The position numbers and the translations under genes are program-made. Shown one piece after another: positions 1 through 64,000 of a stretch of DNA of 64,000 bases; positions within the stretch are counted from its first letter, which is position 1, and every line of letters begins with the position of its first letter. The notes below the pieces were generated by a model. That model worked only from the letters and a program-made list of their open reading frames with translations, did no database searches and was not told where the DNA came from. This DNA is from Antedon mediterranea. Its lineage: Eukaryota > Animalia > Echinodermata. The stretch lies in NCBI RefSeq assembly GCF_964355755.1, contig NC_092678.1:14410371-14474370 (forward strand), read 5' to 3'.

Positions 1-719
1 GCACCCAAGCGTATAGCAACAAGAAGTGATTACACAACTGCGATACGATACTTTCTACAGTAGACCTAGGATTCTAAGTCAATTCACGTGATTGCCTTCG
101 CGCACTCTTCTTCACATAACATATGTCGAGTCGAGGCTAATCGACAGCTAGGCAAGACATTAAACTAAGTAGTAATTCATTGGAAAAAGCCCAAAGAAAG
201 CTTAGACCCACAAGAATAAAGAATGTGTATAATTTGTGTACTGTATTTTTTAAATTCTGCTATTTATTATCAAACAATATGCATGTACTCAAAGGAACTT
301 TAAAAATGTGCGTATATGAACACATGAGATGGGAAGATTTGACCCACGAGAATAAAAAATTTATTTTTGTGTAATGTTTATTGTTTAATTTTGCTGACTT
401 ATTACTCGGATTGTGTCATACCTAACACACACACGTCACACACACCCACACAGCTACTACTTACTAGGCCTAGAATAGACATGGGTTTAGAGACTAATAA
501 TTAGGCCTAATAGTATTAATAGAAACTATAATTTTAACACGTAATTCTTTAGTAATAAATTATATTAAGAACACCATAAACTAAAGGCTGATTATTTCGA
601 CAATCCACACAAAACGCCGCTATTCTTCTATGAAATCGCACGCCGCAACAACAGCGGAGATAGGCCTAGAATCGTACCGCACTTGTGTAATCACTTCTTG
701 TTGCTATACGCTAGGGTGC
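1..719. mobile_element. Non-autonomous TIR element (MITE), possibly extending left of the window
   Basis: 1-49 (gcacccaagcgtatagcaacaagaagtgattacacaactgcgatacgat) is the reverse complement of 671-719 with about 3 mismatches; no coding capacity inside. Confidence 0.7.
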
Positions 720-1166
720 ACACGGAACAAGAAAATTTAACTGATGAATTATTCATGTTTATTTTGTGACTTTTCATGAGGGGGTCCCCCAACTTATGTA
801 CGAAAAAAAAATCGCCTCCAGGACATCAATGTAACTACAATAGTATTATTTATGACTAGCAGAAGTTTTAAATACAGTACACCTTTGACACACTTTTATT
901 GTCTGTAATTCAATCTGTTATATTTATTTCAATCTATGTATTACCCGTATGTATCATAATATCAGCAAACACATTATTTTCTAAGAGGAGTTTTTATTTT
1001 TACCTTTTAGTTTTACTATTGGGCTCTACACGTTTTGAAGTATCCCTTCATACAAAAATAGGCCTATATTACAGATTTCGTTGATTTTTGAATAATTGTG
1101 TGATGATTTTTACTCTACACACTATTGCATCTTAATGTAACACAACGAAAACTATTTTTGTTACAG

Positions 1167-1196
1167 GTGTTGTTGGAGCATCAAGTTCTAATCTAG
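1167..1196 (+). CDS. 30-nt phase 1-1 micro-exon (xVVGASSSNL) of the DED-containing gene
   Basis: tttttgttacAG acceptor and GTatgt donor; its last G joins AA at 8304 to give GAA, in frame with the DED exon. Confidence 0.6.
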   Translation: MLLEHQVLI

Positions 1197-2098
1197 GTAT
1201 GTTATATTTTATTTAAATTTTCTTCCTTTTAATATTGGAAATGTAGTGTCTCTAAATCATTTAAGGACTATTTAAAAACAAATTGACACTGAAAAAATCG
1301 CAACTCCTTCGTCTTTTTCTAAATTCTGTGCAATATAAATATTTTACCAAATTTTAAATATAAACAATTATTAATTAACAATATAAAATTCAACTATAAT
1401 TGATATCTTTAAATGTTCAATTTCTCAACTTTTATATTGTTTTATCCGCCTTCTAAATTGTATTTTTATTCTTTTTTCGTGAATATGTTGAGTTTTTTTA
1501 TATGCTTATGTGTTTTTATCTATTGTTGTCACAATGTTCTCTATCAAAGTTAAATAAATAACGGTTTAGAGATTAAGTGTATGTTAAGTAACTAATTCCT
1601 CCATCAATAAATCACTACCCATAATTGTCATCACACGGAATTGTAAACAAGTTTTTAATACGACACAGTATAAACAGTTTGCACCATTGTGTGTGAACAT
1701 GTTCTATTGTTAAAATAAATGCTAGTAAAGGCCTAAATACAAATCATATACTGCTATGGTTACTGTTAAGCCAATAAACAAGATAAGATGACAAAATATG
1801 TGTTGATACTGATGACAGTGTTACTCTTATTATAATATAAAATAACACAATGAAATATAGTCTTGATTATAAAGATAACAAAGTCAGTGGTAGTGGGGTG
1901 CCTTAAGGGAAAAAATGATCAAAAACGTTACACGGATGACAAAGTTTTCATTTTTTTGCACATATGTTTACTTGGACATACAGATTAAAAAAATCACTGT
2001 AGCCAAGAAAAAAAAATTATTTTATGACCATATTTCTGGAAATTTCTTATAAATAATAAATTCTGACACGGATCGTCTGTATTCAATTACGAGTAATA

Positions 2099-2783
2099 TT
2101 ATCTGGGACATTTGCAGCAGCTGCACAGTTCTGTACAAGGGAGGTTGGATTTGGCACATTTGCAAGTTACACAACCACGGTCAGATTTGCAGCCACATTT
2201 GATAAGTTCATTGCAGGCCTTGGCTGCTTCTGGTTTAGTCATCCAAACTGGCTTCCAATGTGTGATGTACCCTTTGTTATGTACACATTCTTGTTGTAAA
2301 TGATTGTTGTTCAACTAACTCAGACAAATATAGGAATAGTTCCTCTTTGTTTTTGGAATTAAGAAGGAAGTCTTTCCACTTGACAGGTGTCTTGGTTTTT
2401 GGTTCTACTTTTAAGCGTACACCTTTACCTCTCTTCTCTCTAGTAGATTCGTTAATGCTTGATGAAATATATCTATCCCACACAACATCTATGCGGCTGG
2501 TTGTCAATAATTCACGCTTAATAAAACCTAAAAATACTTGCTGGCCAAATTCAAGAAAGGTAGACGCAGTGGGCAAAGTGTGTATAAGAGTTCCTCCGTC
2601 AAATATTTTTGCATCAAAGCGGTTTGGTGGTTCTGGTTGACCGTCACAGTTAAGACATTTCAGTAACTCTGACTTTGTCCCAAAGCGAAGCTTACCATCG
2701 TCTGAGAGAGCAGGTGGATATAATTGGTTCTCATGTGAGAAAAAAACAGCAAGATCGCCGTCTCTTCGCTGGTTTGACTTCAT
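2099..2783 (-). pseudogene. Academ protein C-terminal remnant: XPG/PIN-like nuclease fragment plus Cys-rich (CXC/Cys8) finger
   Basis: ORF 2277-2783 has IFDGG..IH and IDVVWDRY..SINESTREKRG; ORF 2099-2314 has CGCKSDRGCVTCKCAKSNLPCTELCSC. The two are joined out of frame. Confidence 0.75.
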
Positions 2784-3594
2784 AAACTTTTAGCCAATCA
2801 GAATGCCGGATTTTATGAATACTCATTTTGGAGGGAAACCTTTGTCTAGGTAATACTATAGTAATTGATTGTATATAAAGGGGTTCTATGGACCTTAAAT
2901 AATGAAATCATTGTTATTATTAGTATTTATTATTCTCAAATAGAAACTATTATAACAAATATTGTGATTTAACTGGTCTTTCGAATGTTAAAAAATAGAT
3001 TATGTCGAAAAGGCACTGCTTCTCTATAACACTGAAGTTAGTTGTAGTGATATAAAATAAAATTTAAGTCAAAAGTTAATATCATTACTTCTGGTCAATT
3101 GACAAATTCAGTCAATACCTTAATTAATACAAAAATATACATTTTTGACAATTCAAGCCCAATATTTTGATGTTATGCGCATTCGGTAACGAAATTTGAG
3201 GTTATCGGGTCAAAGGTCAATATTATGACTTCCAGTCACTTTTGGGAAAAATAGTTCGTTAGACCAAATACTAACATGTATATTGTGAATATTTTAAGAC
3301 CAACCTCATGTTTCTACTGTCAGTAGTTATCGAGATATGACCATACTAGGGTCAAATGTCACAATTCCGGAAATGATGATTCCGGCCATTTTCTAATAAA
3401 ATGTTGTTTTAGAGTGAACAGAAACATATGTGTTCTAAGCAATTTAACACTAAAATGAACTCTGTACCCCTACCGGTTACTAAGATATGGACCATCATTT
3501 TGTTTTGGCGGCCATTTTGAAAATACTCCAAATATGGTCATAAAATAAAATTTTTTTCTTGGCTACAGTGATATTTTTAATCTGTATGTCTGAA

Positions 3595-4153
3595 TTAGGA
3601 AATTCGCACTTTAAAAAAAGTCGAAGCAAGTCGTATTTTACCAAAAGCAGATGTAAGCATTACACACGCATACACTAATGACCAAATTGGAAATGCACTC
3701 GATGAAATCCACGAAACACTTGACTGTATAGTAATCCACGAAATAACTAACTCTGTAAAGGAATCAGCTCCAGAAAAGTGCGCAGAAACGCTATACAACA
3801 CAGTCAGTGAGTATGCCACAAAACACCCAGACACTAAATGTTTGATATCACTTGGCTTACCACAAGCAGGCCCACTAAATTTCAGAGTTGAAATAGCAAA
3901 CTCATGTATAAAGCACAAGATACGCACAGACAAAATACCAAACCTAACATTCTGCGACAATAGCAACTTCTTACGAAACGGCGAGCTGGTCGACACACTT
4001 CTAGCACCTGATGGATACCATCTATCAGATGGAGGCACCAGCCTATTAGCCAGTAATGTCAGATACAAAGTTGAAAACGTTCTAGGTCTATCTCGCAGAA
4101 AAGCTAACACAGGAAGAGGTAGACCACTTTACCACAAATTTCAACAATTGTAA
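3595..4153 (+). pseudogene. LINE ORF1 remnant, SGNH esterase-like
   Basis: The frame is open upstream of the called ORF 3842-4153 and contains CIVIHEITN and APDGYHLSDGG, typical of CR1/L2 ORF1 esterase domains. Confidence 0.65.
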
Positions 4154-4282
4154 GGTAACACAAATTCAGAAAGTTATTGTAACTGAAATTAAGCAGTAGA
4201 CATAAGCATAGTATTATAAATTATATTAATTAAAATAGTTTTTTATAGACAAATACAATCAATAAACATACAAAATCAAAGC

Positions 4283-7200
4283 ATGGATAACAATAAAAAT
4301 AAAGGTGATGAAAACGAAATATCAAATCCAATGGATATACTATTTAATCCAATATCTATTGATAATGGTAATAATGACCATGACGAATTCATTGAATATA
4401 GTCTCAGAAACAAGCTAAATGCTATTGAGACATGTTCTTATATGAGTCCATATGACTTGAATGAATCTGTGAAGAAATTCAAAAATATTGGCTACTCATT
4501 TCTTCACTATAATATTCGAAGTATCAATAAACACATTGATGAACTAACTACATACCTAAACTTAATCAACCACCCTTTTACAGTTATTGGTATATCGGAA
4601 ACATGGTTAAACAATACATCGTGCAAACCATATTTACCGAGCTATGACTTCCTCGCATTAGATAGGAAGAATCGTAAAGGAGGGGGAGTTGGTATGTTTG
4701 TTTCTGCTATAATTGACATAAAAGAAAGAAAAGATCTATTTATTGAATCTTGTGAATGTATTTTTATTGAAATAATTGAAAAAAAATGTAACAATACGAT
4801 TGTTGGTATAATATATAGACCTCCCGATTCGAATATAGAACTTTTTAATAGATCACTAGACGATATTCTTAATACTATTGATATCGAGAGAAAATCATGC
4901 CACATTATGCGTGATTTTAACATTAATTTACTTAAGCATGCATCGACTGATTTTGTAAATAATTTTCTAGAAGTAATGATGTCGCATTCCTTTTACCCAT
5001 CGATTTCAAGACCCACTAGAATACAAAACAACACATCTTCATTATTTGATAACATTTTCTCCAATACACTTTCTGAACAAATGTTATCTGGTATACTAAT
5101 CTCAGACATATCTGATCATTTACCGGTATACCAAATTATCCACTCCGTGCCCGACAAACATATTAAAGTAAAAACCGGTAATATAGAACCTCATAAATAT
5201 GCAATAAACGAAAGAAATATAAATAAACTTTATAATGACTTATTACCTGTTGATTGGGCTGATGTATATGTAAGGACAAACCCTGATGATGCTTACAATG
5301 CTTTTATAAACACTTTCAAAAAATTATATAATAAAAACTTTAAAAAAAAAGAAAAAGTTCAAGAAAATTACAAAAAGTATAAAAAGTTCAAACAACCATG
5401 GCTGAGCTCAAGACTCTTTAAATCTAGCAAAAGAAAACATGTGTTATAAAACATCCCTCGTCTAAAAATAAGGATATTTATAAAGAGTTTAATAAGTCAT
5501 TTATGCGTACATGCAAAAATGCAAAGAAATCATATTATGAAAATGTTTTTAACAATACTAAAGGAAATAAAAAAAAAACATGGAATATTATAAATGATGA
5601 AAGAATTTCATTTAGCTTCGATTTTGTATAGATGACAAATTTCGTTTTTGTAAAAGCACAAGTTAACGGAGTACTTACTCGAACGTTTCGATCTCTATCA
5701 GAGATCCTTCTCAACTGACTGCGGAGGCGTACGACGTCATCAACAGATGACGTTAAGAATGACCAAGCTGCATTAACACTCCGCAGTCAGTTGAGAAGGA
5801 TCTCTGATAGAGATCGAAACGTTCGAGTAAGTACTCCGTTAACTTGTGCTTTTACAAAAACGAAATTTGTCATCTATTATAAATGATATTATAAATCCAG
5901 GTGGAGGCAAAAATAATGTTCCATCCACTTTTACATCTGGTGACAAACTCATAGAGGGTTGTGAGCCTATTGCAAACCACATTAACGATTATTTTATTAA
6001 TGTTGGTCTCAAGGTACGAGACAGTATTGAGCCATCAACGGCACAATACTCTGATTACCTGCTAAACAGGAAAAGTAACTCTATTTTTTCTACCATGTAA
6101 ATGAGGAGGAAGTGTTAAAAGTGATTCAATCACTTGATGCAAACAAAACACCTGGTTTTGATGATATTTCACCTAAGGTAGTCAAGGCAGTTGGTGATGC
6201 TATTGTAAAGCCCTTGACTTACATATTTAACGTATCTCTTCACTCCGGCTCAATACCGGAACAGATAAAAATTGCAAAAGTAATTCCCATATACAAAAAA
6301 GGGGACCGTCATTTAGCCTCGAATTATCGCCCGATATCACTACTACCAATTTTCTCTAAAATCTTTGAAAAGATAGTCCATTCCAGATTGTATAATTACT
6401 TTAAAACTTACAATATACTAAATGATTGGCAATACGGCTTCCGAAACAATCATTCAACCTCCCACGCTATAATTGATCTGATCCACAAAATACTAAAGGC
6501 ATTTGAAAACAAAGACTTCGTAATTGCCACATTTATGGATTTGTCAAAGGCATTTGATATTATTGACCACAGTATATTACTGAACAAGCTATTCCACTAT
6601 GGTATAAGAGGTGTTACACTAAAATGGTTCAGTAACTATTTAAAATCACGAAAGCAATATGTTTTTATAAATGGTACTTCGTCTAATATTAAGGAGACTA
6701 GTATTGGTGTTCCACAATGGTCCGTTTTGGGACCTTTGTTGTTTCTTGTATATTTAAACGATATATGTAACTCAAGTACACAAATTGAATTAATTAGCTT
6801 TGCCGATGATACAACAGGATTCAAGTGTGGAAATAACCTGAACGCATTGGAAAACACTATGAATGTGGAACTAGATAGAATTAATATGTGGTTCAAAGCT
6901 AATAAACTTTTATTAAACACCAGCAAAACAAATTACGTAATCTTTAAAACTGCCCAAATTATTACAACCAACATTGAATTGAAAATGAATAACATTACTT
7001 TAGAACAACAAAAAAATGTAACATTTCTTGGGGTTTTAATAAATGAGAACCTTTGCTGGAAAAATCATATAAGGCTTATTAGCAAAAAAACCGCTAGGTC
7101 TATTGGAATATTGATAAAAACTAGACATTTTTTCCTAATTATATTTTAACAAATTTGTATAATACATTAATTCTACCGCACCTTCAGTATGAAAACATTA

Positions 7201-7632
7201 TTTTGGGCAGTACATATGATAGTACACTAGAATCCCTTCTTAAACTCCAGAAAAAGGCTGCTAGAATTATTTTATTTAAAAAGCCATGGCAACATTCTGA
7301 GCCACTGTTTAAGCAATTAAATATACTTAACATACAAGATATCAACAGAGTTACCGTCCTAGATTTCATGGCCCAGATTAAAAGTAATGTTTTACCCAGA
7401 CGAATCCAAATGATATTCAAAAGAAAGGAAAATACTACCCATAATCTTCGAAATATTTGTAGCGTAAAACAACCATACTCTAGGTTAACGTCTGGTCAAC
7501 ATTTTATCAAGTATACACGGACCGAAACTATGGAACGAGCTCTGTAGAAATCACTTAGATATTGTTAACAAAAATTATAAAATACTAAAAAAATATGTAA
7601 AAAGAGACATTCTATCGAATTACAGAACTTAA
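4283..7632 (+). pseudogene. LINE ORF2 (AP endonuclease + reverse transcriptase), disrupted
   Basis: ORFs 4283-5449, 5846-6100, 6112-7149 and 7155-7547 are collinear pieces broken by frameshifts, stops and an insertion at 5599-5874; the conserved PQG reads PQW. Confidence 0.9.
5599..5874. mobile_element. Short palindromic insertion (likely Penelope inverted pseudo-LTR fragment) with 13-bp TSD
   Basis: 99-bp inverted arms 5628-5726 and 5779-5877; TSD tattataaatgat at 5586-5598 and 5875-5887; the arm carries ttgagaag-gatctct/agagatc stem-gaaac, a minimal hammerhead-like core. Confidence 0.7.
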
Positions 7633-8303
7633 AATGCTTCACTCATAAAATATATATGCATATATTATGCGTTGTGTTGGTGTGTGCGAGTATACACACA
7701 TAGCCTGTTTTATATTATATGTATTCATACTTTTGCTATAATAAAAGAAAGAATCCACATGTACTGGAAGTAATAAACTGAATATCTTCTTTTTTAAGAA
7801 AAAATGTATAAATAATGATATTATAAAAACACTGATGCTTTTTGATGATGAACAACTCTAAAATGTATATAGGAAATGTTTTTTTTAAATTTTGTATCTA
7901 TTATGTTGTGTTTATTGTTTTATGTTTTTTATGTAAAAGGGTCCTGCGAAAACAGAAGTGTAAACTTCTCTATGCAGGATCGTTGCCATTATTTATGCTA
8001 TGAAACTGTATTTATAAACGATGAGTAAATAAATGTGAATCGAATTGAATTGAATTGAAGTGAACATATGTGCAAAATTTGAAAACTTTGTCATCCGTGT
8101 AACGTTTTTGACCCTAAGGCACCCCACTATGGGTATGTTAAACTGTTATACTAAAGTTTATGTTTATTATGTATTCATTGTGGTATTTATAATTAATATT
8201 CTAATAAGCTGAAAATAATCGATATAATGTTATCAAAACAACTCATCTAATCATAGGAATCAATTTTAAAAACTTGTGTTTTTTATGTTTTTTTTTTGTA
8301 CAG

Positions 8304-8839
8304 AATCAGCCGAGAAGAAATTTCAGACAATGTTGCTACAAGTATCCACCTGGTGTGATTATCATGACCTACTTGATAAGCTGAAGGTGTTGTGCAATGA
8401 CATGATAACATATTACAGTGACCTACAGAACGCCGGAAGCACCATGGAATTATTCATTGTATTAAAGCGCTGTGGCCATCTTACCGTCACCGATTTTAAA
8501 GTTCTTATCGACGCAATTAATGTCACTGGTTCAAATGGTGTTCTTGAGGTCAACGAACTGCTAAAAGACAGATATGAAGATGCCGACCACAATGTAAATT
8601 CTTTCTCTCCATATCGACAAAAGTTGATTAAATTCGGTAAAGCACTTTCTGAAGAAAATATAACAACGCTTACTCATCTTAAAGGTTTTTCAAAGAAACA
8701 ACGTAAGAACCAGTGGACTATGATACTAGATCTCGACCGAAGACGTATCATTACAGAAGAAGGATTGCCATCATTTATTGATGATTTAAAGGAGAATGGA
8801 ATGAGTGTTGTTGCTGAACAGTTAGAAGATCCAATTTAG
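8304..8839 (+). CDS. Terminal exon encoding tandem death-effector-domain-like (DED-DED) module
   Basis: Polypyrimidine-cAG acceptor at 8302-8303 and open frame to TAG. Two helical repeats: FQTMLLQVS...LKVLC...MELFIVLKRCGHLT and SPYRQKLIKFGKALSEENITTL...MILDLDRRRII, both resembling DED patterns. Confidence 0.75.
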
Positions 8840-11739
8840 CAATAACGACGGGTATTACTGATGTCAATCTACAATTGAATTATTGGTGGTTAATTAAGAT
8901 TAGAATCATAGACGTTTTTAAATCATTAAAAGTAACAATGAACATTAATTTAAACTTCCTCAAGCATACAATTTATTAAAAACATTGCAGTGTATACTAT
9001 TATTATGTAATTAGTAAATCAATAGTGAAACTCAAAGTAGAGAAGTAGTAAACCACCCACATTATTGGTACGGGTTATCTTTTACATCAATGACGTACAT
9101 TTAGTATACTCAAATAAATTGATAACAATAATACACTACAATGACGCAGAAGAAAATACATCAAAATAAGTATGTATTGTATAACGTAAGTTGTACCATT
9201 TTCAGATGCATAAGCCAGTGCTACAGTATCGTATGTTATTTGTTATTTGTAGTAAATCGGATATAATCGAATCGAAAGTACGGATATACGTGTTTGTACA
9301 ATAAAACAAAGTAGGACTTTATTCCAATAACGACCTTGGTATAAACGATAATGTATTTGTTTCCAAAATCGTTAACCATAATATCTTTGAAGTATTAGTG
9401 AACTTCCGCATTGGGACGGTAAACCAAAACAACGAGACGACAATGTATACAATCGATTAAACTGCATATGCCTATTAAGCCCAGTGTATTATGTTCCGTT
9501 TATTATCGGTATTGTATTTGGTAGATTTAACGTTCAAGCATGCGGAGCTTGCACAGTTTATGACATCATTTGTAAAACTTTTCAACAATAAGTGCGCGGT
9601 AGCATACGTTGTTTTTTTGTCAATTGTTGTGTAACTGTCATATTGTATCATATATTATGTGAATTCAGTTTGATTCGTATAGATTGATTTTTAAAATAAT
9701 TGTTTGTAGATTATTCCTTATTACCAAAGACGTATAGCTAACGGAAAATGTAATCAGTCACGCCCGCCAAACCCGCGGAAAGACTTTTGTTGTATTCGAG
9801 TATAGTTTTTTTTCGTTGAGTACTTAATTTACGCAGTATTTTCAGCTTTGTTACCGTTTTCTATTCGAATGAGTTTCTGTTGAGCACAATCTGTTTACAA
9901 TTTACCGTTCATTACAGAAACCACTTTCAAAAAATGTATGTTCACTTCAAAAGTTCCTAATCGAATACGACAATGCTTAAAAGTCAATAAACCGTGTGAC
10001 CTTGTTCGCATCCATACATTTCGTTATATTTGTTTAAAAAAAACATATGGCCACCTTTAATTTGCCTTAAAGTCGTGTATAACTAAGGTTTGTTTCAAAA
10101 TGCATGCCACGTCATACTGATACCATAAATGGCTTCTATAACATTATTTTAATGGTTGACATATATTTTTCAGTGAAATGAGATTTATAGCTGCCATTTT
10201 AACTTTCGTTTTTAGACAAATATTAAAAATTGGTGAAATAAGCAATAGACCAAACAAAATAAGTATTGGCCTAACTGAAGTGCCAGGATAAGGCTGGAAA
10301 ACAATATCAGTTATTTAATAATGGAGTATATTTTCTTTAAATAACATGTAAATAGCAACCTAAATTGTACGTACTATTTAACATTTGTATTCATATTATC
10401 ACGTCTGTTTTGTTATAATTTGTTGTTGTGTTAATCTTTGATTATAATATTTCTGTCAATTTTAATAACTTGTAATAAATGCCATTTTATTTTTCATTTT
10501 CAATTTTTTATTAATTTTATCTCAATTGTATTCAAATCTATTATTTTATTTAAGCCAATATGTTACTATAAATGTACCGGCCTCTAAATAATTTGTTTTT
10601 ACCGAAACATTTCTTAATACACGTAACATAAATTTAAATGTATTGATATATCTTTAAAATGTCTGTCTATTGCGCTCTCTTGGTATATTTTTTATGTCAG
10701 AGTTTCAGAACCTGTCCACACATATAGAGTAAGCCATGGCGTACATCTTGCGCGTGAACCAGGTAGTGGCGTTATTAACGCAACTCACTCTATGCTCTTT
10801 CATCTAAAAGCCCATGAATTGTTTAAGATAAAATAAAGTAAACAATGGTCAAAAGCAGAGTGTTTTCATATCAAGCGCTGATTATATTTCAAAAAATGGT
10901 TTAAAAAAAAACAAACAAATGGTCATCAAGACAGTGTAAAATTTAATAAGGAACCCTGGGTTTAACTTTTAAAACGTAAGCGATACTTGGACTTAAAAGA
11001 ATTTAAAATAACGATTTATATTATTGTTAGTTTTTTTGTGAAATGAGGAATACGTTAAATCGCGTTGAATTCCCATAGAGATACCATAATATAGGCTAGT
11101 TAAGATGAGATATTTGTACACAGTATCTAAATTTAAGATTACACATTGTGTTTGTTCTTTATGTTGTTATACACATAGGCCTACATTAGTGTACATAATA
11201 TGCAAATGAAAGTGTATTATCAAGACATTTAGTTTGAGTATAACGTTGCACAACAATAAATTACATTTATATTATTATATACTCTATCATCGTTTTTTTA
11301 AAGTAATTAACTCCCTGTTAAAACCAATATGATGGATAATGGCTCATTTTAATGAGTTCTTAGAATACACCCAGGATGATTTGTTGTATTATCAATATGG
11401 CTTTCGCGTCACAAGTTTTTTTGGAAAGACACTCAAATGTTATTACTTCCTGGGTTTTGCCTCTTTATTATTTATATTTAAATTATTATCTTGTTTACTT
11501 TGAAAGAGAAAAAAATAAATGTTATTATGAATAAATGAATATAAAGTTGCCTTATGAAATATATCATTAAAGCACTTTCTATTAAAAGATACGGTAAAAT
11601 AGATTCATATTTAGCTAGTTTGGAAAGTATCAGTAAATGCAATGAAACCAATTTAAATCTCTTCGTTCACAAATGAATTAATAACTTAGAGAAGTATGCA
11701 TAATTCAATATATATATATATTATATATTACTACCAAAT

Positions 11740-13010
11740 CCACTAGTAGCGTTGATTTTGTGGACACTATAGTGACCATAGAAAACTGACCTATTCCGTT
11801 AACCCACGGATAAAAATGTGTACCTGCTCCCCGACACTGTACTAAAAACATACCGTACAGTCAAGCATTAGGTATCAGACGTATCTGTTCTTCAGATTTA
11901 GATTTTCAGAATCGTACCGAAGAACTAACCGGACATCTCCGGAATAGAAATTACAAGAAGGAAAACATCGAAACTGCTATTAAGAAAGCAAAAGATATTC
12001 CTCGATGTCAAACACTGACGTACAAACCACGTCAGCCAAATTTGACCAGAGTGTCATTGGTCACAACCTATCACCCTAGGTTGCCTCCATTACGGGCTAT
12101 TATTGAGAAATATATGCCCATTCTACAGTCCACAGAACCTATCAGGACTGTTTTTCCGGAACCACCCAATATTGCATTTCGTAGACCTCCCAACCTTCGT
12201 GATATATTAGTCAGATCCAAATTTAAGAGTTAAATTAACTCTCATGACAGCCACGATCTGGGCAGTCACCTTTGCGGCAAAACTTGTTCATTGGTTGATT
12301 CTACTTAAAAAGTTAAGAGTAACTAAACTGGCCGCAATCAATTAATAGTCTAACCAAAAACGTCATTTATCTCACATACTGTAATATTTGTGGCAAACAG
12401 TACGTCAGGGAAACAAAAAAACTCTCCGTATGAGAATGACACAACACAAATCAGCTATCAAAACATTAAAGCTTGATCAACCTGTAGCCGAACATTTTAA
12501 TTCAGCTGGTCACTCGATTGTAAATTTCAGAGTTATTGCAATAGACCACGATGTCAAATGGAGCGACAAAACTCGCAAAGACAAAGAAAACCACTGAGAA
12601 TTACAACTTAAAACTACAAAACCTTTTGGAATTAACATTAGGAACATACTCCCAGATCGGTAAAATTATTCCATTGACTACCAACATTTAAGTTTCAATA
12701 TTAACCACCATTGAAGCTGTTTTTTAGTATCATTCCCAGCTACCTTCTTTGTTTTCAACTCTTATTCAGACTCCAACCTCACACCTTTTGTTGTATTTCT
12801 TTTATTCCTGTCCACCCAGGCAGCACTTGCCAGTTTTTATACTACGACGTTATCCAAATTCCTTCACTTGCACTGATGAAGGGCTAGTGTTGCCCGAAAG
12901 CTCTGCTAACTTTTCTGGCTGTTTTACTTTATCGTTTTGATTTAGCTTTTCGCTTTTTTTTTGTATCTCCATTGAATTCCAGCCACTGATACCCACATCA
13001 TTGTCATTTT
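11740..13010 (+). mobile_element. Penelope-like retroelement 3' fragment (RT C-terminus, GIY-YIG endonuclease, pLTR)
   Basis: IPYSQALGIRRICS, LVTTYHP..AFRRPPNLRDILVRS and NVIYLIYCNICGKQYV..LRMRMTQH..VAEHFN motifs; frameshifted. Confidence 0.85.
12865..12910 (+). ncRNA. Minimal hammerhead ribozyme core of Penelope pLTR
   Basis: CTGATGA (12873) - stem gggc/tagtgtt/gccc - GAAA, located downstream of the GIY-YIG ORF as typical for PLEs. Confidence 0.65.
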
Positions 13011-16000
13011 TTCAGTAACTTCTTCATTTGTATCGATTTGTACATCTTTGTACGTCTTTATCTTGGTCGTATTATGTACTTTCAATCATTTCAAACTAAA
13101 GTAAATTTTAAAATAATTAAATGTATACAGTTTCTTCTTTTCATCTTTAATTCTATTATTTGGTGCACTGAGTTTGTTTTGTGTGCTGGGGAGGGAATAT
13201 TCCTAGAGAAGACATGGTCAGTAAGTAATTAGGTGGTTTTTGTTCATCCTCTGAAATCTGTTAACCTTATTGTAGCCTAGGCTAACGCATAAAAGTTCCA
13301 AACACGCCCACCAAGCCCGCTTCTAACAGGGTATGCTAACTAATATCTCGATATAACGGTCACGCACTGTTAATGACCTTCCCCTTCGTCATCCATGGAG
13401 GAAATATATAGATATATATTATTTCCTCCATGGTCTACCGTCCTGTGTAAAGTCCCTATTATTTATATAATATTCCTTAGCAATCCTGGGCTTTTGTTAT
13501 AGTGTAGTCCAGTACAGACAGGAACAGAAGCACCGTAGTAAGCACCCAGTTCTAACGGAAGTACTGTAGGCTATATTATTTAAATGAAGGGAGCACAACA
13601 TTATGGTGAGTCATTAAGATTGTTTCTGATACAAAAATAGGTCTTATATGCAAAATAAAAATAAATATTAAAAATATGGAATTGTTCCACGCGACAGTCG
13701 TCATATCGCATGTTTTCCTCCGCACTTACTTGTGACTCCAAGGTAATATAATACAATTCTCGCGCAATTGGTGGAAAATTTTCCGGGGAAAGTTTCCCCC
13801 TTTTGTAGTGTAACCGTCAGACTTTACCCATGCCGAATGTGTAACGTTATTAGATTTCCTCAAAAGAAGGGAAAATTATAGTTTCCCACTCACAATCCTA
13901 AAAACTTACACCCACATTGAAGGAAAAGGAGAGTTTACTCCAAGGAGGAAACAAATTTACACAAAAATATGGTGTAAAATCAGAATGATTTTTTACAGTG
14001 TATAAGCGTAATACTCCAGCACAGACGATTGGTAACGCCACTGTTTCACCCGCGACATCCATCTGTGACCTTTGTGATATGCTTTACATTGCTGGTATCC
14101 GTTTAGTAAAAATACAAACTCTTCACAAATCAGCATTTCATGCATTGCAGCAAAGTAGAAAGATCCGGATGTTGTTAAAAGGATTGTCCTTAAAAAACAA
14201 GTCCAATAGTCCAAATTAGACATAATAGGAACAGCTACCTATTTATTTAAAATCCAAGGTATCATAATATAACCAGTCTCAATCCACTTACTTCTTCTTC
14301 TTCTTCTTTCTTGTGGAGATCCAAGAAACATTTATTATACATGACCTTTGGCCCAAATAATATATATAAATGGTAGTCACTTTTATATTGAGCTATTTAT
14401 TATCCACCGTCTGCCGCTAATGCGGATTTGTTGATTGAGCACATTGTTGATACAATTGATAACATTCGTTCTATGGATTTCGCTGCTCCTATTGTTATTT
14501 TGGGTGACTTTAATGACCTAGATCTAGCTGAGCTGGAAGTGAATGTTGGACTGTCGCAAGTTGTTAACTTTGCTACACGAAAGGATGCCCTGTTGGACAA
14601 GATATTTTTGAGTCGTGCTGATCTTTACTATCTTCCGCAACGCTTAGCGGTCGGAGTGACCATAATGCCATCCTATTGGAACCACTGATGGAATTACCTC
14701 AGCACAAGCGTCTATCAGTGCGTTCTCAGCCATATCGTGACTCCTCTGTTTTGTCCTTTGGCCAATGTGTTACAACCCATGAGTGGAATGATGTGCTGAA
14801 TATTGAGGACGTCAATCGAAAAACCAAAATGTTCTCTTCAATTTTGAATGGTGCTTTTAACAAGATCTTTCCTGTGCTAATTAGGAAAAAGTGCATTGCT
14901 GACAAGCCCTGGATGTCCGACAAGATTCGAAGATTAATTGACTCTAGACCAAATTTGTTTTGTAGGTTTGGTAGAACGGATGAGTGCCGTTCAATTCGCA
15001 AATTAGTCCAAGATTGTATTAGAAAGGCTAAAAACAAATATTATTGTAATTCCTTATTAAGTCTTAAACGTAACAACCCTGCCATGTGGCATAAAGGTAT
15101 TAAACAACTATGTAATCTTAAGACTAAACTGCCTCTGAGATTAATGCCCATTTCTCTAGTGTTTGTAATGCCATCCCTCCTCTTAATTTAAACGATTTGC
15201 CTGCTTATCTCCCAGCCCCTGGGCCACCACCTTTAATATATGCTGGTCAGTTCCTAAAAGCCCTTTGTAATCTTAAGCCTAACAAAGCTGGCCATCCAGA
15301 TGAACCCCCTATTAAATTATATAGAGATTTTGCTCCTGAACTTGCTGAACCTGTTGCGGATATCTTCAATCATGCATTGAAAGATGGTGTTTTCCCCGAC
15401 CTTTGGAAAAGGGCTACTGCTGTTCCCATTCCTAAAACTGTGAATGCTAGTTCTGTCTCTGACCTTAGACCTATTTCCCTTACCTATATTCTTGCTAGGG
15501 TATTTGAATCTTTTATTGTTAAGTGGATTCTTGAAGATATTAAGGGTAAATTAGATTCTCGTCAATTTGGTAGTAGGAAAAAGGCTTCCTCAATTCAGTC
15601 TTGTTGACTCTACACTCAAAGATGTTGAGAAGGGTAAATGTTATGTTAACCTATGTGCCACTGACTTTACTAAAGCTTTTGATTGTGTTGATCATAATGT
15701 TATTATTATAAAGTTGATTGAACTGGGTGTGAGGTCGTCCATAATTCCCATCGTCTGCAGCTTTCTCACTTCCCGTTCTCTCAACACCAAGTTTGCTGGG
15801 ATTCTGTCATCTTCCAAGTCACTGACTTGTGGGGTCCCACAGGGAACATTGCTTGGCCCTGAACCTTTCCTAGTACTTATTAACGATGCTTGTGTTGATT
15901 GCTGCAGACGATGGAAATATGTGGATGACCTCACCCTTGGGGAGGTCATTCGCAGAGGTGATTTGCCTTCCATGCAATCCCTGTTAGATGATCTGAGTGT

Positions 16001-16147
16001 TTGGTGTTCATCCAATAATATGATACCCCAACCCTCCAAATGCCATATCTTGGTTGTCAATTTTCTTAAGGACAAGTCGGATGATATTATATCGCCTTCT
16101 TTTAGTCTGAGTGATTCCATTTTACAAGTAGTTGATCACATGACGCT

Positions 16148-16447
16148 TTTCAAATTCAAATAAACATTTATTTCTTTCATTCATATTTGAGTAAAAAACA
16201 TTATAATTTCTGATATTTTATAAACAAATATTTTTTTTTTTTAGAGATATAATACAGTAAATCATAATGTATAAAAAGATGATTCAGTTATATACAAAAT
16301 GAAAGAGGCAAAAAAACCCAAGAAAGTATCGATCAATTGGAAAAAAAATCCAATTGAAACTTGTATGTTGGGAAGCCATGTAAGAAGATTATATACTTAA
16401 ATATATAAATGTAAACATATAACTACACAAACACATATAGATCAACA

Positions 16448-16487
<40 letters not shown>

Positions 16488-17537
16488 GAAGCAATTTCGA
16501 AAAAGTTTCTAAAGTTAAAAAAATATTACAGAATAGAGAAAACAATTAGTTATAATTTGAAATAAGATATTCTTTAAGTTTAAAAGAGAACATTTTGCTA
16601 GAAGACGATGATGAAATTTCGGGAGGTAGATTATTGAATAGTTTAGAACCACTATAGCGAATGTTATGTTTCATTTTAGTTAGTTTAGGTTGTAGAAGAT
16701 GAGGTCCCGTGATGCTCTTGTGTTATACGAATGGATTTCAGAGTTAGTTGAAAAATTACAGGAAAAGTTAGAAGGCAGTTTGGAATTAATATGTTCATAA
16801 ACGAAAATGCATTGTTGGAGTTTATTAATATCGTGCACAGTTAAGAGTTTAAGGTTATAAAAAAGGATATTAGTATGAGCAAGACGTGAGTTACCCGAGA
16901 TAAGACGAACAGCTTTCTTTTGAAGGACGTGTATTTTATTAAGATTTGAAGGGTAATTATTGGCGCATACAATGTTACAGTAACTAATAAAAGGCAGAAT
17001 AAAGGAACAGTAAATATTGCGTAAAATTTGAGACGGTAAAAAGGAAGACAGACGATAAAGTATGCCAATGTTTTTAGAAATTTTTAATTCAATTTCTTTT
17101 ATATGATTTTTAAAATATTTAGCTCTTGGTCAATTAAAACACCTAGAAATTTGGTTTGCTTAACATGGGGAATTACTTGATCACCAATCAGAATTTTATG
17201 AGACTCGTCGGTCAGTTTTTGATGACGTATTCCAAACAACATAAAGGTGCATTTACTTAGGTTTATTGAAAGTTTATTCACATTAAAATAATCGTTAATA
17301 TTAATTAATTCTTGGTTAAAAGTATGAAAAATTGATTGAAAGTTAACACTTTTATAAACACTTGTATAAATATACACGTGACAAATGGTTTAATCAGAAG
17401 TGTTAATTTGGAACTGATGCGCAAAAATAGCAGATTAAACGATTATAATAAAGTATATCAATAACTATAGTAATAAGAATAATAATACAATAGTTTAAAA
17501 TTAAGATTTGCCAATGTCAGAAATAGAAAGTATAGGA
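16148..17537 (-). mobile_element. Antisense CR1/L2-type LINE 3' fragment nested in the LINE above
   Basis: Minus ORF 17099-17377 (NKLSINLSKC..KFLGVLID); TTTGAA-type tail at ~16148-16160; the host frame breaks at VVDHMTL and resumes after the insert. Confidence 0.75.
16449..16480. repeat. (AC)n microsatellite
   Basis: Direct observation. Confidence 0.9.
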
Positions 17538-18269
17538 GTTCTTGGTGTAATCATTCAAAATGACCTGAAATGAGAACTTAACACTAATCATATTGTGTCT
17601 AGAGCTTCTAGACGTTTATTTTCCTTTTGCATTTTGAAGAAAGCAGGTATCTTAATTAATGATCTGTTGACTGTTTATATGGCGTATATAAGACCTATTT
17701 TAGAATATGCTGCCCCTGTTTGGCATGGCGCTATCACTAAGGACATGTCCAAGTCTATTGAAAAGGTACAAAAGAGAGCTTTGCGTATCATGCTAGGTAA
17801 CAACTATTTGTGCTATGATCATGCATTGTCTATTACTGGTTTACCTACTCTTGTTGAGAGAAGACACAAACTTGTGTTGTCTTTCTGGGAAGGCTTATTA
17901 AAATCCGAGCTGTTTAGAGAAATACTTCCCCCTCTTCATAAGCCAGCTCGGTCTCTCAGATTCAACCGCTTTCTAGAAGTACCTCATTGTAAAACCAGCA
18001 GACTTAGGTCGTCTCAAGTTCCCACTATGGTGGATATAATTAATATGCACCACTAGCTCTATTTTAGATATGTAATAAGTGAATGTTTTAAGGTTTTTTA
18101 TTCATCTATGTTTTTAATTTTATGGTACGATATCTAATTTTAATAAGATGTTTCTATTTTTATAGCAACTTTAACAAATTTTTAGGCATTTGTAATACAA
18201 TTCATTTCAGTCCTTGACTGCCGTTTTATATACCGAATAAAAAAATATATATATAATGTAATACAATAT

Positions 18270-20660
18270 TAAATACATATCAGTTAAGTGCGTTTAAAAA
18301 TTCTGTTCTACGTTTAAATGAAAAAAATAAATATTTTCCAAGTTTAACAATAAGATCAGTATTTGTGGTAGACATAAGATAAATATATTTTAATTTAGTT
18401 GGGTTGTTTGTATAAAAGGAAAACATATATTTAGTTCTAATATCTGAATAAAATGGACAAACTAAAGTGAAATGATAATCATCTTCAATTGATTGTAAAG
18501 CACATAATTTGCAAAATCTTTCATTTCTATTTATACAATTCCATCTTCCTTTTTCAATTTCTAATTCAAAAATTCCTAGTCTTATCTTAGTCATAATTTG
18601 TCTATGTTTGTAATGTGTTACTTTAGTTAGATATTCTTCAATTCCAAAATTATATTTAATGTGCTTGTAATATTGGAGCTTAGAGTGTAGCCTAGTATCT
18701 TCGTCATTCAATGTCTGTAAGCCTTTGTTTAAAATTTGAAATAAAAGTATATACATTATTAACCTGTTGTGAGTACCATATGTTACCAAATCCATTTATG
18801 CATAGTATTTGTTTTACGTCATTGGCCCAACATTGCTCATGTCTTTGAGCTTTTCTATATTGAAAATCATAACATTGTTTAATAAATGTGTCATTGGATT
18901 TGGATTACTCTTAGCCAGTAACGAATTATATTAACTAGATGGTACGCTCGCTTCGCTCGCGTACCATCTAGGTCGTGCCCACAGATGGTTCTCGAATACA
19001 CAGTAATTTCAGCGTAACAAAACTGGCCATTTCAAATGTACGTACCGCAGGACTATATACATTGTCGTTTACAGAAACGAATAAATAGACACAATGATTT
19101 ATGTAGTCAACTAAAATTAGCACCCTGGGAATTACTTCCGAAGGAGAAACTTATCACAAAATCAAGTTTTTGATTTGGACTCATTTAAAGAAACCCAATT
19201 TGTGTTTTGTATGTAACATTAGGGTTGAGGGATGGGAAAGCGGATAGGTACAAAGAGGAACAATTTTTAAATATTATTATTCTTTATCCACTCAGTAACG
19301 AAATATTTTTTTCATGTTTTATAGGCCTATAAATAATATACCTCTAAATACAGTAAAACATTTGCGATTTAATACTTTTTTTATTTTATTTATTTATTTA
19401 TTTCTTTTAAATATTAATTGTACACTAATTTTCCCCGTGTATGGCAAGAGATTCCTAATTATATTAGAGAACATTCTTTATTTAGTTTAGTTAACACTGT
19501 CACTGTCATAATCGATTGAAATATTAAAGTACCATGTCACGATACACAACTACGACGTTTATATTTGGTAATCATTAATTAATACAAACGTTGAGAAAGA
19601 ACTGTCAGTATAAAGTTTATTTGTATATAATAATGTGTTTATATATCTAACAGTAGAGCCTATCCACAATCTCGCAAGTTTATTCTCAAAGGGCCCATAT
19701 ATTTACCTACCGTATGTGTTAAACCAAAGGCTCATAAATTTACCTACAGTACTTGTGTTAAACCAAACTCTGGCAGACTGAGAGATTGGGATGTTCCATT
19801 CATCGCAAATCAATAGATTTGTATATCGTATATTAAATCTATCAAAATAGTATTTTTTAAAGAAAATCGGCCTGTCTTCAACATTATGATGGTGTACTCT
19901 AGCTGTTGAACCGGTTTTCAGCCATTAAAAACAATTATCGTAGGAGGAGATAGGAAAATGCGAAGCCTCCTCGCATTTTTGTGGCGGGTATTTTTCAAGA
20001 CGGACATCCATTAGACAGTGTATACCACGATCGGAAAACACCCCTATTTGGGGCAAATCGTTGAACCTAAATTCGTTTTAATCGTCAATAACTAATTATC
20101 TAACTTAATTTAATTAGTAAACAGGGTTACATCAGGTGGTTAAAATCAGTACCGAAAGTACGAACCAACTTTATATACCATCGAGTACAAATTCGAAAAG
20201 TAAGGCGCGATTTACCGAATTTTGCCCTTACGTAAATTTATATATAGATGATAATTTGAATTTGGATAGTAAATCTTCCACATTCTCCTCTCACTGCAAC
20301 ACTTGGTGCAGAATTACCTATTTCTAGAATGTATTTACAGAATCTTAGATGAACTTTCTCTAATACTGATATATCATTTAAACCCCATATTTCGCTACCA
20401 TAAAGTAAGATTGGCATAATCTTAACATCAAATATATGGTTCCATATATTAACTTGGAGGTTACCAAAACGCCTATGGGTCAATCCCTTTAATGTGAACA
20501 AAGCCTTATTAGCTTGTTGACAATTGTATTATTTGGCTTTATTCCAATTACCATTTGAGTTGAAAACAACTCCTAAATATTTAAAGGATTTGACAATGTC
20601 AACTGTATTTCCATTGTAATTCCATTTTTCAAATTTGTTAAGATATATCCACTTACAGTA
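18270..20660 (-). mobile_element. Non-LTR retrotransposon relic with C-terminal CCHC finger, split by a Helitron
   Basis: Minus ORFs 20238-20501 (IMPILLYGSEIWG..VRGECGRF) and 18280-18795 (LEIEKGRW..CKLC..IEDDYHFTLVCPFY) are collinear. Confidence 0.8.
18935..20248 (-). mobile_element. Non-autonomous Helitron, family H1
   Basis: Minus strand starts 5'-TC (after A) and ends with GC-rich hairpin (gatggtacgc..gcgtaccatc)-CTAG before T; no TSD; homologous to copies at 48721, 54667 and 55862. Confidence 0.85.
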
Positions 20661-21319
20661 TTAACATTCCCAAATTAACAACTAAATCTGTTAATTGTTC
20701 AATAAAACCGTTAACGATGTGTTATTATAAAGTGTGAACTTGGAGTGTATTACTTATTATTATTATTATTATCATAAGTGTGAGTGGGGGTAATTTCATT
20801 TAACTTAATAGGTATCTGGCCTTTAGCTTTTGTTTTTCATGTGGACAACTGTCCGGGTGTTAAATGTTTTTATAAATATATTTCTGTATATTTTGTCAAA
20901 TGTGTGGAAAATACATAATAACCAAACGAACAATAGTATAGTTTACAGTACTGTAAGGCCTACCGAACCAGCTACTTAACAAATTAGGTATAAATGCTGC
21001 GGCAAGACTGGAATTAAACAGTTATCTTTAGGCCAATTTCAGGACGACAAAATTATGTCTATTGAGGACGACGTCTAAAGTTTGATATGTATGCCGCACT
21101 AAACGTCAAATTAAAACAATAGGCATACTGCATGGAAACTGCATTATACGATCCGATATTATTTATTGTCATGTTTAAAAACAAGGTACAAATGAAATGT
21201 GGTTGGTTGATTACATGTAATTAGACAAACGAATACAAAACAATGCGTCGTTAACAAGTGATTCTAAAGAGATCTTACAAATTTGCTATTAGGCCTAAAG
21301 ACATGCTTTTACAGTACAG

Positions 21320-24300
21320 CTCATTACCCTATGTTCAGAATTGAATACGGAACCTCTTATTGGTATGTATATTCTCTGTTTGGCCATTAATGTATTTATA
21401 TTATTGTGACAATGCCGTTTCAATTTCATTAATAAGGTTAATATTTTTAATCAAGTTTTACAGTTAGCGGGACCAATGTTTAATTCATTCAGGGAATATA
21501 TTACAGTTATTTTAGTTTTTGTATTTACCTTTAATAGAGAGTATTTTGTTAGTTTTGCTTGTTTGTTTGTTTGTTGTAGACACCTAATTTAAAATCAAAC
21601 CAAACCGTCACTTTCACAAATTGTAGGTACTTGTTGTGATAAATAAAATTTTCCTGACACTTCTGGGTTGGTTTACTTAGTTAAGTGGCTTCCGGGTACG
21701 CGTGCCCTAATTCGGCAGCATTGTTGTTTTTAATCATGCTTAAAAAAACTACAGAGGGCGTTATCGAGTCAATTGAACATACATGATGAGATAAAGTTAT
21801 GCTTGTTGCTTTTCGCGCCACGGCTTTAGCCAGCTATATCTCCAGAGGACTACTCATTCAGAAGCTATATCAAGCGGAAAGCTTGTTATCTACAGCTGAC
21901 ATTGTTGGTATTTTGTAAACTCGAATAATTGATAGGTCCAAACTTCTGGACCCAAGAAACGTCTGGAAAAATAGAGTTTGTGAAGGCTCACGGTTGAAAG
22001 ATTTTGGATTCTCGCTCTTTGATTGGTTAACTTGCCGCGAATCAACACAAAGTGAAGTCACGATTGACTGATGACTGCATGTCCAACACACGGGAAAATA
22101 TATATTGACATTTTTTTAATATTAGGTTAAATAAACACTCTTTTTTAATTATTAAACATGTAATATAATATTTGATTACATTTTACAATGTTTTTACAAA
22201 ATATATTACTAAAAACTTAATTTTTTAAGTTCATACAATTGCCTAATGAGAGTGAAATTTAGTTACTTCGTTTGTGAATAAAATTGATTATTTTCGGCGA
22301 TGTTTTGGAACCTATATTTCGAAAACTACAAATCTGATTTTCGTAATTCTTTCTTTATTTTAAAATTGATACAAATTATCAACAGGGATTGTATGCTATT
22401 AACTTTTAATGTTGCATCATTATCCCTAGCTATGTAGTAGGCCTATTTACATGTGGGCCGGTTCAATTTAGGGAGTAATTAATGCTCCTACCATGACCTA
22501 TAAATTAAATTCTCCTACCCTGGAATATATAGGCCTACATATACTGTAGTTTAGTTTATGATTATATTTATTTTATTATTATTATTTTTTTTTACTGTTC
22601 TTTGTTAAAATATGTTTTATTTGTTAAATACAGTTTTAGAAAGTGCACACTCATACAAACGTTTACTTGCTTTTTCACGCAATGTTCCCCAAAAGCCTAA
22701 TTATTTTCATTGCAAATATATTAAGACAAAGTTGCAAAAATTATTGCCATATTGGTGTTAGCCAAGTTAAGCCTCGTAGCCTAGCCAATGCATGTTTTGC
22801 ATCAGCAGTAGAGGTATCATATGCCAGACAGGAAATGCCAAGAAGCTCATGAATAATGACTTCCATAGAAATTCCCTAACAACTGAAAAGGGGATTTAAC
22901 CCTGAAAAAAGACAAATTATCAAAGTATTCTATTCTTTTTAAATTGGGTTATATTGATAAATATTACGTTGGGCATTTATTTTCCCATCATCAACATTAG
23001 TTGACATGGTGATACAATGTTAGAAATGTAATTATTGGCTCAGACCTTTAAGAAAAGATGTATATTTTAGTTTTGACTGGTAGGCCTATTCACGCCCTCA
23101 TGCATGTATTTGAATAGGTGCTCAAGCTTATAATCAACGTTATAGTGTTGTATAGTTTCAGTAAATCGTAAACCTGAACAGACCGGACAGAAAATACCCA
23201 CATCATTAATGAAGAAGTGAACGGCATTTGCATAGTCTAGAGCTTTATTGCTAGTAGATGATATATAATTCGTTAACATGATGATTTCAACTCTAATTTT
23301 ATAAATAATACGTATGATGTTAAACAGTAGTCAATGTAATATAGATATTTACTCAAAGTCTATTATTATTAAACTAGATATTCATTCATTTCCGTCTGTT
23401 TGGTAGTCATGCGAAACCTCTTTATTTTAAATGATAACGACCGAGTTCACAATCACAATAGTCCTACACTTTATTTGTTTAAACAAAACGCTACGGTTAT
23501 ACAGAAGAAAGCCTCAAATATGTATGGGTTTAGTAAACGTAGCCATTATACTATTTGAGTGTCGTGAAGTAATGTAAGTTGTTTTAGCTTCTACTGATTA
23601 GTTTTTTCCTATGCTAGTTTAAATGAAGTTTGGTAGTCGAGTGGTTAGGACACTTTACTGTCACCCAGGTGGTTAGAACACCTGACTGTCACCTATGTGG
23701 TTAGGACACTTGACTGTCACACAGAGAGACCTTGGTTCAATTCCCCACAACTCTCAGTCTACTCAGCTGTAAATGAGTACCTGGTTGAAAATACTAGGGA
23801 AGATATGGTGGCGTGGACAAGAATTTGCTACCCTATCACATAATGCCGAAGCATGTCGAATTAGCTCATTACCCTATGTTCAGAGTTGAATACGGGACCT
23901 TTACCTTTTCAGTATAAATAAAATAAACTGTTTGAATTTTGTTCATCCATGTTTTTGTTTCATTTGCTCGCCTCTTGTTGGTATGTATATTCTCTGTTTG
24001 GCCATAATTGTATTTATATTATTGTGACAATGCCGTTTCAATTTCATTAATATGGTTAATATTTTCAATCAATGTGCAGTTTTAAAGTTATTGGGACCAT
24101 ATCGCAAATAGCGATGTTGTTGTGGCCAAAGTGCATATCGGCCTCTTTCCTCCAATACTCTTTACGTTTATCTGTTATTTGTTAAAATTATTATGTTTTA
24201 TTTGTTAAATACAGTTTTAGAAAAGTGCAAAATAATATTACGTTTACATGCTATCGTATGCAATGTTCCCCAAAAGCCTACTTATTTCTTTGCAAATGTA

Positions 24301-26220
24301 TTAAGGCGAACTCTACAAAAAGTGCAACAATTATCATCACCTTAGTTTTAGCCAAGTTAAGCCTAGCCTAGCCAATGCATGTTTTGCATCAGCAGTAGAG
24401 GTATCATTGCGTGAGGGACCAAAATGTGGTCAAAACCCCCACTTTCGATGTTTGTTCGTTATACAAATTTCTGTTTCTGCACGTAACCATACGTATGTGG
24501 TATCAAAATGATGGCAATTGTATCCGGAAGGTTTTAAACTACATTTAAACAAATTCCTTCGACTCCTGGGGTTTTTGTGGGAGGGGTGGGGGGGGGGGGG
24601 GGTGGTGTGGTGGTTTGTGATGTCATTTTTTGCTAGGGCTCGGGGTTGTAGGCTATCGAATTGTGAAATTATACTACAAAAGTTTTACAGTATTTTAATT
24701 ATCATCAGAAAGGCGTATATATTTTATTCATTAACCAATAATAATGACACCTATTCATTTACACATTTAGCAAAGTACTTTAACCATATCCAGCTATGTA
24801 TCGGTCTCTTTACTTGGATTGTCTCATTACAGACATCCATTCCTGTGTGAACATATACACGTTATTTACTGTTACTGTGTTCTACTACCAAACACATCAT
24901 CCTCTAGGATCCAAGTTAGGGGCCAAAATGTGGTCAAAATGATCCACTTTCATTGTTTCATTATAACAATTTTTGTTTCTGCATGTAACAATACAATTGC
25001 GGTCATCAAAATGACCGCAATTGTACCGGGAAGGTTTTAAACTACATTTCAAAAAGTACGGGATTTGGTGGGGAGATGGGGTGTGGGAGATAGGGTGTGG
25101 GAGTTGGGGTTCAGAAGATAGTGGGGATTGCTTTGGCTAGGGATAGTAGGCTATCAAAAATTGACCAGAATTGTGGTTGGAAAATTGTTGTTTTTAAAGA
25201 AAAAGAGTGTGGGGTGTTATTGAAGAGGGGTGGGAGTGGTGATTATAGGGAGGTATTTATGTTATGTACTGAGAAGGCTTTAAACTGGGGCGGGTATAAT
25301 TGCTAGTACTAGTATAAATGACATTCCGAATGTAATGCAGCATACTATGTTATTGTTGAGTTGTTTTTTTATTTTGTTCAGACATGTTTTTGTTGGTATT
25401 TATATTCTCTGTTTGGCTTTGGCTTATTTCAGTTTTTATTTAAATGTATGAAGGTTCAATTAATGTACAGTTTTCGGGAACCATTAAATGTTTATCTTAT
25501 TCAGCAGGCAAATGAATCCATTTATTTTCAGTGTAATGTTAGCTTGTCTTTTTACTTTTAATAAAGCGTCTACTATGTCAAGTCCTTGTTTGATTTTGTC
25601 ACTTTCACAAATTATAGGTAATTTTAATAATAACAATAATTTTCCTGACATTTAATAAAAAAAAATCCTTGCAAACGCAACATGCACGTAAGTTAGTATG
25701 ATAGTAAATTGTTGTCATGCTATGACCTGAAGCATAATTTGCTTATAGTGCTGAATTGTGCCTATTATTGTGTTATAATAATAATAATGATAATAGAAAT
25801 TGTTGTCTCTTACGCAATCAGACAATTTCCTCGTTAGATTTCCACGGGATGGCCGTAAAAACTCGTTTTAGGGTTGATTTACTTAGTTAAGTGGCTTCAT
25901 TATTTTTATTTTTTTTCAATTAGGTTAAGGCAGAAACTACAGAGGACGTTATCGAGTCAATTGAATATGCAGGAGATAAAGTTAGACTTGTTGCTTTTTG
26001 TTATCGGATTAGCGATGTTGTGGTCACAGTGTTTATCGCCCTCTCTCACCCGATCCTCTTTACGTTTATTTTTATTTAAAAGCAAAATTTGTCTTTTGTT
26101 AAATTTAGTTTAGGAAAGTGCACAATCACAGAAACAACTTTTACATGCTTTTTGACGCAATATTCCACAAAAACCCTAATTATTAATTTTCTTATTAAGT
26201 ATTAAGGCAAACTCTATTTT
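21320..26220 (+). repeat. Degenerate local segmental duplication/triplication upstream of the Roco gene
   Basis: Shared blocks: ~21320-21480 / 23864-24100 / 25380-25500; ~21530-21820 / 25530-26010; ~22590-22830 / 24170-24410 / 26060-26210. Confidence 0.7.
23631..23910 (+). mobile_element. tRNA-derived SINE with internal 28-bp triplication
   Basis: A box TGGtagtcgagTGG (23631), three copies of gtggttag.acac.tgactgtcac (23641, 23669, 23697), B box GGTTCAATTCC (23734), then actcagctgtaaatgagtacc body motif. Confidence 0.7.
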
Positions 26221-26613
26221 TGAGAAATGAAAATAATAAATATTATTAAAAGTCTTCATCTGAAGAAAATGTCTGTAATAATTTTCATAAATCAAATTAA
26301 CACGATAGTCTTAATAATATTTTTGTAGATTTTGTTCTGTTTTATTGCACACGTAGGGTTCTTGTCCTGTATCTAACAGAATGTCACGTGCTCTTATTAA
26401 GAAATATATTGTACTTAATATGCTTTTGACAACTGAATATTAAATACTATTGTTCACTATAGTATTGCTGTATACATATATATTATTGTTGTATCAAAAA
26501 CTAGTATTGTAATAATAATATTTAAATTCGATTAATGATATTTTCTTCAGAGAAACAAATCTAAACTAAACCAGCAAAGAAAAGCTTTATGAAAACTCAG
26601 TATAGTACTTAAG

Positions 26614-26621
26614 ATGTCGGG
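26614..26621 (+). CDS. Roco exon 1 coding part (ATG TCG GG)
   Basis: GTGAGT donor at 26622; acceptor ttttcttcAG at 26550; in-frame upstream stop TGA at 26590 supports this ATG as the start; phase 2 matches the next exon. Confidence 0.65.
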
Positions 26622-29600
26622 GTGAGTTGTAAAGTTGAAGAACAATACTATACGAAAACGGCTACGAAAAACATCAATCATTGGTTGTTTTTTTTAAATA
26701 TTGATGTAACTTATTTTATATTTCATATTTGACCGTTACAGATTACAAGATGCTTTTAAGATGAATGACTTGCAACAAATTAAAGAAATATGTCAGAAAA
26801 CTCCAGATCTTTTGAAAAACAAAGATAAGGTAAAACAAAATATAGGCTTTCCATATTACTAATAAGAAAGTATAGTCATTCAATTAGTTCCAAGAAGACA
26901 ATACATTTATGTAAATTGTAAACTGTAATCATTATACCTATATTCAAATACAATGAATACTGTTTAATATCCGGGATCAATAACATATGCTTCAGTGACG
27001 AATGCTGCAAATTAAATAGAAATTAACTACCTGACAAACTACTTAAATCTGTCAAAGTATTTAAAAAGTTGTATAAAAATAATTTGCTCTTAACTTATCA
27101 ATGAGTGTTACAAATATGTTTACATTTACATTGTTTTTTTGCTTTTTTGGTTTTATCGCACTATCTTTGAGTTCATATGCCAACATGTTTAGCTAGTATT
27201 GTCTCGTCCTGTGCTTCAATTATGTTTGTATCATGTATTAATTATTTTGTTAAGGTGGCCAAATATTGTACGAGCTTTGCTCTTTTTTGGTCATCCTTCC
27301 ATTTTTGCTATATATTCATGACACTTGGTTATATTGGAAAATAAAAACTGAAACTGAAACTGAAACATCAGTACTTACTGTTATTGTTTGTCCTACATTA
27401 TGAGATCGGTGTACAGTTACTATAAAAGGTTGGACAAATAGTTAGACGGTCAGAACATTGTATACCTCCATGGTCAGAATGACAGTTTCGAAGTCAAGAG
27501 CCATATTTTGTATGTTTTGAAATAAAAAAACTTCAAAAGCATAATTGAGTTCATCTAAATCCAATCTAGTAAGACTTTTTCGAAATAATTATACAGATAA
27601 TTTATAACGGTGACTAGACTCGACAATAACAACAATGTATTCACTTTTTTCTCTTATCATTAAAGTTATAACAATTATTTACTTCAGGATTGTACAATAA
27701 TTGTTTATGCTTTTGTTTTTCATGATTTCTAAGATCAGCATGTTATTAAACGTAAAGCATAAATGTAACTGATTTTAGTAATATCATAACAGTGTTGAAC
27801 TTACAAAAATTGTCAATGTAACATGAATACAAAACATGTTTGCATTACAGCTGTAATCTATATTTATAAACTACATGGTTATGATTTCTTTCTAGTTTGG
27901 ATACACTCCTCTACATAAGTATTTACTTTGTGCCAACCCTACAACAGAAATAGTGGCTTGTCTCATACGGCATGGCGCACCAGAAACACCACGAACTACG
28001 GTAACATACAATTATAGTATGTCTATTATGTCATTATCGGTTCCAGCAAACATCTCTATTACATTTATGACGTCTCATTTATAATTATTATGAATTATGT
28101 AGAATTAGTTATTACAAATTCAAAAACATTTATTGAATAAAAAATTAATTTAATTAAAAACTATATTGTGTATACATGCCATGAACACATTTTGAAGTGC
28201 GTCTCGCCAATTATGACGTAATATAATCGATTGATTCACACATTTGTATTACAAATAAATAGTAATTCTTCACTTTATCAGTCTAGTTTGTTTAAGTTGG
28301 TTTAAATAATATAATAATTATTCCTTGAAATAATTTTATTTGGGTCCTATTTTATATAAAGGCGTACATTTATTTTTTTATCCAATCAAGTACGATAGAT
28401 AAGCACGAAATAAAAAAGTAAATACTACGTCGTTTTGCAAGCGTACCGGTTTTCAAGAACACTTTTGTTAGTTGCGTTGACGTTGATGCTATATATAACA
28501 AGCCAGATGTGTTGTAAATAAAGTACAAAGTGAATGTAGCTGATTTGTATTGTTTTGTACACTCAGAAGATTTTTGTCAAAACAATGTAGAATTTACAAC
28601 CATTATTAATGTGGCATGACCGAAATATATGTTTGCCTTACAGCTGGAATTTATATTTAAAAATTACTACATGATTATGATTTCTTTCTAGACTGGAGAC
28701 ACTCCACTACATACGTATTTATTCAATGCCAACCCTACAACAGGAATAGTGGCTTTTCTCATACGAAATGGCGTAGCAGTAACATCAAAAAATAAGGTAA
28801 TAATACAATAGTAGGTCTAATTATGCCAGTATTAATAAACATTATCGGTTTATCTGTCTAGATTTTTTTAGTTTTTTACAGAAGATTTTGTCAAAGCAAT
28901 GTAGAATTTACGACCACTATAATTGTGATTGTTTTACAGCTAGAATTGCTATTTATAAATATGATTTCTTTCTAGTATGGAGACACTACACTACATAGGT
29001 ATTTGCGATATTCTAACAGCAATAGTGACTTGTGTCACATAGTATGGCGCATCAGTAACATCACAACATGTAGTAATGTACATACAATCATAGTGGTATT
29101 TATGTCATTATTATGAAAACAGTATCTGTTCCAGCAAACATCTCTATTTCATTTATAATTTGTCATTTATAATTAATATTAATTATTTTGAATTATTTAT
29201 TTCGAATTTTAGAAACAGTTATTGAATGAAACAATAAATGAAGACATGCCATAACCGACAGGTGTTTTTAGAAACAATATTACATAACATAAAGTCAATT
29301 ATGACGTCATATAAATCGATTGTCATTCACACATTGTATTACAATTATAGTAGCACTTCAATATATCCGTCTAGTTTTTTAAGATGGTTTAAATAATATA
29401 ATAATTATCTTTGAAATAACTTTATTTGGGTCCTATTTTATATAAAGGCGTACATTTTCCTTTTTTTTATTCAATCAAGTACGATAGATACATACGAAAT
29501 AAAAAAAGTACTTACAATGACATTTTGCAAGCGTTCCGGTTTTCAAGTACAATGTTGTTAGTTGCGTTGAAGTTGGTCAGTACGGCCATGAATGTAGCTG

Positions 29601-32600
29601 ATTTTTATGTTTTGTACTTTCGGAAGATTTTGTCATAACAATGTAGAATTTACAATCATTATCAATGTGGCATGACCGAAAAATATGATTGTATACAGCT
29701 GGAATTGATATTTATAAACTGCATGCTTACGATTTCTTTCTAGAATGGAGACACTCCACTACATATGTATTTACGATGTGCCAACCCTACAACAGAAATA
29801 GTGGCTTATCTCATACAACACGGCGCATCAGTAACGTCACAAAATAAGGTAACATACAACATTATAGTAGGTTTATTATGCCAGTATTAATAAAACATTA
29901 TCGGTTCCAGCAAACTTCTCTATTCCATTTAAGACGTCTTATTTATATTTAATATGAATTATTTAGAATTAGTTATTGTAATTTCAAACACAGTTATTGA
30001 ATAAAACAATTCATTAAAAACTATTTTGTAGACGTATGCCATGAACGATATGTTTTTGTACAATGTATTATTCTATAAGTGTAGACGATGGTTCTCGAAA
30101 TAATAATGATTCGGGTAAAAAGGTTTTAGAAGGACGTTTTCCTTGTACGTTTTCTGTCGGTTACCGGTATTGAACATGCTTGACATTCGTTAAACTAAAC
30201 CTACTCTGTTTCACAGTGTCTTAGATGATTAAAAACATTTTAATAAAGTATAGTGTTTATTGTTTGGTAGGGCCCTTAAAATGAGAGGGGGCGAGGTGGA
30301 GTTCAATTGAGGGAGGTGCTTATTCGAATGATATGTTTAATTTTTTAGTCTTAATAAAATAAAATGGTAACATTTATAATCACATGGAATCCTCTACTAC
30401 AAATAGTATAACTGTGTAATTATAAATATAATACAATATTGTGTGTATTATAAATGTGGATGAGAGTTTATTAGATAGTTGGGTAGGGGGGGGGGGTTAT
30501 TATTCAAAGTGATGTTTTATTGGAGAGGCGTTTATTCAAATAAATACCATCCTAATAATTAATACATTATTTAACTTAAACAGCTTTTAAAACAATGCAA
30601 TCATAGTGGTATTTATGTCATTATTATGAAAACAGTATCTGTTCCAGCAAACATCTCTATTTCATTTATAATTTGTCATTTTAATTAATATTAATTATTT
30701 TGAATTATTTATTGCGGATTTTAGAAGCAGTTATTGAATGAAACAAAAATGAGACATGTCATAACTGAAATGTGTAGAAACAATATTACGTTACTTAATG
30801 TCAATTATGACATAATTATAATCGATTTTCATACACACTGTATTACAAATATAGTAGCACTTCGATATATCTGTCTAGTTTTTTAAGTTGCTTTAAATAA
30901 TATAGTAATGAACTCTTGAAATAATTTTATTTGGGTCCTATTTTATAGAAAGGCGTAACTTTTCTTTTTTGATTCAATCAAGTAAGTATTCCGCCAAGTA
31001 TTGCAAACGTACCGCATTCCAAGGACACTGTTATTGACGTTTGTCAGTACGGTATGCTATATGTAACAAGCCAGATGTTTTGTAGATAAAGTACAGAATG
31101 AATGTAGCTGATTTGTATTGTTATTTACATTCGGAAGATAATAATGTAGAATTTACAACCATTACTAATACGGCATGACCGAAAAATATGATTGCATTAC
31201 AGCTGGAATTTATATTTATAAACTACATGATTATGTTTTCTTTCTAGTATCGGGACACTCCACTACATAGATATATATTAAATGCCAACCCTACAATAGA
31301 AATAGTGGCTTGTCTCATACACCATGGCGCAGCAGTAACGTCACAAAATGAGGTAATGCACATACAATTATAATATGTTTCTTGTGCCAGTTTTAATAAA
31401 ATCTTATCGGTTCCAGCAAACATATTTATTCCATTTATAATTAATATAAATTATTTAGGATTATTTATAGCAAATTCAAAAACAGTTATTAAATAAAATG
31501 ATTAATTAATTAAAAACTATAATTTTTAGACATGCCATGAACGATATATGTTTGTAGAAACAATTATTTCATAGTATACTAAGTGCGTCTCTCAAATGAC
31601 ATCATATAATATAAAAATAAAACTATAATTTAATTCGTCATTTTTACGAATTATAGGTGTTCATTTTTATAATTTTATTGATAATAATATTTTTTAAACA
31701 TGCACGTATGTTAACATACAATTGGAAAATGTTGATGTATGCCATCCTATTATACGCTTATAGTGCTGTAATATAAAAAAAAAAAAAATACTTACTCCTA
31801 CGTTTTGCAAGTCTACCGGTTTTCAAGTAGACTGATTGTTAGTTGCGTTGACGTTGGTCAGTACGGCATGTTATATGTAACAAGCCAGATGTATTGTAAA
31901 TAAAGAACGAATGAATTTAGCTGATTTTAATTGTTTTTACACAAAAGAATTTACATTATTAACGTGAAATTGAGATATAATTATAAACATGACTATGATA
32001 TCTTTCTAGAATAGAGACACTCCACTACAATTGTATTTACGATGTGCCAACCTTAAAACAGAAATAGTGACGTGTCTCATACAGTATGGCACATCAGTGA
32101 CATCAAAAAATAAGGTAGTGCACATACAATTATACTAGGTATATTATTTCTATATCATTTATGACGTCTCATTTATAATCTACTATAATTAATGCCCGTC
32201 CATATTTTTGTATAATTATTGTAATATTGTTGTATTATGTTGGAGACCCCTTTGGAAAAAAGCTTCTGCTTTCCATGCTTATTTTATTGTCTAGTCTTGT
32301 ATTTTTATATTTAATGTTTCTCTTTTTATTTCATTTACATTATACTGTTTTATATATTTGTACTGTATTTGGAAAGCAATAAATATTACTTACTTACTTA
32401 CTTACTTCAATGGGTATGAGCCCCGCTATTTTTCAGCAAGGAAATCATTCAATATACAATGTATACCATGACCGGAAAACTTCCTTATTTGGGGAAAATC
32501 GTTGGACCTAAATTCGTTTTATTAACTAATCAATAACTAATTATCTAACGCAACTTAATTAGTAAACAGGGTTACATCAGGTGGTTAAAATCAGTACCGA

Positions 32601-35600
32601 ACGTATAAACCAAATTTACCATCGAGTTAAAATTCTAGAAGTAACGCGCGATTTTCCGAATTGTGCCCTTAATGTAAATGTGTATATTACACCTATAACG
32701 TACGTATGAACTGCGCCAAAAACCTACCTTATCCACTTTATTTTGTAACATATTACAATTGATTGAATTATTTAGAATTACTTGCTGCAATAATTATTTA
32801 AAGTAATTATACAAGATCCTACATTTCTTGTGAGATTTGTATATTGTGCAAATTAATTATTGTTCAACCATGTTTTATGTGGACCTGTCATTATAAAATA
32901 GTTATTTACGCCCGTATTCTTAAACCGGACTTTAGTCGTAGACTTTAAAAATGGTGTCATTTTAATTCATAAACCGAACTTCAACTAAATCGTAACTAAA
33001 TCAGGCCAACTTCGACTAAATCGAGACGGTTTTTGATTTTTTTTTTGTCCTGGAAGGGGCAGGCTAAATGGTCGACTAAATGGTTTTTAAACGATGTTTA
33101 TGAAAAACGTAACAGTCATTGAGTTGTTGGCCAGATATTGAAGAATGAAATATCTATTTTGATATTAGCTTAATTAAATATACATTGGTATAAGTTTTAA
33201 TAATGAAAATCATCTTTATTTACAACTGTATACAATTTACATTATTTTCTTTGCGCAAGTCCGACTTGAACTACGTCACGCCATAGCGACAATGGGAGAT
33301 GTGGAAATTCACCACGCGATGGAATGTTTAGGGTGGGTGGGCCTAGCGCCTTCTTGTCACGCTATGAAGTGCGTAGTTCGCGATCATACTTTGTGGGAGG
33401 CCTAGAAAATATGAAAGTTACTGTACGCCATGGTTCCTAAATATATTTTGAAGATTTTGTTTGTTGTTAATCAAAAGTACTTCACTGTTAAATTAATACT
33501 GATCTTGAATTTTAAGTTATAGCTCGAACTACGATTTTTTCAGTCGAACTTTGAACTACGACTAAAGTCCGGTTTATGAATATTATTATACGGGCGTTAG
33601 AATCATGACTGAAAGTAAGAGAATGCACAGACAATTGATATACTTTGGTCTACGTTCACAACATATGCACCAGCAAAACCTTTTATTTCAATTTCTTTGT
33701 GTATTATTATCATTACCTAACTATTATTATTTATTAATTTCTGCAATACATATGTATAAACTCCATGATTCTAATTTCTTTATAGGACGGAAACACCCCA
33801 CTGCATGAATACATGCGTTCAAATGGACCTAATTTAGAAGCAATAGACTATTTCATGAAGCAAGGTGCATCAGTAAGAGCACTAAATAAGGTAATATATG
33901 GCAAGAACAATAGTTATTCTAGGACAAAAATCTGAAAAGATGCTTAGAAATCAAGTTAGGGGCAGTGGAATGTTAGAGGCTGTCAACATAGCCTTCTGAT
34001 CACTCTAAGCTCTGTTGACACTTAATATTTTGTCTCGTCTTGAAATGGCGGCCATTTTTCAAAATGGCTTTCATTTTTATATACAATGTGCATAAAATCG
34101 GATCTAAATAAGGTAGATGCACGATCTTGGTGTCTAAACACATGTACTTCAGACACGGAATCCATTAGGCCTTGTTGACACTTCTTTTTGGCTTTATATT
34201 GAAATGGCGGCCATTTTTCAAAATGGCGACCAATTATATAAAAATGTGCTTAAAATCTAAATATGGTAGATCTACCATATTTAGATTTTAGGCACATTTT
34301 TTTTTCGTGAATATATTCACGATCTTGGTGTCGATACACATGTACTGTAATAGGTTTTTTTTAAACTACTCGTATCAAAAAACCTTAAATCAAATATTTT
34401 CCTCTTGTACAAAAATGGAGTTTTTTGGACAAGTTGTTTTCAAACAGTTTCAGTTTACTTGTTACTTTAAGACTGCTCGCCGGCTTTTTGAAAATTCACT
34501 ATCTTTTAAGACTAGCAGGTCTAAAAACAATACTAAAAATTGGTCCAAAATTGGGACCGTGGTCCGGAATGCCCCAAAATTTAATGGAGTGGTACTTGAC
34601 CACAAATCTATCTAACCCTAATTTTGGTAAAGACCTTGCAATAGCTTTTTGAGTAATCCTGCAAACAAACAGACAAACAAACAAATGAAAGCACTCAGAA
34701 ACTGATTACTTGGCAAATATATATCAATTCAATTCAATTCAATTCAAAATTCTTTAATCATCCCACACGGGGCAATTCAACTAAAAAGGTCTGGATTAAA
34801 ATGATCTTACAAAATATACAAAATATCACAATACACAGAACAACAACAACAAAAAAAGTCAAGTCAATGTTCAAGAATTTAAGAGTCGAATAGCCACTGG
34901 CAAAAACGAATTCCTTTTCCGGTTTGTTCTACATGCCGGGCATCGAAAGCGACGCCCATGAGGCATGAGCTCGAAATCACTGAACAAGGCATGGTTAATA
35001 TTTTTTAGAATAGCTCTACTTTTTCTACTGATAGGGAGCATGTTGAATGATACAATTTTTGGTTTTAGGTATTATCTTTACATGGTTCAAATCATGGGGT
35101 TTATAATTTATTAGGTACGCGATAGACTACATATATCTCCTTAGCGGAGGTAAATAATATTAGTTTATGTAATAGGAGAGCCTAAAGTCAAGATGAAACA
35201 TCTGTGAAGTTACATGCAAATGGATTCAACAAAAGCTGAGGCTTTAAAATCCTAGTCATGGCTCTATACAAACTAAACCTTTACCAATTTTGTGAAACAA
35301 ATTCCAGATTGACGATTTCATGAACAGATAAATTAGGCAACCATTTTGAAAAATGTTAGCTACTGTGCATTTAACTTAAAAAATTAATTAATCAAACTAT
35401 TTAAAGTTATTTATTATATATTTAATGGATTTCTTGCCTGAAAAAAACATTTTGTTTAGACACCAAGATCATTTATCTAGCCTAATTAGTTACACTTTTA
35501 AGCACTTTTTAGAAAAATTATGCAGCAAACCCTTTCACTGCGGAAAATATATTTAAGAAAAATATATGATATTTTAAGAAATTGCAAAATACTAATTGAG

Positions 35601-38600
35601 ATAATTGGGTAATTTTTTTTTGGTGTGAGATGGGCAAATGGTTAGTCTAAGGTTAGGAATTTGCATATTGATGACGTCATGTGACGTCAATACAAGTATT
35701 TTGGATTTCGTTTTTTTTTATTGAATTAATGATAAAAACTATATTTTCTTTAAGAAATTCTTATGGAATACGTTTTTCCAACTTGATATTGATGAAGATA
35801 CGTATAACAAATAAGAAAAAAATGAAATATTTTATTTTTTTGCGTGTTGTGATAAACACGATGTTGCCCTATTGGGGCGGGTACATTTTGTTACATTCAA
35901 AATGGCCGCCATGACGCTACTCAAAACAACTTTCCAAGATAGAAATATTATTATATACTATACTATATATAAAATAACTATAGAGGGCGCATGATTTTCA
36001 AGACGATAATACAGCCTTAAAGGGCGGTTTTTTTTTCTAGAAAAAAAAATTTTCATGACTTGCAAAAATATTCAAGTTCATCAAAAAAATATAGAGGGTG
36101 CTATATATTATAGGCAAATAGGATTAAATCATTGTTTTGCCCATACCTTGTATTACCGGGTAGCGATATTTTTTTACGCTCAACGAAACTGCCAGCTAGC
36201 CAGAATACTGTTTTCTGATTGGATGTTGATGTCATGTGAGATTTTCAAATCACTCACACATGCAGTTCGCCGCAGTAGGTAATTCCCCCTCGCAATCTCC
36301 GATCGGTTGCGACTCGCACTGCTCTAGGCTAGCAATTTACGTGTTGTAGGAATCGTACATTCCAATGGCTCGCTGCCTGAGAGCACGCTGCCGGCCTGAA
36401 ACAACTACTAGCTCCTTGCACAACAGAGAGGCTTGAAATTTCCCGCATTTTTATCGTGTCGCCATCGTTGACATTTTTTCGTAACATTTATTGCTCTTTT
36501 CTATGTAAAATGTTTGAGATAAAATAATTATAAATAAGAGCGGCTAAACCCAAAAAGCGGAAACTTGTGAAGGGTTTCTTGGAAGTATTCACTTTCTCTC
36601 GCCATGGAGTAATCTAATTAATTAATTTAATTTCCATGGAGGAATTCGCCTCTCTTAATGTTTATTTACGTTTCGCGTACGACGTTCATGCATTAATTTC
36701 AATTTCACGTGGAAAAACATGATTTATGCGAAGCGATAAGCAAGTCGCGCCGCGGTAATCTTTTTAGGACCTTCATGACGGCAACATCGGGTTGGCACGG
36801 TCAAAATACACTTTTGTCATCGTCATCCTTTTATTTACTGACAAAAAAAGCTCTATTCCTTTGGCAGAATTACAAGCAACAATTCATTTAAATATATATT
36901 TATAAGTCACAGGGAAATAGTGTTTGTGATTATTTATTATCATTTTTTGAAAATGTTCAACAAATGATGTTGGATCATAAACAAAAACAAATTGACACCA
37001 TCCAGACCAACGTTGTATCGCCAATGCGTGATTTCTTTATTATCCACGTTACAGTATTATCCACAACGATAATCGCTCATGAAAGAACTCGAACCGAGGG
37101 CTCCAGCGTAATAGGTTAAAGCCTTACCACTAGACCAAACATTTCGGTTGGCAAACGCTGTTTACACTAATTATTTAATCTTTCTACATGCTTATATAGC
37201 GCCCTCTATAATGTTCCCTATTATGTCATAATTATTCATGAATTATTCATGATTTCTGCCCACGTTCGTCCTGGAAATAAAAATGACGCCAACCGGTCGG
37301 AGAGTGCGAGGAGGAATTACCTACTGAGGCGAACTGCATGCGTGAGTGATTTGAACATCTCACGTAACATCAACATCCAATCAGAAAACAGTATTCTGGC
37401 TAGCTGGCAGTTTCGTTGAGCGTAAAAAAATATCGCTACCGGGTATACGCAGTGAAAAGGTTATTTAAAAAAAATAGCAGCCAGTTAAGCCTAAATACAA
37501 TTATATTTTAACCTAATCATTATAAATCTAAAGATCGTGAATTTACCATATTTAGATCCGATTTTAAGTGGCCGCCATTTCATTATAAAGCAAAAAATGA
37601 AGTGTCAACAGGACCTAATAAATTCTTTGAAGTACATGTGTTTAGACACCAAGATCATGTATCTACCTTATTCCGATTTTATGCACATTTTATATGAAAT
37701 TAGCGGCCATTTTGAAAAATGGTTGCCATTTCAATACGAGGCAAAAACTAAAGAGTCAACAAGACCTAATGGATTCCATGTCTGAAGTACATGTGTTTAG
37801 ACACCAAGATTGTGTATCTACCTTATTTTTTTTTTGTCTTTTGTGAGATTCACTTACTTTTATTTCATTCTTTACAATTGTTACAATAATCTATATCAAT
37901 TTTGTTTCAGTAGAAAACTATCTCTGCAGCTTAAAGTTTTTTTTGTTTTTCTTATTGTTAGTCTTTTACATATATAAAAAGTTAAAGCATTTAAAAAAAT
38001 AGACAAAAGTTATATAAAAGTATACATCACATAATATAGGTTCACAATTGCCATTACAACATCACAAAATAAAATATACTGTAACTCATATAGCACCAGT
38101 AAATAAAACTAGTAAGGTAGAAGCCATACTAGAATACTAAGTATTGTGTCATAAAAATATTTTCTCGTGTTTTTAGCCTGTTATTGTTTAACAATTATAC
38201 ATTTTTACATTGCTAAAATAATATTTTTTACTGTTTCCCATTTTTTTATGCTTTCCTCTCTTTTATACACTATATCACATTCCATTCTGAATAGAATTCC
38301 TTGTTTAAAAGATTTCCATAAATTAAAATAACTTATATTTGTAACATCAGCCAGTATCTTTTGTTTATAAACCGTGAAAGCAGCAAATGTATATATAAAA
38401 TCAGTAAGAATATTTCTTGTTCCAATTACCAGATTTTGAAAAGACATGTTTATATGATTGGTACCTTTTAAAACAATCTCTATTTTTGTCCAAAAACCTT
38501 GAATAAATTTACAAGTAAAAAACATATGCTCCTCATCTTGTACCTCTCCACATCTACCACATATATCATTATCTTTTAGTTTCCAGATAAACAACCCTTT

Positions 38601-41600
38601 GTTTGTTGCTAAGATTCTATTTAACAGTTTGTAATTAAAGTGTATTAATTTTTTATCTTTCATTTTACAAACTTTAGATAACCAACATGACTTCCAATCA
38701 ATATTCAAATTATGAAAATGTTTTTCCCATTTTCTTTGACAAAACAGAGATAAATACTCTTTGTTGTGATGTCCTTATATCTATTCTTAATGACATTTTC
38801 TGTTATATTATAATAACAATTTTCCTCGTATTTGATTATAGTTTTCCATTGTATTGGTATCGCTTTTAATAAGCACATGTATTCAGTTAACCAGTTTGCT
38901 TTGTACTTTAATTTTACCAACAATTCTTTTGAAGTTATGAATCTATTTTCGTTTATAATATCCTTCACTAAAATAATGCCACATTCAATCCAACGTTTTG
39001 ATTGGTTTTTAAGTTGTATTAACTTATTACCTTATCTACCTTATTTAGATCTAATTTTATGCAACATTTTATATAAAAATGGCGGCCATTTTGAAAAATG
39101 GCCGCCATTTCAAGACGAGGCAAAATATTAAGTGTCAACAGGGCTTATAGTGATCAGAAGGGATTAATAAGGATATCTGGCTATGTTGACAGCCTCTAAC
39201 ATTCCACTCCCTCTAACTCAATTTTTTTCGGATTTGTTGCCTAGACTAAGTAACCTATCTCACGAAGCAAGCCACTTTTATCAGTAAAATTGCAAAATAA
39301 GAGATAATTGATATAATTCGGTCTACGTTCACAGCATATGACCAGCAAAACATTTTATTTCAATTTATTTGTGTATTTGTTATCATTACCTAATTTTAAT
39401 TATTTGCTGCAATACACTGTATGTATACACTTCATGATTTACAATTTCTTTATAGGACGGAAACACCCCACTGCATGAATACATGCGTTCAAATGAACCT
39501 ACCTTAGAAGTAATAGACTATTTCATGAAGCAATGTGCATCCGTAACAGTACTAAATAAGGTAATATATGGCTAGCTAGATATAATGTGTATGATTACAC
39601 CTAACGTATGTCTGCGCCGCAAACATATCTTATCCACTTTATTTTATATAAATTACATAATAGTAAAATAACGCTTAAAAAAGAACGACGTTTCGACTCC
39701 ATCATGGGGTCATTATCAAGTCCAATCAAGACATTCTAAAAAGCAAATAATTACATAACACACGTCAAGGGTCAAAGTTTAAATAACAAACTGCCTATTG
39801 TCTGACATCCTGTTAAATGAAAAGCTTGGCTTTAGAGTCACATTGTTTATTCAGACTAGGTTTTAATTGTCTGATGTAATTCATAAATAAGACAGTCACG
39901 TTTGTGTTTGCATTTCCTAAGTATAGGCTACTAAAACATGAATTAATTCTACTTGTATTAGCAATCGCATTAAGATCCTTTAAATGCTGAAATATTAAAC
40001 ATCTATTATGTTCAACATTTGTGCTATATGTCAACGACATGGAATCGGCCGTTGATTGTGAGTTGTTGCTATATACAGATGATTGCCTCTTCTCTAACAC
40101 AATGTCATTATGACTATGGGTGCTGTGTATGGTACTCATGTGCAAATAAATATATTAAAAATAGGCTACAGACGTCTCAAAACAAAACTATTAGGTGCAT
40201 TTCGAACCTAGGACCACGGTCTCATATAGGTATACATGAGTTTGTCAACTTAAATTTGTTGCCAGTTGACCTAAAGTGCTCCAACTTACCTGGATACAAA
40301 TACCCTGACGAGACAACGTCACAATCACAATGCAAGATTTGCTAGAGACAGCATTTCGATCCAAATTCTAGTCATAGGAACTTCACTTCCTTATTTTGTT
40401 CAAAGCTCCTCTTCATTAAAATCATTTAAACAGAGATCTAAAGGTTATTTTTGTGAAATTCTTAGATTAAGAGACATTTAATTTGCTATATGTTTGTGTA
40501 TTATGTTTAAGTAATTGTGGTTTCCTTGTTTATTTTGTTATATTTTTTTAGGACCACAATGGAAATACGTTTGCCGTCTCGGTACTTTTTTGTGTTTTTA
40601 TCCTATGATTTTATGTCAGAATAAAGAAATAAATAAATAAAATAAAACAATGCGTTGGTAGAGGTGTCGGCATGTATATCCAACATAACTTACAAAGTAA
40701 CATTCAAATGTATACACAACACATTGCAATTGCTGACTTATTATAGTTTGGTTCCTTTTTCCTTTTTAATGTTATCGGTAACTTTTCTACCTGTGAATAC
40801 AGGGACATACAATGTTTTTTGTTAATCTTTTAACATAGTTGTTTGTCATAGGTGTCGCTTGAACGAGTTCACATTTTTTCTGGTCTTTGAATGGCAGGAT
40901 GATTCGGACTGTTTTTTTTCAGTTTTATTATGTGTTTCACTTAGTTCAATGTTGTTATTGCTCTCTGTTGCTTCTGTGGTGTTTGTTATTAGTGTATCTG
41001 GATATTTCAGACCCTTACAATCTTCCTTAAATTATTAATTATATACATTCTTCATTAAATAGATGGTGGGTCGACGATAACACAATTACAAATCTCCAAA
41101 TCTTTGATTATAAGCATTCCTAAAAAGTGATTGAATTGTTCACATCATGTTCTATTGTAAACGCTATCGCAGGATGGAACCAAAAATTCAACTAGATTGG
41201 GCATAAATACTAAAATGTCATCAAAATACCGCTTGTAGTATTTGTGCTTGTTTATTTACTTATTTTCAATCTTTCTACATAGGAAAAAAACAACCATATA
41301 AGTATAACAGGGGAGTAGCGGAAAAGCAAAAGTATAAAACTGTCATCTTGTGATGTGCTTGACCAGCCCCTGTCAACTTGAACGATACAATAAAACCAAC
41401 ATTAACAAATTTTGAAAAATACATAGAAAAATATGGTATAATAAAATGTTAACAAAAGTGTTATAAAAATGCAATTGCTATCTGAACAATCTGATTGTGT
41501 AAAAGTTAAAAATTCTGATTGTATAAAAGTTAAAAATTCTTATTGTATAAAAGTTAAAAATTATGAATGTATAAAAGTTAAAAATTCTGATTGTATAAAA

Positions 41601-44600
41601 GTTAAATTCTGATTAAAGTTAAAAATTCGTAGAGATTCAATGCGTTCCTCGATGTGGAACATAAATACATTTGCCATAAGGGATCCAATTGCAACTCCGT
41701 ACAAGTTACCATTAAATTATAATAGCTGATCTTGCGTTGATATACCGAAGAGTGCAATTGAACCGTCCTTATATAAGTCTAGTCCATAATTATCGTTGAA
41801 CCAGTTGTTAGTAAATGCTTTATCCGCGATAATTTGAATTGTCTCGGTTAAAGGAACATTCGTAAATAAGGACGAGTTCATCTCTTTAACCGAGACAATT
41901 TAAATTTAAAAATACTACAAGCGGTATGTTGATGACACTTCAGTAATAATATCCCCTATCTTCTTCTTTCCCTTTCCAAGGAATTTCTTCAATCTAGTAT
42001 ATGGGCCATTGGCCATAGTACAAAAGATAATTATTTAGCATTATTAAGATTATTAAAGTATACGTAGACCTATAACTTAAGATAATTATTTCTTATTTCA
42101 AAAGCAAAGTATACATTTATTCCTAAATTACAAGTAAAGTTTGTGTTTGAAAGTAATAAACATAGTTTTTTAATAGAAGAATAAACACAAATAAATCTCG
42201 GAATAAATTTGTTTCTTAAATCATTATAAAATGTACATTGTAAAATACAATTATTCCTCAACAATATTATTTTTACATACTTTACACGTTCTTTCTTATA
42301 TCTTTCTAAGCCTTCCAATCTCGCATTTTCAATTTTAAGTTCTAATATCCCTAAACGTAAATTACCGTTTTCTTGATGATATTGATAAAATGATTAAAGA
42401 TATTTCTTTTTTATAAAGAGAAAAGGACCTTAACTTATGATGTAAACTAAATTGTTAACCGCATTTTTGTTTTTCAATATCACATAAGCGTAATTTTAAA
42501 TCTTTCAAAAATAAACTGTTATTATTAACAAATTGTTGTAACCAAAACCAGTAGAAAAAAGTAACTGATTGACCTGTTCTCATTACGATTAACTTTTCTA
42601 AGTTGAAAACTCATAGCACTTAAAATAAATATATAAAGAAAATTGTACATCTGTAACCAAACAATCCAAAACAAGTCGTAATCTACCTAACTCGGAAATA
42701 ACAGCGGCATTTGGTGCATTTTTTCCAACTTGCAACAAATATCTGCAAAAATTTGCAAATTGTCTGACATTCCCCATATTTCGCTTCCATAATTTATAAT
42801 AGGAAGTATTTTCACATCAAACATATGGTTGCATCTATTTTTTGGTAGAACAGATAAGTTACGATAAATAAATGAACAGAATAAACTTTGGATTGCTTTT
42901 TATTGATTGTGATTACTTTGTACCATAAATCATTTGAACTTAAAATAATACCAAGGTAAGTAAATACAATATAAGAATTTGTAATTGAATATTTTTATGT
43001 TCCTTAGATTACGGTAATTTTTGAAAACAATATTTTTTTTATTTTTTAATATTTACAGTAAGTTTCCAGGTATCACAGTAACGTTCAAATGCATTAATAC
43101 ATTTTTGGAGACCTTTCTCCGTATCACTCCCGAACAAGCACAATGTCATCTAGGTAAATATGATGAATAATATAGCAATATCGAATTTGAATATTTTCGT
43201 TTACCTGAATAAGTGTGTCACCTAAATTATTAATGTAAATTTTAAAAAGTGAAGACGAAAATGAAGAACCTTGTTGTATTCCAATCGAACACTTAAAAGA
43301 GGGTTCTTTAACTTTGATTTCAATACTAAAGGCCGGCAATTGGCATATGATCAGATTCAAAAGAAGAAGAAGATATGCATTTAAATGCCAGGTGCGGGCA
43401 AAACATTTCTATTGATCATACATTCCAATAATTATCGATCTATAGTTTCCCCTATCTTTCATAATTTTTGGGATTTTATTTGTGTTACACGAATTTGTTG
43501 AAAATAAGCCCATTCTTATCAGTGGGGGATAGTTCAAATTACACAGTAAAACCTCTATTCTTTTGTACACAAATTTTGTAAATAGAGAGGCATTTTAAAA
43601 AGCTATGAAAAATAAATGGTTTTCTAAAAAATGTTATCAGATGATTAAATATAGGTAATATAACTTGAATATTACATTTCTGATATTTTTATTCAACTTC
43701 AGATTTTTATTTTCATGCTATAGCAAAAATTATCCATCGTATATACACCATCTTTTTTCACCGTCTAGGGAGTCACCAGACATGTTATTACATGAAAAAA
43801 GTCTTCCTGGGTTTTATGGAAGAATTTTGTCCAATTTTGTATTTGACCATATTAAGGGAAATTCATGTTTTTTCGTCTCGATTTATGTTACAAATATTCG
43901 ATTTATGTACTATTAACCAAACATTATATTTAAAATTCATGCCTGTACCTGAGCTTTAAAGGTGAATTTGTAAGAAGGTAGTCACAGACTAGAAACAGCC
44001 AATGCATTTTTGGTTTTCTTTTGATCCATCCTGCGATAGCGGTTACAATGGAAAATGTTGTGAACAATTCAATCCCTTTTTAGGAATGCTTATAATCAAA
44101 GATTTGAAGATTTGTAACTATGTTAAATCTGGAAGAAAAACTATCGTCGACCCACCATCTATTTAATAATGAATGTGATAATTTAAGGAAGAGTTTAAGC
44201 GTCTGAAATATCCAGACGAACTTTAAACCAACAGAGAGAAATAACAACACTACACAAAGTGAAACAAAATGATAAAACTGAAAAAAAAACCAGTCCGAAT
44301 CATCCTGCCATTCAAAGACCAGGCAATTGAGAAACTCGTTCAAGCGACAGCTATGCAATCTAAGTAAAATATTAAACAAAACCTGTGTCCCTGTATTCAC
44401 AAGTAGAAAAGTTAAGGATAACATTAAAAAGGTAGAAAGAAAACCAACTATAATAAGTCAGCAGTGTGCTGTGTATACATTTGAATGTGACCTGTGTGAT
44501 GCAAGTTAGGTTGGATATACATGTCGACACCTCTACCAACGCATTGTTGAACATTATAGATGTTTAATACGACAGTATTTTAAAAGGATCATATTTAATG

Positions 44601-47600
44601 CAATTGTTAAATCCAAGTAGAATTAATTCATGTTTTAGTATTACTTAGGAAAAAAAACAATTTGAGTGTCTTATTTATGAAATGCTATACATCAGACAAT
44701 TAAAACCTAGTCTGAATAAACAATGTGACTCTGCTAAAGCTAATATTTTCATTTAACAGGATGTTAGTCAATATGCATTGTGTTATTTAAACTTTGAACC
44801 TTGGCTTGTGTTTTACCCTTTCACACCAAAAGCAAAACAACTCCGGAAACATTCCGATGTTGACGCCCCGGTGTTTTGGTGTGAAATGTAAAATCAAGCA
44901 ACCCCGGAGTTTAAAACTGCGGGGTTGAAAAGCTGAAACATTCCCCGGCGAGCGAACTTCGGGGACACCCCGGTGTTTTGGTGTGAAAGGTACCAACAGC
45001 AAATTATGTATCTTTGCCTGATTTTTTTAAAACTTAAACTGTAGTTGAAGAATAAGATTATTAAAAACAAATATTTAGTGATCTTTTGAAATTTGAGTTT
45101 CTTTTTATTGAAAAATATTAATTTTTAAAATGACTTCCTATTCCAAACAATTGGTGACCTTGGAGAGGTTGAACGCATTTTTTGGCTGGCTAGCAACCAT
45201 ACAGCGCCACCTACCGTCCACGCAGCGCCACCTACCGTTGTGACGTTAGCACCGCAGAACTTTATGTAAACAAACAAAATAGAGGGTGACATTTAAAATT
45301 TTATTTTATAAACCCCGGTGTTGCTAGGTTGATGTGAAAGGGGTATCTCCGGAGTCTTTTGCTGTTTTGAATGGTCATAAACCCGGAGTACCTCCGGAGA
45401 TCACTCCGGAGTTTTGGTGTGAAAGGGGTATTATATAATTAGTTGCTTTTTAGAATTTCCTCATTGGAATTGATAATGACACCATGATAGAGTAGAAACG
45501 TCGCTCTTTTTAAGCCTTATTTTTCTATTACATATTGCAATTGATTTAGTTATTTAGAATTACTTGCCGCAATAATTAGTTAGTAGTAATTAAACAATAT
45601 AAACAAGACAGGTACATACTGTCTTGTAATCTACCTCTACTCTACATTTAGTTAGATACCATCTTGTTAAAGATATAGCCTCTCTTTAGCGACAACCACC
45701 AATACCCCTTTATTTAATTTAGTGACCACTTCTTTTAAAGAACAACTACCCCTTGTAAGGATCCATCTCTTTTAAAAGACCACCACTCGTAAGAAAGGTG
45801 GTTCCTATGATGTAGGCCTATGAGTCACATAAGAGTTTAAAGGACTTTGGAAACCATAATCAATTCAAACATACACTTAAAAACATATTCTGCATTGCTA
45901 TTATGATTTAATTAAGATCTGCTTGTTAATTGATTTTTAATAATAATTTATTTATATGACAACAACAACAAATCATGTTATCAGTAATTGTATCTAACAT
46001 TGTCATTTATAAGAATATTTATATTTGATGTTTATGATTTCTTCACAGAATAGAAACAAACCGATAAATATTTATCTGGAGCGTGATGACGTTAAATTAG
46101 AGATATTGTTTTGTCTGATAACCAATGGTGTATCCCCCACATTAACAAAAGAGGTAATCTTAAGTTTTATTCTATAAAAATTTAAATTGAACGTCATCTG
46201 AAAATAGTACACGTTTGCTTAATATTATTATTTGTTTTGCTTCGTTATTGTTCATCATATTATTCTCTTCAAATGCAAGAAGGTAATGTAACATGATGGA
46301 ACTGCTCTTGGTATAAATAAAACATTTTAGCTACTTTCGGATAATTTGATTTAAAAATATTTATTTATTAAAAATATATCATTTTTTATTTTTTTTAGGA
46401 AGGAAGCAATGCTCTACATGTACATCTAAGTGGTAGATATGTTAAACCTACGTTAGAAATAGTGACTTATCTCATTAAGCTTGGTGTTACTCCAACATTA
46501 CAAAATAAGGTAATGTACATAAGAGTGGGCCTATATTCCCGGTGGCATTATGTTTTTTCCTATCCAATTAAGGCAGAAATCATGAAGAATCCATTACCTT
46601 AATTAATTGGTATTATAAAGAATTGCATGGATAGCTGATCTACTTCCTAAATAACTAAACGTAACCCTCTAAATATTCTCTCTCAACTATTACTCTACAA
46701 AAAAAAAACATGTTCTTGAAAGACCTCGAATCAAAGGCTCCAGTGTAGTAGGTTAAAGTCACTAGACCAAACATTTCAGTTGGCAAACGCAGTTCACACA
46801 GATTATTTAATCTATATGCATGCTTATATAGCTCAATCTATAATGTGCCGTATTATGTCATAATTATTCTAATGAATTATTCATGATTTCTGCCATACAT
46901 TGTATATGATAATAATTTATTTATATGACGAAAACACCCCACTGCATGAATACATGCGTTCAAATGAACATACATAAGTAGTAAACTTTCTTACGAAGCA
47001 ATGTTCATCAGTAACAACACTAAATAAGGTAATATTGGGCTAGAGAACATTTCAAAAAAGGGAAAGCACAGACAATTGATATAATTTGGTTACGTTCACA
47101 ACATATGCATCAGCAAAACCTTTTATATCAATTTCTTTGTGTATTACTTATCATTACCTAACTATAATTATTTTTTGCAATACACTGTATGTATACACTT
47201 CATCTATATATAAATGATGGTTAATTCTGACATAGGCGAACAAAATGGAAAAACTTCGGTATAAATCTCCGCCTTGGATACCTACCTTATCTTTCTTAGA
47301 TGTACCGCGAAACCTAGATTTGATAACATTAGTTTTCAGTACTACGCTATTGTTCCATTTTTGTCTTTAACAACGACAAAATTTAGCGTTACCTATCGAA
47401 ATTTGTGGATATCACAGGGTTATTTTCACACTCTCGCGCTGTTGTTCAACTGGCTACCGAGTCCGTCACTTCTGGCAAAATGGCCGTTGGTGGCGTCATT
47501 CAATATTAAATACAAATATTTTATATTTAGTGGTTCAACGAATCGTGAACTAGGCCTATAATTTATTTGTTTTATATTCAACTATCAATTACAAAGGCCT

Positions 47601-50600
47601 TTACTTTACGTGAAATACAATTTGTTTTAGTAATTTAACTATTATTTATGCTATTTATTAATCATTTTATCAAATTTAGGTGCGATTCAATGTTACTATA
47701 GGAGGCTAATTGAACTAATTAATTATGCTACTATTAATCATTTTATCAAATTTAGATGCAATTCAATGTTACTATAGGAGGCCTGGTAGGCCTACCAGGG
47801 AACAAGATGTTGTTGTCATGATGTATTGTGATCGTTCACGATCGCTCACTGTCACCTACTTTGATAACTATGCTTTTGGTCTCTTGGTAGGGTCACGTTA
47901 AAGACTGTTTCAGTGATTGATGACCCATATTAACGGTTTCCTCTTGTGTGTAACGTTCACATAATATATATAATAATATAATATGTATATTATACGTATA
48001 CTGTTCTTTAAAATTATATTATTTGTTGTAATAACAATTGTTGTAAAGTGTTTACATCATTACAGGAGAATCAATGTACATTTTTTTGTAAACTGTAAAT
48101 AAATCTATTGAGTCCCTTTTCCCTTTTACGTTTCTATAACCACCGATTGCTGTCAAGTTCAATTACCAGAGGCGTTGGTCATGTTTCGAGAACCATTTGG
48201 GTAAACCCACTACAGGGTGCGCGAGCAAACCTTCTAGTGATTATAATTTATTTATAGAACGGAAATACCCCGCTGCATGAATACATGCGTTCAAATGAAC
48301 CTACCTTAGAAGTAGTAGACTATCTCACGAAGCAAGGTGCATCAGTAAAAGCACTAAATAAGGTAATTTATGGCTAGAGATAATATATATGATTACACCC
48401 ATAACGTACGTATGATTCTCACCGCAAACACATTCTCTTATCCACTTTATTTTAGGCCTATATCATATTACAATTGATTGAATTATTTAGAATTACTTCT
48501 ACAATAATGAATTAGTAGTAATAAAAAAAAGATCATATTTTTTTATTCTCTTTAATTTCTTTAAAGGACGGAAGCACCCCGCTGCATGAATACATGCGTT
48601 CAAATGAACCTACCTTAGAAGTAATAGACTATATCACGAAGCAAGGTGCATCAGTAACAGCACTAAATAAGGTAATATTGGGCTAGATATCATTTTTAAA
48701 ATAATGGAATGCACAGACAATCTATATTTAAATATACGTAAGGGCAAACTTTGGTAAATGGCGCATTACTTCTAGAATGTACTCGGTGATATATAAAGTT
48801 GTTTCATCTTTCGGTACTGATTTTAAACACCTGTTGGAATCATGTTTACTAATTAAATTGAGATAGATAATTACTTATTGACAATTAAAACGAATTTAGG
48901 TTCAACGATTTGCCCCAACTATGGTTATTTTCGGGTCGTGGTATACACTGTTTAATGAATGTCCATCTTGAAAAATAGCCGCTCACAATAATACGAGGAT
49001 GCTTCGCATTTACCTATCTCCTCCGACGATTTTATTGTTTTTAAATAGCTGAATAACTGTTGATCAGCTCGAGTACAGCGTCATAAATTTGAAGACTGAA
49101 AAAAACTATTTTGATAGATTTAAAATACGTTTAATATACAAATGTATTGATTTGCGATGAATGGAACATTCCAAACTATTTGGTTAAACACAACAAGTAG
49201 GTAAATTTATGGGCCCTTGGAGAATAAACTTAACACCTTAAGATATAGTATTGCAATACTATACAACATTGTAAATACGTATTAACCGCTTTTGGTCCCC
49301 ATTTGAATCGCAAAGTTCTTACTGTGAGTGTTGGTACTGTTATGTATATATAAACATATACAATAAACTTTATTACCGTGAGTGTGGGTAGGCCCTACTG
49401 TTATATTATAAACACATAATATACAAATAAACTTTATTACTGAGAGGGCTTCTCAACGTTTGTGTTAATTAATAATTACAAACAATATAAACGTCGTAGT
49501 GGTTTATCGTTACAAGTACTTTACTATTTCAATCGAATATGACAGGAACAGTTTTTACATATATACATAATTTGTTACTGTATTTAGTGGTATATTATTA
49601 TTTATAGGCCTATACAAAATTACAACAATATTTTCGTTAGAAAGTCCCTCAACCCTAATGTTACATACAAAACACAAATTGAGTTTGTCTAAATGAGCCC
49701 AAATCAAACATTTGTGACATATTTCTCTTTCGGAAGTAATCCCCAGGGTGCTAATTTTGGTTGACTAAATAAATCAACGTGTCTATTTATTCGTTTCTGT
49801 AAACGACAATGTATTATATTCTTGTATTTAAAATCCACATTTTTTTAAACTCTGAAATTACTGTTTATTCGATAACCATCTGTGGGCACAACCTAGATGT
49901 TACGTCATCATCTAGTTGATATAATTCGGTCTACGTTCACAAAATATTCACCAGCAAAACCTTTTAATTCAATGTATTTGTGTATTATTTATCACTATCT
50001 AACTATAATTATTTGCTGCAATACACTGTTTGTATAAACGTCATGATTATATTTTTTTAAAGGACGGAAACACCCTGTTGCATGAATACATGCGTTCAAT
50101 TGAATCTACCTTAGAAGTAGTTGACTATCTCGTGAAGCAAGGTGCATCCGTAACAGCACTAAATAAGGTAATAATGGGCTAGAAATCATTTTAAAATAAG
50201 GGAATGCACAAACAATTGATATACTTTGATCTACATTCAAAACATATGCACCAGCAAAACCTTTTGTTTTAATTGCTTTGTGTATTATTATCATTACCTA
50301 ACTATATTTATTTGCTGCAATTATACTGCTTGTATAAACTTCATGATTATAATTTCATTAAAGGATGGTAACACACCGCTGCATGAATACATGCGTTCAA
50401 ATGAACCTACCTTAGAAGTATTAGACTATTTCATGAATCAAGGTGCATCCGTAACAGCACTAAATAAGGTAATAATGTGCTAGGGATAATTTATATGATT
50501 ATACCTATAACATGCGTATGATCTGCGCCGCAAACATATCGTATCCACTTTAAATATTTAGTAGCAATTAAACAAGATACTACAGTTATTGTGAAATTTG

Positions 50601-53600
50601 TATATTTAGCACACATTCATTTAGACTAGACAAAAAGTAGTGAGCCCTCTAGCGGTCATTTGTGATTTCTGAGATTCATCGAAGCGCGACAACATCACCC
50701 GGAAATGATGTGAATTTAAAATTTTAATAGGGGTTAAACTCTTTTAACCAATTGAAAGCCTTAAATTATAGTTCCTTATGAATAATTCATGAGAATAATT
50801 AAAGCAAGGGTTGAAGAAGCATGTGACTTGGTTTTTGGAACAGGATAGCAGTTATGATCGTGTCAGGTAATCATTGAATTTGCTCTTCTTTTTGTTAGAT
50901 TTTATACGGTTTTTATCAATAATAATATTGTACATTTTTACGAGACCATAAAAAAATTCCTCAATTTTTGAGTAAACAAGTGACTAAATAAAAAGTTACT
51001 ATGTAATGTAAATATTCGTTTGACAAAAAATGGGCATGTTGATATTTTCAGGTATTTTTTAAATGGCGATTGAAATAGGTAAACAAATCACATGTATAAC
51101 GGTGGTTTGTGCGAAGCTTGGCCTAGCCTTGATGGTCCAACTCGTACTGCGTGTTAATCAATGCGTATAAGATACACACGTAGTCGTTTAGGCCAATTTT
51201 TTTACATGTTTATTTATTAATATTAGGCCCCATTCTCATTTATTTTAATTAATGTACTGAATGTACCACACTTTACAACTCTATATAAATTAGATTTTGT
51301 ACTTGTATTAAATTCAAACGTTTTATGGGATTTAAAACATTAAGCTAGGCCTTGTAGTAGGCCTAGGACCACATGCTAGGTTTTTCAGCCTAATTTATCA
51401 TGCAGTATACCTCTAGCCCATCTTTCAAATACATATTTAAATTAACATACTTTTTATATTTCTATATTTTTTATAGGATCTGACTCCAGAAAACATTTGC
51501 ATCACTTGAAAGCGGCTATTTATGGACAGCATGTTGACATTCAAAAAAATTTGACCAGCTCTTATTAATTAAATGTCTTTTAAATTAAAGGTTTTCATTA
51601 TAATGAAATGTACGGTGACAGAAATTTAAATGATTCTCATAATTGAGGTTTCTCATAGATTTAATATTGAAGGTAAATAAATAAAGCTGTTTGTTATTCT
51701 TGCCTTTAGAAATAAACATGTTGTTAGTACTATATTATTAGGCCTAGGCCATTATACAAATTAAAACTAAAAAATACAGTAATCATATTTAAGGCCTACA
51801 CACAGTACCTTACTTATTTGATTTTTTTCAAATATTTAATTGATGAAATAAATGAGTTTGACTTTTCAATTAGTTGCCATTTTATTAGTTTCTGTGTGTT
51901 TTTATTTATATTCTTAAAACAATTGTATACAACAACTTTAAAGTATTGCGCAGAAGTGATCAAATTATAGTAGGCCTATGTGTATGTTATTGTCGCTTAA
52001 AATTATGCAGTTAAAGTATTTGATTTTAGGGTGACAGAAACGGTTAGGCAAGAAAAGAAATAAATTTGGGAATTTTGTTATGCGGTAAAAACAATTAAAC
52101 ATAATTTACCCCTAATGCATGTAAATGTAGAAAACATTTGCTTATGTTAGCGCGACCGAAACTCGCTACTGGGAATAGAGCCTGCAAAAGCGACGCGTAC
52201 ATCGGGCACCGGTGGAGCGCGATCGATAGTAAATATACCCGATTTCAAATGATCATAAAATTCTTTTAAAAAATATCAACATTTTGATTTTTTGAGGATT
52301 AAAAGTAAAGATATTGAAATTTAACATAATATTTACAAATATGTATTTAAAAATTCGGAAACAATTTTAGCGTGATATTAAAACAAACTTTTTAGAGTTC
52401 CGCGATTTCCTACGCAGGATTTGTTTGTTTTCATTGTTAATGGGCGAATGTTACCTAAACTAGAATCGTTATAAATCTTTTAAATTTGTATTATAAGTAA
52501 TTTCTTTAGTATTCTTAGTAACATCGAATGTCTCTAATTAACTAGCAGTTATTTATACTAACTATTGTTCAATAATAAGCGTTGTATGAAGTGAAAATCT
52601 ATAGTAATAATGTTCTTAGTCAGTTCGTCTCGCTCGCGTGAAGTCTTCGGGTTTCTCAATACAATTCTCAGCGGTAAAGATAGGCTCGCGCTAATGTTTA
52701 AATCAAAAGCGCTCTCAAAACACTTTTTGTCCAAAATTCGCAATATGACGTGAGTGTGAGCAATGAAATTATTAATTTTACTATGTTTTATGTGGACATA
52801 TCATTATAACAGAGATGAATTTAGAATCATGACTGAAGCAATGTTCACAATAACCTGTATGTATAAATTACACGATTATGATTTCCTTTTTTCAGTAAAA
52901 TTGCAAAATAAGGGAATGCATATGCCAGTTATATTATTTTGTCTACTTTCACATCATATTCTAAAGAACAAAAAAACCCTTTTATTTCAAATTGTTTGTG
53001 TATTTTTTATCATTACCTAACTATAATTATTTGCTGCAATACAATGTATGTATAAACTTCGTGATGATAATTTCTCTATAGGACGGAAATACCCCGATGC
53101 ATGAATACATGCGTTCAAATGAACCTACCTTAGGAATAGTGAACTACCTCACGAAACAAGGTGCATCCGTAACATCACTAAATAAGGTAATATAGGGCTA
53201 CAGATAATTTATATGAATACACCTATAACGTACGTATGATCTGCGCCCCAAACATTTTACCTTATCCACTTTATTTTATATCATATTAATTGTTTGAGTT
53301 ATTTATAATTACTTGCTGCAATAATTATTTAGTAGAAATTAAACAAGATCCTACAGTTCTTGTGAGATTGGTATATTGAGCAATGATTTTAGTAATTTAA
53401 ATATGTTTTATGTGGACATGTTATAATAAAATAGTTGAATTTAGAATCATGATTGAAAGCAATGTTCACATTAACCTGTATGTATAAACTACAGGATTAT
53501 GATTTCTTTTTTTCAGTAAAATAGCAAAATAAGGGAATGCACAGACAATTGATATAATTCGGTCTACGTTCACAAAATATGCACTAGCAAAATCTTTTAT

Positions 53601-56600
53601 TTCAATTTCTTTTTCTTATACTTATTCTGTTATTGCCAAATATAAAATACATGAAGAACATGAAATACACAAAAACAAAAGAACCAACTGAGTGAGCTGG
53701 CAGGGGACACAACAGCGAACCTAATCACTGTGACTTAAAGCCTGTGTTCCCCACTCACCCAGTTTTACAAGCAATGAAAATGCCATCATAATATATAATA
53801 TACCAAAATTCCAAAGTTAAGTTTAAATCATATAAATAAAAAAAAAATATATGAATGATATAATATGAAAGTACATTAAATTATATACATATGCCTAATC
53901 ATTATCGGATAACAAATTTATTTTAAGTTTAGCAAGGAATGTAGGGAAATAATCCAATAGCAGGGAATCTTTCACTTCATCATGAATGTCTTCCCACAGT
54001 CGCGGGAAGACATGGATAACTGAGCGATGCAAACAGTTAGTCCGAGCATACAACTACTTGAAACTTAAGGTTTCTTGACGTCGAGTATTGACGCACACAT
54101 TTTCGCGAATACTTTTACAATCAATATAACCTATTAGTGTTTCACATACAAATGATGTTAAAAGATAGCTTCTTCGGCTCGTTAGCCGGGGCCAATTGAA
54201 TTGTTTTAATCTAACATCATACTCCATATCTCCTCTTCTCTGTTTCAATGCTAGCCGTGTGACTCTACGTTGAACAGATTCGATCTTATCAATCAATTTT
54301 ACTGTCTAGGGAAGCCATGTGGGAATCGCATATTCGAGTATGGGAATGATAAGAACTCGGTATAATGCAAATACAGCTGCTGACGAGTTGCCCCCATTAA
54401 TACTCGCAATATAACCAATCATCCAATTTGCCCTTGCAGTAACATTTTGTAGTATTTATCATGACCTAACTATACTTATTTGCTGCAATAACCTGTATGT
54501 ATAAACTTCATGATTATAATTTCTTTATAGGACGGAAACACCCCGCTGCATGAATACATGCGTTCAAGTGAACCTACCTTAGAAGTAGTAGTCTATCTCA
54601 CGAAACAAGGTGCATCAGTAACAGCACTGAATAAGGTAATATATGGCTACAGTTAATTTATTTGAACTAGATGGTACGCTCGCTTCGCTCGCGTACCTTC
54701 TAGGTTGTGTCCACAGATGGTTCTCGAATACACAGTATTTTCAGCGTAAAAAATGTACGCACCACAGGACTATAGTACATTGTCGTTTACAGAAACAAAT
54801 AAATAGACACCATGATTGATGTAAAATTAGCACCCTGGGAATTAGGCCTTGTTTTAAAAATGAGTTTTTATTTGAACTCATTTAAACAAACCCACTTTGT
54901 ATTTTGTATATAACAATAGAGTTGAGGGATGGGGAAGAGAATGGGAAGAACAATTTTAAATATATTCGCTATCCACTGATTAACGAAATATTGTTTTAAA
55001 GGTTTCATAGGCCTATCAAAAATATACCACTAAACACAGTAAAGCATTTACGATTTATAATACTTTTTTCAAACTGTCCCTGTTATAGTCGACTGAAATA
55101 GTAAAGTACATGTAACGATACACCAGTACGACGTTTATATTTTTTATAATTTTTAATTAATACAAACGTTGAGAAGCAACTGTCAGTAATCTACCCACAG
55201 TCACAGTAATAAATGTTCTTTGTATATTTTGTTTATATATCTAACAGTAACCACATTCACAGTAAGACAATTTCGATTCAAATGGTGACCAAAAATGGTT
55301 AATACGTATTTACAATATTATCAAAGTACTGCAATACTATATATAAGTTTATTCTCCAAGGGCCATACATTTACCTACTTGTGTTAAACCAAGGGCTCAT
55401 AAATGTACATACAAACTGTGGGAGAGATTTGAATGTTCCATTCATCGCAAATCAATACATTTGTATAAACGTATATTAAATCTATTAAAATAGTATTTTT
55501 TTAAAGAAAATCGACATTATGATACTGTACTCGAGCTGTTGAACCGGTTTTCAGCTATTAAAAACAATTATCGTAGGAGGAGATATGAAAATGCGCAGTA
55601 TCCTCGTATTATTGTGTGCAGGTATTTTTCATGAGGACATCCATAAGACAGTGTATACCACGATCGGAAAATTCGTTGAACCTAAATTCGTTTTAATTGT
55701 CAATAACTAATTGTCTAACTAAATTTAATTAGTAAACAAGGTTACATCAGGTGGTTAAAATCAGTACCAAAATTCTAACCAACTTTATATACCATCGAGT
55801 AAACATTCTAGAAATAACGCGTGCTTTACCGAATTTTGCCCTTACGTAATTTATATATAAACTAGATGTACGCTCGCTTCGCTCGCGTACCATCTAGGTC
55901 GTGCCCACAGATGGTTCTCGAATACACAGTAATGTCAGTGTAAAAAAACTGGCGATTTCAAATGTACGTACCACACGACTATAAATACATTGTCGTTTTC
56001 AGAAACGAATAAATATACACGATGATTAATGTAGTCAAGTAAAATTAGCACTCTGTGAATTAGGCCTACTTCCGAAGCAGAAAATTGTCTTAAAAATGAG
56101 TCCACATTTTTTTCTTTGAAATATTTAAACAAACCCAATTTGTGTTTTGTATATAACATTAGAGTTGAGAGATGGTGAAGAGGATGAGAAAAACAATTTT
56201 GTAATATTTTCTTTATCCACTCAGTAACGAAATATTGTTTTAAATGTCTTATAGGCCTATCAATAATATAACACTACAGAATAACATTTACGATTTAAAA
56301 CTTTCCTAAAACTGTCCCTGTTATAGTCAATTGAAATAGTAAAGTACATGTAACGATACACCACTACGACGTTTATATTTTGTATAATTATTAATTAATA
56401 CAAACGTCAAAAAGCAACTGTAAGTAATACAGTTTTTATTTGTATATGTATATTTATACGTGTTTATATATCCAGCAGTAGAGCCTACCCACAGTCACAA
56501 TAATAAATGTTCTTTGTATATTTTGTTTATATATCTAATAGTAACCATATTCACAGTAAGAACATTTTGATTCAAATGGCGACCAAAAATGGTTAATACG

Positions 56601-59600
56601 TATTAACAATATTATTATCAAAGTATTGCAATACTATATATCAGTTGTAAGTTTATTCTCAAAGGGCTCATAAATTTACCTACTTGTGTTAAACCAAGGG
56701 CTCGTGCATGCATTTACCTACAAACTGGAAGTCTGAGAGATTGGAATGTTCCATTCATCGCAAATCAATACATCTGTATAAACGTATATCAAATCTATAA
56801 AAATAATATTTTTTTAAGAAAATCGGCCTGTCTTCAACATTATGATGCAGTACTCGAGCTGTTCAACCGATTTTCAGCCATTAAAAACAATTATCGTAGG
56901 AGGAGATAGGAAAATGCGATGCATCCTCGTATTATTGTATGTGGGTATTTTTCAAGATGGACATCCATTAGACAGTGTATACCACGATCGGAAAACACAA
57001 ATATTTGTGGCCAATCGTTGAACCTAAATCCGTTTTAATATTCAATAACTAATTATCGAACTAAATTTAATTAGTAAACAGGGTTACATCAGGTGGTTAA
57101 AATCAATATCGAAAGTACGAACCAGCTTTATATACCATCGAGTAAACATTCTAGAAATAACGCGCGATTTAAAGAATTTTTCCCTTACGTAAATTTATAT
57201 ATAGATACCTCTTTTAACGTACGCATGATCTGCACCGCAAATATATGTTTTCCACTTTATTTTGTATCATATAATTGATTGTGTTATTTAGGCTTACTTT
57301 CTGCAATAATTATTTAGTAGTAATTAAACAAGATCCTACAGTTATTGTGATTGGTATAATAATTATGAAAGTATTAAGTTGACTATGTTTTATGTGGACA
57401 TGCCATTATAAAAGGGTGAATTTAGAATCATGACAGGAATGCAATGAATGAATGAAAGCAATGTTCACATTAACCTGTATGTATAAACTACACGATTATG
57501 ATTTCTTTTATCAGTAAAATTTCAAAATAAGGGAATGCACAGACAATTCATATACGTTCACAACATATATCCAACACCAAAACCTTTTATTTCAATTTCT
57601 TTATGTATTATTTATGATACCTAACAATAATTATTTTCTGCAATAACACGTATGTGTAAACTCTATGATTATACTTTCTTTATAGGACGGAAAAACATCA
57701 CTGCATAAATAATTAGACATTTGAATGATAGTTGTTTAGCGATGTGTTTTCTCAAAAATGTGTAATCAAAATTCTATCAAATTGACTACGTCGTCCATGC
57801 ACCATACATATACACTATACTAATACGAAAATTAAATTTCATTAAATGTTACTTCAAACTTAATTGCAAATACAGTAACAAACAAAACCATTTTTTAACA
57901 TTAATTATAAATACTATAACTTTAATGCGTGAATTAGTTACCTTTGAAGAGACGTAGTTTATTATTGTCTGAGTTATTACCAGATTGAGGGCGCAGTTAT
58001 TTTGTATGGAAGGCAGGCTGCACTCAATTTTAAGTTTATCCCGAGATATTTAGCTTTTAAAACGTATTTACAGATTGTTTACTATGTTTAAATTTAATTT
58101 ATTAATTAAATAGTATATAGTGTAAGGTAATGATAGTTAATTATTATCGCACTTATCATATCTTTATTACTTTTTACTAAGGCAAAAAAGGCGTAAAATG
58201 AGTTTCGTCACGTGATTGATGTAAATACGTCACCAACGGAGATACAAATTGGAGGGATGTTCATTCTATATTAAATTTACGGGGAAATTATGTTTATTTA
58301 TCTCTTTTTTTACCCCATTACAAAATGTAATGTTTTGGTGTGATGTCACTTACAACAAATGGCATCCAAATAATCAATAACTGGAAGAACACGACGCGGA
58401 ATTGTCAACATTATTGTATCTTCCATAACACTCAACATCTCCTTAACACAATACTAATAGATTCTAATAATATTCATGGTATGTGGTACTGATATTTTTT
58501 TACATTTAATAATAAATTTCGTGATAATAATGTTTTTCTCTATAGGACGGAAACACACCGCTGCATGAATACATGTGTTCAAATAAACCTACCTTAGAAG
58601 CAGTAAACTATCTCAGGAAGCAAGGTGCATCAATAACAGCACTAAATAAGGTAATATAGGTCTATAAATAATTTATATCATTACACCTAACGTACGTATG
58701 ATCTTCGCCGCAAACATATCTTATCCACTTTATTTCATACCATATTATATTTGATTGAGTTATTTAGAATTAGTTGCTGCAATAATGAATTAGTAGAAAT
58801 TAAACAAGATCCTACAGTTATAGTGAGATTAGTGTATTGAGAAATGAAATTATTAATTTTTTAAATAAATTTTATGTGGACATGTCATTATAAATTGGTT
58901 GAATTTAGAATCATGACAGAAAGCAATGTTAGCAAATTAGTTTGGTCACGTGATTGATGTAAATGCGTCACCCGCTGAACTACAAATTAGAAGAATGGTC
59001 ATTGTATATTAAATTTACGGCGAAATTATGTTTATTTATCTGTTTTTTACCCCATATTTAAAAATGTAATGTTTTGGTGTGATGTAACTTACAACATTCA
59101 AAAGCAAATACATGTTTTTTGGCTATACTAAAAATAGCTTCACACTTGACTACATCATCTTCGGAATCACTCCAGAATCATCAAATGGAATCAAAAGCAT
59201 ATAACACATCTGACGTGTATGATTAATGAAGTGGGCTGAAATTGTTTAGAACGCGGATGACCTAGATATCTAATATACTTTTATGTTTATAGGAAGGAAA
59301 AACAGCAGTATCCGTTTTAGAAGAAAATACGAAGATAGAAAAAACAAAACAAATCATGATTTTAGAGCATTTTGACAGTAAGTAAAAAATATTATATTAA
59401 AATTGAAGTTGATGTAACTTTAAATAGAAAAGGTTCTCCATATTAGCAATACACATTTACATAAAACCATGAATTCGAAAACCGAAATGATACATGTATG
59501 TTATGCGTATTTTTTAAAATTTATAATTAGAACTGCTAGTTCCTCCAGAAATATTTGCCATGGGTAAAGAGGCTATTAAGATATATAAAGATGAATTGAA

Positions 59601-62600
59601 AGATGGTAAAATTGCAGTTGTAAATTCAAGATGTATGTTTCTTGGGAAGGAAGGTGCTGGTAAGACAAGCTGCGTAAAGTCCATGCTTAGAGAGAGGTAA
59701 CAAAATACAATTGATACAAATATGTGTTAACATAAGCTAATGGTATTAATCAATTATTTCAACGTAAATGTATACGTGTATTATGTTGACTAATGCTTTC
59801 CTCTCTTGAATTTGTATAATATAAAGCTTTTTAAAATTGATTTGTATCAACTAGTTTGATAATTTCAATTTGTTAAACTTGCATGTTGGATGTAATGGAT
59901 TAAAAGTATTTAATAAATTATGTATCAACTTCAACGTACATGTTTACAATAGATTCAACCCCAAAGAACAATCGACGGATGGTATAGTTACAGCCACCGT
60001 GTTTAAAGCAACTGGAGAGAGTAAATGGAAGAAGATTAAAGAGGAAAACGGTAAAGACAATGTGATGAACCGAACTGTAAATGTTTCTGTTGCTTCCTTT
60101 ATTATCCTTATTTATATTTCTTTAACATTGATAAACTCTGAGTCAGAAATAGACACCGCGTTGTGTGAATGCTTAAATGATTGACATCACACAGTAATAG
60201 GCATGATACATGTTAACATTAATTCCGTCTTTCTGATAAACATTAAACAACATCTTTGTATACGATCTTCATTTTTTACCAATTGGTTTATTTATACAGA
60301 TTCTGAGCTTACCAAGAAAATGCGTGAAAATGCATTAGCAGAAAAAGTTGACAAAAAGTTAAAACAGGGTATGTACAGCAAAAATAATGGAAGCTTGTTA
60401 ACATTTGAATGTATTTACTTTTCCTTTATCAATCATGATAATCGAAACTGTAGATTAATGATTGGATATTAAGGAAGAAAACCTAGATGATGGTATAACA
60501 AGGCCAACAGCCATTAAGTCGCGTGCTACAATGCATAGTGATACCGGACCGACAGACAAACAGACCGACAGACAGACAGACCGACAGACAGACGGACCGA
60601 CCGACATAGTGAATTATACTGACCGAAATTACTGAACATGTTTGAAAATGTTGAAATGTTTAAAAACATTTATATTTTTTTAATTTACGCTTGAGTAGCC
60701 TGTCACATTTGACGTGCTCGTATAACGTAATTTCGAGTTGAAAAGTAATTCAAGAAAACAGAAATCGGGCAAAAAGTGTGCGCAACAACATTTAACGCGC
60801 AGTGCGCGCGCAAAAATCTGCGCACTCATGGCAATTTTGTAAACGCTTAAAATTGCCTGAAACGTACTCTTATTTCATCGAAAATAAATTTTGAAAATGT
60901 TAAGCGCGCGTACGCATGCGTTACATGCGCTACGCACGTCATTGTATTGCCATATGATGATTTATGCCCTGAAATTTATGAGTACCAAATTTTATTTAAT
61001 TGTGATTCATGGTTGTTAAAATATGATTACAAACGTGATTTCATTAAATCGTGCGTAGACCGCGTAATTTTTTATGGCGCACCGTGAAAACATAACCACA
61101 TCGATTCCTGGCCATAAGGAATATTCTGTGAAAAATTTACTTAGCTAGATTAAACTGATATCAAGATAAGGTCATAAAGCGATAAAACGCATAGTGATAC
61201 CGGACCGACAGACAGACAGACAGACAGACCGACAGACAGACAGACAGACCGACCGACCGACTTAGTGAACTATAGAGTCGCTTCCACGCGACTAAAAATG
61301 GTGAACTTTAAAGTTCTTTTTAGGATCACCATAAGATAACAAAAAATCACATGATTAATATCAATTTAAAAACATGACATTAAAAAAAGACAAATGAAAA
61401 GTACTGGCAATAGTAAATCATAGGATATTATTAAAAAACAAGGCCAACAGCCATTAAGTCGCGTGCTACAATGCATAGTGATACCGGACCGACAGACAAA
61501 CAGACCGACAGACAGACAGACCGACAGACAGACGGACCGACCGACATAGTGAACTATACTGACCGAAATTACTGAACATGTTTAAAAATGTTGAAATGTT
61601 TCAAAACATTTATATTTTTTTAATTTACACGTGCGTAGCCTGTCACTTTTGACGTGCTCGTATAACGTAATTTCGAGTTGAAAAGTAAGTCAAGAAAACA
61701 GAAATCGGGCAAAAAGAGTGCGCAATAACATTTAACGCGCAGTGCGCGCGCAAAAATCTGCGCACTCATGCCAATTTTGTAAACGCTTAAAATTGCCTGA
61801 AACGTAGGCTACTCTTATTTCATCGAAAATAAATTTTGAAAATTTTAGGCGCGCGTACGCATGCGTTACATGCGCTACGCACGTAATTGTATTGCCATAT
61901 GATGATTTATGCCCTGAAATTTATGAGTACCAAATTTTATTTAATTGTGATTCATGGTTGTTAAGATATGATTACAAACGTGATTTCGTTAAATCATGCG
62001 TAGACCGCGTAATTTGTTATTGCGCACCGTGAAATCATAACCACATCGATTCCTGGCCATAAGGAATATTCTGTGAAAAATTGATTTAGCTAGATTAAAC
62101 TGATATCAAGATAAGGTCATAAAGCGATAAAACGCATAGTGATACCGGACCGACAGACAGACAGACAGACCGACAGACAGACCGACAGACAGACCGACAG
62201 ACAGACAGACAGACAGACCGACCGACCGACATAGTGAACTATAGAGTCGCTTCCACGCGACTAAAAACTTAACAATTATAAAGAGGGTAAAATAGATTCA
62301 CACTGATGATGGGTAATGCTTCTCGAAACATGTATATAGGTGTCTACAACCATCGGTAACATCAGATTGAAACCTTCTGAAACGAGTTGTTTTATTTTCA
62401 TGTTAATACGTCTAACTTCAAGTCAAAATGTTATTTTCGTGAACTTTAAAAATTATTCTATTGATTTGAAATATGATTCCTCCCACAAAATAAAAATTTC
62501 TTATAATTAACATTTAAAGAAAACAAGCATGCCTGAAAACCTGGACAGCGATCAAATGTGTTTTGTTTCCATGTGTTTTTTTTTATCCTACAATAGATAG

Positions 62601-63870
62601 CAATGAAAACCGGAGCCTTTGGAACAAATTCGAAGATTTTATAAGAAGTAAAATAGGAAGTGATGATTTAGAGAGTATTTCAAATGAAATAACTAGCATA
62701 TGGGACTACGCTGGTCAACTGGATTACTATATAACGCATAGGGTATGCTTATCAATATGTTAATTATTAATAAAAGTAGTATTATTAAAGTATGTAAATA
62801 GGATGTACATTGCATTTGACATTATCCCTACAATTAATAGGCAGGCGTGATATCGATATTACCGTTACCGAAATTGTATATCCATACAAACCTATTTTCT
62901 GCCGTAACGTAACCATCCCATTAATATGATTAATTCTTCATTATTATACTATATCGTGGCCAATACAAGCTTAATGACATACTCCGGATAAATTTCCTTT
63001 TCACACCTGATTCATAACACGGGAATGACACTGGTTGCGTGTATTTACACTGCAAAATACCAACCCATGTAAATGTCCTAGATCAATCGAAATATCGCCC
63101 TATCACGCATGAAGAGACACCATAGTAACGGTCTGCTGATAATACCTCCCACAATTTTGTTTTATGGCAATACACACACACATTAAGTCTACTCGGGAAG
63201 AATAATATCTTGAAATAAAAATGAATAACAAATAACAATAAGTTTTAATTATTAAATAAGCGAATAAACAAAATCAATCTTATCCTAATTTTATTTAAAT
63301 TAAATACTATAGTGGGCGAAGATAGTAAACAAACGGGTAAAAATACGCTGAGCGTTTTACACCGCAAACACGGGTTCATCCCGGAAGCGTCCCGGGTTGA
63401 CTTGAGAATGGAGAATGCTCAAAATCATTAAATGCTACATTAATTGTCTGTGTTTTGTTCAGTTTTTCCTTACAAATACAGTGTCGTACTGCGTTGTGTT
63501 TAGTGCGTTGGATAAATTAGACGAACTAGCTAAAAGACGAGATCCAGCATTGGTAAGTTTAATAAGTTAGATTATGCTATTATATTAAAATGTAATATTA
63601 ATAGTTTAATATAAGGTACGTAGGCTATATATAATACACTATAATATCCTTTTAAATCCATTTTACATTTAAAATTAGGGTCCATTAGGAATGACTAATT
63701 TGGACATAATTCTGTTCTGGGTAAGGTCAGTATATGAACATACTGTGGTACAACATGCTTCAGGAAACACCATTTCAATTGATGGCAAAGTGATAAAATC
63801 GCCTCCCATCAGTTTGGTTGCTACTCATATAGACAAATTGCAAGGGAGAACATCAGAAAAGCTGAGAGAG
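26614..63870 (+). CDS. Ankyrin-repeat Roco-family GTPase (ANK array-Roc, COR expected beyond window); multi-exon, 3' incomplete
   Basis: 25 phase-compatible GT-AG coding exons give ~876 aa in the window if all intact ANK exons are included. Roc G1 GKEGAGKTS, G2 STDGI, G3 WDYAGQ, G4 THID and the pre-Roc VPPEIFAMGKEAIKIY motif are present. Confidence 0.88.
26742..26829 (+). CDS. Roco exon 2, N-terminal ankyrin cap (GLQDAFKMNDLQQIKEICQKTPDLLKNKDK)
   Basis: cAG acceptor, GTaaaa donor, phase 2-0; ends ..KDK like an ANK linker. Confidence 0.75.
27896..28000 (+). CDS. ANK exon A1 (FGYTPLHKYLLCANPTTEIVACLIRHGAPETPRTT)
   Basis: 105 nt, phase 0-0, AG/GT, TPLH motif. Confidence 0.85.
28692..28796 (+). 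CDS. ANK exon A2 (TGDTPLHTYLFNANPTTGIVAFLIRNGVAVTSKNK)
   Basis: 105 nt, phase 0-0, AG/GT. Confidence 0.85.
28976..29072 (+). pseudogene. ANK pseudo-exon A3 (8-nt deletion, frameshifting)
   Basis: 97 nt between AG and GT; begins YGDTTLHRYLRYSN then loses frame relative to its siblings. Confidence 0.8.
29744..29848 (+). CDS. ANK exon A4 (NGDTPLHMYLRCANPTTEIVAYLIQHGASVTSQNK)
   Basis: 105 nt, phase 0-0, AG/GT. Confidence 0.85.
31248..31352 (+). CDS. ANK exon A5 (YRDTPLHRYILNANPTIEIVACLIHHGAAVTSQNE)
   Basis: 105 nt, phase 0-0, AG/GT. Confidence 0.85.
32010..32114 (+). CDS. ANK exon A6 (NRDTPLQLYLRCANLKTEIVTCLIQYGTSVTSKNK)
   Basis: 105 nt, phase 0-0, AG/GTagtg (weaker donor). Confidence 0.75.
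32420..32687 (-). mobile_element. Helitron H1 5'-end fragment
   Basis: Matches 19985-20245 (cctaaattcgtttt..agtaaacagggttacatcaggtggttaaaatcagtaccgaa). Confidence 0.75.
32909..33596. mobile_element. PIF/Harbinger-like MITE
   Basis: TIR cgcccgtatt..aaaccggactttagtcgtag / ctacgactaaagtccggttt..tacgggcg; TTA TSD on both sides; the empty site gaatttagaatc is seen in sibling intron copies. Confidence 0.8.
33786..33890 (+). CDS. ANK exon B1 (DGNTPLHEYMRSNGPNLEAIDYFMKQGASVRALNK)
   Basis: 105 nt, phase 0-0, AG/GT. Confidence 0.8.
34725..35030 (-). mobile_element. LINE 3' fragment with (AATTG)n tail
   Basis: caattcaattcaattc tail; the minus frame reads HALFSDFELMPHGRRFRCP..RKRNSFLP, an L2/Rex-like terminus. 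Confidence 0.6.
36156..37443. mobile_element. Tc1/mariner-like non-autonomous element
   Basis: About 140-bp TIRs (ccgggtagcgatattttttacgctcaacgaaactgccagctagccagaatactg...) flanked by TA on both sides. Confidence 0.75.
37829..39032 (-). mobile_element. 5'-truncated L1/Tx1-type LINE with poly(A) tail and 14-bp TSD
   Basis: zf-RVT-like region (FNYKLLNRILATN..CGRCGEVQDEEHMFFTC); T-run at left end; TSD tatctaccttattt at 37815-37828 and 39033-39046. Confidence 0.85.
39456..39560 (+). CDS. ANK exon B2 (DGNTPLHEYMRSNEPTLEVIDYFMKQCASVTVLNK)
   Basis: 105 nt, phase 0-0, AG/GT. Confidence 0.8.
41491..41627. repeat. 24-bp tandem repeat, ~5.5 copies (ctgattgtataaaagttaaaaatt)
   Basis: Direct observation. 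Confidence 0.8.
41950..43930 (-). mobile_element. Degraded non-LTR retrotransposon nested in the Penelope pair
   Basis: Minus ORFs 43124-43360 (IGIQQG..FKIYIN..YLDDIVL) and 42070-42318 resemble the 18270-20660 family. Confidence 0.65.
44814..45430. mobile_element. MITE (PIF/Harbinger-like TIR taccc(c)tttcacaccaaaa) with internal ggtgtgaaa/ccggag repeats
   Basis: Inverted termini; it interrupts the plus Penelope copy at a site that is empty in the minus copy. Confidence 0.75.
46049..46153 (+). CDS. Unique ANK exon C (NRNKPINIYLERDDVKLEILFCLITNGVSPTLTKE)
   Basis: 105 nt, phase 0-0, cAG/GTaatc; divergent ANK repeat. Confidence 0.8.
46399..46509 (+). CDS. Unique ANK exon D (EGSNALHVHLSGRYVKPTLEIVTYLIKLGVTPTLQNK)
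   Basis: 111 nt, phase 0-0, tAG/GTaatg. Confidence 0.85.
46927..47028 (+). pseudogene. ANK pseudo-exon B3 (acceptor AG lost, in-frame TAA)
   Basis: ttatat|GAC instead of tatag|GAC; ..NEHT* stop; 102 nt. Confidence 0.85.
47203..48237 (+). mobile_element. Non-autonomous Helitron, family H2
   Basis: 5'-TCtatatata ... gggtgcgcgagcaaacc-ttCTAG-3', inserted between A and T of the conserved intron motif cttca|tgattataa; no TSD. Confidence 0.85.
48258..48362 (+). CDS. ANK exon B4 (NGNTPLHEYMRSNEPTLEVVDYLTKQGASVKALNK)
   Basis: 105 nt, phase 0-0, AG/GT. Confidence 0.8.
48567..48671 (+). CDS. ANK exon B5 (DGSTPLHEYMRSNEPTLEVIDYITKQGASVTALNK)
   Basis: 105 nt, phase 0-0, aAG/GT. Confidence 0.75.
48721..49915 (+). 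mobile_element. Non-autonomous Helitron H1 (plus orientation)
   Basis: TC...CTAG termini inserted exactly at gcacagacaa|ttgatataattcgg, the empty site in sibling introns. Confidence 0.88.
50063..50167 (+). CDS. ANK exon B6 (DGNTLLHEYMRSIESTLEVVDYLVKQGASVTALNK)
   Basis: 105 nt, phase 0-0, aAG/GT. Confidence 0.7.
50364..50468 (+). CDS. ANK exon B7 (DGNTPLHEYMRSNEPTLEVLDYFMNQGASVTALNK)
   Basis: 105 nt, phase 0-0, aAG/GT; visible in ORF 50226-50483. Confidence 0.75.
50612..52758. mobile_element. Non-autonomous DNA transposon with CAC/GTG termini and 4-bp TSD (Chapaev/CMC-like)
   Basis: Ends cacattca..gacaaaaagt / actttttgtc..tgagtgtg; TSD agca at 50608-50611 and 52759-52762; the empty site tatattgagcaatg occurs in a sibling intron. 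Confidence 0.7.
53082..53186 (+). CDS. ANK exon B8 (DGNTPMHEYMRSNEPTLGIVNYLTKQGASVTSLNK)
   Basis: 105 nt, phase 0-0, AG/GT. Confidence 0.8.
53612..54450 (-). mobile_element. CR1/L2-type LINE 3' fragment
   Basis: Minus frame LYRVLIIPILEYAIPTW..IDKIESVQRRVTRL; it interrupts the conserved B-intron motif. Confidence 0.8.
54531..54635 (+). CDS. ANK exon B9 (DGNTPLHEYMRSSEPTLEVVVYLTKQGASVTALNK)
   Basis: 105 nt, phase 0-0, AG/GT. Confidence 0.8.
54667..57205 (-). mobile_element. Head-to-tail tandem pair of Helitron H1 (54667-55860 and 55862-57205)
   Basis: Two hairpin-CTAG ends (54667, 55862), intact TC end at 57205, A|T insertion site. Confidence 0.88.
57686..57712 (+). pseudogene. Truncated ANK pseudo-exon B10 (DGKTSLHK*)
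   Basis: Conserved upstream intron and tatAG acceptor retained; TAA after 8 codons, then unrelated sequence. Confidence 0.8.
58546..58650 (+). CDS. ANK exon B11 (DGNTPLHEYMCSNKPTLEAVNYLRKQGASITALNK)
   Basis: 105 nt, phase 0-0, AG/GT. Confidence 0.8.
59293..59377 (+). CDS. C-terminal ANK cap exon (EGKTAVSVLEENTKIEKTKQIMILEHFD)
   Basis: tAG/GTaagt, phase 0-1. Confidence 0.85.
59531..59696 (+). CDS. Roc exon with P-loop (LLVPPEIFAMGKEAIKIYKDELKDGKIAVVNSRCMFLGKEGAGKTSCVKSMLRER)
   Basis: Phase 1-2; GxxxxGKT/S Walker A preceded by the Roco-typical PPEI..G...I..Y helix. Confidence 0.92.
59953..60050 (+). CDS. Roc exon with switch I (FNPKEQSTDGIV..KWKK)
   Basis: Phase 2-1; STxGI motif. Confidence 0.9.
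60300..60368 (+). CDS. Roc insertion exon (DSELTKKMRENALAEKVDKKLKQ)
   Basis: cAG/GTatgt, phase 1-1. Confidence 0.8.
60497..61298. mobile_element. Helentron-associated (HINE/DINE-1-like) non-autonomous element, copy 1
   Basis: aacaaggcc start, two (GACA/GACC)n microsatellites, terminal hairpin agtcgc-ttccac-gcgact plus A-run; near-identical to copy 2. Confidence 0.7.
61437..62267. mobile_element. Helentron-associated (HINE/DINE-1-like) element, copy 2
   Basis: Same structure and sequence as 60497-61298, with different flanks about 140 bp away. Confidence 0.7.
62597..62742 (+). CDS. Roc exon with G3 (..ITSIWDYAGQLDYYITHR)
   Basis: Phase 1-0; WDxAGQ..YY.TH Roco signature. Confidence 0.92.
63463..63552 (+). 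CDS. Roc exon (FFLTNTVSYCVVFSALDKLDELAKRRDPAL)
   Basis: cAG/GTaagt, phase 0-0; completes the THxFFL motif. Confidence 0.9.
63679..63870 (+). CDS. Roc exon with G4 (GPLGMTNLDIILFWVRSV..SPPISLVATHIDKL)
   Basis: Phase 0-0; FW..S and PPxxLVxTHxD Roco motifs. Confidence 0.92.
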
Positions 63871-64000
63871 GTAATAGCCACAATAAAATAGACAGATAGA
63901 TTTAGGAATATATATTGATTATTTCTGTCTATTCGATTATAACAGTGTTTTATTGAAGTAGCAGTTAATGTAAATACATAATTAATATACAGGTAATATA

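What the first reader, a model, noticed from the sequence alone, without database searches (positions are those of the whole stretch)
26614..63870. Roco GTPase whose ankyrin domain is a modular array of interchangeable one-repeat exon cassettes
Seen: 19 ANK cassettes (16 intact, 3 dead) over ~31 kb between an N-cap exon and the Roc exons. Every intact one is phase 0-0 and encodes one repeat, so any subset can be spliced, deleted or duplicated without frameshift. Families A (6) and B (11) were amplified with their flanking intron DNA. Known: Roco proteins carry N-terminal repeat sensors (ANK, LRR), and exon-per-repeat shuffling has been described for LRR-Roco genes of the brown alga Ectocarpus as a candidate immune diversification mechanism. 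Inference: this is an ankyrin-based analogue in an animal, a variable intracellular receptor diversified by exon birth-and-death and/or combinatorial splicing.
Basis: partly seen in the sequence, partly recalled or inferred. Interest (0 to 1): 0.9.

Follow-up and report, generated by a model that had tools for sequence, protein, structure and literature searches.

The report
Feather-star Roco with ankyrin exon cassettes
A feather-star signalling gene builds its binding domain from 16 intact and 3 broken one-repeat exons that were copied with their intron flanks, and one group of them changes fastest on its predicted binding face, so it is likely an intracellular sensor diversified by exon gain and loss, though an immune role and mix-and-match splicing are untested.

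Summary
Observation confirmed: 19 ankyrin cassettes (16 intact, 3 dead; A 6, B 11, two singletons) lie between one N-cap and one C-cap exon, all phase 0-0 with GT-AG, followed by an open Roc frame. The gene is from the crinoid Antedon mediterranea; RefSeq models only 4 cassettes. It belongs to a crinoid ANK-Roc-COR-DED family; COR lies beyond the window and was seen only in paralogs. Birth-and-death is supported: shared flanks, dead copies, a displaced B block, gene-specific repeat types in paralogs. Family A keeps its core (pN 0.018) and diversifies on the predicted binding face (pN 0.38 vs pS 0.17; at most 1 of 1500 neutral runs); family B does the opposite (face pN 0.049), so B varies length, not specificity. 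Splicing combinations were not shown here; a paralog has RefSeq isoforms differing by exactly one repeat. Immune function is inferred. It works like brown-algal LRR-ROCO exon shuffling, with ankyrins and a death-fold effector. The scan noted a similar mussel gene before (e1-9532795, unchecked).

The parts
26614..26621 (+). first coding exon (ATG), phase-2 donor
   Evidence: sequence; start codon choice is inferred
26742..26829 (+). N-cap exon of the ankyrin domain, phase 2-0
   Evidence: only hit of a paralog-built N-cap profile, E 2.8e-10
27896..28000 (+). A cassette, intact
28692..28796 (+). A cassette, intact
28976..29072 (+). A cassette, dead (8-nt deletion, stop)
29744..29848 (+). A cassette, intact
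   Evidence: Pfam Ank 32.6 bits
31248..31352 (+). A cassette, intact
32010..32114 (+). A cassette, intact
32427..33785 (.). displaced block: Helitron-like 5' end plus B-type flank, homologous to 56946-57685, interrupted by a further insertion
33786..33890 (+). B cassette, intact, upstream of C1/C2
39249..39301 (+). deleted cassette remnant
   Evidence: nhmmer E 0.0022
39456..39560 (+). B cassette, intact, sister of 33786 (UFBoot 82)
46049..46153 (+). divergent singleton repeat C1
   Evidence: 71% identical to a P0015 repeat; no Pfam hit at E 0.01
46399..46509 (+). divergent singleton repeat C2 (111 nt)
   Evidence: 92% identical to a P0015 repeat; no Pfam hit at E 0.01
46927..47028 (+). B cassette, dead (acceptor lost, stop)
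48258..48362 (+). B cassette, intact
48567..48671 (+). B cassette, intact
48720..49908 (+). non-autonomous Helitron-like element inserted in a B spacer
   Evidence: A|TC start, hairpin plus CTAG|T end; very high contig depth
50063..50167 (+). B cassette, intact (TPLH proline changed)
50364..50468 (+). B cassette, intact; first exon of RefSeq model XP_071960530.1
52855..52921 (+). internally deleted cassette remnant in B spacer
53082..53186 (+). B cassette, intact
53476..53540 (+). internally deleted cassette remnant (3' end slightly more A-like)
54531..54635 (+). B cassette, intact
54654..57205 (-). two tandem Helitron-like copies in a B flank
57475..57542 (+). internally deleted cassette remnant
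57686..57711 (+). B cassette, truncated
   Evidence: nhmmer E 2.1e-7
58546..58650 (+). B cassette, intact
59293..59377 (+). C-cap exon, phase 0-1
   Evidence: only hit of a paralog-built C-cap profile, E 7.3e-7
59531..59696 (+). Roc exon with P-loop (G1)
   Evidence: a contig of run X9 begins to match exactly at this acceptor
59953..60050 (+). Roc exon (G2)
60300..60368 (+). Roc insertion exon
62597..62742 (+). Roc exon (G3)
63463..63552 (+). Roc exon, not in the RefSeq model
63679..63870 (+). Roc exon (G4); gene runs off the window

Best explanation
This is the 5' part of a crinoid ankyrin-Roc gene whose ankyrin domain grew and shrank by copying and losing single-repeat phase 0-0 exons with their intron flanks, and it likely encodes an intracellular sensor-switch protein of the family's ANK-Roc-COR-DED type. 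Shown: cassette anatomy, open frame, duplication history, selection pattern. Inferred: the ankyrin stack binds a ligand, Roc-COR would switch on binding, and a C-terminal tandem death-effector domain, as in paralogs, would recruit death or immune signalling partners. Diversity arises mainly in the germline: family A varies the binding face (specificity), family B repeats one binding face (length or avidity). In-frame skipping is possible and probably occurs, but is secondary.
For: 16 of 16 intact cassettes phase 0-0, frame open to the window end. One N-cap and one C-cap. In the fold of P0001 each exon gives one helix pair and the junctions fall in the loops between pairs; the best PDB matches are mostly designed ankyrin proteins, rmsd about 2 A. 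Intact fraction exceeds neutral decay at flank rates: P 3e-4 (A, 5 of 6) and 2e-7 (B, 9 of 11; 1e-5 with four remnants counted dead). A core pN 0.018, A face pN 0.38, pS 0.17; neutral star-tree runs reach the face value in 0, 1 and 0 of 1500 at three rates. Paralogs P0008 and P0012 vary at the same positions 1, 8, 11, 12 by inspection of the column table. 36 of 56 repeats have their nearest neighbour in the same gene (shuffled mean 7.0, max 19). P0015 shares C1, C2, B order but has 7 B repeats with an exact two-repeat block duplication. Paralogs carry COR and end in DED-like, Death, HEPN or ZU5 domains, the repeat-GTPase-variable effector layout described for AP-GTPase conflict systems (PMC8195603, passages).
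Against: COR and DED of this gene are outside the window, and its RefSeq model stops by reading into the intron after 62742, so the 3' half could be broken. DED scores in paralogs are below Pfam's cut-off (24.9-31.6 vs 35.9 bits). Whole-exon dN/dS does not differ from 1 in either family (A 1.18, 0.67-2.32; B 0.57, 0.27-1.32). Without indels the intactness test is not significant (P 0.16, 0.12). B core positions are not below neutral (pN 0.159; P 0.58-0.90). The face test has five sequences, a star tree and one rate, and the face positions are recalled DARPin positions fixed after I had seen the column table (position 8 added afterwards). No ligand, challenge or knock-down data. In a second sample of the same organism label a contig spans the 48362-48567 intron as in the window (X5 record 9).
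Confidence: 0.6

Rival explanations
1. The array is mainly a somatic splicing library: cells skip different subsets of cassettes to make many receptor isoforms from one locus.
For: All cassettes are symmetric. RefSeq isoforms X1 and X2 of a paralog (XP_071957837.1, XP_071957838.1) differ by exactly one 36-residue repeat at the cassette register. Brown-algal ROCOs have such variants (PMC11378527 section 11).
Against: Nine of 16 intact cassettes (B) share one binding face, so most combinations would change length only. No shared 12-base complement between cap-exon introns and cassette flanks beyond 1 hit in 64 comparisons, a weak test for Dscam-type pairing. The isoform pair is an annotation; its RNA support was not seen.
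Confidence: 0.2
2. Relaxed turnover: symmetric exons are duplicated by chance in a transposon-rich, multi-copy family and tolerated; many, mostly B, are little-used passengers with no adaptive role.
For: Dead copies and four remnants; Helitron-like and LINE insertions throughout the array; B core not below neutral, one B lost the TPLH proline and one the helix-2 glycine; RefSeq uses only 4 cassettes.
Against: A core strongly conserved and A face above neutral; B face below neutral (P 0.007-0.04); intact fraction above neutral when flank indel rates are used.
Confidence: 0.13
3. The cassettes do not form one working gene: the A block is an orphan or separate unit, and the expressed gene is a short B-Roc form or a decaying pseudogene.
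For: RefSeq model begins at 50364 and ends in an intron; long insertion-filled gaps at 33890-46049; several paralog models are fragments.
Against: Single N-cap and C-cap in the window; continuous frame with canonical sites through 63870; purifying selection on the A core; an X9 contig matches the P-loop exon from its acceptor with 1 difference in 108.
Confidence: 0.07

Closest known systems
Brown-algal LRR-ROCO genes with type I LRR exons (Zambounis 2012, PMC3341825: abstract, section 15, passages; Teng 2024, PMC11378527: abstract, section 11, section 13 part 1)
   Same: One repeat per symmetric exon in front of Roc; dead intronic copies; repeat number differs between close paralogs; faster change on the binding face; proposed immune sensor without functional proof.
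   Different: Ankyrin (105 nt, phase 0) instead of LRR (72 nt, phase 2); an animal; paralogs end in DED-like domains; no inverted cassettes on the non-coding strand; one cassette family is conserved on its binding face; no evidence for somatic recombination.
Crinoid ANK-Roc-COR proteins annotated as uncharacterized (Antedon XP_071961256.1, XP_071964198.1, XP_071964214.1; Anneissia LOC117123205 and others)
   Same: Same Roc signature, N-cap and C-cap; P0015 shares the C1, C2, B order.
   Different: Models are bare predictions; three Anneissia models examined show degenerate, non-homogenised ankyrin repeats; paralog exon structure was not seen.
AP-GTPase (Roc)-COR conflict systems and DAPK (PMC8195603, passages)
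   Same: Fast-evolving N-terminal repeats, Roc-COR switch, variable C-terminal effector.
   Different: Described with LRR sensors in prokaryotes, without introns; this gene has ankyrin exons and no kinase in the window.
Expanded basal-animal and mollusc Rocos: Trichoplax (PMC4104024, passages), Aplysia TIR-ROCO (PMC9334734, passages)
   Same: Lineage-specific Roc-COR proteins joined to repeats and death-fold or TIR domains.
   Different: No ankyrin exon-cassette array in the passages read.
Ordinary repeat expansion by exon duplication (PMC1553488, PMC5100051, passages; phase-0 repeat exons of vertebrate ankyrins, recalled)
   Same: Repeat-bordering symmetric exons and tolerance of ankyrin repeat gain or loss are common.
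   Different: Recent copies with alignable flanks, dead copies, a displaced block and binding-face excess go beyond the ordinary layout.

Membership tests
Roco proteins | Roc GTPase domain with G1-G4 motifs | tested here: met
   GKEGAGKT, STDG, WDYAGQ, ATHID in open exons (motif labels recalled); Pfam Roc 33.5 bits vs cut-off 27 on P0001 (17); single exons alone gave no Pfam hit
Roco proteins | COR domain directly after Roc in this gene | not testable with these tools
   Window ends inside Roc; no genome held; met in paralogs, e.g. P0015 COR-A 56.1 bits vs 35.3 (60)
Roco proteins | GTP binding and nucleotide-dependent switching | not testable with these tools
   needs biochemistry; Roc part of the fold had pLDDT under 50 (43)
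Ankyrin repeats | Profile match and helix-pair stack, one per cassette | tested here: met
   9 of 11 cassettes scanned hit Pfam Ank at E 0.01, 5 of 11 at or above cut-off; C1 and C2 missed; fold pLDDT about 90 over the repeats, DARPin matches
Brown-algal exon-shuffled ROCO | LRR repeats | tested here: not met
   repeats are ankyrin
Brown-algal exon-shuffled ROCO | One repeat per symmetric exon | tested here: met
   16 of 16 phase 0-0 (32)
Brown-algal exon-shuffled ROCO | Inactivated repeat exons in introns | tested here: met
   3 dead cassettes, 4 remnants
Brown-algal exon-shuffled ROCO | Repeat exons on the non-coding strand | tested here: not met
   no minus-strand hit better than E 0.57 (7)
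Brown-algal exon-shuffled ROCO | Repeat number and order differ between close paralogs | tested here: met
   9 intact B here vs 7 in model P0015 with its own block duplication; models may be partial
Brown-algal exon-shuffled ROCO | Diversifying selection on the binding face | tested here: inconclusive
   met for A, reversed for B; no codon site model run
Brown-algal exon-shuffled ROCO | Alternative splicing of repeat exons | tested here: inconclusive
   one-repeat isoform pair in a paralog annotation; none seen for this locus
Dscam-type mutually exclusive arrays (recalled) | Docking-selector complementarity and one-of-many choice | tested here: inconclusive
   no shared complementary 12-mers, crude test; a one-repeat product would not fit an ankyrin stack, and models chain several cassettes
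Immune receptors | Binds a microbial or damage ligand and signals | not testable with these tools
   no functional data

The most novel reading that the evidence does not exclude
Feather stars run a natural DARPin-like library: a multi-gene family of cytosolic ANK-Roc-COR-DED death-signalling receptors whose binding surface is rebuilt from one-repeat exons by germline duplication, displacement and loss and recombined again by cassette skipping, giving individual- and cell-level receptor diversity in an invertebrate deuterostome.
Probability: 0.25. Interest if true: 0.85.

Novelty: new variant of a known kind. Interest (0 to 1): 0.6.

Why it matters
If right, the exon-cassette route to variable Roco sensors, so far described with LRRs in brown algae, arose again with ankyrin repeats in an animal and is wired to death-effector domains. 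That gives a concrete, testable candidate for intracellular receptor diversification in echinoderms (cassette counts by long reads, allele surveys, challenge experiments) and a natural parallel to designed ankyrin libraries. The contrast between a face-variable family (A) and a face-constant family (B) within one gene separates specificity from length or avidity. If wrong, it is an unusually clear record of exon birth and death in a badly annotated gene.

Tried and rejected
No genome is held for this window, so the 3' half, paralog exon structures and alleles were not seen. Run search with 58480-60420: no RNA holder listed on record. Four of nine listed runs were laid, on 48010-60420 only; the N-cap, A block, first two B and C1/C2 were never laid. 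All four are contigs; the output was dominated by a high-copy element, 15 joint rows were shown and 292 hidden, and none shown joins two exons. Two X6 joints (48694-53524, 53225-59019) fall in repeated spacers at multi-copy depth and were rejected as evidence of cassette loss; an X5 GT..AG joint (50864-51475) touches no cassette. Bins without X9 cover, one holding cassette 53082, are no evidence. Helitron 3' transduction of the displaced B block was rejected: the block carries the element's 5' end. A second gene start inside the array was not found. Two false repeat rows were dropped before the tree count (P0002_19, P0015_277), and three Anneissia repeats were left out of the neighbour count; the repeat finder missed some, e.g. 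the second P0003 repeat (39). A cassette-profile search found no RefSeq model holding the A cassettes among 5949 candidates; weak. Paper searches listed nothing on crinoid ankyrin-Roco genes; the library is partial and no supplements were read. The Roc half of the fold was low confidence.
Full report
Observation. Scans of all six frames and both DNA strands found 19 ankyrin cassettes on the + strand between 27896 and 58650, exactly as reported: family A (5 intact, 1 dead), family B (9 intact, 2 dead) and two divergent singletons, C1 and C2. The 16 intact ones have AG and GT ends and are phase 0-0; 15 are 105 nt and one is 111 nt. Four further remnants, in which most of an exon is deleted, sit in B spacers. 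With a short ATG exon, one N-cap exon, one C-cap exon and six Roc exons, the frame is open to the window end. Profiles built from paralogs find only one N-cap (E 2.8e-10) and one C-cap (E 7.3e-7) in the window, which favours one gene.

Identity. The P-loop exon matches XP_071960530.1 of the crinoid Antedon mediterranea at 100%. That model holds only the last four B cassettes and ends by reading into an intron. All 14 hits of that search were Antedon models, on at least five contigs of 22-39 Mb. A Roc-COR search gave 21 proteins among 5545 candidates: 10 Antedon, 11 Anneissia japonica, no other taxa (word-limited, lengths 787-2505). Fuller paralogs read ANK-Roc-COR-linker-DED-like; other relatives carry Death, HEPN or ZU5 domains. 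The exon at 8304-8839 matches the C-terminal DED-like region of these proteins at about 53-62%, so a family member likely ends upstream on the same strand. COR of the gene itself lies outside the window and was not seen.

Structure. A fold of P0001 on a 16-row alignment gave pLDDT about 90 over the repeats; each exon contributes one helix pair and junctions at residues 26/27, 61/62, 96/97 and 131/132 fall in the connecting loops. The best PDB matches are mostly designed ankyrin proteins at rmsd about 2 A. A cassette is thus one structural repeat.

Birth and death. A and B copies share flanks; exon identity averages 0.81 in A, 0.89 in B and 0.58 between them; B is a clade at 100% support. B copies lie on both sides of C1/C2. 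The block before 33786 carries the same Helitron-end/flank junction as the block before the truncated 57686, so a B block was copied to a non-adjacent place or duplicated with later deletion; 33786 and 39456 are sisters (82%). Across paralogs 36 of 56 repeats have their nearest neighbour in the same gene against 7.0 on shuffled labels (max 19 of 1000). Against a purely local origin, 6 of 9 intact B repeats and both C repeats are nearest to P0015, a model on a contig of the same length as P0001's; B predates that split or is exchanged. P0015 has its own exact two-repeat duplication. Paralog exon structures are inferred, not seen, and their models may be partial.

Selection. Whole-exon dN/dS is 1.18 (0.67-2.32) in A and 0.57 (0.27-1.32) in B, uninformative alone. 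Split by position, A has pN 0.018 at ten core codons and 0.38 at six predicted binding-face codons (0.41 with position 8), against pS 0.17 and flank p 0.13. Neutral star-tree runs reached the face value in 0, 1 and 0 of 1500 at rates 0.133, 0.171 and 0.20, and fell to the core value in at most 3 of 1500. B is reversed: face pN 0.049, below neutral (P 0.007-0.04), core not below neutral. The face numbering is recalled from DARPin design; passages read confirm only that randomised positions lie on the concave binding face (PMC8229355, PMC8683736). I fixed the set after seeing the column table, and there are only five A sequences. Intactness exceeds neutral decay with flank indel rates (P 3e-4, 2e-7) but not without indels (0.16, 0.12).

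Expression and splicing. In one search (4 of 9 listed runs, 48010-60420 only, all contigs) a 199-letter contig of X9, organism label B, matches from its letter 92 starting exactly at the acceptor 59531, 1 difference in 108; the first 91 letters were not displayed. This fits a spliced transcript of a close relative, but the run's kind is not on record. A contig of X5 spans the 48362-48567 intron as in the window. RefSeq isoforms X1/X2 of another paralog differ by exactly one 36-residue repeat at the cassette register, the only sign of in-frame skipping, and it is an annotation. Combinatorial splicing at this locus and variation between individuals remain open.

Mechanism. Most likely a cytosolic sensor-switch: ankyrin stack binds, Roc-COR switches, tandem DED recruits (all inferred from architecture and from the repeat-GTPase-effector layout in PMC8195603, passages). 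Symmetric exons let intronic recombination add, move or delete repeats without frameshift (shown as history). A-type repeats likely tune specificity and B-type repeats length or avidity. Confidence 0.6; rivals are a splicing library (0.2), relaxed turnover (0.13) and a broken or split gene (0.07).

Comparison. It works like the brown-algal LRR-ROCO genes (PMC3341825 abstract, section 15, passages; PMC11378527 abstract, sections 11 and 13 part 1) but is not a member: ankyrin not LRR, no inverted copies, DED-type effector in paralogs. Repeat growth by exon duplication is itself ordinary (PMC1553488, PMC5100051, passages). Expanded animal Rocos with death-fold or TIR partners are known (PMC4104024, PMC9334734, passages). 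Nine searches listed no paper on crinoid ankyrin-Roco genes; the library is partial and supplements were not read. The scan earlier noted a similar mussel gene and a choanoflagellate ankyrin-cassette gene (unchecked AI notes); look-ups by place, sequence and crinoid words found nothing.

Verdict. Real, well supported as exon birth-and-death with family-specific selection, unproven as a variable immune receptor. New variant of a known kind; interest 0.6.

Noticed in passing
window 8304-8839 +: Single exon encoding a tandem DED-like region with stop, 53-62% identical to the C-terminus of Antedon ANK-Roc-COR-DED paralogs; likely the last exon of an upstream family member; no other family exon found in 1-26600.
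   Followed up: partly
window 18926-20249, 32427-32677, 48720-49908, 54654-57205: Copies of a roughly 1.2-1.3 kb non-autonomous Helitron-like element (A|TC start, hairpin plus CTAG|T end), very high copy in all laid runs.
   Followed up: partly
window 60497-61298 and 61437-62267: Tandem 830-bp repeats at 94% identity with GACA microsatellites inside a Roc intron; resembles a Helentron-type element (recalled).
   Followed up: no
P0036 (XP_071943401.1): Antedon model with 13 TPLH motifs in related repeats, a proline-rich linker and a weakly DED-like end but no Roc hit: the same repeat type on a GTPase-less protein.
   Followed up: partly
P0003 (XP_071947615.1): Paralog with two Roc-COR units in tandem and a predicted hydrophobic C-terminus.
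   Followed up: no
window 3599-7547, 11814-12233, 14392-18056, 38205-39031: Decayed LINE-type reverse transcriptase and endonuclease frames by inspection of the ORF list; similar sequence forms the false N-terminus of models P0015 and P0018.
   Followed up: no
window 32908-33600 and 36154-37445: Insertions with terminal inverted repeats (the second pair 94% over 156 nt) inside the array.
   Followed up: no

Follow-up and report, generated by a model that had tools for sequence, protein, structure and literature searches.

Within the window, the 64,000-nt stretch of the Antedon mediterranea genome that was analysed (GCF_964355755.1, NC_092678.1:14,410,371-14,474,370, forward strand), six tandemly duplicated ankyrin exons, A1 to A6, lie at the N-terminal end of the gene for a crinoid-type ROCO GTPase, continuous with its Roc exons. 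Since their duplication, the codons of the predicted binding face of these repeats have changed faster than the introns, with the core of the fold conserved. This excess is likely, though unproven, to reflect diversifying selection on a recognition surface, a reading to which we assign a probability of about 0.55.

The A exons lie between 27896 and 32114. Each intact unit consists of 105 nt flanked by AG and GT and encodes one 35-residue ankyrin repeat. All six starts are preceded by ...ttctag, and five of the six units are exactly 105 nt long, followed by GT and phase-0 symmetrical. The features at this end of the gene are the following:

26761..26829, + strand: N-terminal cap exon, MNDLQQIKEICQKTPDLLKNKDK followed by gt; found by tblastn with Antedon paralogue N-termini (47% identity over 30 aa, E=1e-5)
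27896..28000, + strand: A1, 105-nt ankyrin exon, FGYTPLHKYLLCANPTTEIVACLIRHGAPETPRTT; A1 to A2 joint in a contig of run X5
28692..28796, + strand: A2, 105-nt ankyrin exon; exon survey, A1 to A2 joint in X5
28976..29072, + strand: A3, copy shortened to 97 nt by an 8-nt deletion, TTLH for TPLH; pairwise alignment to A4
29744..29848, + strand: A4, 105-nt ankyrin exon; best Pfam Ank match among the A exons (PF00023, E=7.9e-8, 32.6 bits, cut-off 21.1)
31248..31352, + strand: A5, 105-nt ankyrin exon (G2R, K35E); exon survey
32010..32114, + strand: A6, 105-nt ankyrin exon (G2R, H7Q, P15L, T16K; donor GTAGTG); exon survey

A further 5' exon is possible, because an alternative upstream acceptor of the cap exon ends at 26741. 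A1 to A6 arose by tandem duplication of a unit of exon plus intron: their introns can be aligned with one another over 110-570 nt (p 0.12-0.19). Repeat units are as short as 284-309 bp, and the exons share 66-71% protein identity and about 81% DNA identity with A4. A3 retains its AG acceptor and a GTAATG donor, and its HMM match spans codons 1-14 only; given the 8-nt deletion, its inclusion would shift the frame, making it a pseudo-exon or poison exon. Among 13 scanned exon translations, 12 match PF00023. The codons listed for positions 1, 8, 11 and 12 in the initial annotation proved letter-perfect, A3 included, and the scaffold codons ACT CCA CTA CAT, GCC AAC CCT ACA and ATA GTG are indeed nearly invariant, with exceptions in A1 (CCT), A6 (CAA, CTT, AAA) and A3. 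This invariance had been said to extend to silent sites; differences there are few, but the introns are no less alike, and the similarity follows from the recent duplication of exon plus intron rather than from extra constraint.

Downstream of the A exons, 12 more repeat exons are followed by Roc exons at 59.5-63.9 kb, and a separate gene of the same family ends upstream:

8303..8836, + strand: final exon, for a DED-like C-terminus, of a same-family paralogue lying upstream and separate from the A-exon gene
33786-33890 and 39456-39560, + strand: B1 and B2, B-type 105-nt ankyrin exons, DGNTPLHEYMRSNEPTLEV...
46049-46153, + strand: C0, degenerate repeat with KPIN for TPLH; same order with C1 in A. 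mediterranea P0151
46399-46509, + strand: C1, 111-nt repeat exon; same order with C0 in A. mediterranea P0151
46927..47028, + strand: dead B-type copy with an in-frame TAA, a 3-nt deletion and no acceptor AG left
48258..58650, + strand: seven intact B-type exons of 105 nt each, starting at 48258, 48567, 50063, 50364, 53082, 54531 and 58546
59293..63861, + strand: C-terminal cap exon, EGKTAVSVLEEN..., then Roc GTPase exons; tblastn of P0001, P0015 and P0069, and ORF translations

The whole array comprises 16 intact 105-nt exons and one of 111 nt, phase 0 throughout, and a 301-bp tandem duplication identified by TRF at 49916-50483 contains two B-type exons. The P-loop and the DxxG switch II of a Roc domain are present in the gene as GKEGAGKTS, near 59.65 kb, and WDYAGQ; WDYAGQLDYYITHR lies at 62626-62754. 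The gene extends past the window end, and 63861 corresponds to about residue 616 of P0001 in the best paralogue alignment.

Judging from Pfam matches, the relatives of this gene, which come from the crinoids Antedon and Anneissia, appear to have an Ank-Roc-COR-DED architecture, with a weak DED match. In paralogues P0151 and P0001 the Roc matches reach 37.5 and 38.1 bits (cut-off 27), COR-A scores 56-63 bits in paralogues (cut-off 35.3), and DED stays below its cut-off of 35.9 bits at 26.7-28.7 bits in P0151, P0001 and the last exon of the upstream paralogue (28.7). The latter exon is 57% identical to the C-terminus of P0001 and 89% identical to A. mediterranea P0153. Crinoids have an expanded set of these proteins, Antedon and Anneissia each accounting for 10 of the 40 matches listed; the nearest non-crinoid matches among these are from corals and a sponge and are 24-27% identical. 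Every family member found is annotated only as 'uncharacterized protein', and full-text literature searches turned up no publication that deals with ROCO genes of crinoids or with selection on arrays of ankyrin exons.

An ankyrin solenoid fold is predicted from a model of paralogue P0012 rather than of the window's own joined exons. This AlphaFold model (pLDDT 88) places the helices of the repeat at its positions 5-12 and 17-25, and Foldseek returned 719 PDB matches at E<=0.001, headed by DARPins (TM 0.74-0.80). Repeat numbering was fixed by HMMER alignment to a DARPin chain. The predicted binding face comprises codons 35, 1, 3, 8, 11, 12 and 33, that is, published ankyrin positions 2, 3, 5, 10, 13 and 14 plus 33. 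The variable codons had been placed in the beta-turn and helix 1, which the model supports (helix 1 covers positions 5-12), and had been likened to the randomised positions of DARPin libraries. Codons 1, 8, 11 and 12 do correspond to positions 3, 10, 13 and 14, which the Nangola artificial-ankyrin library, in the available text of PMC3308923, randomised among those of the outward-facing binding surface.

Across the five intact A exons, 53 parsimony changes were counted over 35 codons, 19, 20 and 14 of them at first, second and third codon positions. Codons 1, 8, 11 and 12 all change, as had been pointed out, but others vary as much: codon 25 has five changes, codons 26, 33 and 2 have three each, and codons 22, 28 and 29 also vary; 22, 25, 26, 28 and 29 are non-face codons. 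Some of the variation at codons 25 and 33 resembles CpG decay. Post hoc clustering is borderline (variance P=0.07; the top four codons hold 18 changes, P=0.078) and goes beyond chance only once the codons are sorted according to the ankyrin positions given in the literature.

Whole exons and introns show 0.39 versus 0.32, 0.25 versus 0.25 and 0.29 versus 0.23 changes per site, and pairwise p values of 0.16-0.18 versus 0.16. Intron divergence had been proposed as the neutral baseline. In three intron sets that have taxa in common, codons at face positions 2, 3, 5, 10, 13 and 14 changed 2.4-3.2 times as fast as introns (P 0.0006-0.009), or 2.3-3.2 times as fast with position 33 included (P 0.0006-0.011). 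In the same comparisons, 12 core codons, a set defined after the data were seen, changed at 0.22-0.26 times the intron rate (P 0.007-0.018), and the 16 other surface codons at 0.99-1.27 times. Pairwise p calculated without a tree gives the same ranking, with 0.37-0.43 for the face, 0.16-0.18 for other codons, 0.16 for introns and 0.04 for the core. Several overlapping face sets were examined, and permutation over codons yielded P=0.029 for the DARPin set, P=0.007 for the Nangola set and P=0.003 for the N5C set; these nominal P values, like the others, are optimistic because the region was flagged for looking this way, and the sample amounts to five sequences and 53 changes.

The initial proposal of diversifying selection finds support in a fixed-partition maximum-likelihood codon model, with omega_face of 2.9-3.6 (above 1 at P=0.017 and 0.004) and omega_rest of 0.8-0.9. 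Random-site and single-codon tests do not support it. A random-site dN/dS comparison of the kind that had been called for, M2a versus M1a, is not significant (2dlnL 1.7-3.1, P 0.22-0.43), and neither codon 1 (P=0.012) nor codon 8 (P=0.007), nor any other, survives correction for 35 codons.

The codons that vary in the A exons also vary in contigs of A-like paralogues, which come from two species. For each run, 79-109 such contigs were aligned to A4, with the paralogues of the two species mixed and only sites above a 20% share tabulated. Of 105 exon sites, 19 are variable (face 8/21, core 0/36, other 11/48). First and second positions of face codons are variable at 8/14 sites, against 4/35 for all third positions (P=0.002), and four of the five multi-allelic sites fall in codons 1, 8 and 11. 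The arrays of paralogues P0004 and P0001 likewise show their highest variation at positions 8 and 11-14. Run X5, a putative RNA run, is the only one with exon-shaped depth (440-820 versus about 30) and with joints between exon ends and exon starts, one of which unites the last 13 bases of A1 with the start of A2.

The alternative that deserves most attention, possible although we consider it doubtful, is relaxed constraint only: the repeats would be coding, with the core under purifying selection, while the surface drifts, since single repeats matter little in a long redundant array, and the excess at the face would be sampling noise on an underestimated neutral rate. Whole-exon omega is indeed about 1 (M0 1.02-1.10, not distinguishable from 1), random-site models detect no significant heterogeneity of omega, and non-face surface codons evolve at close to the intron rate. 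Variability also tracks the order in which positions of natural ankyrin repeats generally rank by entropy, as far as PMC4308713 presents it, with a hand tally of 17 changes per 60 nt in the low class, 15/21 in the medium class and 16/15 in the high class. Moreover, face codons differ from the 16 other surface codons at only P=0.035 in the A exons and P=0.16 in the contigs, and A1 (N34T, K35T), A5 (G2R, K35E) and A6 (G2R, H7Q) carry substitutions at residues that do not vary among 30 paralogue repeats. However, face codons exceed every neutral proxy, namely the intron sets, pairwise intron p, the 16 other surface codons and the shared synonymous rate, as well as third positions in the paralogue contigs. 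The B-type repeats of the same gene also keep the face residues E8, R11, S12, L33 and K35, so such positions are not intrinsically free to vary. On the other hand, the B-type exons (mean pN 0.08, pS 0.13) show no face-codon enrichment, with 6-7 of 51 changes, which counts against diversifying selection.

Mutation or recombination acting without selection, through multi-nucleotide mutation, hypermutable CpG sites or patchy gene conversion in which diverged paralogues are the donors, is an improbable source of the pattern. Adjacent bases do differ at codon 12 (TGT/AAT) and codon 11 (CGA/CTT/TTA/TTC), some copies have CpG in codons 8, 11, 25, 33 and 35, and many paralogues are potential conversion donors. 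Nevertheless, the enrichment holds when a multi-base codon change is counted as one event (P 0.0004-0.045), few CpG transitions are seen by eye among the changes at codons 1, 8, 11 and 12, and codons 9-10, lying between variable ones, are unchanged in 5/5 and 4/5 copies, so that conversion tracts fit poorly; nor is there a reason for a hotspot to match structurally defined positions. Least probable is a decaying array, a degenerating 5' duplicate outside any functional protein with all differences neutral, for although it would accommodate the M0 omega of 1.0-1.1, the near-even changes by codon position, the broken A3, the loss of the H of TPLH in A6 and of the beta-turn G in A5 and A6, the failure to find annotated proteins sharing words with A4 and the start of A. 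mediterranea model P0151 at C0, without an A array, it is opposed by core codons at about one quarter of the intron rate, by intact frame, length and splice sites in five of six copies (simulated neutral chance of all five staying open 0.069; chance of no indel, from intron indel density, 0.03-0.17) and by the putative RNA contigs of X5 that link A-type exons end to start.

Plants, animals, fungi and bacteria share a plan of intracellular immunity in which sensor proteins couple a fast-changing repeat array with an NTPase switch and with a death-fold effector. It is mainly in brown algae that ROCO GTPases have been suggested as such sensors, and animal ROCO proteins, LRRK2 and DAPK1 among them, have been studied for other reasons. 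The A array would serve as the sensor in a switch protein of the Ank-Roc-COR-DED type: the Roc-COR GTPase would register ligand binding and relay it to partners with death effector domains, as in NLR-like sensors. Unequal crossing-over could add or remove repeat exons in frame and so create new specificities, with selection then acting at positions 2, 3, 5, 10, 13, 14 and 33 of each repeat. We suggest only very tentatively, and think it somewhat unlikely, that the crinoid proteins are unrecognised animal intracellular immune receptors, whose single-repeat exons are duplicated, lost, swapped between paralogues and possibly alternatively spliced, with their binding face under diversifying selection. 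They would then constitute a candidate receptor family new to echinoderm immunology and an animal, ankyrin-based counterpart of the brown-algal LRR-ROCO and fungal NLR repertoires. The crinoid expansion, with one ankyrin repeat per exon, a conserved core and a fast face, would in addition provide a natural experiment in the way exon modularity leads to binding diversity.

DAPK1 carries ankyrin repeats, Roc, COR and a C-terminal death-fold domain, in that order. The crinoid family appears to share this order with DAPK1 and other animal ROCO proteins, and the Pfam domain matched is named 'Roc, domain of DAPkinase'. Unlike in DAPK1, Pfam scans of the window and of a set of paralogues found no kinase domain, and the death fold is DED-like instead of a death domain. 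The AP-GTPase context of these proteins is treated in the available text of PMC8195603.

In the brown algae Ectocarpus and Saccharina, LRR-ROCO genes have selected sites on the concave face and are proposed immune receptors, according to the available text of PMC11378527, which cites Zambounis et al. 2012. As in these genes, the crinoid array is N-terminal to a predicted Roc-COR GTPase and has one repeat per exon, with equal exon length and phase and tandem exon duplication or shuffling. The brown-algal repeats, however, are LRRs of 72 nt in phase 2, whereas the crinoid ones are ankyrin repeats of 105 nt in phase 0, so that the crinoid gene is an analogue of this type and not a member. Its host is an animal, and its family has a C-terminal DED-like domain. 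Alternative splicing of repeat exons is a brown-algal feature, whereas the crinoid exons are known from the genome and from short contigs of one putative RNA run, and evidence for selection is much thinner for the A exons. Fungal NLRs with WD40, ANK or TPR repeats of high internal conservation also resemble the A array, as described in the portion of PMC13449251 consulted: near-identical tandem repeats differ at few hypervariable positions, which are under diversifying selection, repeats are gained, lost and shuffled, and the array adjoins both an NTPase switch and an effector domain for cell death. The fungal switch is NACHT or NB-ARC, in contrast to Roc-COR in crinoids, where introns separate the repeats. 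Repeats of the fungal type share at least about 70-80% identity; with 66-71% protein identity, the A repeats lie at or below the 0.7 similarity used in the fungal study, and the B repeats are closer. Omega above 1 at hypervariable positions, as in the fungal type, is obtained for the A exons in class-level tests and not in random-site or corrected per-site tests.

Positions 2, 3, 5, 10, 13, 14 and 33, the binding-surface positions of designed libraries (DARPins; ANK-N5C, PMC4308713; Nangola, PMC3308923, each in its available text), are among the most variable A codons. Unlike the designed repeats, the natural crinoid repeat is 35 residues long and has two extra residues inserted between its helices, and its variation is evolutionary. 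Position 26 of the A exons is occupied by H, N or Y, which we take to be the DARPin choice there too.

The window, eukaryotic DNA, is AT-rich (GC 0.27–0.40), and its forward strand carries six copies of a unit made up of ...ttctttctag, an ankyrin exon of the A type and then gta.... Five of these exons (A1, A2, A4, A5 and A6) are exactly 105 nt long, flanked by AG and GT, and open in a single frame throughout. The remaining one, A3, is shortened to 97 nt by an 8-nt deletion and retains its AG and a GTAATG donor; splicing it in would shift the frame. Each exon translates into a 35-residue ankyrin repeat, and 12 of the 13 translations scanned gave a Pfam Ank match. The initial annotation had described variable codons (1, 8, 11 and 12) within a nearly invariant scaffold, and its four codon lists and scaffold codons proved letter-exact on re-reading. 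An HMM made from the A exons, used to search the window for more copies, returned B-type exons and two divergent exons (C0 and C1) 3' of the A array, with none on the reverse strand or 5' of 27896. Caps and Roc exons were placed by mapping paralogue proteins back onto the window.

Features of the ankyrin-array locus (single positions are starts)
8303–8836, forward: single DED-like exon at the C-terminal end of an upstream paralogue (57% identity to the paralogue P0001, 89% to A. mediterranea P0153)
26761–26829: N-terminal cap exon, from paralogue mapping
27896–32114, forward: six A-type units
27896, 28692, 29744, 31248, 32010, forward: intact exons A1, A2, A4, A5, A6
28976, forward: A3, with the 8-nt deletion
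30038–30905, 31340–31773, 32208–33500: very high-copy repeats in introns, between A4 and A5, between A5 and A6, and 3' of A6
33786, 39456, 48258, 48567, 50063, 50364, 53082, 54531, 58546, forward: nine intact B-type exons (DGNTPLHEYMRSNEPTLEV...), from the HMM
46049, 46399, forward: divergent exons C0 and C1, from the HMM
46927, forward: dead B copy, from the HMM
49916–50483: 301-bp tandem duplication, 1.9 copies, 86% match, holding two B-type exons
59293: C-terminal cap exon, from paralogue mapping
To 63861, the window end: Roc exons with GKEGAGKTS and WDYAGQLDYYITHR, from paralogue mapping

Across 110–570 nt, introns of different A units are homologous to one another (p 0.12–0.19), and the units are spaced from 284 bp (A2–A3) up to 1.5 kb. 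Together with the 309 bp between exons B4 and B5, the A2–A3 distance and the 301-bp duplication suggest that the basic unit of duplication measures about 300 bp. Homologous introns, spacing and the duplication among the B exons thus point to an array that grew as exon and intron were duplicated together in tandem, in units of that size, the later changes being intron insertions and deletions. In all four public sequencing runs, the summed contig depth of the high-copy intron segments is hundreds of times that of their flanks. A shared-word search with a 48-aa ORF extending from A4 into its intron found no homologue (two candidates, neither of them scored), a negative that counts as weak evidence.

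When the four runs were mapped to A4, one run alone, X5, gave a depth of 440–820 within the exon versus about 30 in the downstream intron. X5 alone also gave joints that, returning 99–105 bases, connect the end of one A-type exon with the beginning of another. One bridging string consists of the last 13 bases of A1 and the first two of A2, as would be expected of spliced RNA across the predicted A1/A2 junction. None of the runs listed with matching sequence is catalogued as RNA; X5 has no recorded type and is guessed to be RNA, the other three runs being DNA-like. A 13-kb mapping of the four runs yielded nothing usable on splicing, only DNA-like contigs and repeat-driven joints. Contigs of other runs bypass whole A units, from 28025 to 29883 (1857 bases) and from 30947 to 31842 (894 bases); such joints, with sides of only 18–31 letters, could be repeat-number variants or paralogues.

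The exons were numbered from a HMMER alignment of the paralogue P0012 to a DARPin chain, in which exon codon n corresponds to consensus position n+2 through codon 14, codons 15–16 form a two-residue insert, and the numbering is equal from codon 17. The predicted structure of P0012 (a cap and three A-like repeats; pLDDT 88, pTM 0.84), whose best PDB matches are DARPins, has helix 1 at repeat positions 5–12 and helix 2 at 17–25, which assigns codon 1 to the beta-turn and codons 8, 11 and 12 to helix 1. This much of the proposed mapping is borne out by the model, while the predicted orientation of the four side chains towards a binding surface rests on published libraries. The original DARPin library reportedly used positions 2, 3, 5, 13, 14 and 33. 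Outward-facing library positions are listed as 2, 3, 5, 10, 13 and 14 in the available text of PMC3308923, a set that includes all four of codons 1, 8, 11 and 12, and as 2, 3, 5, 10 and 13, plus 33, in that of PMC4308713 (the N5C set).

Divergence among the five intact A exons falls into three tiers. Of 53 changes, 18 lie within the 18 nt of the PMC3308923 set (binomial P=0.0023; codon permutation P=0.0069), and enrichment is likewise found with the N5C set (P=0.003) and the original DARPin set (P=0.029), in a sample of five exons at a locus picked for its looks and with several overlapping position sets tried. Relative to three overlapping intron baselines, predicted binding-face codons change at 2.3–3.2 times the intron rate (P 0.0006–0.011), the remaining 16 codons at 0.99–1.27 times, and twelve canonical fold-core codons (TPLH, the inner pair of helix 1, the hydrophobics of helix 2 and G-A, a set picked from the ankyrin consensus once the data had been seen) at 0.22–0.26 times (P 0.007–0.018). 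The tree-free pairwise p shows the same tiers, with 0.37–0.43 for the face, 0.04 for the core and 0.16–0.18 for the others, versus 0.16 for the introns. A reading of no purifying selection, in which all non-face codons were pooled as scaffold, was dropped after core and other surface had been split. With face and rest as fixed partitions under one common synonymous rate, a codon model gives omega 2.9–3.6 for the face and 0.8–0.9 for the rest, and omega of the face exceeds 1 with P=0.017 (DARPin set) or P=0.004 (N5C set).

The A exons are most likely young, expressed tandem duplicates with an ankyrin core under purifying selection, drifting positions elsewhere on the surface and a face driven to diverge, a reading given a probability of roughly 55%. 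The diversifying selection on a recognition surface put forward in the initial annotation is supported by fixed-set rate and omega tests, but not by random-site or corrected per-codon tests. The random-site comparison suggested there is not significant (M2a versus M1a, 2dlnL 1.7–3.1, P 0.22–0.43; M0, M1a and M2a in our own implementation), and the M0 omega of 1.02–1.10 is indistinguishable from 1. A per-codon likelihood scan gave P=0.012 for codon 1, 0.007 for codon 8, 0.08 for codon 11 and 0.21 for codon 12, and none of the 35 codons survives correction. Judged post hoc, the scaffold-invariant, face-variable pattern is barely beyond chance (dispersion among codons P=0.07; 18 changes in the four most variable codons, P=0.078). 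The main rival, under which surface sites free of constraint drift and the excess would disappear in larger data, is a real though clearly less probable account. Variation extends beyond the face to codons 22, 25, 26, 28 and 29, and changes in the A exons correlate weakly with family-wide entropy (Spearman rho 0.29, P=0.09). A1, A5 and A6 have replacements at G2, H7, N34 and K35, residues that never vary among 30 unique repeats taken from 10 paralogues of A. mediterranea and that mostly lie in the face-adjoining beta-turn. Codon 26 reads H, N, H, H and Y in the A-type exons, the three residues reportedly permitted at the semi-variable framework position 26 of the DARPin design. Mutational artefacts are an unlikely source of the excess, as the enrichment in the PMC3308923 set persists when a multi-base change is counted as one event (P=0.020).

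Over the whole exon, the 53 parsimony changes in 105 sites fall 19/20/14 by codon position. Changes per site in exon and intron are 0.39 vs 0.32, 0.25 vs 0.25 and 0.29 vs 0.23, and pairwise p is 0.16–0.18 in whole exons and 0.16 in introns. The scaffold is indeed nearly invariant at silent sites, but since the introns are equally similar this reflects recent duplication and not a special constraint. The mean pN/pS is 1.15 for the A exons and 0.65 for the B family. The A exons are maintained as coding sequence: the chance of all five staying stop-free in a neutral simulation is 0.069, and they contain no indels where intron density predicts 1.8–3.6 per 105 nt (P 0.03–0.17). Decay of a dead array is very improbable, given the conservation of the core, the unbroken frames and the junctions in X5.

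Further data come from contigs of the four runs mapped to A4 ±50 nt at 85% likeness (79–109 contigs per run), which represent many A-like paralogues of two species. Among them 19 of the 105 exon sites are listed as variable, 8/21 in the face, 0/36 in the core and 11/48 in the others (face versus rest P=0.013; face versus the remaining 16 codons P=0.16). Face codons vary at 8/14 of their first and second positions, compared with 4/35 of all third positions (P=0.002), and four of the five sites with two alternative letters are in codons 1, 8 and 11. In the protein arrays of the paralogues P0004 and P0001, the most variable positions are 8 and 11–14, a pattern not seen in the B-type array of paralogue P0151. 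Face enrichment is absent from the B-type exons of the same gene (6–7 of 51 changes); they keep E8, R11 (8/9), S12, L33 and K35 and vary in helix 2 at codons 19–25, the opposite of the A-exon pattern, and the conserved face is also present in A. mediterranea P0151 and P0015.

A profile run against 1.84 billion representatives ranked proteins of the crinoid A. mediterranea highest, all named 'uncharacterized protein'. Pfam detects in them Ank repeats, Roc, COR-A, a weak COR-B and a sub-threshold DED, which makes them ROCO GTPases carrying ankyrin repeats at the N-terminus and a putative death fold at the C-terminus; this domain order resembles that of DAPK1 minus the kinase. A Roc-COR query returned 40 proteins, including 10 from Antedon and 10 that belong to the feather star Anneissia japonica (36–65% identity), followed by matches in corals and a sponge and by unnamed metagenome proteins (23–27% identity). 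The Ank-Roc-COR family is, by these matches, a crinoid lineage-specific expansion, and the same-family paralogue end at 8303–8836 indicates that its genes lie in a head-to-tail cluster. The 89% identity of that end to P0153 suggests an unannotated paralogue, or else a close relative of A. mediterranea as the origin of the window. From domain logic, the Ank-Roc-COR-DED protein may be an intracellular sensor feeding a death-effector pathway, with each repeat of its sensor arm offering a different contact surface.

A full-text search of the literature outside paywalls returned no description of a crinoid ROCO family or of positively selected ankyrin exon duplicates; the matches, one of them a spider-silk study, were irrelevant, those for crinoid ROCO as judged by title and opening of the abstract. 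Among described systems the brown-algal LRR-ROCO family comes closest, for which the available text of PMC11378527 reports 72-bp exons of one LRR each, shuffling of exons, positively selected concave sites and alternative splicing. A few hypervariable positions in nearly identical repeats also correspond to the high-internal-conservation paradigm of fungal NLRs, as outlined in the accessible part of PMC13449251.

The A array may be spliced on to C0, the B exons and Roc, or else form a separate 5' fragment. In the P0151 model a reverse-transcriptase-like piece is followed by C0 as the first repeat, and the C0 exon of the window carries its own acceptor site. By eye, about 190 residues resembling a retroelement polymerase fragment, with no Pfam flag, precede the first ankyrin repeat of P0151 (XP_071961256.1), and this public gene model is probably an annotation chimera. 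Non-LTR retrotransposon remnants occur in the window at 4220–7547 and 14622–18056 (forward) and at 38205–38774 (reverse), with ORFs of the endonuclease-RT and RVT_1 types and a zf-RVT ORF within an ankyrin-array intron. Microsatellites of the (GACA)n and (GACC GACA GACA GACA)n types lie in the introns between Roc exons, at 60547–62231.
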